A stretch of 64,000 nt of DNA from an uncultured Clostridia bacterium (GTDB lineage Bacteria; Bacillota; Clostridia; Christensenellales; CAMQZB01). Both the position numbers and the translations under genes were made by a program. The DNA is taken from positions 424 to 64,423 of the forward strand of contig CAZIPL010000004.1 in NCBI GenBank assembly GCA_964541255.1, written 5' to 3'. This document shows positions 1-64,000 of this stretch, piece by piece (position 1 is the first letter of the stretch; each line of letters opens with the position of its first letter). The notes under the pieces were generated by a model. It had not been told where the DNA came from and ran no database searches. It saw only the letters and a list, made by a program, of their open reading frames with translations.

Positions 1-2
1 TA

Positions 3-920
3 AATTTGTTCTCAGGTGCATTCGGAACTAAAAGAAGAATCTGGCTTTTCTTGCAAGATACTTCGATGCTTCTTATCATCGCTCTTGCGATAACTCCTGC
101 GTTCAAGATGAAGTTCTGGAACTTGGGTGCTAACGGACAGGTTCTTATCAGCTGTCTTGCGACGATAGCATGTATGTTCTATTTGGGCGGAAAGGTTCCC
201 AATGCTCTTATTGTCGTAATAATGATTGTCGCCGGTCTTTTGGCAGGCGTAATCTGGGCGGTTATCCCTGCGATATTCAAAGCCGTTTTTGGAACGAACG
301 AGTCCCTTTTCACGTTGATGCTCAACTATATCGCAGAAGGTTTGGTTGCGTTTTTCATCAACTTGTGGGTAAAAGACGGTTCTGCCGTTCTTCGCCCCAT
401 CGAATACGGAAATCTCCCCGAGCTTGGGAATAAATACGTTCTCGTAATCATTATGGCGGCTTTGTTGACGGCGTTTTCTTTCGTATATTTTAAATATTCG
501 AAGCACGGCTATGAAATATCCGTCGTAGGCGAAAGCCAGAATACCGCGAGATATATCGGCGTCAACGTTAAGAAAGTCATTATAAGAACGCTTGTTTTGT
601 CGGGACTTATGTGCGGTATCGCGGGAATCCTTTTGGGCGGTGCGATAAATCACACGATTACTTCGACTGCGCATAACAACCTCGGATTTACCGCTATCAT
701 GGCGTCGTGGCTCGGAAAGTTCGATCCGCTTTACATTTTGGCAAGCTCTGCGTTTATCGGATTTATGACAAGAGGTATGGTTCAGGTCAATATGGCTTGC
801 GGATTCACTTCGACGGCGATGTCCGATATAGTTGTCGGAATAGTATATTTCTTCATCATCGCTTGCGAATTCCTTATCAATTACAAAGTCATTTTCCGTT
901 CGAAGAAGGAGGTAAAATAA
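3..920 (+). CDS. ABC transporter permease (BPD_transp_2 type, YufP/NupP-like), 5' end cut by window edge
   Basis: The frame is open to the first bases of the window. The product is a very hydrophobic multi-TM protein. Its stop is followed 1 nt later by a second permease gene, the tandem-permease layout of BMP-family nucleoside/simple-sugar ABC importers. Confidence 0.7.
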   Translation, partial: NLFSGAFGTKRRIWLFLQDTSMLLIIALAITPAFKMKFWNLGANGQVLISCLATIACMFYLGGKVPNALIVVIMIVAGLLAGVIWAVIPAIFKAVFGTNESLFTLMLNYIAEGLVAFFINLWVKDGSAVLRPIEYGNLPELGNKYVLVIIMAALLTAFSFVYFKYSKHGYEISVVGESQNTARYIGVNVKKVIIRTLVLSGLMCGIAGILLGGAINHTITSTAHNNLGFTAIMASWLGKFDPLYILASSAFIGFMTRGMVQVNMACGFTSTAMSDIVVGIVYFFIIACEFLINYKVIFRSKKEVK

Positions 921-921
921 T

Positions 922-1887
922 ATGTTTTCAACCTTTCTTGCAGCAGCAATATCTCTCGGCGTCGTATATCTTTTCGGTTGCTTGGGAGAAATAATCACAG
1001 AAAAAGCGGGGCACCTAAACTTGGGAATTCCCGGAATTATGTGCTTAGGCGCAACGGGCGGATGCTTTGCCGTTTCGATTTATGTCAAAGCTCTCGGCGG
1101 AAACGAACCCAGCACGTTGGTTCTTTTGTTGCTCGTTCTTTTTGGAACGTCGCTCTTTGCGGTCGCGGGAGGAATGATTTATGCGTTCCTCACGGTATCT
1201 CTTCGTTGCAATCAGAACATCACGGGCTTGACGCTCACGACGCTCGGCTCCGGCGTTGCGGAATTCTTGATGTCCTCCGTCGTAAACAGAACCTATCTTC
1301 CCAAAGCGGGTTACGCTTTGGCGGCTTCTCTTCCGTTCGCCGATAAATTAGGCGCTTTCGGAACGATATTCTTGTCTCACGGCGTATTGGTATATCTGGC
1401 AATATTCTTGGCAATCGCGGCGTCGTATGTTTTCAATCGCACGAAAGTCGGCTTGAATCTCAGAGCGGTAGGCGAAAACCCCGCTGCGGCTGACGCGGTC
1501 GGCATCAACGTTACGAAATATAAATATGCCGCTATCGCAATCGGAAGCGCGATTGCAGGTCTTGGAGGATCGTTCTATATTCTCGACTTCATCAAAGGAA
1601 GCTGGGAAAACGCTGCAACCGTTGCGGCAATGGGCTGGATAGCAATCGCACTTGTAATCTTCTCCCTTTGGCGTCCGGCGCTCAGCATATTCGGCGCGAT
1701 ACTTTTCGGTGCGCTGACGGCGGCTCCGAGCTACATCACGGGGATTTCCTTTGCCGAAATGAAGCTTTTGAAAGTTCTTCCTTATGTCGTCACCGTTGTC
1801 GTTCTTATCATCACAAGCATAAGAAATTCGAGAGAAAATCAAGGTCCCGCGGCGATAGGCGTTGCGTACTTCAGAGAAGAAAGATAA
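922..1887 (+). CDS. ABC transporter permease (BPD_transp_2 type, YufQ/NupQ-like)
   Basis: 321-aa polytopic membrane protein, translationally coupled to the upstream permease (GGAGG at 908-912). A hairpin plus T-run follows near 1988-2047. Confidence 0.7.
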   Translation: MFSTFLAAAISLGVVYLFGCLGEIITEKAGHLNLGIPGIMCLGATGGCFAVSIYVKALGGNEPSTLVLLLLVLFGTSLFAVAGGMIYAFLTVSLRCNQNITGLTLTTLGSGVAEFLMSSVVNRTYLPKAGYALAASLPFADKLGAFGTIFLSHGVLVYLAIFLAIAASYVFNRTKVGLNLRAVGENPAAADAVGINVTKYKYAAIAIGSAIAGLGGSFYILDFIKGSWENAATVAAMGWIAIALVIFSLWRPALSIFGAILFGALTAAPSYITGISFAEMKLLKVLPYVVTVVVLIITSIRNSRENQGPAAIGVAYFREER

Positions 1888-1987
1888 TCTTTATTGAATT
1901 TTTGTATCGCTAAACACCTTTTCGAGAAACGGTATGTTTTTATAAACTTCTCTCGAAATACTTTTTAGAATGAACTAAATAAAATAT

Positions 1988-2047
1988 AGCCTCGAGTTTT
2001 TTATAAATCGCGTTGTTATCGCAAAAATTCGAGGCTTGTTTTTTTTA
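1988..2047 (+). terminator. Probable intrinsic terminator after the permease pair
   Basis: AGCCTCGA...TCGAGGCT stem with a long, partly paired interior, followed by T8. Confidence 0.5.
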
Positions 2048-2141
2048 TGTTGGCGCTTTAGCAAAGTAGAGAACAACAGCAAAACGCTTGCCAAGAGATT
2101 TTGTTTATGATACAATATCAGTCGCAAAGGGAGGGGATTAC

Positions 2142-2429
2142 ATGGTAGATAAGGTAACAGACGCGATGAGAGAGTCGCTTTACGCCACGATTATAAAGGC
2201 AAATACCGTTGAAGAATGCAAAATGCTTCTCGACGACTTGTGTACGAAAAACGAGGTCGATCAGATGGCGCAGAGAGTTTATGCCGCAAAGCTTCTTATG
2301 GAGGGGAATACCTATTCCAAGGTAATCGCCGAAACGGATATTTCTTCCGCAACGCTTTCGAGAGTTTCTACTTGCGTAAGACACGGCGCGGGCGGATATA
2401 AAAAGTTTATAGAGACAACCAAATCTTAA
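2142..2429 (+). CDS. YerC/YecD-family (TrpR-like) small DNA-binding protein
   Basis: ATG at 2142 lies 5 nt after GGGAGGGG. The roughly 95-aa product has the pattern LCT..E....AQR..AAKLL..G..Y..I...T..S.ATLSRV typical of the YerC/YecD TrpR-like family. The longer ORF-track start at 2088 lacks an RBS. Confidence 0.7.
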   Translation: MVDKVTDAMRESLYATIIKANTVEECKMLLDDLCTKNEVDQMAQRVYAAKLLMEGNTYSKVIAETDISSATLSRVSTCVRHGAGGYKKFIETTKS

Positions 2430-2458
2430 TATTTTTAAGTTTTTTAATTATTGACGAG

Positions 2459-2486
2459 ACACCGCTTTTTCGAGGCGGTGTTTTTG
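2459..2486 (+). terminator. Intrinsic terminator
   Basis: ACACCGC-loop-GCGGTGT followed by TTTT. Confidence 0.8.
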
Positions 2487-2779
2487 TATGCGTAAAAAGA
2501 TTTCTGTGAAGAAATTCTATTGTCTTTTTAACGTCAAAGCTTCAAATATAGAGAAAAGCTTTTCATTGACTTGCGATTTTCTATAATAATTTTGAACATA
2601 GAAAAAGAATAATCGAAGGGATAACATAACAAAAAAGTGCCAATAAAAATGCGTCGCAACGCATTTATTCGATGTTTTCGTTGCCATAAAAATATTTTCC
2701 GTTTTTTTGACAAGAATAGTAGTTGTTCTTTGGTGTAATAATAATCGTATATTATTTGAAATTACGAATAGAGGGGAAA

Positions 2780-3739
2780 ATGAGAATTAAAAAATTAATA
2801 GCTGCGGTTTTGATGATTGCCGTCGCAGCGATTTCTATGCCGACCGCGGCGTTTGCAAAGGCGGGTGAATATGTCACCGTAGGCGGTTTTGCCATAGGCT
2901 TGGAGCTTTGCGTTGACGGCGTTGCCGTGGTTGACGTCAACGAAAAATCGTCGAACGATTTTGAGGTGGGCGACGTGATAGTCGATGTCGACGGGAAAAA
3001 GGTGGGCGATATAGCTGAGCTTAGAAAAGCCGTCAAGGATAAAAGCGGTAGCTTTTCCGTCACCGTAATAAGAAACGGCGAAGAACAAAAAGTCTTTGCG
3101 AAAAAAGGAGGAAACGGCGAGCTTGGAATTACCGTCAGAGATACTTTGCGAGGGGTGGGAACGGTTACTTACGTCAAGTCCGACGGAACGTTTGCGTCGC
3201 TCGGACATCCCGTAGGAGCGGCAAAGGGGAAAAGTCCGCTGATTATTTCAGGCGGAAGCACAAGTTCTGCCGTTGTTTTAGGGGTAAATAAAGGAACGAA
3301 AGGAAGAGCGGGAGAGCTTAAGGCGGTTTTTGTCGAGGGCGGAGAGCTTAGCGGAACGATAAAGTCCAATACGAATTTCGGCGTTTTCGGAAAGCTAAAC
3401 GGGGAAGCGAATAATCCGATATATAAAAAGAAAGTGCAGGTTGCCTCGCGCGACGAAGCTTTTTTGGGTAAAGCGACGATTCTTGCTACGGTAGACGGCA
3501 AGAATGTCAAGGAATACGACATCGAGATAGTATCGCTTGCCAATCAAAAATCTCCGAGCGAGAAAGGACTTGTCATTAAGGTGGTCGATAAGGAGCTCTT
3601 AGAAAAAACGGGCGGAATAGTTCAAGGAATGAGCGGAAGTCCGATTATGCAAAACGGCAAATTGATCGGCGCCGTAACGCACGTTTTCTTGAACGATTCG
3701 ACGAGAGGATACGGGATATTTGCAGAGTTTATGGACTGA
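2780..3739 (+). CDS. spoIVB: SpoIVB peptidase (S55 sporulation signalling serine protease)
   Basis: ATG at 2780 follows GAGGGG (2771-2776). N-terminal TM/signal, a PDZ-like segment (GDVIVDVDGKKVGDIAELRKAV), His in SLGHPV and Ser in QGMSGSPI match the S55 catalytic pattern. The C-terminus reads GYGIFAEFM. Confidence 0.85.
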   Translation: MRIKKLIAAVLMIAVAAISMPTAAFAKAGEYVTVGGFAIGLELCVDGVAVVDVNEKSSNDFEVGDVIVDVDGKKVGDIAELRKAVKDKSGSFSVTVIRNGEEQKVFAKKGGNGELGITVRDTLRGVGTVTYVKSDGTFASLGHPVGAAKGKSPLIISGGSTSSAVVLGVNKGTKGRAGELKAVFVEGGELSGTIKSNTNFGVFGKLNGEANNPIYKKKVQVASRDEAFLGKATILATVDGKNVKEYDIEIVSLANQKSPSEKGLVIKVVDKELLEKTGGIVQGMSGSPIMQNGKLIGAVTHVFLNDSTRGYGIFAEFMD

Positions 3740-3947
3740 GTTTGCTTTTGATGGGGTTGACATAAAATGCTTTTATTGCTAAACGCCAAAACAGTTCGAA
3801 CATATAATACTCTGTGGTTCGGAAAGAAGTGCGGATTTCTGAGAATGGTCGTATTCAAGCGATATTTGAGATGATTAAAGACGCAATCTAAGAAATATAT
3901 ACGAAACGTTTTTTAACGTAAATGACGAGGGCTTCATATAATCATAT

Positions 3948-4502
3948 ATGAAGTCCTTTCTCGGCAAAGTTTTTTGTGCAAACATTTTGCTATACGTTCT
4001 TATGCTTGTCGTTTTCGGTTGCGGAATTGTTTTGGGAATAATTTTTTGCGACGAGTTGGTGGAAATAAGCGTCGTTTCGGAAGAATATTATCTCGTCGTT
4101 TTCGGAAGCGAAAGCGGAACGACGATTTTTTTGTCTCGCGTTGTCAATAACCTTTTTTTGTGCATTATTTTTTCTGCGACATTCATTTCGCCGTTTTTTA
4201 TCGTACTTTCCGTCTTAGCGCTTTTCTATCGCGGCTTTGTTCTCGGAACCGCACTAATATCCGTAATAGCCTCTTTAGGCGGCGTAGGCGTTTTGCTATG
4301 CGTCTTTTTGATTATCCCGATTCAAATGCTTTTGCATTTTGCGTTGCTGTCGATTAGTTTATTTTATTTCAAAAGTGCGAAAAGCGGATTAAAAGAGTTT
4401 ATTCCGAGCTTTTTGGGATTTTATGTCGCAACTCTTTCGGTAGCTTTATTGGAACTTTCGGTGATATATTTTGTGATACGTCCGTTGACCGTCGTTTTGT
4501 GA
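3948..4502 (+). CDS. SpoIIM-like (DUF95 family) integral membrane protein
   Basis: 184 aa with about 5 TM segments. FYRGFVLGTAL and IPIQMLL segments resemble the SpoIIM core as I recall it. The gene lies between spoIVB and a sporulation-type DD-carboxypeptidase. The RBS is weak. Confidence 0.45.
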   Translation: MKSFLGKVFCANILLYVLMLVVFGCGIVLGIIFCDELVEISVVSEEYYLVVFGSESGTTIFLSRVVNNLFLCIIFSATFISPFFIVLSVLALFYRGFVLGTALISVIASLGGVGVLLCVFLIIPIQMLLHFALLSISLFYFKSAKSGLKEFIPSFLGFYVATLSVALLELSVIYFVIRPLTVVL

Positions 4503-4549
4503 ATAAATATTCAAGTGTTTTTTCATAATACTATCATAAAGGAGAAGTT

Positions 4550-5677
4550 ATGAAGAAAAAGATATTGACGGTTATGTTTGCGATTTTGCTTTCCTTGGTG
4601 CCGTGCTTAGGGGTAAATCTTGCATACGCGGAAGAAATAACGGGAAGCGCAAAGGGTATGTGCCTTATGGATTATGAAAGCGGCACGGTGGTTTTCGATA
4701 AAAACGCGGACGAGAAGCTCCCCGTTGCTAGTATGACGAAAATAATGACTTTGTGCGTTATTTTCGACGAAATAAATTGCGGCGAGCTTGCGCTTGACGA
4801 AAAAATCGTCGCGTCTGAAAAGGCGCAAGGAATGGGAGGCTCGCAAGTGTTTATCGAATGCGGAGGTGAATACGAGGTCGAAGAGCTTGTGAAAGCCATA
4901 ATCGTATGCTCGGCGAACGATGCGTGCGTTGCTTTGGCGGAAAGAATCGCAGGAAGCGAAAGCGGATTTGTTACGCTTATGAACAAAAAGGCGGAATCGC
5001 TTAATATGACAAACACCCATTTTGCAAACTGCACGGGGCTTCCTTGCGTAAACGGCTATTCGACGGCGAGAGATATGTGCCTTGCGATGAGAGAGCTTGC
5101 CAAAAACGAAAAGTATTTCGAATACGCAAAGATTTGGACGGAAGACTTTTTGCATCCGAAGGGAAGAGTTACGGGTATGACCAATACAAACAAGCTTTTG
5201 AGAAGAAATATCGGTGTCGATGCGGGAAAGACGGGTTATACTTCCGAGGCAATGCATTGCATGACGGCGACGGGTAAGAAAGGAGATATGCGACTTATCG
5301 CATGTGTAATCGGAGCAAGTAGCTCGAAGGAGCGTTTTGATCTTGTTGAAAAGCTTTTGAAATACGGTTACGGCGAATATGAAAGCGTTGCTCTTTTGAA
5401 AAAAGGCGAAGCGGTTGAAACGCCTCTTGACGTAAAAAGAGGTAAAGAAAAAACGCTTTACGGGATTGCTACGGAAAACTATTATGCCTTTACGAAAAAA
5501 CGCGTCACGCCTGACGAAACGGTTGAAATAACCTATACGAAGAAAAACGCGCCGATTGCAAAGGGTGAGGAGATAGGATATGCGACGGTATATAAAAACG
5601 GCGAGGAAGTGAAAAGAATACCTATTGTTGCCGAAAACGAAGTGAAGCGACGCGGATTGTTTGACATATTCGGATAA
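4550..5677 (+). CDS. D-alanyl-D-alanine carboxypeptidase (peptidase S11, PBP5/DacB-DacF-like)
   Basis: Signal peptide, and the penicillin-binding triad SMTK (SxxK), SAND (SxN) and KTGYT (KTG). RBS AAAGGAG is 6 nt upstream, and a strong terminator lies at 5687-5725. Confidence 0.9.
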   Translation: MKKKILTVMFAILLSLVPCLGVNLAYAEEITGSAKGMCLMDYESGTVVFDKNADEKLPVASMTKIMTLCVIFDEINCGELALDEKIVASEKAQGMGGSQVFIECGGEYEVEELVKAIIVCSANDACVALAERIAGSESGFVTLMNKKAESLNMTNTHFANCTGLPCVNGYSTARDMCLAMRELAKNEKYFEYAKIWTEDFLHPKGRVTGMTNTNKLLRRNIGVDAGKTGYTSEAMHCMTATGKKGDMRLIACVIGASSSKERFDLVEKLLKYGYGEYESVALLKKGEAVETPLDVKRGKEKTLYGIATENYYAFTKKRVTPDETVEITYTKKNAPIAKGEEIGYATVYKNGEEVKRIPIVAENEVKRRGLFDIFG

Positions 5678-5686
5678 TTGCTATAT

Positions 5687-5725
5687 AGTACCTTTTTGTG
5701 TGAAAATGCAAAAAGGTACTTTTTC
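5687..5725 (+). terminator. Intrinsic terminator
   Basis: AGTACCTTTTT / AAAAAGGTACT 11-bp stem followed by TTTT. Confidence 0.8.
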
Positions 5726-5996
5726 TGTAACGAGCGTAAACGCTTTTTATATCGGCTTTAACGAAAATGCGTTTTGCCGTAAAAAGATATATGCGCAAAA
5801 AGTAATGTTTATTTCCAATGCTTTTTTGTAACTTTTCTGCGAAAGAATATACGAATAAGCAAACGCGGCGTTTTATCACTTTCTTACGGGTTATGAGCCT
5901 TTTTATTGATGTCTTTTGTTAATATATATATGGCAGTTTGCCGCAAAAAACATACGAAAAAGGTACTGTTATTTTTCATACTGTTCAAAGACGAAA

Positions 5997-6833
5997 ATGC
6001 GTGTTAGAATGAAAACGATAAAAAATGACAAGAGGGGTAAAATCTTGGAAAATAAGAAAGGTAACGATTTTTTTGAAAAGCACGGCCACTTGATTTGGTC
6101 GTTGATGTCGTTGATTCTCGCCATATTCGTATGGTGGCTTATTTCGCTTTCGGAAGCGGGCGGAGTCGTATTCTCGTCTCCCGGCGCCGTTTTCAAACGC
6201 GGAGTCGAATACATAAAAAACGGCACACTTTGGGGACACGCAAGCTTGAGCTTATTTAGGGTCGTATGCGGCTTCTTGATCGGCTTTGTCGTTTCGATTC
6301 CCGTAGCGTTCCTTATGGGCTGGTATAAACCCGTAAGACTTTTGTTCGAACCTTGGATCAAGTTCTTGAAGTGCATTCCGCCGATTTCGTATATTCCGCT
6401 CGTAGTCGTTGCGGCAGGTATCGGCGAAAAGGCGAAAATCATAGTCATTTTCATTGCGTGCTTCCTAACTTGCGTAGTAACCATTTATCAAGGCGTATTG
6501 AACGTTGACGAAACGCTTATTAAAGCGGCAAAGGTTCTCGGTGCGAAAGACATCAATATGTTCTTAACCGTCGTAGTTCCCGCGTCCACTCCGTTCATCG
6601 TAACGGCAATGAAGCTCGGCTTGTCGTCGGCTCTCACGACGCTTATCGCCTCCGAAATGGTAGGAGCCGTCAAGGGACTCGGTACGATGATTCAGACAGC
6701 GAGCCAATACTTCATGATGGACGTAGTACTTCTCGGTATCGTAATTATCGGCGCAATCGGAATTATTCTTCAGGTATTGGTAGAATTCCTCGAGAAGAAG
6801 CTCACCGGTTGGCAGGAAAAGAGAGAGGTGTAA
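5997..6833 (+). CDS. ABC transporter permease, NitT/TauT (SsuC/TauC-like) family
   Basis: 6-TM BPD_transp_1-type permease, followed directly by an ATPase and an NMT1/SsuA-like binding protein. The start is ambiguous (ATG at 5997 or 6009; the track start at 5916 is unlikely). Confidence 0.8.
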   Translation: MRVRMKTIKNDKRGKILENKKGNDFFEKHGHLIWSLMSLILAIFVWWLISLSEAGGVVFSSPGAVFKRGVEYIKNGTLWGHASLSLFRVVCGFLIGFVVSIPVAFLMGWYKPVRLLFEPWIKFLKCIPPISYIPLVVVAAGIGEKAKIIVIFIACFLTCVVTIYQGVLNVDETLIKAAKVLGAKDINMFLTVVVPASTPFIVTAMKLGLSSALTTLIASEMVGAVKGLGTMIQTASQYFMMDVVLLGIVIIGAIGIILQVLVEFLEKKLTGWQEKREV

Positions 6834-6834
6834 T

Positions 6835-7785
6835 ATGGAAAATCGCAAAGTTAAGGTTAAAATCGATAACGTATATAAAGAGTATGAGGGAAGAAACGGC
6901 AAAGTAATCGCTTTGAACGGAATGAACCTCGACATATACGAGAATGAGTTTATTTGTATAGTAGGACCTTCCGGTTGCGGTAAGTCTACGATCCTCAACA
7001 TCATCGCGGGACTTTTGAAAGCAACGAGCGGAAAGGTTATCTGCAACGGACAGGTGGTTGACGGAACGGGCGCTGAAAGAGGCGTTGTGTTCCAGCAATA
7101 CGCACTGTTTCCGTGGCTTACGGTTAGAAAGAACATCGAATACGGTTTGAAATATGCTGAGCTTCCCGATGAAACGAAGCCCAATATGACCGTTGAAGAA
7201 TGGCGCTCTAAGACCGAAAAGGATATGAGAAAGCGCCTCAAAAAGCAAGGATATAAGGGTGAAGAGATTGAAAAGCTCGTTAACGATTATTACACCGACA
7301 ACGAGCCTCCCAAGCCCACGAGAAAGTATACGGCGGAAGAGAAAAACGCAATCGTAGACAGATACCTTAAAATGGTTCAGCTCGAACAGTTTGCCGATTC
7401 TTATCCGAAAGAGCTTTCGGGCGGTATGAAACAGCGCGTCGCTCTTGCAAGAGCTTATGCAGTCAATCCCGAAATTCTTCTTCTCGACGAGCCGTTCGGC
7501 GCACTCGACGCGCAGACGAGAACGCAGCTTCAGTCCGACCTTATCGAGATGTGGGAAAAGGAAAAGAAAACCTGCTTATTCATAACGCACGACATCGAAG
7601 AAGCGATAATCTTAGGCTCTCGCGTAGTCATTATGAGCGCAAGACCGGGAAGAATCAAAGAGATTATCGACGTAAACATTCCTCATCCGAGGAACCAAAA
7701 AACGAAAATATCCGAAGAGTTCTTGAAACTCAAATCCTACATTTGGGAAAGAGTATACGAAGAGTATCTTTCGGATAGAAAATAA
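6835..7785 (+). CDS. ABC transporter ATP-binding protein, NitT/TauT family, with an extra insertion of about 50 aa
   Basis: Walker A GPSGCGKST, Q-loop VFQQYALFPW, signature LSGGMKQR, Walker B LLLDEPFGALD and H-loop ITHD are all present. At 316 aa it is longer than the roughly 255 aa typical of SsuB/TauB. Confidence 0.9.
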   Translation: MENRKVKVKIDNVYKEYEGRNGKVIALNGMNLDIYENEFICIVGPSGCGKSTILNIIAGLLKATSGKVICNGQVVDGTGAERGVVFQQYALFPWLTVRKNIEYGLKYAELPDETKPNMTVEEWRSKTEKDMRKRLKKQGYKGEEIEKLVNDYYTDNEPPKPTRKYTAEEKNAIVDRYLKMVQLEQFADSYPKELSGGMKQRVALARAYAVNPEILLLDEPFGALDAQTRTQLQSDLIEMWEKEKKTCLFITHDIEEAIILGSRVVIMSARPGRIKEIIDVNIPHPRNQKTKISEEFLKLKSYIWERVYEEYLSDRK

Positions 7786-7818
7786 AGCGAAATTATTTTA
7801 AAAATCATTGGAGGAAAA

Positions 7819-8835
7819 ATGATGAAAAAAGTATTATGTTTATTGCTCGCGTTAGTAATGACGCTTACCGTTTTCGTAGGTTGCAAGCAGACCCCCCCCG
7901 ACGGAGACAAACTTACTAAGCTCAACGTAGCATATCATACAAACCTCGGCGGTGCTGCTATCGTTTGCATCGGTAACGAACAGGGTATTTGGGAAAAGTA
8001 CGGCTTCGAGCTTAACCTCGTAGGATTTACTTCGGGACCCGTTGAAATCGCAGCTATGCTTTCCGGCGAACTCGATTACGGATTTATCGGACACGGCGCT
8101 CACACGCTTGCTATCGACGGCAAAGTTGACGTTCTTGCATATGAAAAGATGGGCGATGACGAAGAAATCATCACAAGCACGGATACGGGAATCAAGACTC
8201 TTGCAGACCTTAAGGGCAAGAAAGTAGGAACGACTCTCGGAACTTCCGGCGAAACCGTTTTGAGAGCTGCAATGAAAGAAGCAGGTCTTACGGACGACGA
8301 CGTTTCCATCGTTAACATGGATATGGGCGCTTGCGTAGTAGCTATGGTTAGCGGTCAGATCGACGCCGTTTGCGTTTACGCTCAATACAAGAACTCCGTA
8401 AAGGATCAGTTGGGTTCTAAGGCTGTATCGCTCGCAAAGACTTCTTCGTTCGCTTCTTTGGTATCTCCTTCTTCTTGGATCGCAACTCCCGAATACATCA
8501 CGAGAAACCACGATCAGTCCGTTAAGTTCTGCGCGGCTATCATCGAATGCATCGATTACTTTGCTTCTCACAAGGAAGAAACTTCTAAGTACGTAGCAGA
8601 TTTCTTGGGACTTGATTATGAACAGGTTCTCGCTTCCGCTCAGGGCATCACGCTTCTCACCATCGATGAGTATGAAGAAGCTTTGAACAGCGGCAAGATC
8701 GATACGATCTATCAGCTCCAGCAGGAAAACTTCTTGGAGTCCGAAAAGATCAGCGCTAAGGTCGATACCGATACTTACGTTCGTTATGACATTATGAAAG
8801 AAGCTATCGAGCTTATCAAGGCAAACGCTAAATAA
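7819..8835 (+). CDS. ABC substrate-binding lipoprotein, NMT1/THI5-SsuA/TauA-like
   Basis: Lipobox LTVFVGC follows MMKKVLCLLLALVM, and the gene is third in the permease-ATPase-SBP operon. Terminator at 8854-8885. ATG at 7822 is an alternative start. Confidence 0.75.
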   Translation: MMKKVLCLLLALVMTLTVFVGCKQTPPDGDKLTKLNVAYHTNLGGAAIVCIGNEQGIWEKYGFELNLVGFTSGPVEIAAMLSGELDYGFIGHGAHTLAIDGKVDVLAYEKMGDDEEIITSTDTGIKTLADLKGKKVGTTLGTSGETVLRAAMKEAGLTDDDVSIVNMDMGACVVAMVSGQIDAVCVYAQYKNSVKDQLGSKAVSLAKTSSFASLVSPSSWIATPEYITRNHDQSVKFCAAIIECIDYFASHKEETSKYVADFLGLDYEQVLASAQGITLLTIDEYEEALNSGKIDTIYQLQQENFLESEKISAKVDTDTYVRYDIMKEAIELIKANAK

Positions 8836-8853
8836 GAAATTATGTCATTTTGA

Positions 8854-8885
8854 GAAGTGATCGCGATTGCGGTCACTTCTTTTTA
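8854..8885 (+). terminator. Intrinsic terminator
   Basis: GAAGTGATCGC-GATT-GCGGTCACTTC followed by T5. Confidence 0.85.
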
Positions 8886-8896
8886 TTAAAACGGTA

Positions 8897-8925
8897 TTGA
8901 ACTAATGCGGAAAATAGTGTACAAT
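8897..8925 (+). promoter_or_regulatory. Putative sigma-A promoter upstream of NagB-like paralog 1
   Basis: TTGAAC (8897-8902), 17 nt, TACAAT (8920-8925). Confidence 0.45.
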
Positions 8926-9070
8926 ATAAAAAATCACATACTTGATTAAAAACAGAAATATCAAATAATCAAAGCGATTTTGCTATCGTGTGATTTATGT
9001 TTGGCTATAATTAAATACGGTTTTTTAGAATAATGCCGTAAAAACAAAAGGTTGAAATTCGGAGGGAAAA

Positions 9071-9874
9071 ATGGACTGTATATATTACTCAAAAGAAGAG
9101 ATGCTTGAAAATGCGAGAATGCCTATCGTCGTTCTCGAAGACGAAAAAGCCGTTTTTCAAAAATGTGCGGAGGATATGTTTTCGTGCATTGACGAAAACA
9201 ACAAAAAGGGAGAAATCTCCGTTATCGTCGTTCCGATAGGACCTATCGGGCAGTACGAGATATTTGCCGATATGGTGAATAAAACGGGGTTAGACTTGAC
9301 TAATACCTATTTCTTGCTTATGGACGCATATATCTTGGACGGCAAGGACTTGCCATATGAGCATAGGTTGAGTTTGAGAAGAAAAATCGACGTGCTTCTT
9401 TTCGATAAGCTTGATACGCCGTTTGAAAAATCTCATATAATTGCTATGAAAGCTGACGACGTAGGGTATCTTAATACAAGAATAGAAAGACTCGGGAAAA
9501 TCGATCTTTGCGTTGCGGGAATAGGAATCGACGGACATATCGGAATGAACGAGCCGTTGGAGCTTTCTGCGGAGGAATACTTAGAAAAAGCCGTTTCGCG
9601 TATTTTGCCTTTGACTATTCAAACAAGATTAATTAGCGCGATAGGTAACTTCAAGGGCGCATTGTCCGAAATGCCCGAGTACGGAATTACTATCGGCTTA
9701 AAAGAAATGATGACGGCGAGGAAGATGAGGATATATTGCTTCAGAGATTGGCACAACTCTTGCATAAAACGCACCGTTTGCGCAAAGCCCGACGGAACGT
9801 TCCCTTCAACGATTTTGCAGCTTCACGACGACGTAATCTTATATGCCCACGAAAACATCGTCGGAAAAATATAA
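9071..9874 (+). CDS. NagB/6-phosphogluconolactonase-superfamily protein (divergent glucosamine-6-P deaminase-like), paralog 1
   Basis: AGIGIDGHIGMNEP matches the GxGxDGHxAFNEP superfamily motif. RBS GGAGGG is present. It is a clear paralog of 53722..54534 (PIGPIGQY/PLGPVGQY; ITIGLKEMMTARKMRIYCF/VTIGMKEILAAKKIRLYCF). Confidence 0.7.
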   Translation: MDCIYYSKEEMLENARMPIVVLEDEKAVFQKCAEDMFSCIDENNKKGEISVIVVPIGPIGQYEIFADMVNKTGLDLTNTYFLLMDAYILDGKDLPYEHRLSLRRKIDVLLFDKLDTPFEKSHIIAMKADDVGYLNTRIERLGKIDLCVAGIGIDGHIGMNEPLELSAEEYLEKAVSRILPLTIQTRLISAIGNFKGALSEMPEYGITIGLKEMMTARKMRIYCFRDWHNSCIKRTVCAKPDGTFPSTILQLHDDVILYAHENIVGKI

Positions 9875-10018
9875 TCTATAAGAAGTAATCTTTTATCTTG
9901 CGATAAAATCTTTGCAAAGCAAGAATGCTTTGCCACAAAACTGTCGTTTTGTGCTTCTTAGCTTGAAAAACTTCGAGTCGTAAATCCTTGCAAGCAAGTT
10001 TACGACTTCTTGTATTAT
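9871..10018. repeat. MITE-like intergenic repeat, copy A (148 bp)
   Basis: It shares a left arm of about 45 nt (ATAAyCTATAAGAAGTAAnCTTTTnTCTTGCGATAAAAyCTTTGCAAA) and a right arm of about 35 nt (CCTTGCAAGCAA...ACTTCTTGTATTAT) with 44556..44740. The ends form imperfect inverted repeats (TATAA..AAGAAGT / ACTTCTT..TTATA). Confidence 0.6.
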
Positions 10019-10033
10019 AATTTAGTTTCATGT

Positions 10034-10069
10034 AAAGCGGTTTCTTTTTGAAAAGAATCCGCTTTTTTG
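10034..10069 (+). terminator. Intrinsic terminator (downstream of the MITE-like repeat)
   Basis: GCGGTTTCTTTT / AAAAGAATCCGC stem (11 of 12 pairs) followed by T6. Confidence 0.75.
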
Positions 10070-10183
10070 TCGCTATAAAACGATTTTCTTCAATTAGGTG
10101 CAAAAAAGCAAAATGTGTGATACAATATAATGTACGGTTTTGTCGTGAGTTTTATCGTAAAGAAATTCGGACGGAGTTAATAA

Positions 10184-11704
10184 ATGCTTCTTGTAGCAAT
10201 ATTGTTATTCTTAATATCCGGTGCGTCCGTCATCATCTTCAAGGTTTGGAAAAGATCCAAGTTTTTGATGATCGCCGAAATGGGCATGGTAGTGACGCTT
10301 TCGGTCATATATATCAACGGCGCGAAGAACGGCGGATTTTTGCCTGCACAGTTCGGGCTTATTTTCGGAGTTTCTTCTATTGCCGACTTTGCGAAAAACT
10401 TGGTTGTCAGATCAGACGAGCTTGCGATAGCTTTTATCGTGGCAAGGCTTTCCGTTTGCCTTGCGGTTCTATTTGACGCCGTAATAAACTCCGTCGAGCT
10501 AAGACGCTTCTTCACTAAGTATAAAATATTGTATCTTGTGGTCGCGCTTCCTGTTATCGCGGCGGGATTTATATCGGGACCGACGTTGTTTTTCAAGCTT
10601 TTCTCGAATAAGTTCGAGATTCAAAACATAGTCGTCGCTTCGATAGACGGTTTGATTATTCTATATTGCTTTGCGGCGGTCGTCATTAACCTTTTCGAGC
10701 ATTTCAGAATAATGCTGTCGTGGTTTAGAAAGAGAGATATATATAGGCTTTTATGCGTAGGCGTTTTGCTTTTGCAATATTTGTTCCTTTGTACGTTCAA
10801 TCCCGTTACGATATTCCAAGACTATCGTCGCGTTTTCATAAGCCTTTCGTATATCAAATACCTCAACGTATATTCGATTATGAGCCTTGTTCCGATTTTG
10901 TCTCTCGGAATACTTTTGATGATAGTGTCGATAATAAGCTTCTACTTCTATGCAAGATACGATTATGACAGAGAGAACAGAGAAATAAGGATAAAGAAAG
11001 AATTGGACGCCGCAAGCCTTGCGACTTCGGGAATGGTTCACGGATTGAAGAATCAATTGATTGCGGCAAAAATGCTCGGGAGCGACATCAAAGAAAGCGT
11101 GGAAGCGCAAAACGGCGAGAAGACCAAAGAGCTCGTCGACGAGTTCACGGAGCTTAACGCGCATATGCTCGAAAGGATAAACACACTTTATAAGTCGTTC
11201 AAGAGCATAAACACCGTTCTTGTCGCGACGGAGGTGTCGGAGGTCTTGGAACTTGTCTCCAAAAAAGTAAAAAACACGATTCCCGACGGCGTACTATATA
11301 TCGAACAAAACGCTTTTTATGCAATGGCGGACGCGGAGTTTCTTTCCGAAGCGATAGCGAACCTTGTGATAAACGGTTATGAGTCTGTCCCGAAAGACAG
11401 ACAGCCGATAATCAGACTTAATGCATATATGACGAGAAATCACCTCGTTTTCTCGGTGCAAGACAACGGCAAGGGCATACCGAAAGAGTTGAGAAAAAAC
11501 ATTTTTTCGCCGTTCATAACGACGAAAAACACGGCGAACAACTGGGGCTTGGGGCTTTGCTATGCAAGGCAGATAGTGAAAAACCACCTCGGCGACATCA
11601 ACTTCGAAACGAAAAACGGCGAGGGAACGACGTTCTTTGTCGTTCTTCCGAAATACGATCTTAAGGAGAGTAGAAATGATAAGGGTCATCTTAGCAGAAG
11701 ATAA
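10184..11704 (+). CDS. Sensor histidine kinase with polytopic membrane N-terminus
   Basis: About 7-8 hydrophobic segments in the first 270 aa or so. H-box MVHGLKNQLIAA, N-box LVINGYES, G1 DNGKGIP and G2 GLGLCYARQIV are present. Confidence 0.85.
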   Translation: MLLVAILLFLISGASVIIFKVWKRSKFLMIAEMGMVVTLSVIYINGAKNGGFLPAQFGLIFGVSSIADFAKNLVVRSDELAIAFIVARLSVCLAVLFDAVINSVELRRFFTKYKILYLVVALPVIAAGFISGPTLFFKLFSNKFEIQNIVVASIDGLIILYCFAAVVINLFEHFRIMLSWFRKRDIYRLLCVGVLLLQYLFLCTFNPVTIFQDYRRVFISLSYIKYLNVYSIMSLVPILSLGILLMIVSIISFYFYARYDYDRENREIRIKKELDAASLATSGMVHGLKNQLIAAKMLGSDIKESVEAQNGEKTKELVDEFTELNAHMLERINTLYKSFKSINTVLVATEVSEVLELVSKKVKNTIPDGVLYIEQNAFYAMADAEFLSEAIANLVINGYESVPKDRQPIIRLNAYMTRNHLVFSVQDNGKGIPKELRKNIFSPFITTKNTANNWGLGLCYARQIVKNHLGDINFETKNGEGTTFFVVLPKYDLKESRNDKGHLSRR

Positions 11705-12350
11705 TGAGATATTAAGGCGCCACATCATCGATAGCCTTGCAAAAGAGGAGGACATCGAGGTCGTCGGCGAGGCTTCGACGGGCGGCGCGATATTCGAGAT
11801 CGCAAAAACAACGGAGTTTGATATTGCCGTGCTTGACATCGATATGGAAAGCTCTACCGCGGGGATAATCGCCGCGGGTGAAATGCTGTCCGTCAAGCCC
11901 GAAGCGAAAATTATTTTCCTCTCCGTGCACGAAGACGACGAAACCGTTTTGGGCGCGCTTTCTTCGGGTAACGTCGATTACGTCGTCAAGTCCGACGATA
12001 TGAACGTCTTAGTCAAGCATATAAGAAGCTTTGCGGGAGGCAAGCCTATGGCACTCGAGGGGAAAGTGGGCGATACCGTGAAGAGGGAATTTATCAGACT
12101 CAAAAAGACGGAGAAAAACCTCTTATATTTCATAAAGAATTTGTCGGGACTTACTTCTACCGAAAAAGAGCTTGTAAGGCTTTTGCTCCAGAACAAAACC
12201 GCAAGGCAAATAGCCGACGAACGCACGGTGGAGCTTACGACGGTCAAAACGCAGATTTCGCATATTCTCAAAAAGTGCCACGCAAAGCGTACGAAAGAGC
12301 TTGTTATGGAAATAAGAGAAAAGCAGCTCGAGGATTTGCTTTTCGATTAA
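11676..12350 (+). CDS. Response regulator, NarL/LuxR-type HTH output
   Basis: ATG at 11676 follows AAGGAG and overlaps the kinase 3' end by 29 nt. Receiver domain (IRVILAEDNE...DIAVLDIDM) plus LuxR HTH (LTSTEKELVRLLLQNKTARQIADERTVELTTVKTQISHILKK). Confidence 0.85.
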   Translation: MIRVILAEDNEILRRHIIDSLAKEEDIEVVGEASTGGAIFEIAKTTEFDIAVLDIDMESSTAGIIAAGEMLSVKPEAKIIFLSVHEDDETVLGALSSGNVDYVVKSDDMNVLVKHIRSFAGGKPMALEGKVGDTVKREFIRLKKTEKNLLYFIKNLSGLTSTEKELVRLLLQNKTARQIADERTVELTTVKTQISHILKKCHAKRTKELVMEIREKQLEDLLFD

Positions 12351-12508
12351 AAAGTGTGCTTTTATTATTTGGTTCAATAGTTTTGATATGAAACCAAAAA
12401 ACAGACGCGAAATTGAAAAACTTTAGGTGTGCATTTCGTTTCGCTAAAAGCCACATAGTATTGGCTTTTTTGAGTGGTTTTGATGTCTTTTAAATTAAAC
12501 GCTTTTTC

Positions 12509-12535
12509 AAAGAACGCTTTCGGGCGTTCTTTTTA
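12509..12535 (+). terminator. Intrinsic terminator
   Basis: AGAACGC-TTTCGG-GCGTTCT followed by TTTT. Confidence 0.7.
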
Positions 12536-12599
12536 TATGCAATTTTGCAAATCGTTTTGGGCTGTATTTTATGACAGCCACGCGATTAAATAAGCACAC

Positions 12600-12612
12600 T
12601 GCAATCGTTTGC
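12600..12612. promoter_or_regulatory. Candidate LacI-type operator TGCAATCGTTTGC (site 1)
   Basis: Exact 12-mer GCAATCGTTTGC at 12601-12612, 65 nt upstream of the sulfatase ATG. The core is 10/12 self-complementary with a central CG, like LacI-family operators. Confidence 0.55.
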
Positions 12613-12676
12613 CTAAAAGAAACACGGGGAGACTAAAATAAATGATAAAATATAATCAAAAAATCGGGGGATAAAT

Positions 12677-14170
12677 ATGAAAGCCATTACGTTGATGTAT
12701 GACAGCTTAAACAAGAAATACCTTTCGCCATACGGCGGAGAAGTGCCTACGCCGAACTTTGAAAGATTGTCGAAGAAGTGCGTTACTTTCGACAATTTCT
12801 ATTGCGGAAGTATGCCTTGTATGCCTGCAAGGCGAGAGCTTCATACGGGTAGATATAACTTTTTGATACGCGCTTGGGGACCTGTCGAACCGTTTGACGA
12901 TTCTTGCCCCGAGATACTTTCGCAAAACGGAATTTGCACGCACTTTGTTTCCGACCATTGCCATTATTGGCAGGACGGAGGACTTACCTATCACCAAAGG
13001 TTTGCGACGTTCGAGTTTATTCGTGGTCAAGAGGGGGACGAGTGGAAAGGAAGAGCGGGTAAGTACGGCGAGTTTAGCGGAAAGCGACTTGCCCGTCATC
13101 AAGATCCGATAAACAGAGAGTATACGCGAGAGGAAAACTGCTGCCACGCAAGGACGTTCGCCGCGGGAATGGAGTTTTTGGAGAAGAATTATTCCGACGA
13201 TAATTGGTATCTTCACATGGAATATTTCGATCCGCACGAGCCTTTCGATTGCCCCGAAAAATATAGAAAGATGTTCTCTGACGATGTAAATTTGAGCGAC
13301 TGGCCTTTCTATAAAACCGTTGACGGGATTGCGAACGAGAAAGAGATAAAAGAGCAGATTATTTGCTACAAAGCTTGCATTGCGATGTGCGACGATTATT
13401 TAGGCAAGCTTTTGGACTTTATGGATGAAAAAGAGCTTTGGAAGGACACGATGCTTATTGTCAACACCGACCACGGCTTTATGCTCGGCGAACACGGATA
13501 TATGGCGAAAAATTATATGCCGTGCTATAACGAGCTTACCAACATACCGTTCTTTATGTATGACCCGAGACATCCCGAAAGGGGCGGAGAGCGTGCGAGC
13601 GCATTGTCGCAGACGATAGATATTCCTGCAACGCTTCTTGATTATTTCGGCGTAGAAAAGCCAAGCTCCATGCAAGGCAAGAGCCTCGCGCCTGTTTATG
13701 AAAATGACGAAAAGATTCGCGACGCTGCGCTTTTCGGATATTTCGGCAAGCATATCAACGTCACGGACGGGAGATATGTTTATATGCGTGCGGCAAGAGA
13801 TAATTCGAAGCTTTTCGAATATACTTTGATGCCGTCAAGGCTTGCGTGGATGTTCGACAAAGAAGAGCTTAAAGACATTGATAAAGAGCTTTTTGACGGA
13901 TTTTCTTATTGCGGAAACATTCCCATGTTGAAAATTCCCGCAAACACCGAGTATGTTCCGAATATGTCGCACTTAATGTATGACGACCATATGAAATACG
14001 GCGACCTTTTGTTTGACTTAAGAAGCGATAAAGCGCAAAACGTCAATATTGTCGATAATAAAGATCTTGTCGAGCGTATGACGGAAAAAATGATAACCCT
14101 CATGCAAGAGTCCGAAGCTCCCGCAGAACAATATGAACGTATGGGCTTTGAAAATATTTCAAAACAGTAA
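12677..14170 (+). CDS. Cys-type sulfatase (alkaline-phosphatase superfamily), no signal peptide
   Basis: CMPARRELHTG fits the C-x-P-x-R-x4-TG formylglycine motif, with metal-ligand-like LMYDSL near the N-terminus. RBS GGGGGA. Terminator at 14248-14279. Confidence 0.9.
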   Translation: MKAITLMYDSLNKKYLSPYGGEVPTPNFERLSKKCVTFDNFYCGSMPCMPARRELHTGRYNFLIRAWGPVEPFDDSCPEILSQNGICTHFVSDHCHYWQDGGLTYHQRFATFEFIRGQEGDEWKGRAGKYGEFSGKRLARHQDPINREYTREENCCHARTFAAGMEFLEKNYSDDNWYLHMEYFDPHEPFDCPEKYRKMFSDDVNLSDWPFYKTVDGIANEKEIKEQIICYKACIAMCDDYLGKLLDFMDEKELWKDTMLIVNTDHGFMLGEHGYMAKNYMPCYNELTNIPFFMYDPRHPERGGERASALSQTIDIPATLLDYFGVEKPSSMQGKSLAPVYENDEKIRDAALFGYFGKHINVTDGRYVYMRAARDNSKLFEYTLMPSRLAWMFDKEELKDIDKELFDGFSYCGNIPMLKIPANTEYVPNMSHLMYDDHMKYGDLLFDLRSDKAQNVNIVDNKDLVERMTEKMITLMQESEAPAEQYERMGFENISKQ

Positions 14171-14247
14171 TAAACTCGGTTCGTCGAGGTTTATTCAAAA
14201 AATCAAGCGTATGAAAACTACGCAAAAAATATGTAACCAAAGCTTTT

Positions 14248-14279
14248 ATCCGACGTTTTTTTGACGTCGGATTTTTTTG
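14248..14279 (+). terminator. Intrinsic terminator
   Basis: ATCCGACGT-loop-ACGTCGGAT followed by T7. Confidence 0.85.
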
Positions 14280-14405
14280 TATTTGAGACGATATCGAAAG
14301 AATATGCTTCGTCTAACGCAAAGCTGTTTTTAGTGTTATTTTGCTTCGAAATTAAAGGCTTGTGTTACAGAACGACCAAACGGAATGACGAACCGCAGCA
14401 AAATA

Positions 14406-14457
14406 GGCTCCTTTTTGTTGGGGTCTGTCATTGCGTGTCGCAATGACTGAGGGATTG
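14406..14457 (+). repeat. Double-hairpin + TGAGGGATTG module (variant copy)
   Basis: GGCTCC...GGGGTC hairpin, then GTCATTGCG-TGT-CGCAATGAC (9-bp perfect stem), then TGAGGGATTG. Confidence 0.55.
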
Positions 14458-14467
14458 ACAAATCTAT

Positions 14468-14494
14468 GGCGGCAATGAGAAGCCACCGCCCTAT
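14468..14494 (+). repeat. GGCGG-N-CCGCCCTAT module
   Basis: GGCGGCAATGAGAAGCCACCGCCCTAT. A degenerate tandem relative, CCGTGACAGTGAGAAGCGACTTCCTACGG, lies at 14518-14546. Confidence 0.5.
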
Positions 14495-14682
14495 GAGAGG
14501 TAATGATTCCAAATCTTCCGTGACAGTGAGAAGCGACTTCCTACGGTAAAAGTATAAAATTTAAAAAGATTTAGTATTCCTTTTCTCATAGAATAGTATT
14601 ATATTGTCGTTTTGATTGCTTTTTACTCTGTGTTATGATAGAATAATTTTGTTGATAATAGTATTTTTAATGAGGTTTTGGT

Positions 14683-15867
14683 ATGCATAATTTGGAAATA
14701 ATGGCAGGCGTTGTGTCAAGAATGTACGGATTGGATATGTCTTTCGCCGATGACGAGAAAACTTTATCTTCGCTTTTGTGCGAGGTTTTCGAAAGATTCG
14801 ACGAAAGAACGGTTCAGTTTTGCGATAATTTGTCTAAAAAAATAGCAACGCTTGACGAAAGCTCCATATATGAATATAAAGGAAATATCGGGCTAACCAT
14901 TCTTATTCTCAAATGGTGCAAAAGGTATATGGTTGTGTCGCCGTTCATTTCGAAAGAATGCGATGAAGAGGATTTCGATAGGGCGTTCCCGAGCGATAAG
15001 GTTCCGGGTGATATAAGACAGCTATATAAAATGAAGTATTATGCATATCCGCGCCGCGACAAAGGCGACGTGATTAGCCTCATTAAGTCCATTATGGAAA
15101 CGCTCACGCCATTTCAAAAGATGCAAGAGTTTTTGTATAAAGGAGTGGAGAACGTCAAAAGCGTTGACGAGCTTGACGTAAACAATTTTGCGCCGATAGA
15201 TCATAGATATATCGCCGAGAGAAAATTCATAACCGCGATAGAAGCTGGCGATGTTCAAGGTGCGTTCAATGCGCTAAATATGATGGATGTGTCTTCGAAA
15301 ACTTTGAATGTACCGTTTATTCGAGAAAAATCTGTTGCCGTGGGGTTTGCAATTTTAAGAACGATATGCAAAATCGCTGCATATAACGTCGGCGTAGCGC
15401 CTGTTGTTATCGAAGAAATATCCGCAAAGCATAGCATGATTCAAGAGTCTCTTTCAAAGTACGAAAGCCATGCTTCGTTAACCGGTAAAGTGGGTGATAT
15501 GATTAACGATTATTGCGACGCTGTCAATAAGACCAAGAATCATAACTATTCGCCGATAATCAAATATGTCGTTTCGTACATAGAACTTAACTACGCAAAA
15601 TCCGTCACGTTAGAGGATATTTCGAAAAACTGCGGCATATCCAAAAACTATTTGCCCCACGCGTTCAAGAACGAAACGGGCAAAACAGTTATGGAATACC
15701 TTTCCGATTATAGGCTCGATAGGGCGGCGAATTTGTTGAAGCAAACGAGTATGCCGATACAAGACGTCGGAAACGAAACGGGCTATCCCGATAACAACTA
15801 TTTCACCAAGTCTTTCAAAAAACGTTTCGGTATGACGCCGTCTGCGTATAGAAAAAGCAACAAATAG
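14683..15867 (+). CDS. AraC-family transcriptional regulator
   Basis: C-terminal double HTH (ISKNYLPHAFKNETGKTVMEYLSDYRLDRAANLLKQTSMPIQDVGNETGYPDNNYFTKSFKKRFGMTPSAYRK). It sits upstream of a GPH transporter gene. Confidence 0.85.
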   Translation: MHNLEIMAGVVSRMYGLDMSFADDEKTLSSLLCEVFERFDERTVQFCDNLSKKIATLDESSIYEYKGNIGLTILILKWCKRYMVVSPFISKECDEEDFDRAFPSDKVPGDIRQLYKMKYYAYPRRDKGDVISLIKSIMETLTPFQKMQEFLYKGVENVKSVDELDVNNFAPIDHRYIAERKFITAIEAGDVQGAFNALNMMDVSSKTLNVPFIREKSVAVGFAILRTICKIAAYNVGVAPVVIEEISAKHSMIQESLSKYESHASLTGKVGDMINDYCDAVNKTKNHNYSPIIKYVVSYIELNYAKSVTLEDISKNCGISKNYLPHAFKNETGKTVMEYLSDYRLDRAANLLKQTSMPIQDVGNETGYPDNNYFTKSFKKRFGMTPSAYRKSNK

Positions 15868-15962
15868 CAACAATATATTTCTATTATAAACAATATTCTC
15901 CTATAATATATATTGAGTTAACTTTATAATATAAAAATAAATATATTATTAAGGAGAAAATT

Positions 15963-17441
15963 ATGAGCAAACAAAAAAGGCAATACCCTAATGACGTCAA
16001 GACTATTTTCGGTCTTGAGGGCATGCAGGTTGCCAACGTCATCGCATCGTCGTTCATGTCGTCATACTTTTTGGTATATTTGACCGACTATGCGGGACTC
16101 GGACTTTTGGGCGCGACAATCGCTCCGATAATTCTCACTATCGGAAGAATCGTCGATGCCGTAGACGACCCCATTCAGGGATTTATCATCGATACGGCAA
16201 AGCCTAAGAAAATGGGCAAATATAGATTCTTTTGCCTACTTAGCTTAATTTTGACCACACTTTCGATATGCTTCCTATATTCCATTCCGCAAGGCTTGGT
16301 AGGAAACGTCGTATTGCTTTTCATCTACGTTTTGGCGTTCTATCTTCTTTACGATATGGGCGCCGCTTTGTGGGCGCATAACGCACTCGTTCAGAAGATG
16401 AAGTTCACGGTGGGCGAGAGAGCAAAGGTTTCCATGATCGGAAGATTCCTCGCGATATTTATCGGCGCGGTTTTCTCGACGTTTATGATGATAGTCAACG
16501 CTATCAATAAATTCGTAAACAACTTCGGAAAGGCGTTCTCCATTGCAACGGTAATCTTAGGCGTTGTTTCTTTGGCAATTTCGTTAGTAACACTTCTTCT
16601 TGTCAAGGAGGAGGAAACGGAAGACGAAAAGAAATCCGAAAACGAAGAAGAAAAGACCTCTTTCAAGGACGTTATCAACATCTTCAAGGTCAATAAAGCG
16701 TTCAACGTCAACTTTTTCGGACAGCTTTTCCGTGGCTTTGTTTATGCGCTTTTAACATCGACTACGTCTTATTACATGAAGTATGCATATTGTATAGACG
16801 CAAACGGCGTGTTTGACGGAGACGCATACGGCGTATACAGCGTTTTGTTCATGACGGTAAGTATGGCTCCGATGCTTATTGCGGCGGCTGTCAGCCCTGC
16901 AATGATGAAGAAGTTCGACAGCTCCGTGAAGCTCATGAACTTTGCTAACATATTGACTCTTTGCGCAGGCGTTATCGCGTTTATTTTGCAGCTTGTCGGC
17001 GTATTGAATATGAGCTTCTATATCTTCGCCGCCGTAATGTTCGTTTTGTTCTTCGGAAACGGTCTTGCGTTTGTCCCTGGAACAACCCTTTGGATGGAGT
17101 GCATGGACTATAACACCTATAAGACGGGCAAGCCCATGGGCGGTTCGATAAGTGCGCTTTCCGCAATGCTCGGTAAGGCACAGTCTGCCGTTTCGACCCT
17201 TTTCATCGGAATTATCTTGGCGATAAGCAAATACGAAGTTGACTCTGTTACGGGTAACTACGTAGGCGATCTTGCAACGCTTCCGTCGGTTCTCAATTGG
17301 TTCGTCGCGTCTTGCACGATAATCCCCGGACTTGTTTCGTTGGTATCGGCGATAATTTATAAGTTCTATCCGATAACGCCCGAGGTTAAGCTCCAGATGC
17401 AGGAAGCTATCAACAAAAACAAAGAAACTCCCGAAGCATAA
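15963..17441 (+). CDS. Glycoside-pentoside-hexuronide (GPH):cation symporter family transporter
   Basis: About 12 TM segments. GRIVDAVDDPIQGFIIDTAKPKKMGKYR is the family-typical loop 2-3 motif. RBS AAGGAGAAAA. Terminator at 17489-17521. Confidence 0.85.
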   Translation: MSKQKRQYPNDVKTIFGLEGMQVANVIASSFMSSYFLVYLTDYAGLGLLGATIAPIILTIGRIVDAVDDPIQGFIIDTAKPKKMGKYRFFCLLSLILTTLSICFLYSIPQGLVGNVVLLFIYVLAFYLLYDMGAALWAHNALVQKMKFTVGERAKVSMIGRFLAIFIGAVFSTFMMIVNAINKFVNNFGKAFSIATVILGVVSLAISLVTLLLVKEEETEDEKKSENEEEKTSFKDVINIFKVNKAFNVNFFGQLFRGFVYALLTSTTSYYMKYAYCIDANGVFDGDAYGVYSVLFMTVSMAPMLIAAAVSPAMMKKFDSSVKLMNFANILTLCAGVIAFILQLVGVLNMSFYIFAAVMFVLFFGNGLAFVPGTTLWMECMDYNTYKTGKPMGGSISALSAMLGKAQSAVSTLFIGIILAISKYEVDSVTGNYVGDLATLPSVLNWFVASCTIIPGLVSLVSAIIYKFYPITPEVKLQMQEAINKNKETPEA

Positions 17442-17488
17442 TTATATAGGTAACGAGTATTTCTCATCGATTAATCTCATAACCGAGC

Positions 17489-17521
17489 AAAAAGGAACGT
17501 AAGCCCATTCGTTCCTTTTTG
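17489..17521 (+). terminator. Intrinsic terminator
   Basis: AAAGGAACG-loop-CGTTCCTTT followed by TT. Confidence 0.8.
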
Positions 17522-17708
17522 CGTATATCGAGTAGAAAACGCCGAGAGTAGTCATGATTTATTCTGTTGGGCTGCATAAGAAGCTCTAGAAATAAGTTTT
17601 TTGGCAAATTAAAAGCAACGAATTTGAATTGTTAATTTCTTTTGTTTTAAGACTTAATAAAGCTTAAAACGCATAGTAATATATCTTCGACAACTAAATG
17701 GCAAATAA

Positions 17709-17742
17709 TAAAGGGAAACTCTTCAATGAGTTTCCCTTTTCT
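17709..17742 (-). terminator. Probable terminator of the araC-yesL unit
   Basis: AAGGGAAACT / AGTTTCCCTT 10-bp stem 45 nt downstream of the yesL stop. The T-tract on the minus strand is weak. Confidence 0.55.
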
Positions 17743-17783
17743 ATTGATATTTTTAATGTCTCTAAGTAAGTATTCCCAAGAAT

Positions 17784-18425
17784 CTATTCTTCTTTTGTTT
17801 CGGGAGTTTTGTCGTCGTATTTCGAAAACGCTTTATATAAAAGCTTGGAGTTTATGAAAGCTATGACGGCAAGTCCCAAGAACATCCAGAACGTCAATAG
17901 ATAATATGCCGAAAATTCCGCGAAAAAGTATAGCAAAATAAACGGGCAAAGATTGAGCGCAACGACAAGGATTGTCGTTGGAAGATGTGCTAACGAAAGC
18001 ATAAACGCGTTTTTAAGGTGCTGTCCGAACTTGTTGTTAAAGCGGCAAATCATAGGGAAGAGCCAGCTGAAAAACCCCGATACGATAAATAGAATTATGA
18101 AAAACAACGCTTGCATAACAGCCGAGCCGTAAAGCTTTTCGACAAAGACGATGTTGTAATCCATATATAAAAGCGCGGCGACAGCAAGTAGAATCAGCGT
18201 TCCGAAAAGCGATTGCACGAAGTTATTCTTGAATGCAACGAAGAATTGCTTAAAAACGTTGGAGTCTTTTTCTTCTTTGATTTTGAACATAACGTCATAC
18301 ATTGCCGAGAAAGACGCGCCTATCGTAACGACGGGTATGCAGCAAATAGTGAATATCACGTTGAGGATAATAAGGTCGAGAACTCTCGATAAAAATCTGT
18401 GGATCGGTCCGTCAAGCTTGAACAT
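17784..18425 (-). CDS. YesL-family (DUF624) membrane protein
   Basis: The N-terminus HRFLSRVLDLIILNVIFTICCIPVVTIGAS fits the DUF624 pattern. RBS AAGGAG. The gene lies 9 nt downstream of an AraC gene, as is common in sugar-utilisation loci. Confidence 0.7.
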   Translation of the reverse strand: MFKLDGPIHRFLSRVLDLIILNVIFTICCIPVVTIGASFSAMYDVMFKIKEEKDSNVFKQFFVAFKNNFVQSLFGTLILLAVAALLYMDYNIVFVEKLYGSAVMQALFFIILFIVSGFFSWLFPMICRFNNKFGQHLKNAFMLSLAHLPTTILVVALNLCPFILLYFFAEFSAYYLLTFWMFLGLAVIAFINSKLLYKAFSKYDDKTPETKEE

Positions 18426-18434
18426 TTTTTCTCC

Positions 18435-19640
18435 TTAAATATAATTTTCTTCTCTGTATTGTGCGGGCGTTATTCCCGTCAAACGCTTGAATGTGTTCTG
18501 AAAATGGCTTTGCGACGAAAACGCCAAATGATAAGAAATCTCCGACAGTGATTTGTTTGTCGTTTTCAAAAGCCTTTTTGCATCTTCTATTTTAAGCTCC
18601 AATATAAAAACCGCTAAGGTTTTCCCCGTAATGTGCTTAAACTTATTGCAAAGCTGCGTTCTGTTTATGTTAAGAGTTTGCGCGACGTCTTCCGTCGTAA
18701 CTCTCATATCGATGTTCTTTTGAATAAATTCCTTGACTTGGATCGCCAATTTATTGCCTTTAAGCCCGTATTTTTCGTCGGCGACTTTTTTAGTGAAATC
18801 AAGAAGTATTTTTGACGATAAGGCATTGAGTTTGTCTAAGCTGTCGGTGCTTTCTGCCGTTTGAATGAAGTGATCGCTCATCGAATATGCCGTTTCGGGG
18901 GAAACTCCGCCGCGAATCGCGGCGCGCGAAGCAAGAACCGTCGAAACTATCGTGATGTTTTTTGTTTGTCTTAAAGAGCTGTTTGCAAGCTTGCCTATTT
19001 CGAAATTTACCGACCATCCGTTCAAAGATAAATTGGTGAGCTCGTTGACGTTTCCTTCTTCTACTAAAGAATATAGCTTTTGCTCGAATTCCCAACTATT
19101 ATGAGGTCTTGCAGTGGCCCTTGTTTTTGATTTTTTCGGCGGCGGTTGAATGTCGAGGGTTTCTGCGGTTGTCATATTATTGCCGAAATAGTCTAACGGA
19201 TCGATATTCGTGTCTTTTGTGAATAGGTAACTAAGCGTGAAAAAGATCTTGTTGAAATTATCCGAAGTAAATTTTGTCGCATATGACAAATAGTCATAAA
19301 GCGGGTCGAGATATTCTCTCGGCTCGCCTAATCTTTGAAGTATTCTGAGACACTCGGGTCTATCTATGTCGCTTGTCGGAACGGGACCTATAACGTAAGT
19401 TACTATTTCCTCCGTTGGGGATGTATACTTTGCGATTCCGTAAAAATATAAACCGTCGTCTATGACGGAGAAATTCGTTTTTGTCGAAAAGATTTTGTTT
19501 GTTATGTTTTCGGCGGTATTGAAAGGAAGAGGCGAATTCGAGATACGCTTAACGAGAGTTTCTCCTTTGAAAAGAAACACTTGCCAGTTCGAAAAGTACG
19601 AAAGCATTGTGCATATAAATATGTGTTCGTCAATCGTCAT
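18435..19640 (-). CDS. AraC-family transcriptional regulator (paralog of 61411..62592)
   Basis: C-terminal HTH pair LKIEDAKRLLKTTNKSLSEISYHLAFSSQSHFQNTFKRLTGITPAQYR. It is divergent from the ABC sugar importer operon. Confidence 0.85.
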   Translation of the reverse strand: MTIDEHIFICTMLSYFSNWQVFLFKGETLVKRISNSPLPFNTAENITNKIFSTKTNFSVIDDGLYFYGIAKYTSPTEEIVTYVIGPVPTSDIDRPECLRILQRLGEPREYLDPLYDYLSYATKFTSDNFNKIFFTLSYLFTKDTNIDPLDYFGNNMTTAETLDIQPPPKKSKTRATARPHNSWEFEQKLYSLVEEGNVNELTNLSLNGWSVNFEIGKLANSSLRQTKNITIVSTVLASRAAIRGGVSPETAYSMSDHFIQTAESTDSLDKLNALSSKILLDFTKKVADEKYGLKGNKLAIQVKEFIQKNIDMRVTTEDVAQTLNINRTQLCNKFKHITGKTLAVFILELKIEDAKRLLKTTNKSLSEISYHLAFSSQSHFQNTFKRLTGITPAQYREENYI

Positions 19641-19769
19641 TTTTTTTCCATCCTTTCAAAATCTGTAATTATTATACAATGATTGAAACAGAAATGCAAT
19701 ACAAAACGGCATTTTTGTGTTAAGTTTATTTTATTGATGAAAAAAATTTGTGATTTTGGAGGAAAAATT

Positions 19770-20903
19770 GTGGCAGGACTTAGTTTGAGACATATATCGA
19801 AGGTATATGACAATAAGGTTAAAGCCGTTGATGATTTCTCGATGGAAATCGAGGACAAGGAATTTATCGTTTTCGTAGGACCGTCGGGTTGCGGAAAATC
19901 CACAACATTACGTATGATTGCGGGCTTAGAGGAAATAACCGACGGCGAGCTTTATATCGATGGCAGAAAGGTCAACGACGTAGAGCCTAAGGACAGAGAT
20001 ATTGCGATGGTATTCCAAAACTATGCGCTTTATCCGCATATGACGGTTTATCAGAACATTGCTTTCCCTCTTCGCATGAATAAGGTCCCTAAGGACGAAA
20101 TCAGGCGTAGGGTTATGGAGGTCGCGAAGATTCTCGACATCGAAGAGTATCTTGAAAGAAAGCCTAAGGCGTTGTCGGGCGGTCAAAGACAGAGAGTAGC
20201 ACTTGGACGCGCAATCATAAGAAAGCCCAAGGTTTACCTTTTGGACGAGCCTTTGTCTAACCTTGACGCAAAGCTAAGAGCTGCGATGAGAACGGAGATA
20301 AGCAAGCTTCACGAGGCATTGCAGATCACCTTTATTTACGTAACGCACGACCAAGTAGAAGCTATGACGATGGGAACGAGAATCGTCGTTATGAAAGACG
20401 GCGTCGTTCAGCAGATAGATACTCCGCAGAACCTTTACGATCATCCCGTCAATAAATTCGTAGGCTCCTTTATCGGAACGCCGCAAATGAACTTCTTCAA
20501 CGGAACGCTTCATGAAAACGGAGATCTCGTTTTCGCTAATAACCAAAAGATTAACCTTGGCGAAAGCAGAATGAAAACGCTTGAAAGCATCAATGGTTCG
20601 AGAGAGGTTTTTTTGGGAATCCGTCCCGAAGATATTCACTTAGCTGGCGAAAACGAAACCAACGTCGTCAAGGCGAGAATTGAAATCGTCGAAGCTCTCG
20701 GAAGCGAAAAACTCGTATATTCGGAGCTTGACTTAGTTAAGAAAACGGACAAGGTCGTTGACGAAAACGGTAACAATACGACGGTAACCGTCAAGCTCGG
20801 AGCGAGAGATCCCGCAACGAGAGGTGAGGTCGTCAACTTCACGTTCGACGTAGATCATTTGCACGTATTCGATAAAACGACAGAAAGAACGCTTTCGAAA
20901 TAA
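19770..20903 (+). CDS. Sugar ABC transporter ATP-binding protein (MsmK/MalK/UgpC-like)
   Basis: GTG at 19770 lies 6 nt after GGAGGA, giving VAGLSLRHISKVY, a typical MalK-type N-terminus. Walker A GPSGCGKST, LSGGQRQR and LLDEPLSNLD are present, with a C-terminal regulatory/TOBE-like domain. Confidence 0.9.
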   Translation: MAGLSLRHISKVYDNKVKAVDDFSMEIEDKEFIVFVGPSGCGKSTTLRMIAGLEEITDGELYIDGRKVNDVEPKDRDIAMVFQNYALYPHMTVYQNIAFPLRMNKVPKDEIRRRVMEVAKILDIEEYLERKPKALSGGQRQRVALGRAIIRKPKVYLLDEPLSNLDAKLRAAMRTEISKLHEALQITFIYVTHDQVEAMTMGTRIVVMKDGVVQQIDTPQNLYDHPVNKFVGSFIGTPQMNFFNGTLHENGDLVFANNQKINLGESRMKTLESINGSREVFLGIRPEDIHLAGENETNVVKARIEIVEALGSEKLVYSELDLVKKTDKVVDENGNNTTVTVKLGARDPATRGEVVNFTFDVDHLHVFDKTTERTLSK

Positions 20904-20914
20904 GGGGAACGGAT

Positions 20915-21856
20915 ATGGCAAAAACGAAAGAGGTTAACCTTTACGAGAAAAAGACGACGTGGAAACACGACTTCAAAATGAATTGGCGTTGGTACCTTAT
21001 GTTCCTTCCCGTCGCCGTATATTTTATAATTTTCAACTACGTTCCTATGGTCGGGCTTGCAATGGCTTTTGAAAACTACAAGCCGCAGCTCGGAATATTC
21101 GGGAGCGAATGGATTTGGTTCGACAACTTCATCAAGTTCTTCACCGATCCGAGCTTTTGGAAGCTTATGAGAAACACCTTTATGATAAGCCTTTTGGGAC
21201 TTGTCATAGGTTTCCCCGTTTCCATTATATTTGCCTTGCTTCTCAATGAAATAAGGCTCACTTGGTTCAAGAAAACCGTTCAGACGATTTCGTACCTTCC
21301 GTACTTCGTTTCGATGGTCGTTATCGCGGGGCTTATCATAGAGTTCGTTTCCACCAACGGCGTAATAACGAATTTCCTCGTCAATGTCTTCGGAATGGAA
21401 AGAGAAAACTTGCTCCAGAATCCCAAATATTTCTGGTGGATAAACCTTTTCTCCGATATTTGGCAGGGCATGGGTTACGGCTCAATAGTTTATATCGCTG
21501 CGATAACCAACGTAAACCAAGAGCTTTACGAGTCTGCCGCGCTTGACGGAGCAAACAGGCTTAAACGAGTTTGGCATGTTACTATTCCCAGCATTATGCC
21601 TACAATCGTAACGATGCTCGTTCTCCGTTGCGGAATGCTTATGACTGTCGGTTATGACAAGATTCTTCTTTTGTATAACCCCAGTATCTATGAAACCGCC
21701 GACGTTATTTCGACATACATCAACCGTCAGGCGTTCACGGGCGGAAAGTTCGGATATTCTGCCGCGGTAGGACTGTTCAATTCCGTAATCGGAACGTTGC
21801 TGCTTCTTCTTTCCAACTTCTTAAGCGGCAAGCTTGCGGATACGAAGGTGATTTAA
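20915..21856 (+). CDS. Sugar ABC transporter permease (LplB/YteP-like)
   Basis: 6-TM permease with EAA loop ESAALDGANRLKRVWHVTIP. RBS AAGGGGA. Confidence 0.85.
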   Translation: MAKTKEVNLYEKKTTWKHDFKMNWRWYLMFLPVAVYFIIFNYVPMVGLAMAFENYKPQLGIFGSEWIWFDNFIKFFTDPSFWKLMRNTFMISLLGLVIGFPVSIIFALLLNEIRLTWFKKTVQTISYLPYFVSMVVIAGLIIEFVSTNGVITNFLVNVFGMERENLLQNPKYFWWINLFSDIWQGMGYGSIVYIAAITNVNQELYESAALDGANRLKRVWHVTIPSIMPTIVTMLVLRCGMLMTVGYDKILLLYNPSIYETADVISTYINRQAFTGGKFGYSAAVGLFNSVIGTLLLLLSNFLSGKLADTKVI

Positions 21857-21868
21857 GGAGGGCGCGAT

Positions 21869-22759
21869 ATGATAGAAAAAACATCTGTTTCGAGAGTAAT
21901 TTTCAATATATTCAACTACGCGTTCATGATACTTATCGCTCTTGTTTGCATAATGCCACTTTGGCACGTTATCATGGCAAGCTTTTCCAATCCCCGTCTT
22001 TTGATGGGAAACAGCGGAATTATCTGGAAGCCTTTGGGTGAAATAACCTTAGACGGATATAAGCTCGTTTTGAATAACGAAAAAATCGGCACGGGTTATC
22101 TCAATACCATTATATACGTCGTAGCGACAACTCTTCTCGGCGGCGCTTTGACTCTCATTGCGGGATACGTTCTTTCAAGAAAGACGTTGAAGGCAAGAAT
22201 GCCGATGACGTTGTTTGTCGTCTTCACGATGATGTTCTCCGGCGGTCTTATCCCGACATATATGGTAATTCGTAGTTTAGGAATGCTCAATACCCGTTGG
22301 GCGATAATAATCCCGGGAGTTATCAATGCGTTCTATATTATAATGATGAAAAACAGCTTCGAACAGCTTCCGACAAGCTACGAAGAAGCCGCGCTTATCG
22401 ACGGAGCAAGCCCTACGAGAATTCTTATCGAGGTATTGATTCCCCTTGTCAAATCGACTATTGCGGTTGTCGTTATGTTCAATATCGTTCAGGTATGGAA
22501 CTCTTGGTATCCAGCGTCGATCTACTTGACGCTTAGAAGAGATTATTGGCCTTTGCAGCTTATCATGCGAGAGGTTTTGATAAACAACGATACGTCTAAG
22601 GTTCTTACGGCGCAAGACGCTTTGGGAGCTGCGGACTTGACGTCCAACTTGGTTAAGTATTGCGTAACGGTCGTAGGAACGCTTCCCGTTCTTTTGGCTT
22701 ATCCGTTCGCGCAGAAGTACTTTGTTAAGGGCGTTACATTAGGCGGAGTTAAGGGCTAA
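21869..22759 (+). CDS. Sugar ABC transporter permease (LplC/YtcP-like)
   Basis: EAA loop EEAALIDGASPTRILIEVLIP. RBS AAGGAGGG. Confidence 0.85.
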   Translation: MIEKTSVSRVIFNIFNYAFMILIALVCIMPLWHVIMASFSNPRLLMGNSGIIWKPLGEITLDGYKLVLNNEKIGTGYLNTIIYVVATTLLGGALTLIAGYVLSRKTLKARMPMTLFVVFTMMFSGGLIPTYMVIRSLGMLNTRWAIIIPGVINAFYIIMMKNSFEQLPTSYEEAALIDGASPTRILIEVLIPLVKSTIAVVVMFNIVQVWNSWYPASIYLTLRRDYWPLQLIMREVLINNDTSKVLTAQDALGAADLTSNLVKYCVTVVGTLPVLLAYPFAQKYFVKGVTLGGVKG

Positions 22760-22804
22760 AACAGCCTTTAATATAAAATATTTCAAATTAAATTTGGAGG
22801 AAAA

Positions 22805-24460
22805 ATGATGAAAAAAGTATTTGCAGTTTTGCTCGCAGTCGTTCTTCTTTTGTCTTGCGGATTATTGTCCGCTTGTCAGAAAGACGATAGTGACGGAGTA
22901 ATCACGGTTTGGCTTTACGGTGACGATTTGAATTATTATCCCGATTATAATTCAAATCCTATCGTTACTACTATTGAGAAGAAGTTCGGCGTGGACATTC
23001 AGTTCCAGATCCCTGCGCTCGGAAGTGAAAGCGATAACTTCAACCTTATGCTCGGAACGGGCGATTATACCGACGTAATATCTCTTGCGTATTCTCCCGA
23101 TACGGCTGCGGTTCTTTATGAAGACGGAGTTATCGTCGATATCGCACCTTACTTAGAGGAATATATGCCTAACTATTGGAAATATCTCAACGATAACCCC
23201 GAGGCTAAGGCTGCTATAACGGACGACGAAGGACATATTTTCAACATCTTGACGGCGTCTAAAACCGAAGACGAAACGATGTGGGGCGGACTTGTTTATC
23301 GTCGCGACATCATCGAGACCATGACCGGTGGATATGTATCTTTCCCGAGCGGAAACGAAGAGCCTACGACCATCGAAGATTGGGAATATATGCTCGGACT
23401 TTTCCAGATGTATTTCGAAGCTGCTAAGCTTAACGGCGGAAGCGCAGACTATGCATGCCTTATTCTTCCTTACAACGGATATTTCTACGGCGGCGAGCTT
23501 ATCTCGGGCTTCGGAATCGGAACCGCTGCGATAGCTGTCGAAAACGGTAACGTATATTTGGGCGCAACGAGAAACGAGTTCAGAAATTATCTTGAAAAGA
23601 TGCACGAATGGTACGAAAAAGGCTGGATTTATCAAGATTTCGCGTCGAGAGTTAACGATTCGTTCTATCTCCCCAATACGGCTTTGACATACGGCAATGC
23701 CGCTGGTATTTGGTACGGAATCGCAGGCGCTCAGGCGGGTTCGGCTATGAGTATGCCTCAATACGGCTTATACTATGACGTTCAGCCTCTCAGAACTCCT
23801 CTTGATACCGAACACGGCGTTACGGAATCTCACGCACTTTTGAATTGGACAAACTTCAGCTCGAGCAGCGGTTATGCAATTACGACAAAGTGCGGAAAAC
23901 AAGATATGTTAGACTTCATGACCGCAATGGATTGGCTTTTCACCGAAGAGGGCGGAATGATCGTAACGTTGGGTCTTACCGAAGAATATGCTAAGGATAA
24001 CGAAGTATATCAAAAGCTCGGTCTTGAAAAGGGCGTTTGGGGCTATAACGATGACGGTACGCTTTGGTTTGACGAAAGAGTTCGTGGCGAAAATGCGACT
24101 ATTGAAAACGGAGACCTCGTCGGAATCAGACTCCCCGGTCATAAACATCCCGAAATCGAAAAACAGTTTGCTGCCGAAATCGTTCTTAAGTGCGACGAAG
24201 TTTGGACGGAATGCGGAAGAGATTGGAATTATCCCGCAGAAATCGTACTCAATTCCGAACAGAACGAAGTTCACTCCGAGTATTATCAGAACATTATGGA
24301 CTGCATAGCGCAGTACGCACAGAAGTTCATTATGGGTACGCTTGAGCTTAACGACGCTAACTGGGCTAAGTTCCAGAACGCCCTCAAGACTTTCCACGTA
24401 GACGAATATGTCAAAGTATATCAGGAAGCATACGACAATTACGTTTCTAAGATGAACTAA
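22805..24460 (+). CDS. Large extracellular solute-binding lipoprotein (LplA/YtcQ-like, family 1)
   Basis: Lipobox GLLSAC follows MMKKVFAVLLAVVLLL. At about 550 aa it has the size typical of LplA-type oligosaccharide binders. Terminator at 24548-24577. ATG at 22808 is an alternative start. Confidence 0.8.
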   Translation: MMKKVFAVLLAVVLLLSCGLLSACQKDDSDGVITVWLYGDDLNYYPDYNSNPIVTTIEKKFGVDIQFQIPALGSESDNFNLMLGTGDYTDVISLAYSPDTAAVLYEDGVIVDIAPYLEEYMPNYWKYLNDNPEAKAAITDDEGHIFNILTASKTEDETMWGGLVYRRDIIETMTGGYVSFPSGNEEPTTIEDWEYMLGLFQMYFEAAKLNGGSADYACLILPYNGYFYGGELISGFGIGTAAIAVENGNVYLGATRNEFRNYLEKMHEWYEKGWIYQDFASRVNDSFYLPNTALTYGNAAGIWYGIAGAQAGSAMSMPQYGLYYDVQPLRTPLDTEHGVTESHALLNWTNFSSSSGYAITTKCGKQDMLDFMTAMDWLFTEEGGMIVTLGLTEEYAKDNEVYQKLGLEKGVWGYNDDGTLWFDERVRGENATIENGDLVGIRLPGHKHPEIEKQFAAEIVLKCDEVWTECGRDWNYPAEIVLNSEQNEVHSEYYQNIMDCIAQYAQKFIMGTLELNDANWAKFQNALKTFHVDEYVKVYQEAYDNYVSKMN

Positions 24461-24547
24461 TTGGCTATCTAAAAGCATTTTAATAGCTTTGATAAACTAA
24501 ACTAACTAAAAAGCAATTGAATGACTTTTTAACCTTAAACCCCTTGA

Positions 24548-24577
24548 AAAGGCACGGATTTTCTCCCGTGCCTTTTC
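24548..24577 (+). terminator. Intrinsic terminator
   Basis: AAAGGCACGG-loop-CCGTGCCTTT followed by TC. Confidence 0.7.
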
Positions 24578-24700
24578 GCATGCGTTTATACTTGGTTTTT
24601 AATTATGATAAACACTCATAGGGCGGTTTAACTTTCATTGAAAAAGGCTCCCCACAACGTAAAAGGAGCCTATAATAAGGATAGTTATTATTAAACCGAC

Positions 24701-24725
24701 GGCGGTAGCAGAGCCACCGCCCTAC
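24701..24725 (+). repeat. GGCGG-N-CCGCCCTAC module
   Basis: GGCGGTAGCAGAGCCACCGCCCTAC. Confidence 0.45.
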
Positions 24726-24820
24726 GTGTAGGAAAGATTGAAAGTTGTTTTAAACTTATATACTATCATTTACTCGTCATAAACATAACGTTAATACTAT
24801 TGAAATCATTCTTTAACCAG

Positions 24821-24846
24821 TAGGGCGGAGGCTTCTCATTGCCGCC
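24821..24846 (-). repeat. GGCGG-N-CCGCCCTA module, inverted orientation
   Basis: The reverse complement, GGCGGCAATGAGAAGCCTCCGCCCTA, differs from the 14468 copy at one position. A partial CTCATAGGGCGG lies at 24615-24626. Confidence 0.5.
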
Positions 24847-24859
24847 GAAATTAAAACAA

Positions 24860-24912
24860 GGCTCTCTTAGCAAGGGAGCCGGCTCGGCATCTCCGAAAGA
24901 CTAAAGGGATTG
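24860..24912 (+). repeat. Double-hairpin + AAAGGGATTG module (degenerate copy)
   Basis: GGCTCTCTT-AGC-AAGGGAGCC hairpin, a short TCGG...CCGA hairpin, then GACTAAAGGGATTG. Confidence 0.45.
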
Positions 24913-25082
24913 ACATATCGCCACGATAAAAACTTTTTTATGGGGCTGTCTGCGAAAAATTAAAGGCATTGACTATTGCCACGGCGATTGTGTAAAGTTA
25001 ACAAAAAATACGATCCCACCGACACGGCGTTATAGTGCCGTGTTACCCCCCCTTTGTGAAAAGGAGGTAGAGAAATAAGGAA

Positions 25083-25128
25083 GGCTCCCTTTGAAGGGAG
25101 CTGTCGCTATAAGGCGACTGAGGGATTG
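25083..25128 (+). repeat. Double-hairpin + TGAGGGATTG module (46 nt)
   Basis: GCTCCCT-TTGA-AGGGAGC, GTCGCT-ATAA-GGCGAC, TGAGGGATTG. It matches 44630-44675 at 44 of 46 positions. Confidence 0.6.
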
Positions 25129-25171
25129 TTGCCTATATTAAAAAATTAAATTTTTTTCCAAAATTACTTTT

Positions 25172-25411
25172 TCAAATCGAAAGATTGTCGTATAAAAACA
25201 AATCGGAAGAAAGGAATTCGCTCACCGACATATCGAATCCGTCGGCGATAATCACCAATGTTTTCAAGGTAACGCCCTTTGTTTTGCCTTTCATAATGCT
25301 TTTGAGTGTTTCGTGCGAAAGCCCGCACTTTTGTTCGAGCTTGTATTGCGTCATGTTGCACTTTTTAAGAAGCTCCTTTGTTCTTATGGTGACTGCTTCG
25401 TTAATGTGCAT
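25172..25411 (-). CDS. XRE-family (Cro/CI-type) HTH transcriptional regulator, 79 aa
   Basis: HTH segment MTQYKLEQKCGLSHETLKSIMKGK. RBS AAGGAG. It is divergently oriented to the sipW-type cassette. Confidence 0.8.
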   Translation of the reverse strand: MHINEAVTIRTKELLKKCNMTQYKLEQKCGLSHETLKSIMKGKTKGVTLKTLVIIADGFDMSVSEFLSSDLFLYDNLSI

Positions 25412-25425
25412 AATTATTTTTCTCC

Positions 25426-25447
25426 TTATAACATTTGTCAGTTATAA
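25426..25447. promoter_or_regulatory. Inverted repeat TTATAAC-N8-GTTATAA next to the XRE gene start (candidate operator)
   Basis: Perfect 7-bp arms at 25426-25432 and 25441-25447, 15 nt upstream of the XRE ATG on the minus strand. The context is AT-rich, so chance occurrence is possible. Confidence 0.3.
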
Positions 25448-25496
25448 GTGTATAATTATTTATTTTAATATTACGGGTTAAATTTCACCCAAATGC

Positions 25497-25526
25497 TTGA
25501 CAATAGGCGTTTGCAAGATATACAAT
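25497..25526 (+). promoter_or_regulatory. Putative sigma-A promoter of the cargo-sipW-cargo unit
   Basis: TTGACA (25497-25502), then TATACA or TACAAT at 16-18 nt spacing (25519-25526). This would give a leader of about 215 nt. Confidence 0.45.
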
Positions 25527-25744
25527 GAGTTAAAAATAACCCATAATTCGATATTATGTTACAAAGCGAAACAACTCGACTTGTGTGCATATATAAAACG
25601 CTTTTATTTTGAATGTGTCGATGTTTCGCCTTTCGATAGGCTTTTGTTGAAGATTTTATTTAGATGGGCATATAAGTTTCAGATTTATTTAGACCTTTTG
25701 GCAAGTGAAGCTTGCTTGAAATAAAAAGGAAAGGAGAAAAGAAT

Positions 25745-26305
25745 ATGAAAAAACTAAGCGTTATTATCGCATTATGCCTCGTTCTCACGATCGGCGGCGT
25801 CTATGCAACATTTAGCTATGCGACGGAAAATGTTGACTCTAAATCTGGAGATGTCGGAATAACACTGGCGCAAGCTGTAACTGATACTCCTAAAGGAACA
25901 ATAAATATGTTGTTAACTGATAATCCGGGAATTACTATTGACGATGCGGGTTATCTTGAAAAAGGCGATGGGTATCAGACTTATGTAGTTGGCGGACATG
26001 TAAATGGAACGTTAAAGTTGAGCTTTACGCCTAACTCTGGTTCTGGCACAACTCATATTAAAGTAAAAGTGACTGTAACCACATCGTTTGAAAATAGTTA
26101 TAATGATGACGGAACTAATAAACGAATACTTAATTTAAGCGAATACACTAATGATGCTCTATTGTCAGAAATTACTATCCCCCTATCCGATTTAATTCAA
26201 ATAAATGGTGACATTACACTTTCAACATATAACAAATATCAAAACTATAGTGACGCATTAGGAAATAATCCGACAATCACCATTACGGTTGAAGAGGTTG
26301 AATAA
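25745..26305 (+). CDS. Secreted protein of unknown family, putative SipW substrate (cargo A)
   Basis: ATG at 25745 follows AAAGGAAAGGAGAAAAG. The N-terminus MKKLSVIIALCLVLTIGGVYATFSYATE is a signal-peptide-like h-region ending in the GGVYA/TFSY motif shared with cargo C. The mature part is Thr/Asn/Gly-rich and beta-like. Confidence 0.6.
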   Translation: MKKLSVIIALCLVLTIGGVYATFSYATENVDSKSGDVGITLAQAVTDTPKGTINMLLTDNPGITIDDAGYLEKGDGYQTYVVGGHVNGTLKLSFTPNSGSGTTHIKVKVTVTTSFENSYNDDGTNKRILNLSEYTNDALLSEITIPLSDLIQINGDITLSTYNKYQNYSDALGNNPTITITVEEVE

Positions 26306-26352
26306 TCAGAATAGCTTGTTTTTTTAAGGTCAATACAAATAAAATCTAAACT

Positions 26353-27414
26353 ATGACCGATTTTGAAATATACGTATTAATACTCTGCGGAATTGTGTTG
26401 GCGTTGTTGACGGCAACCTTTTCGTGGTTAATCTCGTATATTTACAGACTTCAAATCAAAGGCATTCGAGGCGGTTTGTTCGACGTCGAGATTGCGGAGG
26501 AGTTCGAGCGTATCGAAAGGCAAAAGACTCGTTCCAAGGCGGCTCACGTTATTGTCGATATAATCGTCCCGAGTATCATTTGCATTGCATTGGTCATAGT
26601 TTTTGCTTTTTCGTTGAGCGTTGACATAAACAAAAACAAAAAGGTCGGCGTAGTGCCGCATTTGAAAGTCGTTCAAAGCGGTTCTATGGCGATAAAACAC
26701 CAATCGAACGAATACCTTGTCGAGAATAATCTCGACGATCAGCTGCAAATATTCGACGTTATCGTCATCGATTCGCTCCCGAAAGAAGAGGACTTGAAAA
26801 TATACGACATCGTCGTATATAAAGATTTCACCGACGGAGCGCTCGTCGTTCACAGAATTATCGAAATAAACATCGCCGAAGACGACAGCGGCGAAACGTG
26901 GTATTTGTTCAAAGGGGACGCCAACCAATATGCCGACAGATACCCCGTCAGATATTCCGATATGATAGGAATATATAGCGGAACGCGTATTCCGTACGTC
27001 GGCTCGTTCGTTACCTTTATGAATTCGCCCGCGGGGTATTTGTGCGTACTTCTCGTTATAGGCGTTCTTGCCGTTATGCCGATTATAGATAAAAAGCTCG
27101 ACAAGGCGAAAGCCGAAAGGTTCGGAACTTTTGAATTGAACGGAAACTTTACCGACGACGCTCAAGCTTTTGAAGATAACGAAGCAAGCGTTGAAGACGA
27201 TATGGATAATATTCAGACGACAAAGCAAACTCAAAGCGATTTTGTCGAACAAATTATTATCACTTCGGGTATGACGAGGTTAGATAATATCAATGATGTA
27301 AACATAGAAGCTGACGAAACGCGTGAAGAGTATGTGGGCGACTCTATCGTTGAGACTGACGAAATAAGCGTAAGTAACTTAAGTGAAGTTGACGACGACG
27401 ATTTTGTCGATTAG
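26353..27414 (+). CDS. SipW-type signal peptidase I (S26B, ER/archaeal-like Ser-His type) with N- and C-terminal extensions
   Basis: VQSGSMA (residues 109-112 are SGSM), LVVHRII (His167), LFKGDAN (G188-D189) and a C-terminal TM (about 226-245) parallel the SGSMEP / THRI / KGDNN / C-terminal TM pattern of B. subtilis SipW as I recall it. No clear SD precedes ATG 26353. Confidence 0.85.
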   Translation: MTDFEIYVLILCGIVLALLTATFSWLISYIYRLQIKGIRGGLFDVEIAEEFERIERQKTRSKAAHVIVDIIVPSIICIALVIVFAFSLSVDINKNKKVGVVPHLKVVQSGSMAIKHQSNEYLVENNLDDQLQIFDVIVIDSLPKEEDLKIYDIVVYKDFTDGALVVHRIIEINIAEDDSGETWYLFKGDANQYADRYPVRYSDMIGIYSGTRIPYVGSFVTFMNSPAGYLCVLLVIGVLAVMPIIDKKLDKAKAERFGTFELNGNFTDDAQAFEDNEASVEDDMDNIQTTKQTQSDFVEQIIITSGMTRLDNINDVNIEADETREEYVGDSIVETDEISVSNLSEVDDDDFVD

Positions 27415-27522
27415 GGCAACGAATAAAGCAACATATGATTTGCTGAAGAATCCAAGTTCTTGGCGCTCAAACTTGACGTAAAACAAATACTTCGAAAGTT
27501 GTTGCAATAAAAAAGTATCGAT

Positions 27523-28221
27523 ATGATAAAAAGAAACGTAAAAATCTATATATTTTTATTTATCTTATTGATAGTTTCCGTCTATTCCGTCGGAAGCGTT
27601 TTCGCCGTGTTCGCATATCCCGAGGGGCGCGCGGAATCCGCTACGGACAGTTTGACGGCTGTTCTTGGCAACTTTGGCTTCAAGACCGACGAAGATATCG
27701 CACATATGATAGCGGATAACGTTATTGAAAGCCTTAATAACAAAGACTCAAAGCTAAATGCCGCAATAGAAAGCAGAAAGAATTTTGCTAATACGATCGG
27801 TAATAAGGACGCTTGGCATACTGGCGGAGGTTTGGGATCTTGGGTCGGTTTTGCAAATATTAACACAGAGGTTTTAGGAACTGGCGCTGATACCGACGGT
27901 TGGTCGTATATCATTTATTATCGCGATGGGGCTGACGGAAACACTTATATTCTTTATACGACAAATTGTGAGATTACTAATGAAAATGTAGAGAATAAGG
28001 ATTATGTATATCCGATATATAAAACGATTATGACAAGAACAAGTACAACGCTTGCGGACGAAACGATTGTTTATTCCGATTTTGTCGCAGGAGAAACGAA
28101 AGTCGGATATTCGATGAGTGCATATTATTCACATTCGCTCACGGGAAGTTCATTTATTCAATCTCCTTCTTGGGATCCGACATATTGGTATCCCGGCGAA
28201 CCGCCGACTATGACAAATTGA
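27523..28221 (+). CDS. Secreted protein of unknown family, putative SipW substrate (cargo C)
   Basis: The N-terminus MIKRNVKIYIFLFILLIVSVYSVGSVFAVFAYPEG carries the same G-[GS]-V-[YF]-A-[TV]-F-[SA]-Y motif as cargo A. The C-terminus is aromatic-rich (SPSWDPTYWYPGEPP). No clear SD. Terminator at 28387-28426. Confidence 0.6.
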   Translation: MIKRNVKIYIFLFILLIVSVYSVGSVFAVFAYPEGRAESATDSLTAVLGNFGFKTDEDIAHMIADNVIESLNNKDSKLNAAIESRKNFANTIGNKDAWHTGGGLGSWVGFANINTEVLGTGADTDGWSYIIYYRDGADGNTYILYTTNCEITNENVENKDYVYPIYKTIMTRTSTTLADETIVYSDFVAGETKVGYSMSAYYSHSLTGSSFIQSPSWDPTYWYPGEPPTMTN

Positions 28222-28386
28222 GTAAAATCGCAATCATACTATCTTATTCATTGATAGTCTCACAATTAAGTTTTAAGACAATCAATTTGCAACTAAAGTT
28301 AAACTCGCTCATAATGCACGAAGTCTAAAACTTGCTTGCAATGGCTTATGACTTCGCAGCATTTCAACTTTTACAAAGAAATCTAT

Positions 28387-28426
28387 CGTGCCTTAAAGGT
28401 TAGTGCTTTTAAGGCGCGATTTTTTA
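28387..28426 (+). terminator. Intrinsic terminator of the sipW-type cassette
   Basis: CGTGCCTTAAA / TTTAAGGCGCG 11-bp stem followed by ATTTTTT, 165 nt after the cargo C stop. Confidence 0.7.
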
Positions 28427-28853
28427 TATAGTTTTTTATTGTTTTGAACCGAAAGCGTCTTTACTTAACATATTGGTTTTTTGAATTATAGCTTATATCG
28501 CGTGGCGGAAAGCGTGTTTATATTGCGTAAAATCGTCGCAAAAAATCGCGATATAATAATTCTATACGAAAAAAACCTTAAATTTTGTCCTAAAATAGGC
28601 ATAGGTTGATAAGTTCTGTCTTGTAATCGCGTTTTTTCTGTATTATAATATATATAAGAGAGTTAATTTAAGCAAATCGTTCTTTTGCGCTTGCGATACG
28701 TTTTTTATTTGGGAGAAAAACATTGTCGTAAGATAGTCGTAACTATTTTATGTCAGTGTTAATCTTTCAAGATTAAGACAAAAAGCGTGACTTTTTTGAA
28801 TTTTTTGCAAAGGCTTTTATTGCTTTTGGCGATATAGAAAATGGAGGAAAAAG

Positions 28854-30941
28854 ATGAGAGAAGTAAAGAACTTTGCTGAAGCACTCGACGCATTGGAAGC
28901 ATTGGGCGTCGAGGCTATCGAAAACCAACAATCCAACCACGTCGAAGAATCGAGAGAGCTTGCGAGATGTCTTATCAAGCAAATGAAGCTCAAAGAAAAG
29001 GTTTATATGGTCGGCGGACATTGGGTTCCGTTCCGCGAGCTTATGCACGGAAGAATTTATAACGTATTCCCGATCCCCGGCGGCGGTTGCAAGAGGCTCG
29101 GAATTCCGCCCGCGCTTTTCTCGGACGGCCCGAGAGGAGTCGTTATGCAAAACTCCACCGCGTTCCCGACTTCCAACGTTCGTGCGGCGGCATTTGACGA
29201 CGGGTTAGAAGAGCAAGTCGGCGACGCTATCGCAAAAGAGTGCATAGCGCACGGAGCGAACTATTTCGCCGGCGTTTGCATAAATCTTCTTCGTCATCCC
29301 GCTTGGGGAAGAGCGCAAGAGGCTTACGGCGAGGATCAATATTTGACGGGACGTTACGGCGTAGCATTGACGCACGCTCTTCAAAGAAGAGGCGTAATTT
29401 CTTGCCCGAAGCATTATGCTTTGAACTCTATCGAAAATTTGCGTTTCGAAGTTGACGCTAAGTGCGACAAAGAAACGCTCAACGACGTATATTTATATCA
29501 CTTCAAAAAGTGTATCGATGCGGGCGCCGGCTCTATCATGGGCGCGTATAACAAGGTTAACGGCACCTATTCGTGCGAGAGTAAGGAGCTTTTCACCGAC
29601 ATTTTGAGAAACGAGTGGGGCTTCGAGGGCTTCTCGATTTCCGACTTTGTTTGGGGCGTTCATGAGGGCGTAGAGTCACTTGAGGCAGGTCTTGACATCG
29701 AAATGCCTATCACGATGAAGCGCGGCGGAAAACTCAAAAAAGCGGTCAAGAGCGGGAAACTTGACGAAGCCGTTCTCGATAAGGCGTGCGAGAATATCAT
29801 TTCGACGCTCATTCGTTTCGGCGTAATATTAAGAAAGGAATCTTTCGGCAAAGAAGTTGTCGTATGCAAAGAGCATCAGGATCTGGCAAGAACGGTTCTT
29901 GAAAAGGGTACTGTTTTGTTGAAAAACAACGGCGTTCTTCCTATTACGAACACAAACGAAAAGATCGCGATAGTCGGACGTTTTGCAAACGATAAGGTTA
30001 TCGGCGATCACGGCTCGAGCTGCGTTTTCCCGCCGTATATCGTAACTCCTTACGAGGGACTTAAAAAGGTATATAACAACGTCGTCGTCGAATCGTCGAG
30101 CGATATAGAAAAATGCAAAGCCGCTTCGAAAGACGCCGAGAAGATTATCGTCGTTGTCGGAAATAACTTTGAGGACGAGGGTGAATTCGTCGCGAAAGGC
30201 GGCGAAAAGGTCGTTAAGGGCGGCGACAGAACGACGCTTCGTATGCATAAAGAGGACGTTGACCTTATCACTTCGCTTTCTTCGCTCGGGAAGCCCGTTG
30301 TAGTTGTTTTCTACGCAGGTTCTGCCGTTATTATCGAAGAGTGGAAGAACTGCGCCGATGCGATTTTATATGCAGGCTACCCGGGACTTGAGGGCGGCAA
30401 CGCACTTGCGAATATCATTTCGGGCAAGGTCAATCCGTCGGGCAAGCTTCCGTTCACGGTTGCTAAACGCGAAGAGGACTATCCCAAGTTCTTGTATTCG
30501 GGCGAGGGTAAAGAAATCGTTTATGAATACTATCACGGCTATGCGAAGTTCGAAAAGGAAAATATCGCTCCCGCATATCCGTTCGGATACGGACTTTCCT
30601 ATACGTCGTATGAATACGGCGATATGACCGCAAGCGTTGAAGGCGATAACATCGTTGCCAAAGTATCGGTCAAGAACGTCGGCTCAGTTGACGGCGAGGA
30701 AGCCGTACTTGCGTTTGTCGGCTCAAATATCGACGGTAAGCCGCATAAGCTTTTGAAAGGCTTTAAGAGAATTGCATTGAAAGCCGGCGAAGAGGGCGAG
30801 TGCGAAATCGATATCAAAAAAGCCGATCTCGAGCTTTATAGCAATGATTTAGGTGCGTGCGTAGTTCCGAAGAACGTAACGGTATACTTAGGCGCAAACG
30901 TTGAAGAAGCGGAAAAGAGAAGCGTTGCGATCGAGCTTTGA
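28854..30941 (+). CDS. Glycoside hydrolase family 3 (beta-glucosidase/xylosidase-like), canonical domain order, cytoplasmic
   Basis: RHPAWGRAQEAYGEDQ, KHYALNS and the SISDF nucleophile region come first. The a/b-sandwich follows (GKVNPSGKLPFT), then YPFGYGLSYTSYEY and an Fn3-like domain. RBS GGAGGA. No signal peptide. Confidence 0.9.
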   Translation: MREVKNFAEALDALEALGVEAIENQQSNHVEESRELARCLIKQMKLKEKVYMVGGHWVPFRELMHGRIYNVFPIPGGGCKRLGIPPALFSDGPRGVVMQNSTAFPTSNVRAAAFDDGLEEQVGDAIAKECIAHGANYFAGVCINLLRHPAWGRAQEAYGEDQYLTGRYGVALTHALQRRGVISCPKHYALNSIENLRFEVDAKCDKETLNDVYLYHFKKCIDAGAGSIMGAYNKVNGTYSCESKELFTDILRNEWGFEGFSISDFVWGVHEGVESLEAGLDIEMPITMKRGGKLKKAVKSGKLDEAVLDKACENIISTLIRFGVILRKESFGKEVVVCKEHQDLARTVLEKGTVLLKNNGVLPITNTNEKIAIVGRFANDKVIGDHGSSCVFPPYIVTPYEGLKKVYNNVVVESSSDIEKCKAASKDAEKIIVVVGNNFEDEGEFVAKGGEKVVKGGDRTTLRMHKEDVDLITSLSSLGKPVVVVFYAGSAVIIEEWKNCADAILYAGYPGLEGGNALANIISGKVNPSGKLPFTVAKREEDYPKFLYSGEGKEIVYEYYHGYAKFEKENIAPAYPFGYGLSYTSYEYGDMTASVEGDNIVAKVSVKNVGSVDGEEAVLAFVGSNIDGKPHKLLKGFKRIALKAGEEGECEIDIKKADLELYSNDLGACVVPKNVTVYLGANVEEAEKRSVAIEL

Positions 30942-31071
30942 TGGCTTAACGGCATTTAGCAAATAGTTGCTTTTGCCGATGTAATCGTAGTAATATTATT
31001 ATATAAGCAATTCGCGCCTCGACAAATAAGTCAAGGCGCATAAAATAATTTTGACACAATAGGAGAAAGAA

Positions 31072-32499
31072 ATGAAAAAACAGGCGTTTAACCCATATTT
31101 GCCGTCGTATGAATATATCCCCGACGGCGAGCCGCACGTTTTCGGCGACAGAGTTTATGTGTACGGTTCTCACGACGAATTCAACGGCAAAATGTATTGC
31201 AAGAACAACTACGTTTGCTATTCCGCTCCCGTAGACGATCTTTCCGATTGGAGATTCGAGGGTGTAATTTATGACAAAAAGCAAGACCCGTTCGCAAAAA
31301 CGAGACTTATTCCCGAACCGTGCTTATACGCGCCCGACGTTACGAAAGGCGTTGACGGCAGATATTATCTATATTACGCGTTCGATTTCAGAGGCGTTAT
31401 TTCTGTTGCCGTTTGCGACACGCCTTGCGGAAAATTTGAATACTACGGCGACGTACATCACAAAAGCGGCGAGCTTTACGGCAAAAAGAAAGGCGATAAA
31501 TTCGCGTTCGATCCCGGCGTTCTGACTGACGACGACGGAAGAGTTTGGCTATATAGCGGATTTGCTCCGCAGTTTGACAATCCTATGGCGGCAAAATTCT
31601 TTAATAAGGTCGGCAATGATGTCATCGAGCTTGAACAGGATATGCTTACGATAAAGTCCGTCAAAGACTTGATTGTAGATGCAAGAAACGGCAAGGGTAC
31701 GGAGTTTGAGGGACATGAGTTTTACGAAGCAAGCTCGATAAGAAAGTTTGACGGAAAATATTATTTCATCTATTCGTCTACTTTGTCTCACGAGCTTGCG
31801 TACGCCGTTTCCGATTATCCCGACAAGGGTTATTCTTACGGCGGAACATTGCATTCGAACTGCGATCTCGGAATTTCAAACGAGCCTCAGACTTTCTGGG
31901 GAAACAACCACGGCTCGATTGAAAGAATCAACGGAAAGTTCTATGTTTTCGGACATCGCCAGACCAACTGGCACGAGTTCTCCCGTCAGGGAATTGCGGA
32001 AGAAATCGAGTTTAAGGACGGCAAATTCTTGCAAGCCGAGCTTACTTCCTGCGGCTTGAACGGAGGGCCGCTTGCAGGAAGAGGTGAATACGAAGCAAGA
32101 ATCGCTTGCACGCTTTCCGCTAAAGACGGCGTTTGTAAGTCCGACATGAGTTTTTCTAAGAAAAAGAAAAACTATCCCGCCTTTACTCAGACGGGAAAGG
32201 ACAGAGAGAACAATCCCGATCAATACATCGCAAATATGCTCGATGGCTCGACTGCTGGATTTAAGTACTTTGCGTTCGATAATCTCTCGACAATAACCGT
32301 TTTTGTTAAAGGAAAGGCTGAGGGCGAAATGTATGTTTCCGACGAAAACGGCAATGAAGTTGCAAGAATTCCCGTTACGGCAGAGAAAGAGTATAAGCCG
32401 TTCAAGGCTCAGGCAAAAATCGACGACGGTAAGCATGCGCTATACTTCACGTACGTAGGAAAAGGCGCGGTAGATTTCAAATCTTTCATTCTCGAATAA
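31072..32499 (+). CDS. Glycoside hydrolase family 43-like (beta-xylosidase/alpha-L-arabinofuranosidase type) with C-terminal beta-sandwich
   Basis: The N-terminus NPYLPSYEYIPDGEPHVFGDRVYVYGSHD is typical of a GH43 subgroup. RBS AGGAGAAAG. Terminator at 32515-32546. Confidence 0.8.
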   Translation: MKKQAFNPYLPSYEYIPDGEPHVFGDRVYVYGSHDEFNGKMYCKNNYVCYSAPVDDLSDWRFEGVIYDKKQDPFAKTRLIPEPCLYAPDVTKGVDGRYYLYYAFDFRGVISVAVCDTPCGKFEYYGDVHHKSGELYGKKKGDKFAFDPGVLTDDDGRVWLYSGFAPQFDNPMAAKFFNKVGNDVIELEQDMLTIKSVKDLIVDARNGKGTEFEGHEFYEASSIRKFDGKYYFIYSSTLSHELAYAVSDYPDKGYSYGGTLHSNCDLGISNEPQTFWGNNHGSIERINGKFYVFGHRQTNWHEFSRQGIAEEIEFKDGKFLQAELTSCGLNGGPLAGRGEYEARIACTLSAKDGVCKSDMSFSKKKKNYPAFTQTGKDRENNPDQYIANMLDGSTAGFKYFAFDNLSTITVFVKGKAEGEMYVSDENGNEVARIPVTAEKEYKPFKAQAKIDDGKHALYFTYVGKGAVDFKSFILE

Positions 32500-32514
32500 G
32501 AATGAAATAGTATA

Positions 32515-32546
32515 AAAGGTTCGATGAAAAGTCGAACCTTTTTTGA
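32515..32546 (+). terminator. Intrinsic terminator
   Basis: AAAGGTTCGA-loop-TCGAACCTTT followed by TTT. Confidence 0.8.
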
Positions 32547-32753
32547 TAGTATGTCAATTGTGTTTCAAACTTAGAAGCGCAAAACGATAGTTTTAAGGCA
32601 AAGTATCTTTGCTTTTAATTGGTTATATTTAGATAATATAATCAAATTGCAAATCCTTTGATAAAATCATTTTATAGTATTAATTGATTTGTTGCTTTTC
32701 TTGTCTTTTATCTCGGGAGAAAGTGCAATAGAATTCCAATGAAAGTGGATATA

Positions 32754-32790
32754 CAAAGCAAAAGAGCGAGCCGTTTGCTCGCTCTTTTGT
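32754..32790 (-). terminator. Intrinsic terminator of the PFK-like gene
   Basis: AAAAGAGCGAGC-CGTTT-GCTCGCTCTTTT 12-bp stem just downstream of the stop at 32807. Confidence 0.75.
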
Positions 32791-32806
32791 GCCCTTGTGA
32801 GCCGTT

Positions 32807-33961
32807 TTATATAAGGAAGGAAAGAAATTGCGGTAAATCTCCGACAAGAGGCTTTACCCAATCGATGAACTCGTCTGTAACAAATGTCTTGTCGGGTGTC
32901 ATGAAGTGCTCGGGGAAAACCTTTTCCGTCAACATGACTTTTTCGATGGGAATGAGCTTGGTTTGCATGACATATGGTTTTGTCGAAATACGTTCAAAGC
33001 CGACCATAACTTTCGATATTCCCGAAAGCGCCGCTTTGACTGCTTCGCTTCCCGCAATGAAAGCCTCTTCGATATCGACTTTCGACGCGTATGTATAAGA
33101 ACATCTTTGAAGAAGTCCCGGTTTTTCGCTTCTTGCTTTGATTCCGAGGTTTTTCAAAATCAAATTCTGAAGATGAGCCGAAACGTCTCCGAAATATGTC
33201 GCTCTTCCGACTGTCAAAATCGGTTCGACGACGGGCTTTCCGTCAAGTCCTTTCAAACCCTCCGACGCGACAATGCAAACGCCGCCCTTTTTGCGGAATA
33301 GTCTTTCCGCATCGATAAGGAATTTTTCTTCATCAAAGGGATTTTCGGGAAGATAAAGAAGATCGGGCGCGCCGAAGCCGTCTTCTCTTGCCAAAGCTGC
33401 CGCTGCCGTAATCCAACCGACGTTTCTTCCCATGCTTTCGATTACCGAAACGTGAATGGGAAGTCCCGAGATGTCGCAAGCCGCTTCTTTGACGGAAGCT
33501 GCGATATATCTTGCCGCCGAAGCATATCCCGGGGCGTGATCGGTTTCCATAATGTCGTTGTCAATGGTTTTAGGAATTCCGACGACGACTATATCCTTGC
33601 CCGCGGTGTGTTTTGCGATGTTTCCGCAAGTATCCATAGAGCCGTTGCCGCCGTTTACCAAAACATATTTGATGTCGTGTTTAACCAATATTTCGGCGAT
33701 TTTCTCGTAATCCTCGCTTTCGAGAGGGAATCTGCTCGTGCCGATTGCGCTTCCGGGGGTTATTTTGAGCTTTTCGATGTTGCTGTCCGAAACGTTCGTA
33801 AGATCCAAAAAGTCCTCGTTTATAAGTCCTTTCGAGCCGTAACGCGCGGCAAGAATCTTGCCTTGGAAACGCTCTTTTTTAAGCTCTGACAAAACGCCTG
33901 CCAAAGAGCTGTTTATTACGCTTGTCGGCGCACCGCCGTGCATGATTAAAATATTAGACAT
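32807..33961 (-). CDS. Phosphofructokinase-family protein (PFK-A fold; phosphoryl donor and substrate uncertain)
   Basis: ATG at 33961 follows GAGGA (the track start at 33985 lacks an RBS). MHGGAPTSVINSS, NGGNGSMDT, IPKTIDNDI and MGRNVGW motifs are present. It combines Gly at the ATP-type position with Lys at the PPi-type position. Confidence 0.8.
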   Translation of the reverse strand: MSNILIMHGGAPTSVINSSLAGVLSELKKERFQGKILAARYGSKGLINEDFLDLTNVSDSNIEKLKITPGSAIGTSRFPLESEDYEKIAEILVKHDIKYVLVNGGNGSMDTCGNIAKHTAGKDIVVVGIPKTIDNDIMETDHAPGYASAARYIAASVKEAACDISGLPIHVSVIESMGRNVGWITAAAALAREDGFGAPDLLYLPENPFDEEKFLIDAERLFRKKGGVCIVASEGLKGLDGKPVVEPILTVGRATYFGDVSAHLQNLILKNLGIKARSEKPGLLQRCSYTYASKVDIEEAFIAGSEAVKAALSGISKVMVGFERISTKPYVMQTKLIPIEKVMLTEKVFPEHFMTPDKTFVTDEFIDWVKPLVGDLPQFLSFLI

Positions 33962-34027
33962 AAAAATATCCTCGCTTTTATTCACTTAAATTTTATCATA
34001 TTTTGCTTTTACTTCAATTTATTCGTA

Positions 34028-34040
34028 CGCAATCGTTTGC
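34028..34040. promoter_or_regulatory. Candidate LacI-type operator CGCAATCGTTTGC (site 2)
   Basis: Exact 12-mer at 34029-34040 in the divergent pfk-like/lacI region. It overlaps the -35 of the putative lacI promoter. Confidence 0.55.
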
Positions 34041-34065
34041 TTTATTGAAAAGGTTGTGCTAATAT
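34037..34065 (+). promoter_or_regulatory. Putative sigma-A promoter of the LacI regulator gene
   Basis: TTGCTT (34037-34042), 17 nt, TAATAT (34060-34065). The -35 overlaps operator site 2. Confidence 0.4.
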
Positions 34066-34120
34066 GTAATTGAAAAAGGTTTGATTGAAAATGCTTAAAA
34101 AACGGATTTCGGAGGGGATT

Positions 34121-35101
34121 ATGTCAACGATAAAAGACGTTGCTAAGCTTGCCGAGGTTGCACCCTCGACGGTGTCGAGAGTACTTAACGGCGAGAACAA
34201 ATGTGCGACGGAAAGCGTGAAAAAGAGAATATTCGATGCGGCGGCAAAGCTCGACTACGTTCCGTCGCAAGCTGCAAAATCTCTTAAGAGAGGAAAGGAC
34301 GCGACGCCGGCAAACAGAATATCCATTCTTTATGCGAGGAATTCAAGCATAGAAGATTCGTATTTTTCCGACCTTGCCCGATTTGTCAAGCGTGAAGCGA
34401 TAAAGGCCGGGTGCTTACTTGGAGAAGAATACTTCGGCGACGAGGACGTTGCTCCGAAAAAAAGCGAGGGGCTTGTCGTTTTGGGGCGTCCGAGAAATTC
34501 TCTGGGCGGGTTTATCTCGAAATTCGGAGGGAGAGTTGTTTACGTAACGCTTAACAAAGTCGGTTCCGAGACCGATCACGTTTTGTGCGACGGAAAAGAG
34601 GCTGCAAAGCTCGCAATGAAGTACCTTTTCGACAAAGGACATAGGAAAATCGCGTATATAGGGGAGTATTCCGACGAAATAAGGTATGTCGGATATAAAG
34701 AGTTTTTGATTGAAAACAGACTTGAATTCCGCGGCGATTACGTAATAAACACATCGATGAGTATTAGAGGCGGAATGAGAGGTGCGGAGGAACTTGTTAA
34801 GCTCAGCGATCTTCCGACGGCTGTTTTTTGCGCCAACGACTTGACGGCGATTGGCGTTATCGAAAAGCTAAAAGAGCAAAAGATCAAGGTGCCCGAAAAG
34901 CTTTCCGTCATAGGAATAGACAACATTCCGAAAGCGGAGGAGATAGAACCTATGCTTACGACGGTCAGCGTTCCGACGAGGGAACTGGCGCATTTTGCCG
35001 TTATGACGCTATGCGATAAGCTAAGCGGCGGTCATACGATTAACGCGATGACGTTTTTGCCTCCCGCGCTTGTCGTTCGAGACAGCGTCAAAAAGCGTTA
35101 A
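34121..35101 (+). CDS. LacI-family transcriptional regulator
   Basis: ATG at 34121 follows GGAGGGG. N-terminal HTH IKDVAKLAEVAPSTVSRVLNG plus a periplasmic-binding-like effector domain. It is flanked on both sides by the GCAATCGTTTGC 12-mer. Confidence 0.9.
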   Translation: MSTIKDVAKLAEVAPSTVSRVLNGENKCATESVKKRIFDAAAKLDYVPSQAAKSLKRGKDATPANRISILYARNSSIEDSYFSDLARFVKREAIKAGCLLGEEYFGDEDVAPKKSEGLVVLGRPRNSLGGFISKFGGRVVYVTLNKVGSETDHVLCDGKEAAKLAMKYLFDKGHRKIAYIGEYSDEIRYVGYKEFLIENRLEFRGDYVINTSMSIRGGMRGAEELVKLSDLPTAVFCANDLTAIGVIEKLKEQKIKVPEKLSVIGIDNIPKAEEIEPMLTTVSVPTRELAHFAVMTLCDKLSGGHTINAMTFLPPALVVRDSVKKR

Positions 35102-35142
35102 ACAATTAAAGAAATGATTGCTATAAGACAAATGAAACAAAA

Positions 35143-35156
35143 TGCAATCGTTTGCG
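35143..35156. promoter_or_regulatory. Candidate LacI-type operator TGCAATCGTTTGCG (site 3)
   Basis: Exact 12-mer at 35144-35155. It lies between the lacI stop and its terminator hairpin, 83 nt upstream of the TIM-like gene. Confidence 0.5.
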
Positions 35157-35157
35157 T

Positions 35158-35186
35158 AACAAGCCGCGGGTCGGCTTGTTTTTTTA
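35158..35186 (+). terminator. Intrinsic terminator after lacI
   Basis: AACAAGCCG-CGGGT-CGGCTTGTT followed by T5. Confidence 0.75.
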
Positions 35187-35237
35187 TTATATAATTATTT
35201 TGAAAAGGCATAAATTGCCGTAATTTCGGAGGACAAA

Positions 35238-36068
35238 ATGAAGTATATTTACCTTAACCTGAAGCGTTTCGACGTTCCGAAAACCGAGGGCGGCGCAAAC
35301 GACATCGGTAGCGCGAAAGAGTGGGGCAAAAAGATAGTCGAGGGTATTGCGGAAGGAATTGAAAACTATGACGACATTTCCTTTGCGGCATATTTTCCCG
35401 AGGGCTATATAATCGACGCGGCAAACGCATCTCACGGAAAGCTTGAGATCGGATGTCAGGGCGTTTATGAAAACGACGTGGAGGTCGGCGGAAATTTCGG
35501 CGCGTTCACGACGCTACGTACGGCAAAGTCGGCAAAATTCCTCGGCGCGACGACTGCGCTTATAGGACATTGCGAAGAAAGAAGAAATTTGAAGAGTATT
35601 ATATCGCTTGGCGGAGGAAATAATTTCAACGCCGTAAACGAGATATTGAATAGGGAAATAAAGCGTGCAACCGAACAGGGTATGAAAGTTTTGTATTGCA
35701 TAGGCGAAACGAGCGAGGAGCAAGATAACCGTTATGAAGTATTCAAAAACCAGCTCGAAATCGGTCTTGACGGCGTAGATCTTTCTTTCGTTACGGTCGC
35801 TTACGAGCCCGTTTGGGCAATCGGCCCCGGGAAAGTTCCGCCGGATGGCGAATATATTTCGGACGTAGTAAGATTTGTTAAGTCCGTGAAAGACGTAAAT
35901 GTCGTTTACGGCGGCGGCTTGAAAAAGGAAAACGCGCCTGAGCTTGCTAAAATCAAAGAGCTTGACGGCGGACTTATCGCCTTGACGCGTTTCGGAAAAG
36001 ATTTCGGATTCTCGGTTCCCGACTATCTCGAAATAGTAAAGACTTACAGAGACAACATCGAAAGATAA
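35238..36068 (+). CDS. Triosephosphate-isomerase-family paralog
   Basis: The TIM catalytic pattern is retained: LNLKRF (Asn/Lys), GHCEERR (His), AYEPVWAIGPG (Glu), YGGG. The C-terminal phosphate-loop region differs (GGLIALTRF). RBS GGAGGA. Confidence 0.75.
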   Translation: MKYIYLNLKRFDVPKTEGGANDIGSAKEWGKKIVEGIAEGIENYDDISFAAYFPEGYIIDAANASHGKLEIGCQGVYENDVEVGGNFGAFTTLRTAKSAKFLGATTALIGHCEERRNLKSIISLGGGNNFNAVNEILNREIKRATEQGMKVLYCIGETSEEQDNRYEVFKNQLEIGLDGVDLSFVTVAYEPVWAIGPGKVPPDGEYISDVVRFVKSVKDVNVVYGGGLKKENAPELAKIKELDGGLIALTRFGKDFGFSVPDYLEIVKTYRDNIER

Positions 36069-36080
36069 AGGAGAAAAAAT

Positions 36081-37532
36081 ATGAAATTCCAGTTAGAATA
36101 CGGCAACGGTTTTATGAATTGCGAGCTTCCCGATAACGTAGACGTTTTCGTCCCAGGAGAAACTGTCGCGGATCCTCCTCACATTCCCGAAGAAAAGCTT
36201 AAAGATGAAACTTTGAAGAGTATAAGAAACCCTATCGGTATGGAGCCTCTTTCCAAACTTGCCAAGAAAGGCAGCAAGTGCGTTATCATTTTCCCCGACA
36301 GAGTTAAGGGCGGCGAGCAGCCTACGAGCCACAGAAAAACAGCTATTCCTTTGATTCTTGAAGAGCTTTATGCGGCGGGCGTAGAAAAGAAAGATATTTT
36401 GCTTATCTGCTCCAACGGTCTTCACAGAAAAAACACCGAAGCTGAAATAAGAGGAGTCTTGGGAGACGATCTTATGAACGAGTTTTGGTATACTCACCAG
36501 ATCATCAATCATGACAGCGAAGATTACGATCACCTCGTAGATTTGGGTACGACCGAAAGAGGGGACAGGGTTTTGGTAAACAAATATGTTTACGACGCAG
36601 ACGTTGCGATACTCATCGGTCACGTTCAGGGCAATCCTTACGGCGGATATTCCGGCGGATATAAGCATTGCGCGACGGGAATAACCCATTGGAGAAGCAT
36701 AGCTACTCACCACGTTCCCGAAGTTATGCATAGAGACGACTTCGTTCCCGTATCGACTCATTCCCTTATGCGTCACAAATTCGACGAAATCGGTATGCAT
36801 ATCGAAAAATGCATGGGCAAAAAGTTCTTCTGCTGTGATGCGGTAACAGATACTAAGTCAAGACAGATAGCGATATTCAGCGGTTACGCGAAAGAAATGG
36901 AACCGCTTTCGTGGGAGGTTGCCGACAAGCGCACGTTCGTTCATTGGGCGGACAAAAAATATGACGTAATCGTCTTCGGTGCACCGCAGTTCTTCCATTA
37001 CGGCGACGGAATGGGAACGAACCCGATAATGCTTATGCAAGCGCTTTCCGCTCAAGTTATTCGCCACAAGAGAATTATGTCGGATAAGTGCGTGTTCATT
37101 TGCGCGGCTAAGTGCGACGGATATTTCCACGACGAGCTTTGGCCTTATACGAGAGAGATGTACGATATGTTCCAGAAAGATTATATGAACACTCTCCCCG
37201 ATATGAATAGATACGGCGAGTATTTCGCAACCAACGAGGAATATATAAGAAAATATCGTTATTGCAACGCTTTCCATCCCTTCCACGGCTTCTCGATGAT
37301 TTCTTGCGCGCACATCGCGGAGGAAAATACTTCGGCAATCTATATTTGCGGCGCACAAGCTCCGGGATATGCAAGAGGCATGGGACTTAAAACAAGAGCT
37401 ACGATAGAGGAAGCATTGAAAGACGCGAAGAAGAAATTCGTCGGCGAAAACCCCAACATCTTGGTTTTGCCGAGAACCTTTACCACGGCGGCGGTTCATC
37501 TTTGCATGAAAGACACCGAGGGACAGAACTAA
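36081..37532 (+). CDS. LarA-family (DUF2088, nickel-pincer-nucleotide dependent racemase/epimerase-like) protein
   Basis: NGLHRKNT (the GxHR catalytic His motif), GHVQGNPYGGYSGGYKHCATG (His plus GYSGGxK with the cofactor-tethering Lys) and the N-terminal FPDRVKGG region match LarA hallmarks as I recall them. RBS AAAGGAG. Confidence 0.8.
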   Translation: MKFQLEYGNGFMNCELPDNVDVFVPGETVADPPHIPEEKLKDETLKSIRNPIGMEPLSKLAKKGSKCVIIFPDRVKGGEQPTSHRKTAIPLILEELYAAGVEKKDILLICSNGLHRKNTEAEIRGVLGDDLMNEFWYTHQIINHDSEDYDHLVDLGTTERGDRVLVNKYVYDADVAILIGHVQGNPYGGYSGGYKHCATGITHWRSIATHHVPEVMHRDDFVPVSTHSLMRHKFDEIGMHIEKCMGKKFFCCDAVTDTKSRQIAIFSGYAKEMEPLSWEVADKRTFVHWADKKYDVIVFGAPQFFHYGDGMGTNPIMLMQALSAQVIRHKRIMSDKCVFICAAKCDGYFHDELWPYTREMYDMFQKDYMNTLPDMNRYGEYFATNEEYIRKYRYCNAFHPFHGFSMISCAHIAEENTSAIYICGAQAPGYARGMGLKTRATIEEALKDAKKKFVGENPNILVLPRTFTTAAVHLCMKDTEGQN

Positions 37533-37535
37533 TCT

Positions 37536-38399
37536 ATGATTACCATTGAAAACGAATACTTAAAAGTCGGCGCGGAAAAAGTCGCGGGCGAATTCGTCTC
37601 GATGATCGATAAAAAAAGCGGCGCGGAGTTTGTCTATCAAGGAGACGATAACGTTTGGAGAAACAAAGCGAGAAATCTTTTCCCAGTTTGCGGAAAGAGC
37701 AAAGACGACGTTATTTCCGTTGACGGAAAGGAATTTCCGATGCCTATGCACGGCTTGTCGAAAAACACCGAGTTCGAGCTTTATGAAAAGACCGAAACGA
37801 AGATGAGCTTTTTGATGACGTCAAACGACGAAACGAAAAAGCATTATCCGTTCGATTTTAAGTTTTTCATCGAATACGAGCTTTGCGGAAAAACGCTTCT
37901 TCAAAAATACAGAGTCGAAAACATCGGCGACAAAACCATGTATTTTTGCGTAGGCGGGCATACGGGCTTCAATTTCCCGATAGAGGGAAATATTTCCGAT
38001 TATGCGATCAAAGTTTGCGGCGACATCAAAGAAGAGATTTGCGAAGACGGATTTTTGACCGGGAAAATCGTTCCGTTCGAAAACGACAACGGAATAATCT
38101 CTCTTTCCGACAATACGTTCGACGGCGGTTCACGTTCGCTTTCGGGTTTTTCTGAAAGTAAGCTTGAAATATATTCGGATAAATACGGATATTATATGAC
38201 GGTCGAGTTCGACGGCTTCCCTCATGTTGTTTTGTGGAGCCAGCCTAAGAAAGTGCATTACGTTGCAATCGAGCCGTGGAAAGGACTTAACGACAGCGTT
38301 AATTCCGATCATGACTTGAAAAAGAGAAAAGAAATTGCAAGCCTTGATTCGGGGGAAACTTTTGAAGTAATTCAAAAATTCACCTGCGGAAAAAGGTAA
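37536..38399 (+). CDS. Aldose 1-epimerase-family (LacX/mutarotase-like) protein
   Basis: IENEYLKVGAEKVAGEFVSMIDKKSGAEFVYQGDDNVWRNKARNLFPVCGK...MPMHGL fits the LacX-like aldose-epimerase N-terminal pattern. Terminator with GAAA loop at 38417-38444. Confidence 0.75.
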   Translation: MITIENEYLKVGAEKVAGEFVSMIDKKSGAEFVYQGDDNVWRNKARNLFPVCGKSKDDVISVDGKEFPMPMHGLSKNTEFELYEKTETKMSFLMTSNDETKKHYPFDFKFFIEYELCGKTLLQKYRVENIGDKTMYFCVGGHTGFNFPIEGNISDYAIKVCGDIKEEICEDGFLTGKIVPFENDNGIISLSDNTFDGGSRSLSGFSESKLEIYSDKYGYYMTVEFDGFPHVVLWSQPKKVHYVAIEPWKGLNDSVNSDHDLKKRKEIASLDSGETFEVIQKFTCGKR

Positions 38400-38416
38400 G
38401 TCATATCCATAATGGG

Positions 38417-38444
38417 AAAACGCTCTCGAAAGAGGGCGTTTTTA
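38417..38444 (+). terminator. Intrinsic terminator after the TIM-like/LarA-like/epimerase unit
   Basis: CGCTCTC-GAAA-GAGGGCG followed by T5. Confidence 0.75.
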
Positions 38445-38560
38445 TCATAATAAGATACTATTTATGTCAATTTTAGACCTTTATTTGATATATTTTGTGT
38501 GGTATAATAATAAGAAATAAAGAATCATAAGAAATTATGTAAATAAAGGAGAGAAAGAAT

Positions 38561-41176
38561 ATGAATGAGGCAATAAGGAAAAATCTCGAAGGATATTTGG
38601 GATATAACATTTTCCCGTTTATGTGGGTGCACGGCGAATCGGAAGAGCGTTATCGCGAGGTTTTGCGTGCTATTAAGAACGCAAACATCAACGCCGTATG
38701 CATCGAGGCGCGTCCTCACAAGGAGTTTTGCAAAGACGGTTGGTGGAGAGATATGGACATCATCATCGACGAGTGCAAAAAACTCGGTATGGAGATTTGG
38801 ATCCTCGACGACGAGCATTTCCCGACGGGATATGCCGCAGGGAAATGCAAAGAAGCCCCGAATAATTTAAGAAGAATACAGATTGCGTATTCCGAATTCG
38901 ACGCCAAGAAGAATAATAAGGTCGATCTTAAAAAGTATTTCAAAATCAAGAAAGCTCCTATGGCTCGAATCACGGATAACGTTCAAAAGAACAATACCAT
39001 GGTGTTCGACGACGACAGACTTTTGGGCGCTTACGCAAAGAAAGTCGAAAACGGCAAGGTTATCGAGAGAATAGATTTGGCTAAATATATCGACGGAACG
39101 AAGCTTTGCTGGCAAAAGCCCGACGGCGACTTCAAAGTCGAAGTTGTATTTGCTTCGCGCAATATGGGCTGGTCGAGAAGCTACATCAATATGATGTGCT
39201 ATGACTCTTGCCGTATTCAGCTCGACGCCGTTTATGAACCGCACTATGCGCATTACAAAGAGGAGTTCGGAAAGACCATCAAGGGATTCTTCTCCGACGA
39301 GCCTTTTATTGGTAACGGATATATGTTCCAATCCAATATGAGATTCGGTCATATGCAAGATCTTCCTTGGAGCGACGAAACGGAAACGGAGCTTAAAAAG
39401 CTTTGGGGAGAGGATTTCGCTTCACGTCTTTCGATGCTTTGGAGCAACGAATATGACGAAAAGCTCACGGCTGATACGAGATATGACTTTATGAACGTCA
39501 TTTCGCGCCTTGTCGAAAAGGATTTTTCTAAGCAAATCGGCGCTTGGTGCGAAGAGCACGGAGTCGAGTATATCGGACATCTTATCGAAGACGAGGGCGG
39601 ACATTCGAGAACAGGCTCATCGCTCGGACATTACTTCCGCGGACTTTCTGGTCAGCATATGGCTGGAATAGACAATATCGGCGGACAGATAGAGATGTAT
39701 CACGAAGACAACTCCGAAAGAGTCCCGTCGATGTTCCATAAGTTTATCGGAAAGCCTATCGACGGAATGTTTTATCATTACGAGCTCGGCAAACTCGGCT
39801 CTTCTATGGCGGAGCTTCAGCCCGAAAAACAGGGTAGGGCTATGTGCGAGAACTTCGGCAATTACGGCTGGAGCGAAGGTATAAGGCTTGAAAAATACCT
39901 TTCCGACCATTTGCTCGTTCGCGGAATCAATCGCTTTGTTCCTCACGCGTTCACTTGTAAGGACTTCCCCGAAAGAGATTGTCCGCCGCATTTCTGGGCG
40001 CAGGGACATAATCCGCAATACAGACACTTCGGCGAACTTATGAAATACGTCGCAAGACTTACCAACGTATTCTCCGACGGAAAGAATTTGTCGGACGTTG
40101 CGGTTTTATATGCAGGCGAAGCGGATTGGACGGACGAAGATTATATGCCTCTTAAAGAGGTCGGAAAAGTACTTTACGACAACCAGATCGACTATGTATT
40201 TATGCCGACAGACGTATTCGAGGAAAGAGAAAGATATAACACGGAACTTTCCGACACATTCTCCGTAAACGGCAAGGAAATCAAGCTTTTGATCGTCCCC
40301 AAAACGAAATGCGTTTCGAAGTTCTTGTATGACAATATCGACGCTCTCGAAAAGGTGAATTGCAAGGTTGTGTTCGTAAACGAAGCTCCGAAATACGTTC
40401 TGAACGTCGGAAATTTTGAAAAGACTTCCGAAGTCGTATCGTTAGAAAACCTTTGCGATTATGTCGAAAATCACGGACTTAAACAATTTGCGTTGAATCC
40501 CGCAAACGACAGAGTTCGTATCATGAGATATAAAACCCAAGACGAGATGTTCTTCGTCGTAAACGAGGGAAGAAAAGCCTTTGACGGAGAGATAACTCTT
40601 CCGATAGATAGCGAGCTTTATGAATATGACGCATACGAAAACAAGTGCTATAAGGTAGATAGCTATGTCGAAAACGGCAAGACCGTCGTCAAGGTAAATA
40701 TGCCGACTCTTCACGCGAGACTTTTCGTTGCTGGAGCTTGCGAAAACGCGGAAGAGAGATTCGTTGCAAGGGGTGAAAAGACTTCGATAGACAACTTCGA
40801 CGTTTATGCTTGCACCGAGCTTGAATATCCGAACCTTAACAAGATTGCGGAAAACAAGCCGCTTTCTTGGAATTATTCCGATATGAATCCTAAGTTCTCG
40901 GGCGTTGTTGCTTATGAGAAAAAGGTCGATTTGAGCGGTGTCAATGCTATTGAAATCACGCAAGCAAACGAGGGCGTAGAAGTGTTTGTTGACGGCAAAA
41001 CGCTTGGAATAACGATAACTGCACCGTTTGTTTATGACGTGAGAGCTTTTGAGGGAACGCACGATATTAGAATCGAGGTTGCGTCAACGCTCGAAAGAGA
41101 CAGAGCTGGCAGCAAAAAAGCATGCGCGAAGATGCCTAAGGTCGGCATTGTAGGTGAAGTTAATCTTTATAAATAA
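38561..41176 (+). CDS. Large (871 aa) glycoside-hydrolase-like protein, family not assignable by eye
   Basis: The N-terminus FPFMWVHGE...ARPHKEF...WWRDMD...GMEIWILDDEHFPTGYAAG resembles TIM-barrel N-termini of GH106-like or jelly-roll GH-like enzymes. RBS AAAGGAGAG. It is cytoplasmic and lies among GH genes. Confidence 0.5.
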   Translation: MNEAIRKNLEGYLGYNIFPFMWVHGESEERYREVLRAIKNANINAVCIEARPHKEFCKDGWWRDMDIIIDECKKLGMEIWILDDEHFPTGYAAGKCKEAPNNLRRIQIAYSEFDAKKNNKVDLKKYFKIKKAPMARITDNVQKNNTMVFDDDRLLGAYAKKVENGKVIERIDLAKYIDGTKLCWQKPDGDFKVEVVFASRNMGWSRSYINMMCYDSCRIQLDAVYEPHYAHYKEEFGKTIKGFFSDEPFIGNGYMFQSNMRFGHMQDLPWSDETETELKKLWGEDFASRLSMLWSNEYDEKLTADTRYDFMNVISRLVEKDFSKQIGAWCEEHGVEYIGHLIEDEGGHSRTGSSLGHYFRGLSGQHMAGIDNIGGQIEMYHEDNSERVPSMFHKFIGKPIDGMFYHYELGKLGSSMAELQPEKQGRAMCENFGNYGWSEGIRLEKYLSDHLLVRGINRFVPHAFTCKDFPERDCPPHFWAQGHNPQYRHFGELMKYVARLTNVFSDGKNLSDVAVLYAGEADWTDEDYMPLKEVGKVLYDNQIDYVFMPTDVFEERERYNTELSDTFSVNGKEIKLLIVPKTKCVSKFLYDNIDALEKVNCKVVFVNEAPKYVLNVGNFEKTSEVVSLENLCDYVENHGLKQFALNPANDRVRIMRYKTQDEMFFVVNEGRKAFDGEITLPIDSELYEYDAYENKCYKVDSYVENGKTVVKVNMPTLHARLFVAGACENAEERFVARGEKTSIDNFDVYACTELEYPNLNKIAENKPLSWNYSDMNPKFSGVVAYEKKVDLSGVNAIEITQANEGVEVFVDGKTLGITITAPFVYDVRAFEGTHDIRIEVASTLERDRAGSKKACAKMPKVGIVGEVNLYK

Positions 41177-41599
41177 TCTAAAATATAATTATGGCGGGAT
41201 CGGTGTCGTCGAAAAACTTTGACGTATATCGAATTCCGCCTTTTATTTTTAATTTGATGTGAAAATATTGTAATAATTCGTAAAGAATTGCAATACAACC
41301 GCAATACTTTACGATAAAATATAATCGGGAAGTTGTGATTTAGGTCTATATTGTTTTTAGAATATGCTTATCGAATGCATTTATAAACAAGATAATACTA
41401 TTTAATCGCTTTGCCTTATTATAAAATATACTTATTAAAACGCGGATAGACTTAGTTAACGGAAAAATCTTTATATCGCTTTTTATGAAAGAACCGAAAT
41501 ACTAAATTAAGAACATAAAAAAGTTGATTTGCAATATGTTTTTATAAAAAGTTTATTTTGGTTTGCTACTATAAAGAAAATCAAAAAGGAGAAAAAGAA

Positions 41600-44050
41600 A
41601 TGACCTTTATTTTGAAAGGCGACCTCACGAAAGAGGTTACCGCAAGAGAGAAAAAGAACGTCGATTTGTCTATGAGAGCTGCCGTTGAAGGTATGGTTCT
41701 TCTTAAAAACGACGGAGCATTGCCTATCGTCGGCAAAAAAGTCGCGCTTTTCGGAAACGGCGTCAGATTTACAATCAAAGGCGGAACGGGATCGGGTGAT
41801 ACCAACGTTCGTCACATAACGACCGTCGAAGAGGGATTCAACCGTTTGGGATTTGAAATTACGTCGAAAAAATGGCTCGACGATTTCGATACGTTCTATA
41901 ACGATTCGTATGCCGCTTACGAGAAAGAGCGTGACGATACGTTGATGAAAAATTATCACCCCGGAATGACTGTTTTCGAGATGATCGGAAAGACTCACTT
42001 TTCTTTCCCAAATTCTACCCTCATAACGAAAGATTACACCGATAACGAAACGGATTACTGCGTATATATCATTGCTCGTCAAGCTGGCGAGGGCTATGAC
42101 AGAAAGCCTGTCGAGGGAGATTGGAGCTTAGACGAAACGGAGCTTAAAAACATCGCGCTTTTAAGTAGCGCTTATAAGCACCTCACCGTCGTTATCAACG
42201 CGGGCGGATTTATCGATCTTTCGTTCCTCGATACTATAAAAGTAGACGGACTTGTCTTTATGGGACAAGGCGGCTTAGAGGGCGGCTATTCAATCGCAAG
42301 ACTTTTGTCGGGCGAAGATAACTTCAGCGGAAAGCTTTCCGATTCGTGGGTCAAGAATTATTACGACTATCCTAACTCCGAGTCGTTCTCGCACAACAAC
42401 GGCGACGTATCGCACGACGATTACGTTCAGGGAATTTATATCGGATACAGATACCTCGACACATTCAACGTCGAACCGAGATTCCCCTTCGGCTTCGGAC
42501 TTTCCTATACAAACTTTGCGATGAACGTTGTCGCATCGAGAAAGGTGGAGGATAGAATCGAGCTTGACGTTGCAGTCAAAAACGTAGGTGACGTTGCGGG
42601 TAAAGAAGTCGTCGAAGTATATTCTTCTTCGCCGAGAAAGGATTCCGAATGGCAGTCGTTGGTAGCGTTCAAGAAAACTAAACTTTTGAATGCGGGCGAA
42701 GAGCAGACTCTCACGCTTTCGTTCGCAATTGCCGATATGGCTTCTTATTACGAATGCTGCGCGGAATATAGACTCGAAAAAGGCGATTATATCGTAAGAG
42801 TAGGTAATTCCTCGAGAAACACCGAAGCTGTTTTGAAAGTTGTTGTGAAAGAAGAGATCGTTACGGAAAAATGCACGAACATTGCCGTAAGAGAAACTCC
42901 GATAAAAGAAGTAACTGCTCCCGAAAAGCATTATTGCGACAATGTCGAAAAAGTCATCGAGGTTGAAGCTTGCGATATAAATACGGTCGTTCATACGTAT
43001 GAAAAGCCCGTTGCACATCCCTCCGAGAAAGTTAAGGCTATTATCGACAAGATGTCTGTCGAAGAGCTTGCTATGCTTGCGGTTGGCGACGACGTTCAAG
43101 GCAAGAGAATCGTCAACGTATTGGGAACGAGCGGATCGACGACAAATGCGTTGTATGAAAAATACGGAATTCCCAATATCGTTATGAGCGACGGTCCTGC
43201 TGGACTTAAAGTAGTCAATATCGCGGTCAAAATCGGCGAAGACAAGGTCGGTTCGACGGTAATTCCTGCCGAGTACGATAACATTCTTTTCCGTCGAGCT
43301 ATTGGGAATAATCTCCTTAAGGAGACGGATGGCGAAGCGCATTATCTTTACGCGACGGCTTGGCCGGTCGGAATCGTTTTGGCACAGACTTGGAACGAAG
43401 ATATTATCGAAGAAGTCGGCGACGGAGTCGGACAGGAAATGGTTGATTTCGGCGTAACGAGCTGGCTCGCTCCCGGAATGAACATTCACAGAAATCCTCT
43501 TTGCGGAAGAAGCTTCGAGTATTACTCCGAAGATCCGCTTCTTTCGGGTAAGATAGCCGCTGCTATGACAAGAGGCGTTCAGTCCCATAAGGGCGCACAG
43601 GTAACGCTCAAGCATTATACCTGCAACAATCAGGAAGAAAACAGAATGGGCAGCTCCTCCAACGTAAACGAAAGAGCGCTCAGAGAAATCTATCTCAGAG
43701 GCTTCGGTATCGCCGTAAAGGAAAGCGATCCGAAATCGATTATGTCGAGCTATAACCTCATAAACGATCTCTATTCGCCCAACAACTACGACCTTCTCAA
43801 TAAGTATTTGAGAAACGAGTGTGGCTTCAACGGCTTTGTTATGACGGACTGGGGTAGTTGCGACTACGGCAGAGGCAAGGCAAGACTTTGCCCGAAAGCC
43901 GGCAACGACCTTATCATGCCGGGCAATGCAGATAATCGCAAGGATATTTTGGAAGCAGTCGAGTGCGGCGAGCTTTCAGTCGAAGATCTCAAAACCGCGG
44001 CAACGAGAGTTCTTATCGCAATCGAAGACAATGTTGCGTTTCCGCTATAA
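41600..44050 (+). CDS. Glycoside hydrolase family 3, permuted domain order (a/b-sandwich and Fn3-like first, catalytic barrel last)
   Basis: ATG at 41600 follows AAAGGAGAAAAAG. N-terminal LLKNDGALP...IKGGTGSGD and FPFGFGLSYTNF precede C-terminal GMNIHRNPLCGRSFEYYSEDP, KHYTCNNQE and VMTDWG (nucleophile region). Terminator at 44082-44111. Confidence 0.9.
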   Translation: MTFILKGDLTKEVTAREKKNVDLSMRAAVEGMVLLKNDGALPIVGKKVALFGNGVRFTIKGGTGSGDTNVRHITTVEEGFNRLGFEITSKKWLDDFDTFYNDSYAAYEKERDDTLMKNYHPGMTVFEMIGKTHFSFPNSTLITKDYTDNETDYCVYIIARQAGEGYDRKPVEGDWSLDETELKNIALLSSAYKHLTVVINAGGFIDLSFLDTIKVDGLVFMGQGGLEGGYSIARLLSGEDNFSGKLSDSWVKNYYDYPNSESFSHNNGDVSHDDYVQGIYIGYRYLDTFNVEPRFPFGFGLSYTNFAMNVVASRKVEDRIELDVAVKNVGDVAGKEVVEVYSSSPRKDSEWQSLVAFKKTKLLNAGEEQTLTLSFAIADMASYYECCAEYRLEKGDYIVRVGNSSRNTEAVLKVVVKEEIVTEKCTNIAVRETPIKEVTAPEKHYCDNVEKVIEVEACDINTVVHTYEKPVAHPSEKVKAIIDKMSVEELAMLAVGDDVQGKRIVNVLGTSGSTTNALYEKYGIPNIVMSDGPAGLKVVNIAVKIGEDKVGSTVIPAEYDNILFRRAIGNNLLKETDGEAHYLYATAWPVGIVLAQTWNEDIIEEVGDGVGQEMVDFGVTSWLAPGMNIHRNPLCGRSFEYYSEDPLLSGKIAAAMTRGVQSHKGAQVTLKHYTCNNQEENRMGSSSNVNERALREIYLRGFGIAVKESDPKSIMSSYNLINDLYSPNNYDLLNKYLRNECGFNGFVMTDWGSCDYGRGKARLCPKAGNDLIMPGNADNRKDILEAVECGELSVEDLKTAATRVLIAIEDNVAFPL

Positions 44051-44081
44051 TTACTTGAAACTAAAAAAGTATAAAAACACA

Positions 44082-44111
44082 AAAACGGCTTTCGAAAGAG
44101 AGCCGTTTTTT
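44082..44111 (+). terminator. Intrinsic terminator
   Basis: CGGCTTTC-GAAA-GAGAGCCG followed by T6. Confidence 0.8.
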
Positions 44112-44270
44112 ATATGAAAAGTTATGCGAAAGTTTTCTGTTGAAAACCTATTATTGAAAATAAAGTCGTCTTTTGTCGTAATTTTCAAATCGTATATTTC
44201 TATAACAAATTACTTGCAAATTGATAGCATTTATGCTCGATTGCAAGTTTTATATTTAAAAGAAAAACTT

Positions 44271-44510
44271 TTATCTGAAGCAACCTCTTCCGTTATCAAT
44301 AAAATGCGGTCTGTCCCATATGTCTTTTTTGGGCGGTTTTTCGGGCGGCGGACAAGGCGTATAGGGATAAGGCGGAAAATTACAAGGCGGCAAAAAATAA
44401 CACGGCAGCGTTTTGTCTATATAGCACGGCGGGAAATTATTGTCGCGACTGCAAAAACAACGCTTTTCTAAATATGCGGAAATAATATATAGCTTCAAAA
44501 ACTCATTCAT
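44271..44510 (-). CDS. Hypothetical small Cys/Pro/Tyr-rich protein (79 aa)
   Basis: ATG is preceded by GGGTGA 4 nt upstream. There are 8 Cys in repeating PPCY/LPCY/PPCN/TPCP units. No homolog recognised, and coding status is unproven. Confidence 0.3.
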   Translation of the reverse strand: MNEFLKLYIISAYLEKRCFCSRDNNFPPCYIDKTLPCYFLPPCNFPPYPYTPCPPPEKPPKKDIWDRPHFIDNGRGCFR

Positions 44511-44555
44511 ACGATCACCCGATATATAATATTGCTTTATTGCGTTTTGTGTGAT

Positions 44556-44740
44556 TATAACCTATAAGAAGTAAGCTTTTGTCTTGCGATAAAACCTTTG
44601 CAAACGCTTCGCTTTGATACAAAATCAAAGGCTCCCTTTGAAGGGAGCTGTCGCCGTAAGGCGACTGAGGGATTGATATATTATAGCAATGCTTCGAAGT
44701 TTCCGCACCTTGCAAGCAATGCGTAAACTTCTTGTATTAT
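44556..44740. repeat. MITE-like intergenic repeat, copy B (185 bp) carrying a nested double-hairpin module
   Basis: Same terminal arms as copy A. The interior contains the 46-nt module at 44630-44675. Confidence 0.6.
44630..44675 (+). repeat. Double-hairpin + TGAGGGATTG module (46 nt)
   Basis: GCTCCCT-TTGA-AGGGAGC, GTCGCC-GTAA-GGCGAC (GNRA-type loop), TGAGGGATTG. Confidence 0.6.
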
Positions 44741-44843
44741 CCGTTATTGAATGTCGAGTGAAATAAGTTGAAACTAAAAACGAATAATACTTGTCGAGGC
44801 TTTTTTATTAAAAATCTCAAAATGTATGAAAGTCGGTCTTTTC

Positions 44844-44872
44844 TTGACAAGCCTTGAAAGAGGTAGTATAAT
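44844..44872 (+). promoter_or_regulatory. Consensus sigma-A promoter of the MarR gene
   Basis: TTGACA (44844-44849), exactly 17 nt, TATAAT (44867-44872). Confidence 0.7.
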
Positions 44873-44892
44873 GTTAGTAATCTAACTGTTAG
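44873..44892. promoter_or_regulatory. Palindrome GTTAGTAATCTAAC plus extra GTTAG half-site (candidate MarR operator)
   Basis: It immediately follows the -10 box and covers the expected transcription start. MarR proteins typically autoregulate through such palindromes. Confidence 0.4.
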
Positions 44893-44911
44893 ATGACGGA
44901 GTAATATAGGT

Positions 44912-45355
44912 ATGAAAGAAAATGTCGGTTTTGAGATAAACACACTCTCGGTTTTAATGCGAAGAGAAGTCAGTCGAAAAGACGGCGACGTAGAAAAAGA
45001 ACCGCCAAAATTCGGCTGGGTTATCGGATATATATACGCGAGAAAGGACGAGGACGTATATCAACGCGACATAGAAAAGCTGAGCAAGCTTCGCCGTTCG
45101 ACGACGACGGTTATGCTTCAAAAAATGGAACAAAAGGGGCTTATCGAGCGACACTCCGTCGATACGGACGCAAGATTGAAAAAGATTACGTTGACGCCAA
45201 AAGCTATCGCTATGCATAAGCAGGTTCTCGAAGACATCGAAGAAACGGAAAAGCGTTTGACGAAAGGCATATCGAAAGAAGAACTCGACGCGTTTATCGT
45301 TACGATAAGAAAAATGCAGAAAAATTTGTGGGAATACGAAAACTGCGAGAAGTAG
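44912..45355 (+). CDS. MarR-family transcriptional regulator
   Basis: Winged-helix core QRDIEKLSKLRRSTTTVMLQKMEQKGLIERHSVDTDARLKKITLT. A consensus sigma-A promoter and palindrome lie upstream. Confidence 0.85.
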   Translation: MKENVGFEINTLSVLMRREVSRKDGDVEKEPPKFGWVIGYIYARKDEDVYQRDIEKLSKLRRSTTTVMLQKMEQKGLIERHSVDTDARLKKITLTPKAIAMHKQVLEDIEETEKRLTKGISKEELDAFIVTIRKMQKNLWEYENCEK

Positions 45356-45375
45356 TTTTTTGAATAAGAAATCAA

Positions 45376-45411
45376 AAAACCTCCTATGGTTATCAGCCAT
45401 AAGAGGTTTTC
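45376..45411. terminator. Bidirectional terminator between convergent marR and GH3 genes
   Basis: AAAACCTCCTATGG-loop-CCATAAGAGGTTTT, with A/T tracts on both sides. Confidence 0.7.
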
Positions 45412-45464
45412 TTTATGTTTTTTTGTAGGGGTTTGATTAAAAATCAAGTCCGCGTTTATTAGTT

Positions 45465-47900
45465 TTATACTCTTGTCATAGCAACTGAATCGAGCGTAAA
45501 GGAAAGCACGTCTTTAGCAACGAGCTGGATTTCGCCTCGCGTTATTCCGCCCTCTTTGCCGAGCGTTTCCAAAAGCGTCGGATCGGGAACGGGCTCGCCG
45601 CGATACAGTGCGCTTGTAGCTCCCGGCATGAGAACGTCGACTCTTGCGCGTACTCTATATGCGCTGCCCGACATCGTCGGGAATTCGGGGGAGGGGGCGT
45701 ATCTCATCCACCAGTCGGTAATAACGTTGCCGTCATAATGCCACTCATCGCGAAGAACCGTCGAAACGAGCTCGTAGTTATAATGGCTCCAAACGCCGTT
45801 TATTTTATTGTAGCTCGTCATAATGTTAAGAGGCTTGCCCTCTTTGACGCATATTTCGAAGTTTCTTAAATATATCTCTCTGAGCGCTCTTTCCGAAACT
45901 TTGGAATCGTTATAGTTTCTGTTTGTCTCTTGGTTGTTGCAAGCAAAGTGCTTGGGACAAGCGGAAAGTCCGTCGTGCTGAATGCCTCGAACGTATGCCG
46001 CCGCGATTTTGCCCGAAAGAACGGGGTCTTCGGAGTAGTATTCGAAGTTTCTTCCGCAAAGAGGATTTCTGTGGATGTTCATTCCAGGTGCCAAAATGAC
46101 GTCGGTGCCGCGTTCTAACATCTCGTCGCCGAAATGCTTAAGCATCTTTTCGATAAGCTCGGTGTCGAACGTCGAAGCAAGGAGCGTTCCGCAAGGGAGA
46201 AGCGAGGATGTCATTTTGAGTCTTATTCCCGAAGGACCGTCTGTCGTGATGACGGCGGGGATTCCCTTTTCGTTGAGGGATTGAGAAATTCCCGAGAACG
46301 CGCCTGCATTGCCTTTGGGGCCATATGGGCTATTCATTTGACCGTGTCCGCGAGTGATAAGTTCCAATTCGTCGTCGGAAAGCTGTGCGACGAATTCGTC
46401 GAGCGTATTCTTGCCGTTCTTTACGTCGATAAGCTTAATGCCTTTGTCGCCCGTATAAGGAATCTCGGCGGGAAGATTTTCCAAAATTCTGTTCTTCAAA
46501 TCGACCGTTCTTATGGGAGTTGCTTCGAAAGACGGAACCTTTTTGCCGTCAACTTCTTTTGCGATCATTCTGTCAAAGGTGTCGGCTACAGCCATAACCT
46601 CGGAAAGCTTTTCCGTAATGACAAGACTTGAAAGTTCGAAAGAATCGACCTTTTCTGCGGAAGAAACGTCTCCGCCCAAATATACGTTATAAACTCCGCT
46701 CTCTAAAACAAAGCAAGACTTGTTGCCCGTTATGCCGCTGTCGTCATAGGACGCGATATGTTCGAGAGAAAACGCGATTTCGAGAATTTGCTCTTCGTCG
46801 GGGGAAAGGTTGAGGGTTTTAGCAAATGCCGCAAGCGTTTTTTTCGCTTTTCCCAAAAGTCCGTTGGGAGCTCCGACATAAATCTGAACGACTTCTTTGC
46901 CTGCAACTTTGCCCGTATTCTTGACAAGAACTCTCGCTTTGCACGAAACGCCCTCTCTTTCAAAGCTAAGGAGTTTCTTTTCGAACGTCGTATAGGAAAG
47001 TCCGTATCCGAAGATGTACGCAGCTTTGTCTTTTGCAAACGTGTCGAAATATCTGTATCCCACAAAGATATCTTCTGCGTAGTTGTTGCTCTTTTTGTCG
47101 CCGAAGCAATTTGCCGACGGATAGTATTCGTATTTTTTCGCAACAGTAGCGGGGAGCTTGCCCGACGGATTTACTTTGCCTAAAAGTACGTCCGCAACGG
47201 CATTGCCGCTTTCCATTCCGCCTTGCCAGGGAAGAAGCACCGAGCCGACGTTATATTTTTCGATGAAGCTTAAATCTATTATGTTGCCTATATCGAGAAC
47301 GACCGCAACTTTCGAAAACGCCGAAGTAACTTTTTTGAGAAGTTTTTCTTCTGCAGTAGTCAAATAATAGCTGCCTTTTTTCAATTCGTTTTCGCGGTCT
47401 TCGCCTGCCGCTCTTCCGATAACGACAATCGCAACGTCGCATCTTGAAGACGCGTCGTTAACGAGTTTGTCGGAAATATTCATCTCGGGGAAGAATCTCG
47501 GCCAATGTCCCCAAAAACCGGGGTCTGCCTGATTTTTCTTTGTCCATTCTTCGTAAATAGAAAGAAGATCTTCGTCAAGATTTGCTCCGCCGTTTTTAAG
47601 ACCTTCGATAAGGTTTATCGAATAAGGATAGCAAACGTCTCCGCCGCTGCCGTATCCGACGCAGAAATAATCGAGCGCGCATCTTCCGAAAACGGCGATT
47701 TTGTCCTTTTCGGAAATCGGTAAAACACCGTCGTTTTTAAGCAATATTGCACCTTCCGCCGCCGCTTGACGAGAATATTTTTTGAGCGATTCATCGCAAA
47801 CGAACGGTTTTCCGTCTTTGTTGCCCGTAACTTGCGCCAAGTCGTTGCCGTCGAATTTTTTCATCATGGATCTGATGAATTTATTGATAAGCTTTCCCAT
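45465..47900 (-). CDS. Glycoside hydrolase family 3, permuted domain order
   Basis: ATG at 47900 follows GGAGGAAAAC (the track start at 47972 is unlikely). LLKNDGVLP, FGYGLSYTTF, then GMNIHRNPLCGRNFEYYSEDP, KHFACNNQE and VITDWW. Confidence 0.9.
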   Translation of the reverse strand: MGKLINKFIRSMMKKFDGNDLAQVTGNKDGKPFVCDESLKKYSRQAAAEGAILLKNDGVLPISEKDKIAVFGRCALDYFCVGYGSGGDVCYPYSINLIEGLKNGGANLDEDLLSIYEEWTKKNQADPGFWGHWPRFFPEMNISDKLVNDASSRCDVAIVVIGRAAGEDRENELKKGSYYLTTAEEKLLKKVTSAFSKVAVVLDIGNIIDLSFIEKYNVGSVLLPWQGGMESGNAVADVLLGKVNPSGKLPATVAKKYEYYPSANCFGDKKSNNYAEDIFVGYRYFDTFAKDKAAYIFGYGLSYTTFEKKLLSFEREGVSCKARVLVKNTGKVAGKEVVQIYVGAPNGLLGKAKKTLAAFAKTLNLSPDEEQILEIAFSLEHIASYDDSGITGNKSCFVLESGVYNVYLGGDVSSAEKVDSFELSSLVITEKLSEVMAVADTFDRMIAKEVDGKKVPSFEATPIRTVDLKNRILENLPAEIPYTGDKGIKLIDVKNGKNTLDEFVAQLSDDELELITRGHGQMNSPYGPKGNAGAFSGISQSLNEKGIPAVITTDGPSGIRLKMTSSLLPCGTLLASTFDTELIEKMLKHFGDEMLERGTDVILAPGMNIHRNPLCGRNFEYYSEDPVLSGKIAAAYVRGIQHDGLSACPKHFACNNQETNRNYNDSKVSERALREIYLRNFEICVKEGKPLNIMTSYNKINGVWSHYNYELVSTVLRDEWHYDGNVITDWWMRYAPSPEFPTMSGSAYRVRARVDVLMPGATSALYRGEPVPDPTLLETLGKEGGITRGEIQLVAKDVLSFTLDSVAMTRV

Positions 47901-48048
47901 AGTTTTCCTCCAAATGTTTACTAAACTTAGCTTTATGCTTTTTATTTTAGCATAATATTTCGTAATAATCAAAAAAATATTGATTACAAATATCGAAAAA
48001 CCGTTACATCTTTAGTTTTTTGAGAAAAATCGCCTAATATCGTCTTGT

Positions 48049-48077
48049 TTGACATCTATTTTAATTAGTGCTAAAAT
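48049..48077 (+). promoter_or_regulatory. Putative sigma-A promoter of trkAH
   Basis: TTGACA (48049-48054), 17 nt, TAAAAT (48072-48077). Confidence 0.55.
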
Positions 48078-48155
48078 CAAGGTAATTGCGAGACTTAATA
48101 TTTTTCGAAGAATTCGTTTCGGTTTTTCGCTATTCTCGCAAAAGGAGATATATAA

Positions 48156-49511
48156 ATGAAAATCACGGTTGTTGGTTGCGGTAAAGTCGGCGCTACTTTG
48201 ATTGAGCACCTTACAAAAGAGGGACACGACGTAACCGTAATCGATGTTGATGTAAATGCCGTAAACGCAATGTCTGAAACTTTTGACGTGCTTGGCGTTG
48301 TCGGAAACGGTGCTACGTTCGAAGTTCAAGCGGAGGCAGGAGTGAAAAACTCCGATATTTTGATTGCCGTTACTAGCTCCGACGAGCAGAACTTGCTTTG
48401 TTGCCTTATCGCGAAAAAGGCAGGCGTTCGCTATACCATAGGAAGAGTCAGAGATCCGATATATAACAGCGAAGTCAAATATCTTCAAAAGGAGCTCGGA
48501 CTTGCCCTTATAATTAATCCCGAACTTGCGACGGCGAAAGAGATTTCGAGGCTTTTGAAATATCCTTCTGCAATCACGGTAGATACCTTTGCGGGCGGAA
48601 ACGTAGAGCTTTTGACGGTCAAGGTCGAAAAAGACTCGGTTCTTGACGGAATAAAGATAAGCGAAATCGGTTCGAAAATCAAATGCGACGTTCTTATTTG
48701 CTCTATCGAAAGAAAGGACGAAGTGTTTATCCCCGACGGCGGAAGCGAGATTTTGGCGGGCGATAGAATTTCCTTTGTTGCTTCGCCCAAAAACGTAGCC
48801 GCGTTTTTGAGAAAAATAGGGCAGACGGTCGGAAACGTTAAGAACGCCATTCTTGTGGGCGGCGGCGATATTTCAAGGTATCTTGCCGATATTTTGACAG
48901 GAAGCGGAATCGACGTTAAGATTATCGAAAAGAAGAAAGAAAAATGCGTTGCTTTGGCGAACGAATTTTCCGACGTAACGATAATAAACGGCGACGGAAT
49001 GGAGCAAAACCTCTTGCTCGAAGAGGGGCTTGACGGTCGCGGCGGCTTCGTTGCGCTTACTAATTCCGACGAAGAGAATATCATTATGAGCTTATACGCG
49101 AAATCGCTCGGAAGAACGAAAATCGTCACAAAGCTTTCGAAACTCAAAATAGACGGCGTAGTTAAAAACTTGGGACTTGATTGTTTTATTTCCCCGAAAA
49201 GCATTACGGCGAACATCATTTTGCGATATGTGAGAGCTATGAAAAACTCCGCCGGCAGCAACGTCGAGGCGCTATACCGCATTTCCGACGAAAGAGTCGA
49301 GGCGTTGGAGTTTTCCGTAAAAGAGGGTTCGCCCGTTATCGGAAAGCCTTTGTCTCAGCTTAAAATCAAAAAGGGAATACTCGTTGCTTGCATTACAAGA
49401 GGCAGCGACATCATAATTCCGAAGGGAAACGATATGGTTTTGGCGGGCGATTCCGTCATCGTAGTGACGAAAGAAGAATCTCTTCTTGACGTCGCGGATA
49501 TTTTGAACTGA
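48156..49511 (+). CDS. trkA: Trk-system potassium uptake protein TrkA (tandem RCK/NAD-binding domains)
   Basis: MKITVVGCGKVGATL and a second ILVGGGDISRYLA Rossmann motif. RBS AAAGGAG. It is followed by trkH. Confidence 0.9.
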   Translation: MKITVVGCGKVGATLIEHLTKEGHDVTVIDVDVNAVNAMSETFDVLGVVGNGATFEVQAEAGVKNSDILIAVTSSDEQNLLCCLIAKKAGVRYTIGRVRDPIYNSEVKYLQKELGLALIINPELATAKEISRLLKYPSAITVDTFAGGNVELLTVKVEKDSVLDGIKISEIGSKIKCDVLICSIERKDEVFIPDGGSEILAGDRISFVASPKNVAAFLRKIGQTVGNVKNAILVGGGDISRYLADILTGSGIDVKIIEKKKEKCVALANEFSDVTIINGDGMEQNLLLEEGLDGRGGFVALTNSDEENIIMSLYAKSLGRTKIVTKLSKLKIDGVVKNLGLDCFISPKSITANIILRYVRAMKNSAGSNVEALYRISDERVEALEFSVKEGSPVIGKPLSQLKIKKGILVACITRGSDIIIPKGNDMVLAGDSVIVVTKEESLLDVADILN

Positions 49512-49512
49512 A

Positions 49513-50952
49513 ATGAATATCGGACTTATAATTTATATCTTGGGCTTCGTGCTGATATTTTTAGGCGCGTTTTTCGCTCTTCCCGCAATCGTAGCTTTGA
49601 TATACTCGGAAAGCGCGGGGTGGTATTTCGTCGCGCTTGCGATAGTTTCGATTGTCGTCGGCTTTGTCGTTACTCGGTTTAAGCCGAAGCGTCATACGTT
49701 TTTTGCAAGGGACGGCTTTGCGGCGGTCGCGCTTTCGTGGATAATGCTGTCTTTAATAGGCGCGTTGCCTTTTTATTTGAGCGGCGAAATAACAAGCTAC
49801 ATCGACGCGGTTTTCGAAACGGTGTCGGGCTTCACGACGACGGGCGCGAGCATTTTGCAAAACGTAGAGGATCTTTCAAAGTGCATGATCTTTTGGCGAA
49901 GCTTCACACAGTTTGTCGGCGGAATGGGTGTTTTGGTGTTTATTCTCGCAATTGTCCCTATGTCTGGCGGCAGCAACGTTATGCTTATGAAAGCCGAATC
50001 TCCAGGGCCTATTTCGGGCAAGCTTGTTCCGAAAGTAAGAACGACGGCGTTTTATCTGTATCTCATCTACGTCGTAATGATGGCGGTTGAGATAATCGTT
50101 TTGCTTTTTGCCGGTATGGAACCGTTCGACGCGATAACAATATCTTTCGGTTCGGCGGGAACGGGCGGTTTTTCCGTTCGAAACGACGGATTTTTGTCGT
50201 ATACGCCCTTTATGCAAAGCGTAGTAACCTTTTCGATGTTGCTTTTCGGAATAAACTTTACGGTGTATTATCTCATCGTAACGAAGAAATTCAAGCAAGC
50301 GATAAAATCCGAAGAGATGTGGGTATATCTTTATATTTTCGCCCTTTCGACAATTATAATTGCTAAGAACACCCTCGGAAGCTATTCGGGATTTTTCGAA
50401 AGTCTTCATCACGCCGCGTTTCAGGTTTCGTCGATAATGACGACGACGGGGTACGCAACCGTCGATTTCGACCTTTGGCCGACGCTTTCAAAGACGATTC
50501 TCGTATGTCTAATGTTTATCGGCGCATGCGGCGGAAGTACGGGCGGCGGAATCAAGGTTTCGAGAATAATCATTGCGTTCAAAACGGCATTGCGCTCCGT
50601 TTGGCAAAGTGTTCATCCGAAATCCGTCAAAGCGGTCAAAATGGACGGCAAGGCGCTCGAGGAAGAAACTGTTCGCTCGGTGACGGTATATTTCATTTTA
50701 TATATTTTTATCTTCTTTTTGAGTCTTCTTTTGATTTCGGTAGATAATTTCGACTTCACGACAAACTTTACGGCTGTCGCTGCGACATTCAATAATATAG
50801 GCCCGGGACTTAACGGCGTAGGTCCCACGCAAAATTTCGCGGCATTTTCAGCATTTTCGAAGATCGTATTCGTACTCGATATGTTGATAGGAAGACTCGA
50901 GCTTTTCCCTGTGTTGATTTTGTTCTCGAAATCCGCTTGGAAAAAGGTTTAA
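49513..50952 (+). CDS. trkH: TrkH-family potassium uptake membrane protein
   Basis: Polytopic protein with repeated M1-P-M2-like segments (VSGFTTTGAS, SAGTGGFS, MTTTGYAT, GACGGSTGGGIKV). The start lies 1 nt after the trkA stop. Confidence 0.9.
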   Translation: MNIGLIIYILGFVLIFLGAFFALPAIVALIYSESAGWYFVALAIVSIVVGFVVTRFKPKRHTFFARDGFAAVALSWIMLSLIGALPFYLSGEITSYIDAVFETVSGFTTTGASILQNVEDLSKCMIFWRSFTQFVGGMGVLVFILAIVPMSGGSNVMLMKAESPGPISGKLVPKVRTTAFYLYLIYVVMMAVEIIVLLFAGMEPFDAITISFGSAGTGGFSVRNDGFLSYTPFMQSVVTFSMLLFGINFTVYYLIVTKKFKQAIKSEEMWVYLYIFALSTIIIAKNTLGSYSGFFESLHHAAFQVSSIMTTTGYATVDFDLWPTLSKTILVCLMFIGACGGSTGGGIKVSRIIIAFKTALRSVWQSVHPKSVKAVKMDGKALEEETVRSVTVYFILYIFIFFLSLLLISVDNFDFTTNFTAVAATFNNIGPGLNGVGPTQNFAAFSAFSKIVFVLDMLIGRLELFPVLILFSKSAWKKV

Positions 50953-50991
50953 GGAAAAGTTTTTGTTTGAAGCTTTGAAAAAATAAAGAGA

Positions 50992-51026
50992 AACGCACCG
51001 ATTTTTAATAATCGGCGCGTTTTTAT
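50992..51026. terminator. Terminator between convergent trkH and PGI-like genes
   Basis: ACGCACCGAT-loop-ATCGGCGCGT followed by TTTT. Confidence 0.7.
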
Positions 51027-51122
51027 ATGGGCTTATTTCGGTTTTTTATAAAGCTTTTTTGAATATTGCTTTTCTTGTTTTATCGCAAAAAGCAATGATT
51101 TATATTGTTCTTGTCGTTCGTG

Positions 51123-52376
51123 TTATCTTCCGAGAATTTTATACATATTGTTCTTATATCCCTCGACTCCCGGTTGGTCGAACGGTTCGACGGAAATAAG
51201 GGCAGAGGAGATATAAGTCGATAGCATATTGATATACATAATCTCCGCAAGAGACTCTTCGGATGGCTTTTGGCACGAGAAAATCATGACGGGGATTTCT
51301 CCGTCATAGTGCGCCTTTAATGTGCCGTCGAAAACGGCGGAGTTAATTGACGAAAACTCTTTGTCGTCAAGGTAAGAGAACCCGTCGCCAAATTCGGTAT
51401 CGGGAATGACGAAATCGTCGTCGAATCTCATATCGAGGAAAGTCTCCGACAAAAAGAGTCTGCCCTCTTGGATATATTGCCCGATCGCATGCAAGTCTTC
51501 CGAAAAGCTTGTCGTATAGGGAAGAACGGCATTTTCGTTTTTGCCCTCCGACTCGCCGTGAAGCTGCAACCACCAACGCGCGAAGTATTCGAGCGACGGC
51601 TCGAAGTAGGCGAGGTTTTCGACGAAAAAGCCTTTTTCTTGCAAAATGGCTCTTGCGACGGCATAGCGAACGGCGGGGTTTTCTTTTATCGGCATTTCTT
51701 CAAGCTCTTTTTGGCAAGAAATCGCGCTTTGAACGAATTTATCGATGTCGCACCCCGCTACCGCCATAGGTAAAAGGCTTACGCTCGTAAATGCCGAAAA
51801 TCTTCCGCCGACTTTTTGTGGAAATTCGAAAAAGCGATAACCTTGTTTTTCCGCGATAGGGTAAAGCTGCTCTTTCCCGAAGCTTCCCGTCAAAATTACG
51901 CGGCGCTTATAATCCTCTCCGTAGCGGTTTTTGAGATAGCTTCTTAAATATCTGAACGCAATCCCCGGCTCCACGGTGTGGAAGTCTTTCGCTATAATAT
52001 CGACAAAAACGCTTCTATTTTCAAGCTTTTCGAGCGTTTCTTTGATATATTTTGCCGAGAAGTTATTCCCAAGATACACTATATTGCCGTTGTTTTTATA
52101 TAGTCCCTCGATAATGCTTTGTGCGGATCTGTTGGAGCCTCCTACTCCCACAACGAGAAGTACGCCGTTTTCGCTCTTTATTTCTTCGGCAAGCTTTTTA
52201 TATTCGTTAATCTCGCTTATATTGTCGGAAACGTTTTTCCAACCCAAGCTTCCTTTAAGTCCGAGATTTCCCGAAAGGCACGAAGAAATTAAATCGACGT
52301 TTTTTTTGATTCTTTCGTCGATGTCGTCTTTCGAAACGTATTTATCAATATATCTTTCGTCGAAAACAGTGCGCAT
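51123..52376 (-). CDS. Glucose-6-phosphate-isomerase-family protein with degenerate sugar-phosphate loop
   Basis: VGVGGSNRS, VGGRFSAFTSVSLLP, WWLQLHGESEGK, SEDLHAIGQ and FDQPGVEGYK match bacterial PGI motifs. The SKSGTT(T)EP loop reads AKDFHTVEP. RBS GAGGAG. Confidence 0.8.
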   Translation of the reverse strand: MRTVFDERYIDKYVSKDDIDERIKKNVDLISSCLSGNLGLKGSLGWKNVSDNISEINEYKKLAEEIKSENGVLLVVGVGGSNRSAQSIIEGLYKNNGNIVYLGNNFSAKYIKETLEKLENRSVFVDIIAKDFHTVEPGIAFRYLRSYLKNRYGEDYKRRVILTGSFGKEQLYPIAEKQGYRFFEFPQKVGGRFSAFTSVSLLPMAVAGCDIDKFVQSAISCQKELEEMPIKENPAVRYAVARAILQEKGFFVENLAYFEPSLEYFARWWLQLHGESEGKNENAVLPYTTSFSEDLHAIGQYIQEGRLFLSETFLDMRFDDDFVIPDTEFGDGFSYLDDKEFSSINSAVFDGTLKAHYDGEIPVMIFSCQKPSEESLAEIMYINMLSTYISSALISVEPFDQPGVEGYKNNMYKILGR

Positions 52377-52403
52377 AATCGCTCCTCGAATAATGTTTAT
52401 TTT

Positions 52404-52424
52404 GGGAAATAACTGTTATTTCCC
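52404..52424. promoter_or_regulatory. Perfect 21-bp palindrome GGGAAATAAC-T-GTTATTTCCC
   Basis: 10-bp perfect arms with a 1-nt centre, 28 nt upstream of the PGI-like ATG in the divergent intergenic region. Confidence 0.35.
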
Positions 52425-52472
52425 CTTGAAAATATGATAAGATAACATCGCTCGAAAAGCAAGAATTTTTCG

Positions 52473-52485
52473 GCAAACGATTGCG
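52473..52485. promoter_or_regulatory. Candidate LacI-type operator (site 4, inverted orientation)
   Basis: GCAAACGATTGC at 52473-52484 is the reverse complement of the 12-mer. It lies in the divergent PGI-like/aldolase region. Confidence 0.55.
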
Positions 52486-52557
52486 TAAAATCGAAAGCGG
52501 CAGGCATTATATTATAGATATAATGAAGTCGAAAGATAAGATCGGAGGTATATAAAA

Positions 52558-53718
52558 ATGGCATTGATTTCATTAAAGCCCGTTATGGATTATGCGAGAG
52601 CCAACAAGATTGCTCACGGCGCGTTCAACGTAAATATGCCCTCGCAGGCAAAAGCCGCGATAGAGGCGCATACGATATTGAATTCCGCCGCGGTTTTGCA
52701 AGGCGCGGAGCTTGCGAATGCGTTTATGGGCGGCAGAGCGGATTTTATGAACGGAACTTTGGAGGACAAAAAGCTCGGTGCGAAAAGAATCGCCGATGCG
52801 GTTAAGGAATATTCCAAAGAAACTCATATTCCCGTCGTTCTTCACTTGGATCACGGCAGGGATTTCGAGTCGTGCAAAGCCGTTATCGATGCGGGGTATA
52901 CTTCCGTTATGATTGACGGTTCGTCTAAATCGTTCGACGAAAACGTAGAGCTAACGCGTGAGGTCGTTAAATACGCACACGAAAGAGGTGTTTCCGTCGA
53001 GGGAGAGCTCGGAGTTTTGGCAGGCGTCGAAGACGATGTATTCTCCGAAAATTCCACCTATACTAATCCGATGAAAGTATGCGAATTCGTCAAGAAAACA
53101 AAGGTAGACGCGCTCGCTATTTCCTACGGAACGAAGCACGGCGCCGTTAAAGGCAAAAACGTCAAGCTTCGCGGCGAGATAGTTATTGCGTCGATGGAAA
53201 ACTTGAAGCACGAAAACCTCGATTGCTCTATCGTTTCGCACGGATCTTCTATGGTTCCCAAATATATCGTAGACGAAATCAACGAGCTTGGCGGCAATAT
53301 CTCGGGAACGGGCGGAGTTCCTATGTCAGAGCTTCAAAGGGTTATTCCTTGCGGAATATCGAAGATAAACATCGATACCGACATCAGACTTGCCATAACG
53401 AGAAATTTGAGAAGAATGTTTGCGGAAGATAAATCACTTCAAACGTGCGACGGACTTTCCGAGGTTTGGAATCTCATGTGCGCAAAACCCGACGCGTTTG
53501 ACCCGAGATATTATCTTGTTCCTATCATGGATAAGCTCGTCAAGGGCGAAAGAATCGAAAAGCCGTGGTTCGACAGATTCGTCAAAGAATCGGATAGAGG
53601 TGTTGCGGAGGCAGTCGTAACGGCTATTACGGGCTTCGGCGCGGTAGGCGACGCAGGAAAGATTAAGCAGACTTCGCTTGAAGAAATGGCTGAATACTAT
53701 AAAAAGCAGGGGATTTAA
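52558..53718 (+). CDS. Class II (metal-dependent) ketose-bisphosphate aldolase family protein, long form
   Basis: LHLDHG, VMIDGS, VEGELG, SYGTKHG, IVSHGSS and KINIDTD motifs are present. RBS GGAGG. It carries a C-terminal extension of about 100 aa relative to roughly 285-aa family members. Confidence 0.8.
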   Translation: MALISLKPVMDYARANKIAHGAFNVNMPSQAKAAIEAHTILNSAAVLQGAELANAFMGGRADFMNGTLEDKKLGAKRIADAVKEYSKETHIPVVLHLDHGRDFESCKAVIDAGYTSVMIDGSSKSFDENVELTREVVKYAHERGVSVEGELGVLAGVEDDVFSENSTYTNPMKVCEFVKKTKVDALAISYGTKHGAVKGKNVKLRGEIVIASMENLKHENLDCSIVSHGSSMVPKYIVDEINELGGNISGTGGVPMSELQRVIPCGISKINIDTDIRLAITRNLRRMFAEDKSLQTCDGLSEVWNLMCAKPDAFDPRYYLVPIMDKLVKGERIEKPWFDRFVKESDRGVAEAVVTAITGFGAVGDAGKIKQTSLEEMAEYYKKQGI

Positions 53719-53721
53719 TAA

Positions 53722-54534
53722 ATGGAAAAGAACAGAGAAATTTTGACTCTTTCAAGAGAAACGCTTCAAAACGGCGGAAAGATTCCCGTCGATATTTTCG
53801 AAAACGAAGAAGTGTTGTTTAAGTCTATCGCAAGACTTGTCGCTGACGAAATCAAGGAAAACACTCGCGGGGGAAGAGAGGCGCTCTTCATTCTTCCGTT
53901 GGGTCCTGTCGGACAGTACGGTTATCTTGCCGATATAATCAACAGCGAGAGAATTTCGCTTAAAACTCTCACCGTCGTCAATATGGACGAATATATGGAG
54001 GACGAGAACACGCTTATCGACAAAAACGATCCGTTGTCCTTTGAAAAGACGATGTACGAGCTTTTCTATAACAAGATAGATAGTGAGCTTTTGAACGACA
54101 AAGAAAAGCGTATTTTCCCGAATCTAAATAACGGCGACGAGATTAGAGCCTTGATAGAAAAACACGGCGGCGTAGATTTTTGCCTCGGCGGAATAGGCGT
54201 TGACGGACATATCGCTTTCAACGAGCCTATCGAGGGAATGAGCGTCGAAGAGTTTTCGAACCTTTCCGTGAGAGTGGTTTCCATTCGCACCGAAACAAAG
54301 GTAACCAACGGAACGATGGAATTCGGCGGAGCTTATGAGTTTATTCCCGATTACGCCGTAACTATCGGAATGAAAGAGATTTTAGCCGCTAAAAAGATTA
54401 GGCTTTATTGCTTCAAGCCGTGGCATAAGATGGTAGTAAGAAAGGCTTCTTTCTATGCTCCCTCTGCGGAATTCCCGGTAACGCTTTTGCAAGGAAAAGA
54501 CGTAAGAATCGGAATTCCCGAGTCTTTGGCGTAA
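53722..54534 (+). CDS. NagB/6-phosphogluconolactonase-superfamily protein, paralog 2
   Basis: VNMDEY and GGIGVDGHIAFNEP motifs are present. It is a paralog of 9071..9874 and starts 3 nt after the aldolase stop. Confidence 0.7.
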   Translation: MEKNREILTLSRETLQNGGKIPVDIFENEEVLFKSIARLVADEIKENTRGGREALFILPLGPVGQYGYLADIINSERISLKTLTVVNMDEYMEDENTLIDKNDPLSFEKTMYELFYNKIDSELLNDKEKRIFPNLNNGDEIRALIEKHGGVDFCLGGIGVDGHIAFNEPIEGMSVEEFSNLSVRVVSIRTETKVTNGTMEFGGAYEFIPDYAVTIGMKEILAAKKIRLYCFKPWHKMVVRKASFYAPSAEFPVTLLQGKDVRIGIPESLA

Positions 54535-54758
54535 GGCGTCAATCGAGCTTTTTTAGCGAAAATCTCGCATAGTTTTTTTACATATTTTTTATATCTTTAA
54601 TAGGAAAAGTAAAAGCATGTAATATTATTGCAAAAATCGACAGTTCAAAGATATTTGCTCTTGAAAGGTCGATTTTTTTATGTTAAAATATTCTATGTTA
54701 AAGTTGCCGCTAAAAACGGCAGTTAATAAAACAAATTATACATAAGGAGAAAAATATT

Positions 54759-56162
54759 ATGGCAAAAACGCGTAACGGCTGGATGGCTTCACGAAAAGAA
54801 CATTTTACTTATAGTATGTTCTTCTTCGGGCAGAACCTTCTTTGGGGTTTTGCGGGAATGATCCTGACCTTCCTTACCGACATCGGTATTTCTGCGGCAT
54901 TGGCAGGAACGATTCTTATCGTCCCGAAGATTTGGGATGCCGTAAACGACACTATTTTCGGAGTTATCGTCGATAAAACGAGATTCAAAAACGGGCAGAA
55001 GTTCCTCCCGTGGGTTAAAATCGGCGTAGCGGCAATCGGCGTAACGACCCTCGTTATGTTCGCGATCCCCGCAAGCGCTCCTCAGACGCTTAAAGTTATT
55101 TGGTTCATAATCGCTTACGTACTTTTCGACGCGGCATATACGATGCTCGACGCTCCCGCGTTCGCGCTTCCTACCGTTATGACGAACAGCATTTCCGAAC
55201 GTACCTCTTTGGTTTCGGGCAATAAGCTTTGGGCTATGGTCGGAGGCGTTTTGGCTACGATCCTCATTCCTATGCTTCAGAAAAAGCTCGGCTGGTTCGG
55301 CGCAGGCTGCATATTCATTATCGGCGGTGTGATTTTGATGCTCCCGCTTCTCTTCTGCGCAAAGGAAAGACAGTCTGAAGAACAGAAGAAGGAAGAAGAC
55401 GTTTCGTTGAAGCAGATTTTCGGCTATGTCGGAAAGAACAAATATCTTTTGATCACGCTCATCGCAATGCTTTTGTTCGGACTTACCGCAGTAGAAAGCT
55501 CTCTTTCGATTTACATCGCAAGAATCTGTCTCGGAGACCAGAGCCTCGGCACGATCCTCGCTGCATGCGTAGCTGTTCCCGTAATCTTAGTTTCCGCGGT
55601 TATTCCTCCCCTTGCAAAGAAGTTCGATAAGTTCTGGATTCTCGTTGTCGGCGTTATTTCTTCTATCGTTCTCAACGTAGTAGCGTTCTTCGTAGGATTC
55701 GAAAACGTAACGATATCCATTCTCTTCACGGCTTTGAAGTGCATGGGACTTGCATTCTGGCAGGTTATCATATATATGCTCGTTGCCGACACCGTCGAAT
55801 ACGGTACGTATAAGTCGGGCACGAGAGCGGCAGGTATCACGTTCTCTTTGCAGACGTTCGTATCTAAGCTCAAAAACGCGCTCATCACATCTCTTATCGC
55901 GTTCTCGCTCGCACTCGTCGGATTCGTCGAGGGTGAAAACGTCGTTCAGCCCGAAGGCGTTGCTGAAGGCATTTGGGGAATCTTCACGCTTCTCCCCGCA
56001 ATCGGCTACGTAATCGCGTTGCTCGTTCTTTTGTTCGGATACAAGCTCCGCGACCCGAGCGTTCAGGTTATGGCAGACTATAACAGCGGCAAGATTTCTT
56101 ACGAAGAAGCTGTCGATGCAATCGGCGATAAGTTCGGTGCGCCTGCCGTAAGAGGAGAATAA
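54759..56162 (+). CDS. GPH-family sugar:cation symporter
   Basis: About 12 TM segments. The motif PKIWDAVNDTIFGVIVDKTRFKNGQKF is present. RBS AAGGAGAAAAA. Confidence 0.85.
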   Translation: MAKTRNGWMASRKEHFTYSMFFFGQNLLWGFAGMILTFLTDIGISAALAGTILIVPKIWDAVNDTIFGVIVDKTRFKNGQKFLPWVKIGVAAIGVTTLVMFAIPASAPQTLKVIWFIIAYVLFDAAYTMLDAPAFALPTVMTNSISERTSLVSGNKLWAMVGGVLATILIPMLQKKLGWFGAGCIFIIGGVILMLPLLFCAKERQSEEQKKEEDVSLKQIFGYVGKNKYLLITLIAMLLFGLTAVESSLSIYIARICLGDQSLGTILAACVAVPVILVSAVIPPLAKKFDKFWILVVGVISSIVLNVVAFFVGFENVTISILFTALKCMGLAFWQVIIYMLVADTVEYGTYKSGTRAAGITFSLQTFVSKLKNALITSLIAFSLALVGFVEGENVVQPEGVAEGIWGIFTLLPAIGYVIALLVLLFGYKLRDPSVQVMADYNSGKISYEEAVDAIGDKFGAPAVRGE

Positions 56163-56167
56163 ATAAT

Positions 56168-56587
56168 ATGCTGGTAGCGATAGTTTTAGGCAACAGAATG
56201 AATAACGACGGATCGTTAAGCGAAAAGTGCCTTAAACGACTCGAGCTTGCAAAAAAGGTAGATAAGCTTTTCTCTCCCGACAAAATCATTTTGTCGGGAG
56301 GGCTTGCAAATCCGACCGCGGGCATAACGGAAGCGAAAGCGATGTTCGATAAGCTCGTGTCGGACGGCATGGACAAGGACAAGCTCGTTTTGGAGGACAA
56401 GTCTCTTTCCACCGTCGAAAACGCAAAGAACTCCGTACCTTTGGCAAAAATCATGGGCGCGGACGAAGTTATTGTCATATCGACCTTGGAGCATATGTCG
56501 AGAAAGTATTATAACGCAATCGCGATTTTCGTCAAAGAGGTCGAAAAGGTAGGCGGTATGAAGCTTTCGATTTATTCGGGAGATTGA
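56168..56587 (+). CDS. YdcF/ElyC-family (DUF218) protein
   Basis: The pattern ILSGG...EAKAM...L...G......LEDKSLSTVENA matches the DUF218 core. RBS GAGGAG. Confidence 0.7.
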   Translation: MLVAIVLGNRMNNDGSLSEKCLKRLELAKKVDKLFSPDKIILSGGLANPTAGITEAKAMFDKLVSDGMDKDKLVLEDKSLSTVENAKNSVPLAKIMGADEVIVISTLEHMSRKYYNAIAIFVKEVEKVGGMKLSIYSGD

Positions 56588-56588
56588 T

Positions 56589-57416
56589 ATGGCAGATACA
56601 ACTACTCATCTTATAACGGCAATACGTTATGTGAAAGAAAATTCCGATCTTTCCGGCGATTTCAAAAGAGCGTTTTATCTCGGTTCGCAAGGCCCCGATA
56701 TATTCTTCTTCGGACTTGACGGAGCAAGTTTTGCTTTTGCCGATTCCATACACGACGTAGCCCCGAAAGCGTTGTTCGAAATTGACGGGCATGACGTAGA
56801 GAAAGAAACGGAGCTTTATAAAGGCTATTATTACGGCATTTTGCTTCACTACTTCCTCGACAGAATCGTACATCAATACGTCGGATACCGCCGTCGCACG
56901 TTCCCCGAGCCGTATTCGCATACGCTGACAGAAACGGCGATGGATATGATCGTTTGCGAAAGAGAATTCGGTTATCTTCCCGAAAAATTCCCGTACGACG
57001 ATTATTTCAAGTGCGACGACGACCTTGTCAAAGAGGTTTTCAGATTCTATTCTGTAAGACGAAACGACGCGATTTTGACGGAAGAATACGTCAAAAAGTG
57101 TGTGGGAAGCTTCATAAAATACACCAAGAAATTTATGAAGCCCGACCTTTCGGTTAAGCTTATGGTCAAAGCGATCGAAGCTAAGAAAAAGGAAAAAGGC
57201 TCGTTTTCCTGCCACTTGAAAACGCGCGATCACTATAATCTCGCCGTCATGAACGACGAAAGAAAGCCGTGGCAAGGAAGAGACGAAGAGTTTACTCTTT
57301 CCGTCGAAGATATGCTCGAAAAGGCGCTTAAAGATTTCGAAAACGAAGTTTCGAAGATAAAATCGGAAAGCGCGTATGAGTTTATTCATACGGAAGAATT
57401 TTCTTGTAACAAATAA
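56589..57416 (+). CDS. Zinc-dependent phospholipase C-like (PF00882-like) family protein
   Basis: The N-terminal THLI...AFYLGSQGPDIFFFG pattern is typical of this family of small cytoplasmic metal-dependent hydrolase-like proteins. RBS GGGAG. Terminator at 57433-57467. Confidence 0.5.
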   Translation: MADTTTHLITAIRYVKENSDLSGDFKRAFYLGSQGPDIFFFGLDGASFAFADSIHDVAPKALFEIDGHDVEKETELYKGYYYGILLHYFLDRIVHQYVGYRRRTFPEPYSHTLTETAMDMIVCEREFGYLPEKFPYDDYFKCDDDLVKEVFRFYSVRRNDAILTEEYVKKCVGSFIKYTKKFMKPDLSVKLMVKAIEAKKKEKGSFSCHLKTRDHYNLAVMNDERKPWQGRDEEFTLSVEDMLEKALKDFENEVSKIKSESAYEFIHTEEFSCNK

Positions 57417-57432
57417 AACAACAATCATTTTG

Positions 57433-57467
57433 ACAAAGGGACTTTTATCAGCCCCTTTGTTTTTTTG
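57433..57467 (+). terminator. Intrinsic terminator
   Basis: CAAAGGG-loop-CCCTTTG followed by T7. Confidence 0.8.
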
Positions 57468-57574
57468 TGAATTATACTATTAAGTGCATATTTATGGAAT
57501 AAAAAAAGAAGTTTATATAAATCTACGGTAAAATAGTTTTAGTCAAAAAAACAAAAAGAATCGAGGAAAAATAT

Positions 57575-57622
57575 ATGAACTACAAACATTTTAGCATAGA
57601 AGAGCGTTGTTATCTTATATAA
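57575..57622 (+). pseudogene. Relic 5' end of an IS30-family transposase gene
   Basis: GAGGA, 7 nt, then ATG encoding MNYKHFSIEERCYLI-stop, which resembles the M.YKHLTI.E. N-terminus of Firmicute IS30-type transposases. A frameshifted continuation, KGKSYREKKLL, resembles the following HTH region. Only about 15-35 codons remain. Confidence 0.3.
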
Positions 57623-57740
57623 AAGGAAAAAGTTATAGGGAAAAGAAATTACTACTCAAAATAAGCAATGTATTTTTCATTATCCGTTGAAAAAAGCGTA
57701 AAAATATGATAAAATATCTAAAAACTCAAAGGGGATTATT

Positions 57741-59597
57741 ATGGCGAAAAGACTCGAACCGAAATTGGTGGAATATATATGGGGCGGAGAAAAGCTAAGA
57801 ACGGAGTTTAACAAAAGCTTCGATGAAAGTGACGTAGGCGAATCGTGGGAGCTTTCTTTCGCGGAAAACTACGAATCGAAAATCGACGGCGTCGATATAT
57901 CGAAAGCCGTTACGAAAGAAGAAATCGGCAAAAACGCCGACGGTTTTCCGTTCTTTCCGATGCTTATCAAGTTTATCGACGCTAATTTAGATCTTTCCAT
58001 TCAAGTGCATCCGAGCGACGATTACGCATTGAAAAACGAGGGGCAATACGGCAAAACCGAGATGTGGTATATTCTTTCTGCCGAAGAAGGCGCTGGGATA
58101 TATTTCGGGTTTAAGAAAGAGCCTCCCAAAGAGCGTTTGAACGAGCTTATGGCTTCGGGCGAAATATGCGATTACCTCAACTTTTTCGAGGTTAAGTCGG
58201 GAGAAACCTATTTTGTTAAAAGCGGAACGGTGCATGCGATAGGCAAAGGCGTGGTTATTTATGAAATACAGCAAAACTCCACGTTGACATATAGGCTTTA
58301 TGACTTTAAGCGCATTGACAAAAACGGCAAACAAAGGGAACTTCATACAGAAAAAGCCGCAAAGGTTCTCGATACGTCCGTTCTGAAAGAAAAGTCTGCT
58401 ACCTTTAAGCGCGAAGAGGGAGAAGGATACTCCAAAACGCCGCTTGGAGTGAGCAAATATTTTTCAGCGTTTTGTATCGAACTTGACGGGAAGAAGAGCT
58501 TCGATCCGTCGAAAAACACTTTCAACGTTCTTTCCGTTGTTGAGGGTGAGATTGAAATCAACGGTCTTTCTTGCAAAAAAGGAGACAGTGTATTCATTAG
58601 CGCGGGCGAAGAGATTAACCTATTTGGCAAAGGAAAAATCGTTTTGGCAAAGCTTTCTTCCTTCCATGTAGGAATCGACCTTGGCGGCACGTTCATAAAG
58701 GGCGGAATCGTTACCGACGACGGCGAAATATTGACCGAAACCTCCGTTCCGACTGAAGCGGAAAAGGGGTATGCGAAAGTCGAAGAAAACATCGCAAACC
58801 TCATTACGAGCTTATGCGAAAGCTGCAGACTCTCTCTTTCCGATATAAAGTCTTTTGGAATGGGAGTCCCCGGAATGATAGATTCCGAAAACGGACTTGT
58901 TATCTATTCGAACAACCTCAAATGGGACAAGGTTCAAATATCGGCCGACATCAAAAAGCTTATCGGAATAGACCTTAGAATAACAAACGACGCAAACGCA
59001 GCCGTTTTGGGTGAAGCGCTGTTTGGAGGTGCGAAAGGCAAAAAGAACGTCGTTATGCTGACTCTCGGTACGGGCTTAGGCGGCGGAATAGTCATCGACG
59101 GCAAGATTTTCGAGGGAGGGAAAGGAGTCGGCACGGAGCTTGGGCATACGATTTACGTTAAGGGCGGCGAGAAATGCACTTGCGGAAGATGCGGTTGCTT
59201 CGAGGCGTATGTGTCGGCGACGGCTCTTATTCGCGATACCAAAAAAGCGTTGGCAGAAAACCCTCAATCGAAGATGCACGAGGGAATAAATTCGCTCGAT
59301 GACGTCAACGCAAAGCTCCCGTTTGATTATGAAAACATCGACAAAACGGCGAAAACGCTTGTCGAAAACTATATAAGGTATCTTTCCGACGCGTGCATAG
59401 ACTTTGCCAACGTTTTCCGTCCCGAGGCGATACTTGTCGGCGGCGGCATATCAAAGCAAGGTGAAAATTTGACGAAACGTCTTCAAAAAATTCTCGACGA
59501 AGAGATTTTCGGCGGCTCGGATTATTCGAAAGTCTTGATAAAAACTGCAACGCTCGGAAACTTAGCAGGTCTTATGGGCGCGGCGTTTTTGGAATAA
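57741..59597 (+). CDS. Fusion protein: class I mannose-6-phosphate isomerase domain + ROK-family sugar kinase domain
   Basis: The N-terminal half has QVHPSDDYA, GKTEMWYIL and GTVHAIGKG (type I PMI cupin). From about nt 58660, the second half has VGIDLGGTFIKGG, NDANAAVLGE, LTLGTGLGGG and GHT...CTCGRCGCFEAYVS (ROK zinc motif). Confidence 0.85.
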   Translation: MAKRLEPKLVEYIWGGEKLRTEFNKSFDESDVGESWELSFAENYESKIDGVDISKAVTKEEIGKNADGFPFFPMLIKFIDANLDLSIQVHPSDDYALKNEGQYGKTEMWYILSAEEGAGIYFGFKKEPPKERLNELMASGEICDYLNFFEVKSGETYFVKSGTVHAIGKGVVIYEIQQNSTLTYRLYDFKRIDKNGKQRELHTEKAAKVLDTSVLKEKSATFKREEGEGYSKTPLGVSKYFSAFCIELDGKKSFDPSKNTFNVLSVVEGEIEINGLSCKKGDSVFISAGEEINLFGKGKIVLAKLSSFHVGIDLGGTFIKGGIVTDDGEILTETSVPTEAEKGYAKVEENIANLITSLCESCRLSLSDIKSFGMGVPGMIDSENGLVIYSNNLKWDKVQISADIKKLIGIDLRITNDANAAVLGEALFGGAKGKKNVVMLTLGTGLGGGIVIDGKIFEGGKGVGTELGHTIYVKGGEKCTCGRCGCFEAYVSATALIRDTKKALAENPQSKMHEGINSLDDVNAKLPFDYENIDKTAKTLVENYIRYLSDACIDFANVFRPEAILVGGGISKQGENLTKRLQKILDEEIFGGSDYSKVLIKTATLGNLAGLMGAAFLE

Positions 59598-59615
59598 GTT
59601 TTAACGTAATAATAA

Positions 59616-59657
59616 AAACGCCTGTTGAAGAAAGAACTTTTCGACAAGCGTTTTTTT
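59616..59657 (+). terminator. Intrinsic terminator
   Basis: Long imperfect stem ACGCCTGTTGAAG / CTTTTCGACAAGCGT followed by T7. Confidence 0.75.
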
Positions 59658-59851
59658 GTGGGTAAATTTTCAATCGATTTTACAATAATTCAATATATCT
59701 TACAATACAACTCCTTTTTCAGATGATATAGTTATTATATTATTATGAAAAGTGCGTTTTTTTGCAAGTGGGTTTATATGGCACGAAATTATTCGAAGTG
59801 ATATGCAAAACTTTTTTGAAAAACGCATTTTGATTGAAAAGGAGAAGTTAT

Positions 59852-61321
59852 ATGAGAAAGCAAAAGAAAGAGTATCCTCTAAACGGCAAAAACGTTTTCG
59901 GTTTGTCGCTAATGGGTTTTATGGGAACGGGCGCGTCGTCCTTTATGACGAGCCTTTTTATGCTTTATTTGACCGACTATTCGGGTATCGGTGCGATGGC
60001 GGCGACGCTCGGTACGGTTCTGCTTTTCGTCGGCAGAATAATCGATGCGGTGGACGATCCGTTGCAGGGTTGGATTATGGACTCGACTAAGCCTACGAAA
60101 TACGGAAAATATAAACCCTATGTGTTCATAAGCATCATCATAACGGCGGTATCCGTTATCGCGCTTTTCGCTCTGCCGAAATTCGTATCCTCCCGTCCCG
60201 TTTTGACGGTTATATACGTATTGTTCTTCTATGTTTTATATGACGTCGGAACGTCTTTCAATGCGGCAAATCCCCTTATGCAAACGATGTCTGATGATTC
60301 CGTTATAAGAGGCAAGCTTACAGTTTATCCGAGAGTTTTCGGTATGATAGCTTCCGTTCCGTTCGCGTTCATTCTTACGATTATAACTGCGGTTAATCAA
60401 AGCACTTTCAACGATATGCATATGTCCTTTGCAATCGTAACGGTAGTCATCACGTTGATAATCGCGGCGATTTCGATAATCGGAATCGTATGCGTAAAAG
60501 AGGGTACGCATAAAGTCGAAGAGGAAGAGTCGGTCAAAGTAGGTTTCAAAGACATCGTCAAGATGTTCAAGACAAACAAGCCTCTTTTGATAACCAAAGG
60601 ATCGGGTGTGTTTAGCGGCTTTGTCTGGACGCTGATTTTCGCAACGACGACCTATTTTGTTAAATACCGTTTCTGCGCAGACCTTACGACGGGTGAAGTC
60701 GATCAAGCTAAGTTTGGAACGATGACGATGATAATCGGAATGCTTCAGATGCTTCCTTTGATGCTCGGCGCAATTATAGGACCGAAGATTATCAAAAAAT
60801 CGAAAGACATCGTTAAGCTTTGCATGAACCTCAACTGGATTCAAGTAATTTTGCTTATTTTGATGTTCGTTTTGAACCTTTTCGGCGTATACGAAAAAGG
60901 CGCAGTCACATACACCGTTCTTTTGGCTCTCGTATTGTTCTTCTGCGGTTGCGGCTTTGTTCCCGGAACCGTAATAGGTATGGAATGTATGGATTACGGC
61001 GAGTGGAAGACGGGTAAGCAAATGAACGGAATCGTAGAGTCTGTTTCGAAATTTTTGGAGAAGGCTCAGACGGCGATTTCTTCTGCTTCCGTCGGCGCGA
61101 TACTTATTGCTCTTGGTTATGTCGTCGATTCCGCGACAGATACTTATATCGGCGAGCTTGAAGCTCTTCCCAAGATTCTCGATTCCTTTATGGTTGTATC
61201 GGCTCTTGTGCCCGCGATTTTCTTAATTATCGCAAACGTCATTATGCATTTCTATCCGATAAATAACGAAACAAGAGCGCAAATGGCGGAGGATTTGAGT
61301 AAGACTCGCGGAAACGCATAA
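59852..61321 (+). CDS. GPH-family sugar:cation symporter (paralog of 15963..17441)
   Basis: ATG at 59852 follows AAAGGAGAAG. GRIIDAVDDPLQGWIMDSTKPTKYGKYK motif is present. Terminator at 61349-61389. Confidence 0.85.
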   Translation: MRKQKKEYPLNGKNVFGLSLMGFMGTGASSFMTSLFMLYLTDYSGIGAMAATLGTVLLFVGRIIDAVDDPLQGWIMDSTKPTKYGKYKPYVFISIIITAVSVIALFALPKFVSSRPVLTVIYVLFFYVLYDVGTSFNAANPLMQTMSDDSVIRGKLTVYPRVFGMIASVPFAFILTIITAVNQSTFNDMHMSFAIVTVVITLIIAAISIIGIVCVKEGTHKVEEEESVKVGFKDIVKMFKTNKPLLITKGSGVFSGFVWTLIFATTTYFVKYRFCADLTTGEVDQAKFGTMTMIIGMLQMLPLMLGAIIGPKIIKKSKDIVKLCMNLNWIQVILLILMFVLNLFGVYEKGAVTYTVLLALVLFFCGCGFVPGTVIGMECMDYGEWKTGKQMNGIVESVSKFLEKAQTAISSASVGAILIALGYVVDSATDTYIGELEALPKILDSFMVVSALVPAIFLIIANVIMHFYPINNETRAQMAEDLSKTRGNA

Positions 61322-61348
61322 TATTTCTAAAAACAAAATAACGTAGAA

Positions 61349-61389
61349 AAGAATGCACCTCAATAGTTATCCATTGAAGTGCATTCTTG
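61349..61389. terminator. Bidirectional terminator between convergent GPH and araC genes
   Basis: AAGAATGCACCTCAAT / ATTGAAGTGCATTCTT 16-bp stem with one mismatch. Confidence 0.75.
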
Positions 61390-61410
61390 ATTATATCGGT
61401 AAAATTGTCG

Positions 61411-62592
61411 TTAGTTTTGATTCCTAAATTCTTGCGGAGTCATATTCGTTTCTTTTTTGAATACGTTTTGGAAATAGCTTTGCGACGAAAAGGCGAGCTG
61501 TTCGGAAATTTGCGATAGTGTCTTATCCGTTGTTTTCAAAAGCCTTTTCGCTTCGTCGATTTTAAGCTCCGTGACATATTCGATTACGGTCTTTCCGGTT
61601 ATGGCTTTGAATTTTGTGGTGAGGTATGACTTATTGACGAAAAGCTCGTTTGCCATATCACTTAAATAGATTTTTTCGTTGATGTGATTGAAAACATACG
61701 ACCTTATGCTCGAAACAAAGCTTCCCGACGAGCCTTTGGTTTTGATCTCCGCAACGGCTTTGGCAAGATTTATTATCATTTCGGATTGAAGCGCGCTTAT
61801 TGCGTAATAATCGGAGAGCATTTCGGCTTTTTGGATATAAAGATCGGTGGTCGAAAGCGCCGTAACGGGACTGAGACCGCCCTTTATAGCGGAACGGGAA
61901 TATAGCGTTGCGGCAACGATGAAAGTGTTTCGCGATTGCCTTACGGAATCTTGCGCCATTTTGCCGACGTATGACGTTTCGGTTTGATCATACATGCTTT
62001 CGATTTTTTCGTACATGCCGTTTTTGATGTAGAACGCAACTAAATTGGCAAGTTTTTCCGCTTCTTCGCGCTCGGCAAAGCTTGCTTCTTCGCGTCGCTT
62101 TTTCGGAGAGGATTTAAGCTTAAACTCTGGGATTTCTTTGCTGAGAAGTAAGTCTATGCGGTCGATATTTTCGTTGTTTATGAGTAAATCGAAAAGTATG
62201 ACGAAGTTGAGAAAAACCCTCAGTTCCGTTTCGGGAACGGCGCTTAATATTTCGTCAAGATATACTTCTTCTTTTTGAGTAAGATTAAGGTCGGAAAGAA
62301 TGGATTTTTTGATTTCGTCCGACGGATAGATATTAAAACACGGTCCTATTTCGAGAGAATAAGGGGTGTCTTTTATGAGAATTTTCGCAAAATATAAATG
62401 ATTGTGTGTAATCGCAATGGCGGCTTTTTTGCTTTTGAAATCGAAAGCGTTTTTGGTTAAAAGCGGAAATCGGTTTTGCAATATCTCGCTTTCAACATTC
62501 GAAAACAAGAAAAGCGTTTTGTTTCCTTTCAAAAGCCGCGTCGGGATTTGCGTCGATTCATAAATATTTTTTGCATATAATTCGTATATCAT
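61411..62592 (-). CDS. AraC-family transcriptional regulator (paralog of 18435..19640)
   Basis: C-terminal LKIDEAKRLLKTTDKTLSQISEQLAFSSQSYFQNVFKKETNMTPQEFR. ATG at 62592 is preferred over the TTG at 62628 by N-terminal alignment with the paralog. Neither start has a good SD. Confidence 0.8.
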   Translation of the reverse strand: MIYELYAKNIYESTQIPTRLLKGNKTLFLFSNVESEILQNRFPLLTKNAFDFKSKKAAIAITHNHLYFAKILIKDTPYSLEIGPCFNIYPSDEIKKSILSDLNLTQKEEVYLDEILSAVPETELRVFLNFVILFDLLINNENIDRIDLLLSKEIPEFKLKSSPKKRREEASFAEREEAEKLANLVAFYIKNGMYEKIESMYDQTETSYVGKMAQDSVRQSRNTFIVAATLYSRSAIKGGLSPVTALSTTDLYIQKAEMLSDYYAISALQSEMIINLAKAVAEIKTKGSSGSFVSSIRSYVFNHINEKIYLSDMANELFVNKSYLTTKFKAITGKTVIEYVTELKIDEAKRLLKTTDKTLSQISEQLAFSSQSYFQNVFKKETNMTPQEFRNQN

Positions 62593-62688
62593 AGTGATTA
62601 TTTTACAATAAAACACATTTTTTTGCAAGACAATATCTGTATTATGTGATATAATTGTAATAATCTAAGAAATGATGGAGGTTAAATC

Positions 62689-64000
62689 ATGGGAAAGCTT
62701 AAATATTACACAAGCGCTTCAAAAGACAGCTCGGCGAACGAGAGGGAACTTAGAAACAAAGAAATCGCATATAATGCGGCTTTGGAGGGAATCGTTCTTT
62801 TGAAAAACGACGGCGCACTCCCCGCTAAGGAAGCGGGCAAAATCGCTCTTTACGGCGCAGGCGTATCTATGACGATTAAAGGCGGAACGGGTTCCGGCGA
62901 AGTAAACGAAAGACACGCAATCAGCATTTTGGAAGGAATGGAAAACGCGGGCTTTACCGTTACGACGAAAAAGTGGATTTCCGATTTCGAAAAACAATAT
63001 GCAGACGAAAAGAAAGCTTATTCGGAAGCGCATAAATTCAACCTTTTGAATGTGAAAGACTTCGTTAACATGATGGCTGACCCCATGGGATTCCCCGTAG
63101 GCAGAGAAATCACCGACGAGGACGTCAAGAACAGCGATACAGATACGGCTATCTACGTCGTTGCTCGTCAAGCAGGCGAGGGTGCGGATAAGAAACTTGC
63201 TAAGGGCGAGTTCGATCTTTCACCTGTTGAAATAGCAAACATCAAAAAGATTGCGAAAGAATATAAGCACTCCGTTTTGGTAATCAACTCCGGTTCCTCG
63301 ATGGATCTTTCCGTTTTGGACGACGCGAACGTCGGCGCGGTAATTTATTTCTGCCAGCAGGGTATGGAGGGCGGAAGAGCGTTTGCCGACCTTATTTTGG
63401 GCAAAAAATCCCCGTCTGGAAAACTTACCGATACGTGGGTTAAGAAATATCTCGACATTCCTTTCCACGACCAATATAGCTACCTTAGCGGAGATACGAC
63501 TCAGGAATTCTACCACGAGGGTATCTATGTCGGATACAGATATTTCGATACATACAAGGTTGAACCGAGATACCATTTCGGCTTCGGTCTTTCCTATACA
63601 ACCTTTAATATCAAGACTGTCGGCGCTACGATTGAAAAAGACGTAGTAACGGTCAAGGCAGAGGTTGAGAATACGGGCAGCGTTGCAGGCAAGGAAGTTG
63701 TCGAAGTATACGTTTCCGCTCCCGACGGACATCTCAAAAAAGAGTATCAACGCCTTGTCGGTTTTGCTAAAACAAAAGAGCTTGTCGCAAACGAAAAGCA
63801 AGAAGTTTCCGTAACGTTCCCTGCAAGCTATATGGCTTCTTATTGCGAGAAATGCGCTTCTTACGTTTTGGAAGCGGGCGATTATATCGTAAGAGTAGGC
63901 AACAGCTCCGACAATACGGAAGCTGCGGTTGTTATCAATCTTCCCGAAAAGGCGGTCGTTTCTAAGAACAAGAACATCTGCACGCCGAAAGAGAGAATCG
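62689..64000 (+). CDS. Glycoside hydrolase family 3, permuted domain order, 3' end cut by window edge (not in ORF track)
   Basis: ATG at 62689 follows GATGGAGG. The frame is open to the window end and encodes MGKLKYY...VLLKNDGALP...IKGGTGSGE...HFGFGLSYTTF, collinear with the N-terminal halves of 41600..44050 and 45465..47900. Track ORFs on the minus strand here are shadows. Confidence 0.85.
   Translation, partial: MGKLKYYTSASKDSSANERELRNKEIAYNAALEGIVLLKNDGALPAKEAGKIALYGAGVSMTIKGGTGSGEVNERHAISILEGMENAGFTVTTKKWISDFEKQYADEKKAYSEAHKFNLLNVKDFVNMMADPMGFPVGREITDEDVKNSDTDTAIYVVARQAGEGADKKLAKGEFDLSPVEIANIKKIAKEYKHSVLVINSGSSMDLSVLDDANVGAVIYFCQQGMEGGRAFADLILGKKSPSGKLTDTWVKKYLDIPFHDQYSYLSGDTTQEFYHEGIYVGYRYFDTYKVEPRYHFGFGLSYTTFNIKTVGATIEKDVVTVKAEVENTGSVAGKEVVEVYVSAPDGHLKKEYQRLVGFAKTKELVANEKQEVSVTFPASYMASYCEKCASYVLEAGDYIVRVGNSSDNTEAAVVINLPEKAVVSKNKNICTPKERI

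Follow-up and report, generated by a model that had tools for sequence, protein, structure and literature searches.

A candidate LacI-family operator shared by a sulfatase gene and divergent glycolysis-like genes in an uncultured Clostridia bacterium

Genes and candidate operator sites

The stretch of DNA analysed here (hereafter the window) spans 64 kb of the genome of an uncultured Clostridia bacterium. Four copies of one 12-mer stand beside a sulfatase gene, a PFK-like/lacI gene pair, a TIM-like unit and a PGI-like/aldolase gene pair, the gene contexts named in the original prediction. The sulfatase locus, with site 1, contains the following features.

12601..12612 (+): operator site 1, exact match to GCAATCGTTTGC, 65 nt before the sulfatase ATG
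12643..12651 (+): predicted sulfatase promoter, extended -10 TGaTAAAAT, hexamer starting 34 nt after the operator
12677..14170 (+): formylglycine-type sulfatase, cytoplasmic, with Pfam PF00884 and SGSH_C domains

The sulfatase matches PF00884 at 9.5e-34 and carries the C/S-x-P-x-R active-site motif, as CMPARRELHTGR, near its N-terminus; no signal peptide was found in it. Its gene is apparently monocistronic, with a terminator at 14248-14272. Among solved structures even the closest relatives are distant (4UPI, 1e-30; GlcNAc-6-sulfatase 5G2V, 1e-24), and no sulfatase maturase gene was seen in the 64-kb window. A NagB-like paralogue (9071-9874) lies within the window's sulfatase cluster.

Sites 2 and 3 lie on either side of the regulator gene.

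32807..33961 (-): PFK-like kinase (PF00365), passing the cutoff of NCBIfam NF010675 (diphosphate--fructose-6-phosphate 1-phosphotransferase subfamily)
33990..34017 (-): predicted PFK promoter TTGAAG-16-TGaTAAAAT, -10 starting 34 nt after the operator
34029..34040 (+): operator site 2, common to the divergent PFK-like and lacI promoters
34057..34065 (+): predicted lacI extended -10 TGcTAATAT, starting 20 nt after the operator
34121..35101 (+): LacI-family regulator, 326 aa (Pfam LacI PF00356 and Peripla_BP_3 PF13377)
35144..35155 (+): operator site 3, 3' of the lacI gene, with the TIM-like gene 83 nt further on
35158..35180 (+): lacI terminator hairpin, occupying the -35 position of the TIM-like operon promoter
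35190..35195 (+): predicted -10 TATAAT of the TIM-like operon, starting 35 nt after the operator
35238..38399 (+): TIM-like/LarA-like/epimerase operon, assigned by Pfam, NCBIfam and the catalytic residues of the TIM-like protein
35238-36068 (+): TIM-like isomerase (Pfam, NCBIfam, catalytic residues)
36081-37532 (+): LarA-like nickel-pincer enzyme (Pfam, NCBIfam)
37536-38399 (+): aldose 1-epimerase (Pfam, NCBIfam)
~38417-38444 (+): hairpin and T-run 3' of the epimerase gene, read by eye

The start of the PFK-like gene, ~33961, was inferred from 384-aa orthologues. Site 2 covers the -35 position of the lacI promoter, which bears out the overlap originally predicted, and the two sites flank the regulator gene as had been claimed, 92 nt upstream and 43 nt downstream. 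Site 3 does precede the TIM-like unit, although its placement needs correction in detail: it follows the lacI stop codon and precedes the terminator hairpin of that gene. No NCBIfam equivalog matched the regulator (the best was RbsR, 170 bits vs a cutoff of 382). Over the aligned region it shares ~28% identity with CcpA, and PurR and RbsR score similarly (E ~1e-27). A C-terminal extension like the tetramerisation helix of E. coli LacI is absent and, judged from protein length alone, the regulator is probably a dimer.

Site 4 lies between two further divergent promoters.

51022-50991 (-): predicted terminator of the PGI-like gene
51123..52376 (-): PGI-like isomerase, scoring below the PGI equivalog cutoff
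52434..52462 (-): predicted PGI-like promoter TTGCTT-17-TATCAT, -10 starting 34 nt after the operator
52473..52484 (-): operator site 4, at the midpoint of the divergent PGI-like/aldolase promoter pair
52519..52524 (+): predicted -10 TATAAT of the aldolase operon, starting 35 nt after the operator
52558..54534 (+): operon of a class II aldolase followed by a NagB-like protein
52558-53718 (+): class II aldolase, 386 aa, PF01116 (Pfam)
53722-54534 (+): NagB-like protein, 270 aa, 3' of the aldolase
54759-56162 (+): MFS_2 transporter, with its own promoter and without an operator

The transporter gene may be transcribed by read-through from the aldolase operon.

A probable shared operator with fixed promoter spacing

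An exact search of both strands of the 64-kb window returned GCAATCGTTTGC at 12601(+), 34029(+), 35144(+) and 52473(-), as originally predicted; shuffling gave a mean of 0.02 copies, and none of 100 shuffles gave four. All four sites are intergenic in a window that is 86% coding by our gene map (0.14^4 = 4e-4), and the claim that every copy is intergenic survived a search for exact copies in coding regions, the window holding no further exact copy, coding or intergenic. The two one-mismatch matches to GCAANCGNTTGC (7957 and 37037) both fall within genes, and about two are expected by chance. The 12-mer, GCAAwCGwTTGC, is of even length, with CG at its central positions 6-7, and is palindromic at 10/12 positions, in agreement with its earlier description as a near-palindrome resembling LacI operators. 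LacI-family sites have been characterised as even palindromes with a central CG, located in non-coding DNA 30-140 bp upstream of starts (PMC4052901); the operator-to-start-codon distances for the six starts here, 65-108 nt, lie inside that range.

From these features and the conservation described below we consider it highly probable that the 12-mer is the operator core of the adjacent LacI-family regulator, and that its four sites control six promoters: those of lacI, the sulfatase, the PFK-like kinase, the TIM-like/LarA-like/epimerase operon, the PGI-like isomerase and the aldolase/NagB-like operon. The predicted operator would span ~16 bp, acGCAAwCGwTTGCgt, and would be bound by the protein encoded at 34121-35101.

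What is new in this analysis is the fixed geometry between operator and promoter, with promoters and transcription starts predicted from sequence. In 21/21 tabulated target promoter/operator pairs, at LacI identities of 34-100%, the distance from the operator to the start of the -10 is 34-35 nt; the table leaves out two operator/gene pairs of distant relatives, L051 3495 and L060 7809 (minus strand), which have no -10 at that offset. At the five lacI promoters tabulated the distance is 20-21 nt. The PFK promoter geometry is repeated in the relatives L001, L002, L005 and L006, where the L006 promoter is near consensus (TTGTCA-17-TGaTATAAT); L015 has TGnTAAAAT at a spacing equal to that of the sulfatase promoter; and in L009 the aldolase -10 is identical and the PGI-like promoter block is conserved. 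At the five catabolic promoters in the window the operator is centred at ~-52, with 10-11 bp between its downstream end and the -35 position, and at lacI it is centred at ~-38. A -10-like hexamer at either of two offsets has a chance of 0.092, giving p = 6.5e-6 for 5/5 in the window, uncorrected for the choice of offsets.

This geometry suggests autorepression together with contact-dependent control of the targets, possibly activation. The bound regulator should silence lacI because the operator lies over the lacI -35 position. The simple-repressor assumption implicit in the earlier reading is questionable, since at every target promoter the operator keeps to a fixed place ahead of the -35; the spacing could reflect a specific regulator-RNA polymerase contact or DNA bending in phase. 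We give roughly even chances to, and within the core claim slightly favour, a ligand-bound regulator that would activate the catabolic promoters from -52 and repress lacI. PurR of E. coli, a global repressor of nucleotide synthesis in Gammaproteobacteria with the operator consensus ACGCAAACGTTTGCGT, binds DNA only with its ligand, and it is relevant here because ligand-dependent binding is what the activation model needs. The PurR operator has a nearly identical core with partial ac/gt flanks, and PurR is among the best structural matches of the regulator (E ~1e-26), but its operator centre is ACGT vs TCGT here and the regulator match is distant, similar to that of CcpA. For CcpA, a box upstream of the -35 as a rule activates and one lying over the promoter represses (PMC3463425).

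A classical repressor, acting through the same operator and regulator at all six promoters, is nearly as likely and only somewhat short of an even chance. Inducer-free binding at -52 would block alpha-CTD/UP contacts or misbend upstream DNA, and a pathway intermediate would release the regulator, derepressing lacI along with its targets. Most local LacI-family regulators do repress, binding DNA in their ligand-free form, and autoregulation is seen in 72% (PMC4052901); upstream cre boxes are able to repress, as at the lev operon (PMC3463425). Moreover, the PFK promoters are good or near-consensus (TTGAAG-16-TGnTAAAAT; in L006, TTGTCA-17-TGnTATAAT) and would be constitutive if unrepressed. Repression has no obvious need, however, for an invariant 34-35 nt spacing across LacI identities of 34-100%, and it leaves unexplained that the operator overlaps the core promoter at lacI but never at the tabulated targets. 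The TIM-like and aldolase promoters, with a perfect TATAAT but neither a -35 nor a TGn, also fit it poorly. Counter to activation, local LacI-family regulators are almost without exception repressors, and some of the target promoters look strong by sequence; repression fits the L006 PFK promoter better than activation for that reason.

Conservation of the sites and the choice of regulator

Both lacI-flanking sites are exact in L001 (LacI 91% identical), L002-4 (92%) and L005 (82%), and L006 (53%) has the identical 12-mer, inverted, at both places. In L007/L018 (47%), GCAAACGTTTGT/GC stands 3' of lacI, ahead of the next gene (GCAAACGTTTGC/T variant). The spacers around these sites are only ~60% identical, so that the sites form conserved islands in orthologous loci; the lacI terminator hairpin is kept in L001, L002 and L005. 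At the other two sites, L015 (sulfatase 80% identical) has GAAATCGTTTGC, with one mismatch, at the orthologous site-1 position in an otherwise diverged spacer, and L009, a ~90% relative, has GAAAACGATTGC, also with one mismatch, at the site-4 position. Among the relatives examined, the motif is present beside every LacI at least 47% identical to ours; it is kept at orthologous sites and follows the LacI orthologue.

The core GCAAACGTTTGC is also found in other organisms with LacI relatives of 30-36% identity (L043, L047, L049-56, L060), so a paralogue elsewhere in the genome could share the sites. That they belong to another regulator outside the window, such as a LacI paralogue with GCAAACGTTTGC specificity, and that the local lacI is just one of its targets, is improbable. 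The search covered 64 kb of the genome, but two of the four sites flank lacI, and five loci with the orthologue, representing three or more independent lineages, keep this arrangement, close relatives not being independent of one another. The adjacent gene is the more parsimonious candidate.

More improbable still is a cre variant bound by global CcpA instead of the neighbouring LacI. The host is a Clostridia-type Firmicute, and cre (WTGNNARCGNWWWCAW; PMC3463425) shares with our operator a LacI-family regulator, the AAnCGnTT core and, on the geometry proposed here, a position-dependent outcome. The 12-mer had been placed about three positions from the cre consensus; the actual distance to the degenerate form WTGNAANCGNWNNCW is smaller, one mismatch at sites 1-3 and at least two at site 4, and the one-mismatch variants of L009 and L015 (half-site GAAA) are even nearer. 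With 1-2 mismatches, cross-binding by CcpA is possible. All four sites nevertheless differ from WTGNNARCGNWWWCAW at the G/C outer pair (GC/GC here vs TG/CA), the positions degenerate in cre are invariant among them, and the motif is local and tracks the neighbouring regulator, its sites flanking lacI in every orthologous locus down to 47% identity. Where a homologous gene set stands beside a different LacI type, its palindrome differs as well, TACACACGTGTGTA in L015 and L016 and TGAAATCGATTTCA in L010, and the 12-mer motif is absent from these sets, the homologous operon of L016 included, a pattern that speaks against a generic CcpA cre. No copy occurs at the window's remaining sugar operons (GH3, GH43, ABC, MFS), and its other intergenic AAnCGnTT boxes have different outer bases. 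An activating position would also make little sense for CcpA, turning on an alternative-sugar pathway under glucose.

Although exact identity of four copies is unusual among binding sites, their origin as repeat or mobile-element remnants or by chance, with no regulatory role, is effectively refuted by the count (0.02 expected), by flanks unrelated past 1-4 bases and no repeat family including the sites in the window, by orthologous sites kept in diverged spacers, and by the fixed -10 spacing.

Gene content and a candidate pathway

The proposal of a regulon linking the sulfatase to glycolysis-like genes is supported by site conservation, by co-variation of the motif with LacI and by a same-strand gene string in L016/L017. 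That string runs aldolase, PFK, TIM-like, LarA-like, sulfatase, NagA-like, SIS, ABC and sulfatase, its sulfatase orthologue is 70% identical to ours, and it links desulfation to glycolysis-like genes independently of the motif. The NagB-like paralogue in the window's sulfatase cluster is a further link of this kind.

The operator itself is ordinary in kind, and its interest is its gene content. Local LacI-family sugar regulons, as in RegPrecise-type reconstructions (Ravcheev et al. 2014, PMC4052901), share the even central-CG palindrome, a regulator beside sugar-catabolic targets and autoregulation, but their sites are scattered over or downstream of the promoter, whereas here they are fixed at ~-52, and the target set here is unusual, consisting of a sulfatase, PGI/PFK/aldolase/TIM paralogues and a LarA homologue. 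The closer metabolic comparison is sulfo-EMP2, composed of SqvD, SqiK and SqiA, in which Firmicutes dedicate a kinase and an aldolase to a glucose-6-phosphate analogue (PMC9594981). Both systems have a PF00365 kinase, a PF01116 class II aldolase (a Pfam-level match), a mutarotase-type epimerase and a dedicated local regulator, which is here LacI-type and not DeoR-type like the E. coli sulfoglycolysis regulator CsqR/YihW. Unlike sulfo-EMP2, the present set has a PGI-like isomerase instead of SqvD and adds sulfatase, TIM-like, LarA-like and NagB-like genes, none of which is mentioned in a 2026 review of sulfoquinovose catabolism. Among the ORFs scanned in the window there was no GH31 sulfoquinovosidase (YihQ), SqvD (PF02952) or sulfolactaldehyde reductase/dehydrogenase; in L012-L016, related clusters do have PF02952 genes nearby. 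For the aldolase, FBP aldolases (3GAK, 5.6e-55) are a closer match than solved SqiA enzymes (8Q57, 1.5e-32), and its C6-anion loop region carries an insertion.

The gene content would fit an Embden-Meyerhof-like route for a hexose or hexosamine in which sulfate or sulfonate replaces the phosphate of glucose-6-phosphate, with the sulfatase acting inside the cell. That the substrate is a sulfated or sulfonated sugar is a guess. In the fullest form, Clostridia, gut species among them, would widely carry an undescribed "sulfate-ester glycolysis". It would start from a 6-sulfated or 6-sulfonated hexose or hexosamine, which the PGI-like or NagB-like enzyme would isomerise, the PFK-like enzyme phosphorylate at C1 and the 386-aa aldolase split, and the sulfated C3 fragment would pass to the TIM-like and LarA-like enzymes and to cytoplasmic desulfation. 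The LacI-family protein would activate the whole set from -52 and repress its own gene, which would be unusual for a local member. Taken jointly, these steps and the activation are a speculative and rather unlikely combination.

No description of a set combining a sulfatase with PGI-, PFK-, aldolase-, TIM-, NagB- and LarA-like genes was found in the literature searched, and the operator offers a testable handle on this conserved set of sulfatase and glycolysis paralogues. Should the substrate prove to be a sugar with a sulfate or sulfonate group, sulfoglycolysis-type metabolism would be extended to a new enzyme set, and the way in which Firmicutes use such sugars intracellularly would become apparent. 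The strict -52/-38 geometry provides a simple system for asking if a local LacI-family protein can activate. The relatives L049-L056 come from human-gut metagenomes, and the gene sets of relatives often add SsuA/TauA-type ABC transporters and ChrA-like transporters.

The repeated 12-mer and its surroundings

The repeated 12-mer GCAATCGTTTGC, a predicted operator, occurs in the whole window in four exact copies, against a mean of 0.02 in dinucleotide-preserving shuffles, none of which (0/100) reached four. A gene map built from an ORF list with Pfam and NCBIfam scans gave a coding share of 86%, yet all four copies are intergenic (chance ~4e-4). The count, the shuffles and the placement bear out the recurrence described in the original prediction. 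Its concern that copies within coding regions had been missed is answered as well: no exact one exists, and allowing one mismatch added just two matches, at 7957 and 37037, which are intragenic, at chance level and were set aside as chance. The 12-mer has the form GCAA-w-CG-w-TTGC, with a central CG and palindromy at 10 of 12 positions.

Sites of the 12-mer and adjoining genes
5916-12350, 5' of the sulfatase: SsuA/TauA-type (NMT1) ABC transporter, 267-aa ORF, histidine kinase and LuxR-type response regulator
Site 1, 12601(+): 65 nt 5' of the gene for a 497-aa sulfatase (formylglycine motif CMPARRELHTGR, no signal peptide, terminator 3')
Site 2, 34029(+): between a minus-strand PFK-like gene and lacI (ATG 34121), which encodes a LacI-family regulator
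Site 3, 35144(+): 43 nt past the lacI stop codon, directly before the lacI terminator hairpin; the target operon (TIM-like isomerase, LarA-like enzyme, aldose epimerase) starts 83 nt 3' of the site
Site 4, 52473(-): midway between a PGI-like gene and the divergent operon of a 386-aa class II aldolase and a NagB-like protein

An origin of the sites in a repeat or mobile element is effectively ruled out by their flanks, which are unrelated past 1-4 bases, and by their absence from every repeat family of the window. A candidate fifth site at 12548 (CAAATCGTTTTG) was rejected: it has four outer mismatches, and its counterpart in L015, a locus from a relative, carries a 5-nt insertion. The Rfam scan of the spacers for structured RNA was empty. 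No operator precedes the MFS_2 transporter gene (54759) or the GH106-like gene (38561), each of which has its own promoter.

The enzymes encoded near the sites are not the housekeeping forms but divergent paralogues. No NCBIfam equivalog cutoff is reached by the PGI-like, aldolase, TIM-like, NagB-like or LarA-like protein, and the only NCBIfam model passed by the PFK-like protein is that of the PPi-PFK subfamily. The TIM-like protein retains the catalytic Asn, Lys, His and Glu and the YGGG loop. The 267-aa ORF (9071-9874) has no Pfam match and is a paralogue of the NagB-like gene at 53722-54534 (72% over 81 nt).

Conservation of the sites and identity of the regulator

Relatives of the window LacI form a graded identity series, and the loci encoding them were recovered for comparison; a scan of genome contigs yielded a single relative, L001, from an uncultured Clostridia MAG. 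Where LacI is 92, 91 or 82% identical, the order PFK<>LacI>TIM>LarA is kept and both 12-mers flanking lacI are exact. At 53% (L006) the synteny is that of the window and the 12-mer occupies both places, inverted. At 47% (L007/L018) the gene order differs (LacI, epimerase, GFO-type oxidoreductase, SIS, NMT1-type ABC, NagB-like, NagA-like, aldolase, PFK), with GCAAACGTTTGT 3' of lacI and GCAAACGTTTGC ahead of the next gene. In spacer alignments the operator is a conserved island, the remaining spacer being ~60% identical. The two outlying sites recur as well: GAAAACGATTGC stands at the place equivalent to site 4 in L009 (aldolase 90%), and GAAATCGTTTGC represents site 1 in L015 (sulfatase 80%), at an equal distance to a conserved TGnTAAAAT in a spacer otherwise unalignable with that of the window. 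The spacer before the TIM-like gene of L006 (2407-2464) folds into a long hairpin (AAAACTCCTATA ... TATAGGAGTTTT) with the ribosome-binding site in its 3' arm, which suggests translational or termination control of a kind lacking in the window.

A further 80 LacI relatives from metagenomes were surveyed. The motif is present in all surveyed relatives of at least 47% identity, a few subgroups at 30-36% use the perfect palindrome GCAAACGTTTGC beside PFK-like, ChrA-like, epimerase/GFO or ABC genes, and most of the rest lack the motif. The recognition helix 'STVSRV' was rejected as sole predictor of the motif, since many relatives at 36-43% share the helix and lack the motif. Human-gut metagenome contigs (L049-L056) encode a ~34% LacI relative with GCAAACGTTTGC sites; its gene, for example in L051 (1961-5960), stands opposite a divergent set made up of two ChrA-like genes (chromate/sulfate transporter family) and a PFK-like gene of 388 aa, so the association of PFK-like gene, LacI and operator reaches gut bacteria.

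Homologues of the pathway genes that lie beside a LacI protein with another recognition helix have other palindromes, the present motif being absent. These are TACACACGTGTGTA in L015 (12637) and L016 (5390, 5618; 30 nt before the aldolase start) and TGAAATCGATTTCA in L010 (5842, 6002), both perfect and both belonging to homologous sulfatase, aldolase and SIS clusters. Non-orthologous LacI regulators appear to have been recruited repeatedly to the pathway.

The 12-mer is very probably the operator of the local LacI-family regulator. This reading, advanced in the original prediction, gains support from conservation, from co-variation with the regulator and from the other palindromes beside other LacI types, and the comparison with relatives that was proposed there found the motif in LacI relatives from 92% down to 47%. 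The sites also agree with known LacI-family regulons, in which operators are even palindromes with a central CG, lie 30-140 nt upstream of start codons and mediate autoregulation (PMC4052901). Cross-binding by CcpA is possible, since the sites differ from the degenerate cre (catabolite-responsive element) consensus at just 1-2 positions; against it, the motif goes with the LacI orthologue, other LacI types go with other palindromes, and no other sugar operon of the window has the motif. The remaining AAnCGnTT boxes in intergenic window DNA differ from the motif in their outer bases and are mostly TAAAACGCTTTT-like. Boxes of a second CG-centred family, mostly TAAAACG(C/A)TTTT-like, are found in intergenic DNA at 3902, 5736, 10076, 12495 and 25594; the genes they precede are unrelated, the NMT1-ABC operon and the histidine kinase gene among them, and the family may represent either the cre of this organism or a different LacI-type operator.

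Promoter geometry and the direction of control

Read as a LacI-family operator that defines a local regulon, the sites are of a well-known kind; what is new in this analysis is the fixed geometry between operator and -10. Offsets were counted from the edge of the operator in the direction of each target gene, and promoters are sequence predictions. All five window targets have a -10-like hexamer that begins at offset 34 or 35.

Predicted promoters of the five targets
Sulfatase: TGaTAAAAT
PFK-like: TTGAAG-16-TGaTAAAAT
TIM-like: TATAAT
Aldolase: TATAAT
PGI-like: TTGCTT-17-TATCAT

In window intergenic DNA the chance of such a hexamer at either of two given offsets is 0.092, which gives p = 6.5e-6 for 5/5, or ~1e-4 to 1e-3 once the choice of offset is allowed for. 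The same offset is repeated in orthologous promoters of L001, L002, L005, L006, L009 and L015 and at targets of the distant relatives L007, L043, L047 and L051. It holds for 21/21 tabulated operator/target pairs, a table that leaves out two operator/gene pairs of distant relatives (L051 3495 and L060 7809, minus strand) with no -10 at offset 34/35. With a start assumed 7 nt past the -10, the operator is centred at -51.5 or -52.5 in the predicted target promoters, and its near end is 10-11 bp short of the -35 position. Five lacI promoters have an extended -10 (TGnTAATAT-like) at offset 20-21, which places the centre at -37.5 or -38.5, over the -35. Site 4 is symmetric between two promoters; of the two served by site 2, one belongs to each class. 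A perfect -10 is seen at the TIM-like and aldolase promoters, with neither -35 nor TGn; in the TIM-like operon the lacI terminator hairpin fills the -35 position.

We propose that the LacI-type protein would bind all four sites, probably as a dimer given its 326 aa and lack of a C-terminal tetramerisation segment. Bound at the lacI promoter it would repress lacI, and in its ligand-bound form it would activate the five catabolic promoters. Within the operator reading, we slightly favour this activation with negative autoregulation, at about an even chance, because of the invariable position just upstream of -35 and the likeness to CcpA. Cra resembles CcpA in how position sets the outcome. With CcpA, a box upstream of -35 generally leads to activation, ackA, pta and ilvB being examples, and a box over the promoter to repression (PMC3463425). 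Classical repression of the targets is a serious though somewhat less probable alternative: it has a strong prior, local LacI regulators being repressors, and the PFK promoters are near-consensus, but a plain steric repressor has no need for the fixed position. The four sites are unusually uniform; even the TCGT centre is conserved, and its lack of palindromy is not accounted for by a symmetric dimer.

The sulfatase, the putative pathway and other features

Gene clustering agrees with the motif in tying desulfation to the glycolysis-like genes, as originally predicted. In L016/L017 a same-strand string comprises aldolase, PFK-like, TIM-like, LarA-like, sulfatase (a 70% orthologue of the window enzyme), NagA-like, SIS, ABC transporter and a second sulfatase. 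In L015, two sulfatases follow an NMT1-ABC/kinase/regulator block matching that of the window and come before a run of genes that includes SIS, ABC, aldolase, sulfatase and FucI/SqvD-like ones. The NagB-like paralogue in the sulfatase cluster of the window points the same way. Because the ABC/kinase/response-regulator block adjoins the sulfatase in identical order in the window and L015 (2608-8142), there may be a second, two-component input to the sulfatase. About 40 nt 5' of site 1, a block TTTTGCAAA..TCG.TTT is common to window 12543-12562 and L015 9704-9727, the rest of the sulfatase spacer being unalignable; a hairpin, GGCTGT..ACAGCC, comes next in the window. The block might be the site of the response regulator or a second promoter element of the sulfatase gene.

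The window kinase and aldolase belong to the Pfam families of SqiK and SqiA, the kinase and aldolase of sulfo-EMP2 sulfoglycolysis (PMC9594981). Identity with that cluster was rejected, since a search of the window for SqvD, a sulfoquinovosidase or a sulfolactaldehyde reductase/dehydrogenase was negative and FBP aldolases are closer to the window aldolase than the solved SqiA enzymes are. The window aldolase keeps the 6-phosphate-binding Arg, has Ala in place of Ser49 and carries a 13-residue insertion at the C6-anion loop. From the sulfatase, the NagB-like proteins of the window and NagA-like proteins of relatives, and the SsuA/TauA-type transporters together with ChrA-like ones in relatives, we infer only that an Embden-Meyerhof-like route might serve a hexose or hexosamine with a C6 sulfate or sulfonate, with cytoplasmic desulfation. 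The nearest solved relatives of the sulfatase, distantly related, include 6-O-sulfatases. The literature searched yielded no pathway in which a sulfatase is combined with paralogues of PFK, aldolase, TIM or LarA, and nothing relevant on sugar-6-sulfate intermediates. The interest of the system lies in the unusual uniformity of its sites, its strict -52/-38 geometry and an uncharacterised, widely distributed gene set.

Several other features of the window were recorded. A 49-nt intergenic block occurs at 9870-9918 and 44556-44604 (92% identical) and a 48-nt block with two hairpins (GGCTCCCTTTGAAGGGAGC, GTCGCnnTAAGGCGAC) at 25081-25128 and 44628-44675 (96%); the two adjoin in the 44472-44911 spacer ahead of a MarR gene, and this repeated element has no Rfam match. 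Plus-strand similarity of 71-80% between 62700-64000 and the GH3 gene at 41558-44050 indicates that a second GH3 copy probably runs off the window end; the minus-strand ORFs there, which lack Pfam matches, are probably spurious. Two AraC-type regulators (18435-19640 and 61411-62628) are paralogous (158-nt block, 72%). Downstream of the aldolase/MFS/DUF218/PLC-like genes, 57741-59597 encodes a 618-aa protein whose N-terminal part is phosphomannose-isomerase-like and is fused to a ROK-family kinase or regulator; the fusion is also present in L009.

Follow-up and report, generated by a model that had tools for sequence, protein, structure and literature searches.

A recurrent gene cassette pairing an S26B signal peptidase with two cargo proteins that share a TasA-like cleavage motif in gut and rumen Firmicutes

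Results

Organization of the locus

The genes studied here lie within a 64-kb stretch of DNA (the window, meaning the whole stretch that was analysed), and an ORF check of the window confirmed the presence of four ORFs at the locus. A gene for a 79-aa XRE-family HTH protein (25172..25411, minus strand) faces a plus-strand unit of three genes, which encode cargo1 (25745..26305), a 353-aa S26B signal peptidase (26353..27414) and cargo2 (27523..28221). Cargo1 starts at an ATG behind a strong Shine-Dalgarno site, which gives a protein of 186 aa and corrects the 187 aa of the original prediction. Cargo2 (232 aa) is of type A, and cargo2 homologues are found just 3' of the peptidase gene in most loci.

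A sigma-70-like promoter precedes the three plus-strand genes, and a strong terminator follows them. The promoter, TTGACA-18-TACAAT (25497..25526, plus strand), matches 11/12 consensus positions, is the best site in the region and lies ~220 nt 5' of cargo1. The intrinsic terminator at the operon end (28385..28420, plus strand) consists of a 16-bp stem followed by a T run, in agreement with the end coordinate of 28426 proposed previously. A repeat search also revealed a direct-repeat pair, GTGYATAATTATTT (25406..25432 and 25448..25474; 74% identity, 42-bp spacing), in the divergent intergenic region, where it might serve as an operator. The ~210-nt leader of cargo1 had no match in an Rfam search, and its folding was not unusual relative to shuffled sequence (z = -0.61); a riboswitch or structured leader was therefore rejected.

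The XRE protein matches HTH models only (Pfam HTH_26, 3.3e-9; HTH_3, 1.5e-8), over residues 12-68. A SinR-type C-terminal domain (SinR/SinI multimerisation) gave no match in its 79 aa, which leave no room for one. No XRE homologue was found within 4 kb at any of the other 79 loci described below, and HTH_3 genes occur upstream of the cassette at 5/57 loci. The XRE gene adjoins the cassette in this genome but does not belong to its conserved components. Its product is possibly a local repressor, and its identity as a SinR-type biofilm master repressor is not supported, since it is a bare HTH protein without conserved linkage to the cassette. The proposal that a divergent HTH regulator copies the Bacillus locus is thus not borne out. 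In B. subtilis, sinR is convergent to tasA rather than divergent from tapA.

Both cargos carry a cleavage motif that aligns with TasA

In both cargos, a hydrophobic N-terminus is followed by the motif G-[GS]-V-[YF]-A|x-F-x-Y (GGVYATFSY in cargo1 and GSVFAVFAY in cargo2), and a loose version of the motif matched only these two sites in the six-frame translation of the window. Cleavage is predicted at VYA21|T22FSYA in cargo1 and at VFA28|V29FAYP in cargo2, so that the signal peptides would span residues 1-21 (25745..25807, plus strand) and 1-28 (27523..27606, plus strand), and the mature proteins would begin with TFSYATENVDSK and VFAYPEGR, respectively. Among 150 representatives of the cargo1 family, the cleavage region is the most conserved part of the protein, the most conserved positions being T15, G17, G18, V19, Y20, A21, W/F23, Y25 and A26. 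Position -3 is almost always V and position -1 almost always A, as expected under the signal-peptidase I rule.

In an hhalign comparison of the cargo1 family with TasA, GGVYA|TW fell on GGTWA|AF with a score of 31.3 (E 3.6e-5), compared with scores of at most 20.9 for seven other signal peptides; nothing aligned with TasA beyond the signal peptide. Mature TasA begins at A28 in PDB 8AUR. The two motif strings noted in the original prediction are therefore present and align specifically with the TasA cleavage region. The same cannot be said of membership in the SipW-cognate signal peptide model TIGR04088: against its cut-off of 19 bits, the TasA control scored 38 bits and the N-terminus of the cargo family consensus 12.9, the highest value for the cargos. 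The N-termini of the two window cargos had no match to this model at E <= 10, and 0/150 cargo1 family members matched it at E <= 0.1.

The residue at +2 is paired between the two cargos, with F/F at 13 loci, W/W at 35 and no mixed locus. Mapped on the peptidase tree, this co-variation amounts to no more than about two independent changes, and no column of the peptidase alignment was found to switch with the F/W state of the cargos, so it can be assigned to neither the enzyme nor an acceptor. It could equally reflect peptidase specificity, and the conservation at +1 to +5 may represent peptidase recognition rather than strand donation.

The peptidase is a divergent relative of SipW

Judged by its sequence, the peptidase belongs to the S26B (SipW/archaeal/SEC11-type) class of signal peptidase I, and its Ser/His pair is intact. 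It exceeded the cut-off of TIGR02228 (sigpep_I_arch) with 70.3 bits against 51.85, and it did not reach that of the SipW equivalog NF046067 (65.9 bits against 190), which makes it a relative and not an orthologue of SipW. The description as a SipW-type Ser-His S26B peptidase is thus supported. Relatives of the peptidase from three other loci (L001, L030 and L034) scored 36-44 bits on TIGR02228, below its cut-off, indicating that the family is a divergent branch. The catalytic residues are Ser111 (SGSM), His167 (VHRII) and Asp189 (GDAN); Ser111, His167 and G188-D189 are invariant with their motifs in the family alignment, and the His and GDxN boxes of the peptidase profile align with those of human SEC11A/C.

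Hydropathy analysis revealed three hydrophobic segments (~6-30, 66-90 and 224-246), with the catalytic domain between the second and the third. Together with the positive-inside rule, this predicts that the catalytic domain lies on the outer face of the membrane and that the C-terminus, a 97-aa acidic tail, is cytoplasmic. The peptidases of relatives have variable, presumably cytoplasmic tails with repeat domains.

The cassette recurs in gut and rumen Firmicutes

An alignment-based genome scan with the peptidase, performed after a single-sequence scan had given no loci, showed that the order cargo1-peptidase-cargo2 recurs at ~80 loci in metagenome-assembled genomes (MAGs) of gut and rumen Firmicutes, in unrelated neighbourhoods. 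The carriers include Christensenellaceae, Oscillospiraceae, Acutalibacteraceae, Erysipelotrichales and others. Motif-bearing ORFs flank a homologous peptidase in 78 of the 80 loci examined, which shows that the resemblance of the two cargos is not due to chance. Neighbourhood clustering identified the two cargo components as the only conserved neighbours of the peptidase. A conserved regulator or third partner, such as a sortase or type IV pilus genes, was rejected by this clustering and by a Pfam scan of upstream ORFs. Phage origin was likewise rejected, as the cargos and the peptidase had no PHROG matches and no relatives were found in IMG/VR. The original observation of a peptidase gene between two secreted proteins hence extends to a strongly conserved substrate-peptidase-substrate order, and the triad co-occurs in genomes other than that of the window.

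The mature cargos fall outside annotated families

Mature cargo1 has 165 aa (17.7 kDa, pI 4.3) and no Cys, and mature cargo2 has 204 aa (22.5 kDa, pI 4.4). The likeness of the two proteins is confined to the signal peptide and the first ~20-22 mature residues. Shine-Dalgarno runs of at least 5 nt precede 84% of cargo1, 21% of peptidase and 51% of cargo2 genes; cargo1 is likely the major product and cargo2 likely an accessory one.

The cargo1 family comprises 759 clusters at 50% identity, and no relatives of it were found in Pfam, NCBIfam or the PDB. None of 150 family members matched Peptidase_M73, TIGR04088-90 or NF046066, the mature domains of the two window cargos likewise gave no match to Peptidase_M73, TIGR04090 or NF046066, and the cargo1 N-terminus reached a sub-threshold 13 bits on TIGR04090, the model of the BsaA family. 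A Pfam scan, Peptidase_M73 included, of 67 cargo2 relatives gave no TasA or camelysin match; some cargo2 variants contain LRR_5 (BspA-type) or FIVAR domains, and cargo2 types A and B are related (hhalign, 87.6%). PDB sequence-profile searches with four alignments (A1, A2, A6 and A7) gave nothing meaningful, and no LPXTG, SLH or cell-wall-binding repeat anchoring motifs were seen.

The AF2 model of cargo2 was unusable (pLDDT 40.8). That of cargo1, of moderate confidence and based on an alignment of only 5 sequences (pLDDT 72.9), is all-beta, with a disordered N-terminal mature segment and an otherwise confident beta domain. A Foldseek search of the PDB with this model found nothing at E <= 1e-3 (best TM-score 0.34), and its top 50 matches contained neither TasA (5OF1, 8AUR) nor donor-strand pilins nor archaeal bundling pili; a search of BFVD likewise produced low TM-scores and nothing significant. 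With no significant match, the model does not demonstrate a TasA-like acceptor groove. The claim that the mature cargos have no TasA/M73 features agrees with these searches of Pfam, NCBIfam, PHROGs and the PDB and with the Foldseek results. As the cargos belong to no annotated family and the cargo1 model has no TasA match, they can fairly be called "a new family of SipW-type-processed proteins". A literature search on the motif string and related systems returned only papers on TasA, BsaA and archaeal proteins, none of which describes the cargo family.

Discussion

Proposed function of the cassette and alternative explanations

We propose, with a probability of roughly 55%, that the cassette is a self-contained secretion and maturation unit in which a dedicated peptidase processes two secreted substrates, one major and one accessory, that probably form a surface polymer. 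Given an S26B peptidase flanked by two unannotated cargos with a common TasA-like cleavage motif, the cassette is probably related to the Bacillus biofilm-fibre system as a variant not described before, and by analogy with that system its products may form fibres or matrix. The sequence signals point to a single transcript of cargo1, peptidase and cargo2 running from the sigma-70-type promoter to the strong terminator; repression of this transcript by the neighbouring XRE protein is possible in this genome only. The cargos would be exported via short Sec-type signal peptides whose terminal c-region, T-[IV]-G-G-V-[YF]-A, is specific to the family, and the peptidase, probably membrane-bound, is predicted to cut after Ala21 in cargo1 and Ala28 in cargo2, which would free the conserved aromatic N-terminus x-[FW]-x-Y-A. 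The main building block of an assembly outside the cell or on its surface would then be cargo1, which is acidic, beta-rich and 17.7 kDa in size and has the strongest ribosome-binding site. Like TasA, BsaA and archaeal bundling pili, it may polymerise through a free N-terminal strand that each subunit inserts into its neighbour, and cargo2 may act as a TapA-like nucleator, anchor or tip. Only tentatively would we go further and regard the cassette as a previously unrecognised class of Gram-positive filament, widespread in uncultured gut and rumen Firmicutes. Such a filament would have a new subunit fold unrelated to TasA, donor-strand exchange and a TapA-like starter, and its specialised S26B peptidase would couple processing to an internal signal or partner through its extra TM segment and variable cytoplasmic domains.

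The same enzyme-substrate logic could operate without a polymer if the cargos were monomers, secreted or surface-located, that serve for example as adhesins, binding proteins or antimicrobial factors and need their own peptidase because the housekeeping LepB-type enzyme handles their unusual c-region poorly. All of the processing evidence, namely the peptidase match, the conservation and the TasA alignment, fits this explanation equally; no fibre-specific feature has been demonstrated, the cargo1 model is unlike any known fibre subunit, and some cargo2 variants have adhesin-like modules. We nevertheless consider monomeric cargos rather unlikely, because a small, highly expressed subunit and an accessory protein that share only their N-terminal mature segment are hard to explain for unrelated monomers, and because fibre or matrix proteins are what dedicated S26B peptidases process in the characterised cases known to us (PMC9674648; 10.1101/2024.11.04.621531).

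Another explanation is that the cargos are extremely diverged true members of the TasA/BsaA/camelysin superfamily with the same Ig-like/jelly-roll fold, in which case they would form a deep branch and not a new cargo family. The TasA-type signal peptide and the sub-threshold TIGR04090 match speak for such an origin, as does the high sequence divergence within the superfamily, whose paralogues are often encoded beside signal peptidases (10.1101/2024.11.04.621531). It is made distinctly unlikely by the lack of any match to the superfamily models among 150 cargo1 members and to Pfam TasA/camelysin families among 67 cargo2 relatives, by an hhalign alignment that stops at the signal peptide, by the empty PDB profile searches and by the position of TasA outside the top 50 Foldseek matches, none of which was significant. 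We regard as highly improbable that the N-terminal segments are uncleaved signal anchors and that the peptidase homologue is a chaperone or assembly factor, comparable to the inactive SipA/LepA of streptococcal pilus islands. The predicted extra N-terminal TM segment and cytoplasmic loop of the cassette peptidase and the variable tails with repeat domains in relatives are indeed unusual for a plain signal peptidase; Ser111, His167 and Asp189 and their motifs are, however, invariant across the family, and the near-invariant -3 V and -1 A have the look of a cleaved site.

Dedicated SipW-type peptidases and their cognate substrates build the biofilm scaffolds of Bacillus and C. perfringens, and similar fibres exist in archaea. 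The cassette extends this dedicated-peptidase logic to a large cargo family that is named in no database and is carried by abundant, mostly uncultured gut and rumen Firmicutes. Should the cargos turn out to be surface fibres or adhesins, they would be candidates for the means by which these commensals aggregate, interact with the host and adhere to partner cells, plant fibre or mucus; the few chaperone-free donor-strand polymers would also gain a new subunit fold. For gene annotation and for the search for mature N-termini in metaproteomes, the invariant T-[IV]-G-G-V-Y-A|T-[WF]-x-Y signal is a simple marker.

Comparison with known systems

The cargos share the signal architecture of the TIGR04088 class and an adjacent SipW-type peptidase gene, whereas they score under its curated cut-off and have a shorter h-region (cleavage at residue 21). 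An Asp at position +4 is typical of TasA and CalY, unlike the Tyr found in the cargos. Archaeal donor-strand filaments, such as the Pyrobaculum bundling pili (AbpA), Sulfolobus threads and Pyrodictium cannulae, are likewise built from small beta-sandwich subunits with class-I signal peptides. They are processed by signal peptidase I, and the cassette peptidase is of the archaeal/ER type. In contrast to these filaments, the cassette is bacterial, its peptidase is dedicated and co-encoded, and none of them appeared in the top 50 Foldseek matches.

The sipW-bsaA-bsaB-bsaC operon of C. perfringens is also clostridial and combines a SipW-type peptidase with two small secreted, beta-rich, paralogue-like proteins; there, however, the peptidase gene comes first, and the cassette has no VWA-domain third cargo. 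As in the BsaA system, a matrix polymer with intermolecular isopeptide bonds, cargo1 has an N-terminal disordered segment that may act as a donor. Unlike BsaA, the cargos do not match TIGR04090, and on inspection of the cargo1 conservation table, a conserved Asn-Glu-Lys triad does not stand out. The BsaA superfamily combines a conserved structure with highly divergent sequences, and its paralogues often occur in operons with signal peptidases (10.1101/2024.11.04.621531).

Relative to SipW, the cassette peptidase has ~160 additional residues; it differs by a predicted extra TM segment at the N-terminus, by a loop and a tail that are both predicted to be cytoplasmic and by a ~16-aa insertion between the Ser and His boxes. 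The cassette also differs from the tapA-sipW-tasA locus in having no conserved SinR-type regulator, its mature cargos lack sequence or detectable fold similarity to TasA and TapA, and, unlike the B. subtilis locus, it occurs in anaerobic gut Firmicutes that are represented by MAGs alone. What it has in common with tapA-sipW-tasA is an S26B Ser/His peptidase gene between two presumed substrates, a cleavage region of the form GG-[TV]-aromatic-A|x-[FW] as in TasA, and probably one abundant and one accessory product. Like TasA and TapA, for which the same N-terminal-only sharing has been described (PMC9674648, PMC10151520), the two cargos share a mature N-terminal segment and not their globular domains.

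Signal peptides and predicted cleavage sites

The two secreted proteins encoded on either side of the signal peptidase gene, cargo1 and cargo2, were predicted to share a motif resembling the TasA processing region. A loose form of this motif, [GSA][GSA][VTAI][YFW][AGS]x[FW]x[YFD], was scanned across all six frames of the 64-kb window. It matched at two places only, where the N-terminal hydrophobic segment of each peptidase-flanking gene ends, indicating that the motif is real and specific. In an alignment of 150 members of the cargo1 family, the most conserved positions of the entire protein were T15, G17, G18, V19, Y20, A21, T22, W/F23, Y25 and A26, with V at -3 in 142/148 and A at -1 in 147/148. 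By sequence, the -3/-1 residues follow the signal-peptidase I pattern, from which cleavage is predicted at A21|T22 in cargo1 and A28|V29 in cargo2.

Alignment of the cargo1 family with TasA using hhalign was confined to the signal peptide and placed GGVYA|TW on GGTWA|AF, in line with the proposed correspondence. The TasA sequence used here exactly matches PDB 8AUR, in which the mature chain begins at A28. Among 70-residue N-termini, TasA scored 31.3 (E 3.6e-5), and seven unrelated signal peptides, serving as generic controls only, scored at most 20.9. With TIGR04088, the curated model of the SipW-dependent-type signal peptide, the TasA control reached 38 bits, the cargo1 family-consensus N-terminus 12.9 bits (cut-off 19), and the cargo1 and cargo2 N-termini of the window gave no match. 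Thus, the signal is TasA-like in design and lies outside the curated class.

Organization, conservation and surroundings of the cassette

All four predicted open reading frames (ORFs) are present. The cassette on the plus strand comprises cargo1 (25745-26305; 186 aa counted from the ATG behind a GGAG Shine-Dalgarno sequence), the signal peptidase gene (26353-27414; 353 aa) and cargo2 (27523-28221; 232 aa). A promoter matching the sigma-70 consensus at 11/12 (25497-25526; TTGACA-18-TACAAT) precedes cargo1, with a ~210-nt leader that had no Rfam match and no unusual folding, and a terminator with a 16-bp stem follows cargo2 (28385-28420). Facing the cassette on the minus strand is the XRE gene (25172-25411; 79 aa), which matched Cro/C1-type helix-turn-helix (HTH) models only (HTH_26, 3.3e-9; HTH_3, 1.5e-8). 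The stretch from the XRE start codon to the cargo promoter contains two direct repeats, GTG[CT]ATAATTATTT, spaced 42 bp apart (25406-25474), which are a candidate operator of the XRE protein.

Word-based searches retrieved no relative of cargo2 and just four of cargo1; the order cargo1-peptidase-cargo2 was found on the contig of every such relative, among unrelated neighbours (e.g. guaA, pyrG). Scanning genomes with the peptidase alignment added 70 further loci, all in metagenome-assembled genomes from human, ruminant and other guts, with assigned taxa including Christensenellaceae, Acutalibacteraceae, Faecousia, Scatosoma, Erysipelotrichaceae, Coprobacillus and Anaeroplasmataceae. Clustering of every ORF up to 4 kb away from the peptidase showed two conserved components only: the peptidase itself, at 80 loci, and motif-bearing ORFs (146 proteins), which flank it recurrently, at 78 of the 80 loci. 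Directly 5' of the peptidase lies one motif-bearing ORF of 180-250 aa and directly 3', contig permitting, usually another of 200-524 aa, frequently with stop/start codon overlap. No homologue of the window's XRE protein was found near any other cassette locus, and upstream ORFs scanned against Pfam included HTH_3 in 5/57 loci, along with thioredoxins, integrases and many unrelated genes. The cassette is thus a three-gene unit that is portable, with the XRE gene as a local regulator at most; the sinR part of the original prediction fails.

The assignment to a carbohydrate-utilization region was correct, since the flanks hold an AraC regulator and a MalK-type ABC transporter with permeases and a lipoprotein, then GH3, GH43, PFK and LacI. 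The cassette splits the ABC-transporter/GH3/GH43 cluster, and G+C content at 24-28 kb (24001-28000) is 39-40% versus 42-47% in the flanking sugar-utilization genes. Low G+C and the interrupted cluster both fit horizontal acquisition. In 3/57 related loci, a gene for a phage-type integrase is found just 5' of the cassette. The 551-aa lipoprotein (22805-24460), with a lipobox-like LSAC, occupies the slot expected for a solute-binding protein, 3' of two ABC permease genes; a Pfam search with it gave nothing at E <= 1e-5. Between its gene and the XRE gene, a 700-bp ORF-poor spacer (24461-25171) contains several G+C-rich GGCTC...GGAGCC hairpins (3 strand-specific hits at 2 sites; expected 0.1) and other inverted repeats. 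Rfam had no match for this spacer, which possibly represents the scar left by an inserted island or its junction.

An elaborated S26B signal peptidase

The peptidase scored 70.3 bits against TIGR02228 ('signal peptidase I, archaeal type'; cut-off 51.85) and only 65.9 bits against the B. subtilis SipW equivalog (cut-off 190). In an alignment of five relatives covering residues 1-256, the invariant residues were S109, S111 and M112 (SGSM), H167, R168 and I169, and G188, D189 and A190, and in the PDB the profile matched the human proteins SEC11C and SEC11A via the His and GDxN boxes. These features point to the ER/archaeal Ser-His (S26B) type, SipW's own class. Most relatives scored 36-44 bits with TIGR02228, below its cut-off, which makes this a divergent branch.

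Hydropathy revealed three transmembrane (TM)-like segments (about 6-30, 66-90 and 224-246), with the catalytic domain between the second and third. On the predicted cytoplasmic side are a basic loop (31-66) and the beginning of the tail. SipW has about 190 aa and two TM segments. In comparison, the window peptidase has an extra N-terminal TM segment, an added loop, predicted to be cytoplasmic, a ~16-residue insertion between the Ser and His boxes, and a strongly acidic 97-aa tail (window 27121-27411; 29 D/E versus 3 K/R), which is probably disordered and cytoplasmic. In relatives, the place of this tail is taken by a ~110-aa repeat, present in one to three copies, that had no match in Pfam, NCBIfam or PDB. 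The repeat, predicted to be cytoplasmic, has the pattern ...KTLNAYL...YENTKY...YPMRVKVTSERQ..W..EL... Long homologues with C-terminal repeats occur at related loci L034:6001-8283, L030:6001-8052, L056:11-1864, L045:2522-4354, L040:3169-4950 and L036:6001-7731, and the L001 peptidase has a single diverged copy. Fusion of a signal peptidase to a cytoplasmic repeat domain is unusual.

Cargo families and structure

A cargo1 profile search of 1.84 billion representatives yielded 759 clusters at E <= 1e-3 and 580 at E <= 1e-10. Across 150 cargo1 representatives, no Pfam/NCBIfam family matched consistently, and Peptidase_M73, TIGR04088-90 and the TasA equivalog were absent. PDB profile searches with cargo1 were empty. 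Mature cargo1 is a 17.7-kDa, acidic protein (pI 4.3) without Cys. Cargo2 comes in two related types (hhalign 87.6%, E 3.5e-6): type A at 47 loci, the window among them, and type B, at 22 loci, which has an additional N-terminal domain. Neither Pfam nor PDB relatives were found, except for occasional C-terminal LRR_5 (BspA-type) or FIVAR modules. Cargo2 is modular: the extra type-B domain spans ~115 aa (e.g. L043:6794-7906), three variants have BspA-type LRR_5 repeats at the end, and a FIVAR domain is present in one. At L041, L062 and L068 it reaches 524 aa, and L047 encodes two tandem paralogues. A PHROG search gave no match, viral contigs held no relatives, and IMG/VR pattern scans found no cargo1 or peptidase relatives.

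The AlphaFold2 model of cargo1, built from five aligned sequences (pLDDT 72.9, pTM 0.67), is an all-beta domain (residues ~34-186, blocks of 77-89) with a single short helix; residues 12-33, the signal-peptide end and first twelve mature residues, have pLDDT <50. Foldseek against PDB and BFVD returned nothing at E <= 1e-3, and TasA, archaeal bundling pili, threads and cannulae were not in the top 50 matches (best TM-score 0.34), so that on this modest model membership of the TasA fold is not supported. The top BFVD match was A0A8S5LX50, an uncharacterised 283-aa protein from a gut 'Siphoviridae sp.' contig (E 1.1e-3, probability 0.99, TM-score only 0.26). The cargo2 model (pLDDT 40.8) was unusable.

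Comparison with TasA-type systems

Mature cargo1 and cargo2 have only their first ~22 residues in common (hhalign E 8e-4), the same relationship as between TasA and TapA. At its N-terminus, TapA is similar to residues 28-38 of TasA, the donor strand, and this part of TapA has been proposed to provide the initial strand when fibres form (PMC9674648; PMC10151520). The +2 residue is identical in both cargos of every locus (F/F 13, W/W 35, mixed 0), which on the peptidase tree comes down to no more than about two switches; no single peptidase column tracking this state was found. Shine-Dalgarno strength decreases from cargo1 to cargo2 to peptidase, which fits one abundant subunit with low-level accessory proteins, the relation reported for TasA versus TapA and SipW (PMC10151520).

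Taken together, the sequence evidence supports a conserved portable operon of a dedicated S26B signal peptidase and two cognate Sec substrates, both predicted to be cut at a family-specific TasA-type site. By analogy with TasA/TapA, BsaA (10.1101/2024.11.04.621531) and archaeal donor-strand filaments, cargo1 would form an extracellular polymer via its new N-terminus, and cargo2 might be a nucleator, anchor or adhesin. This maturation logic is already known from TasA-type systems; the cargo families are new and unannotated, their fold probably differs from that of TasA, and the peptidase is elaborated relative to the SipW type.
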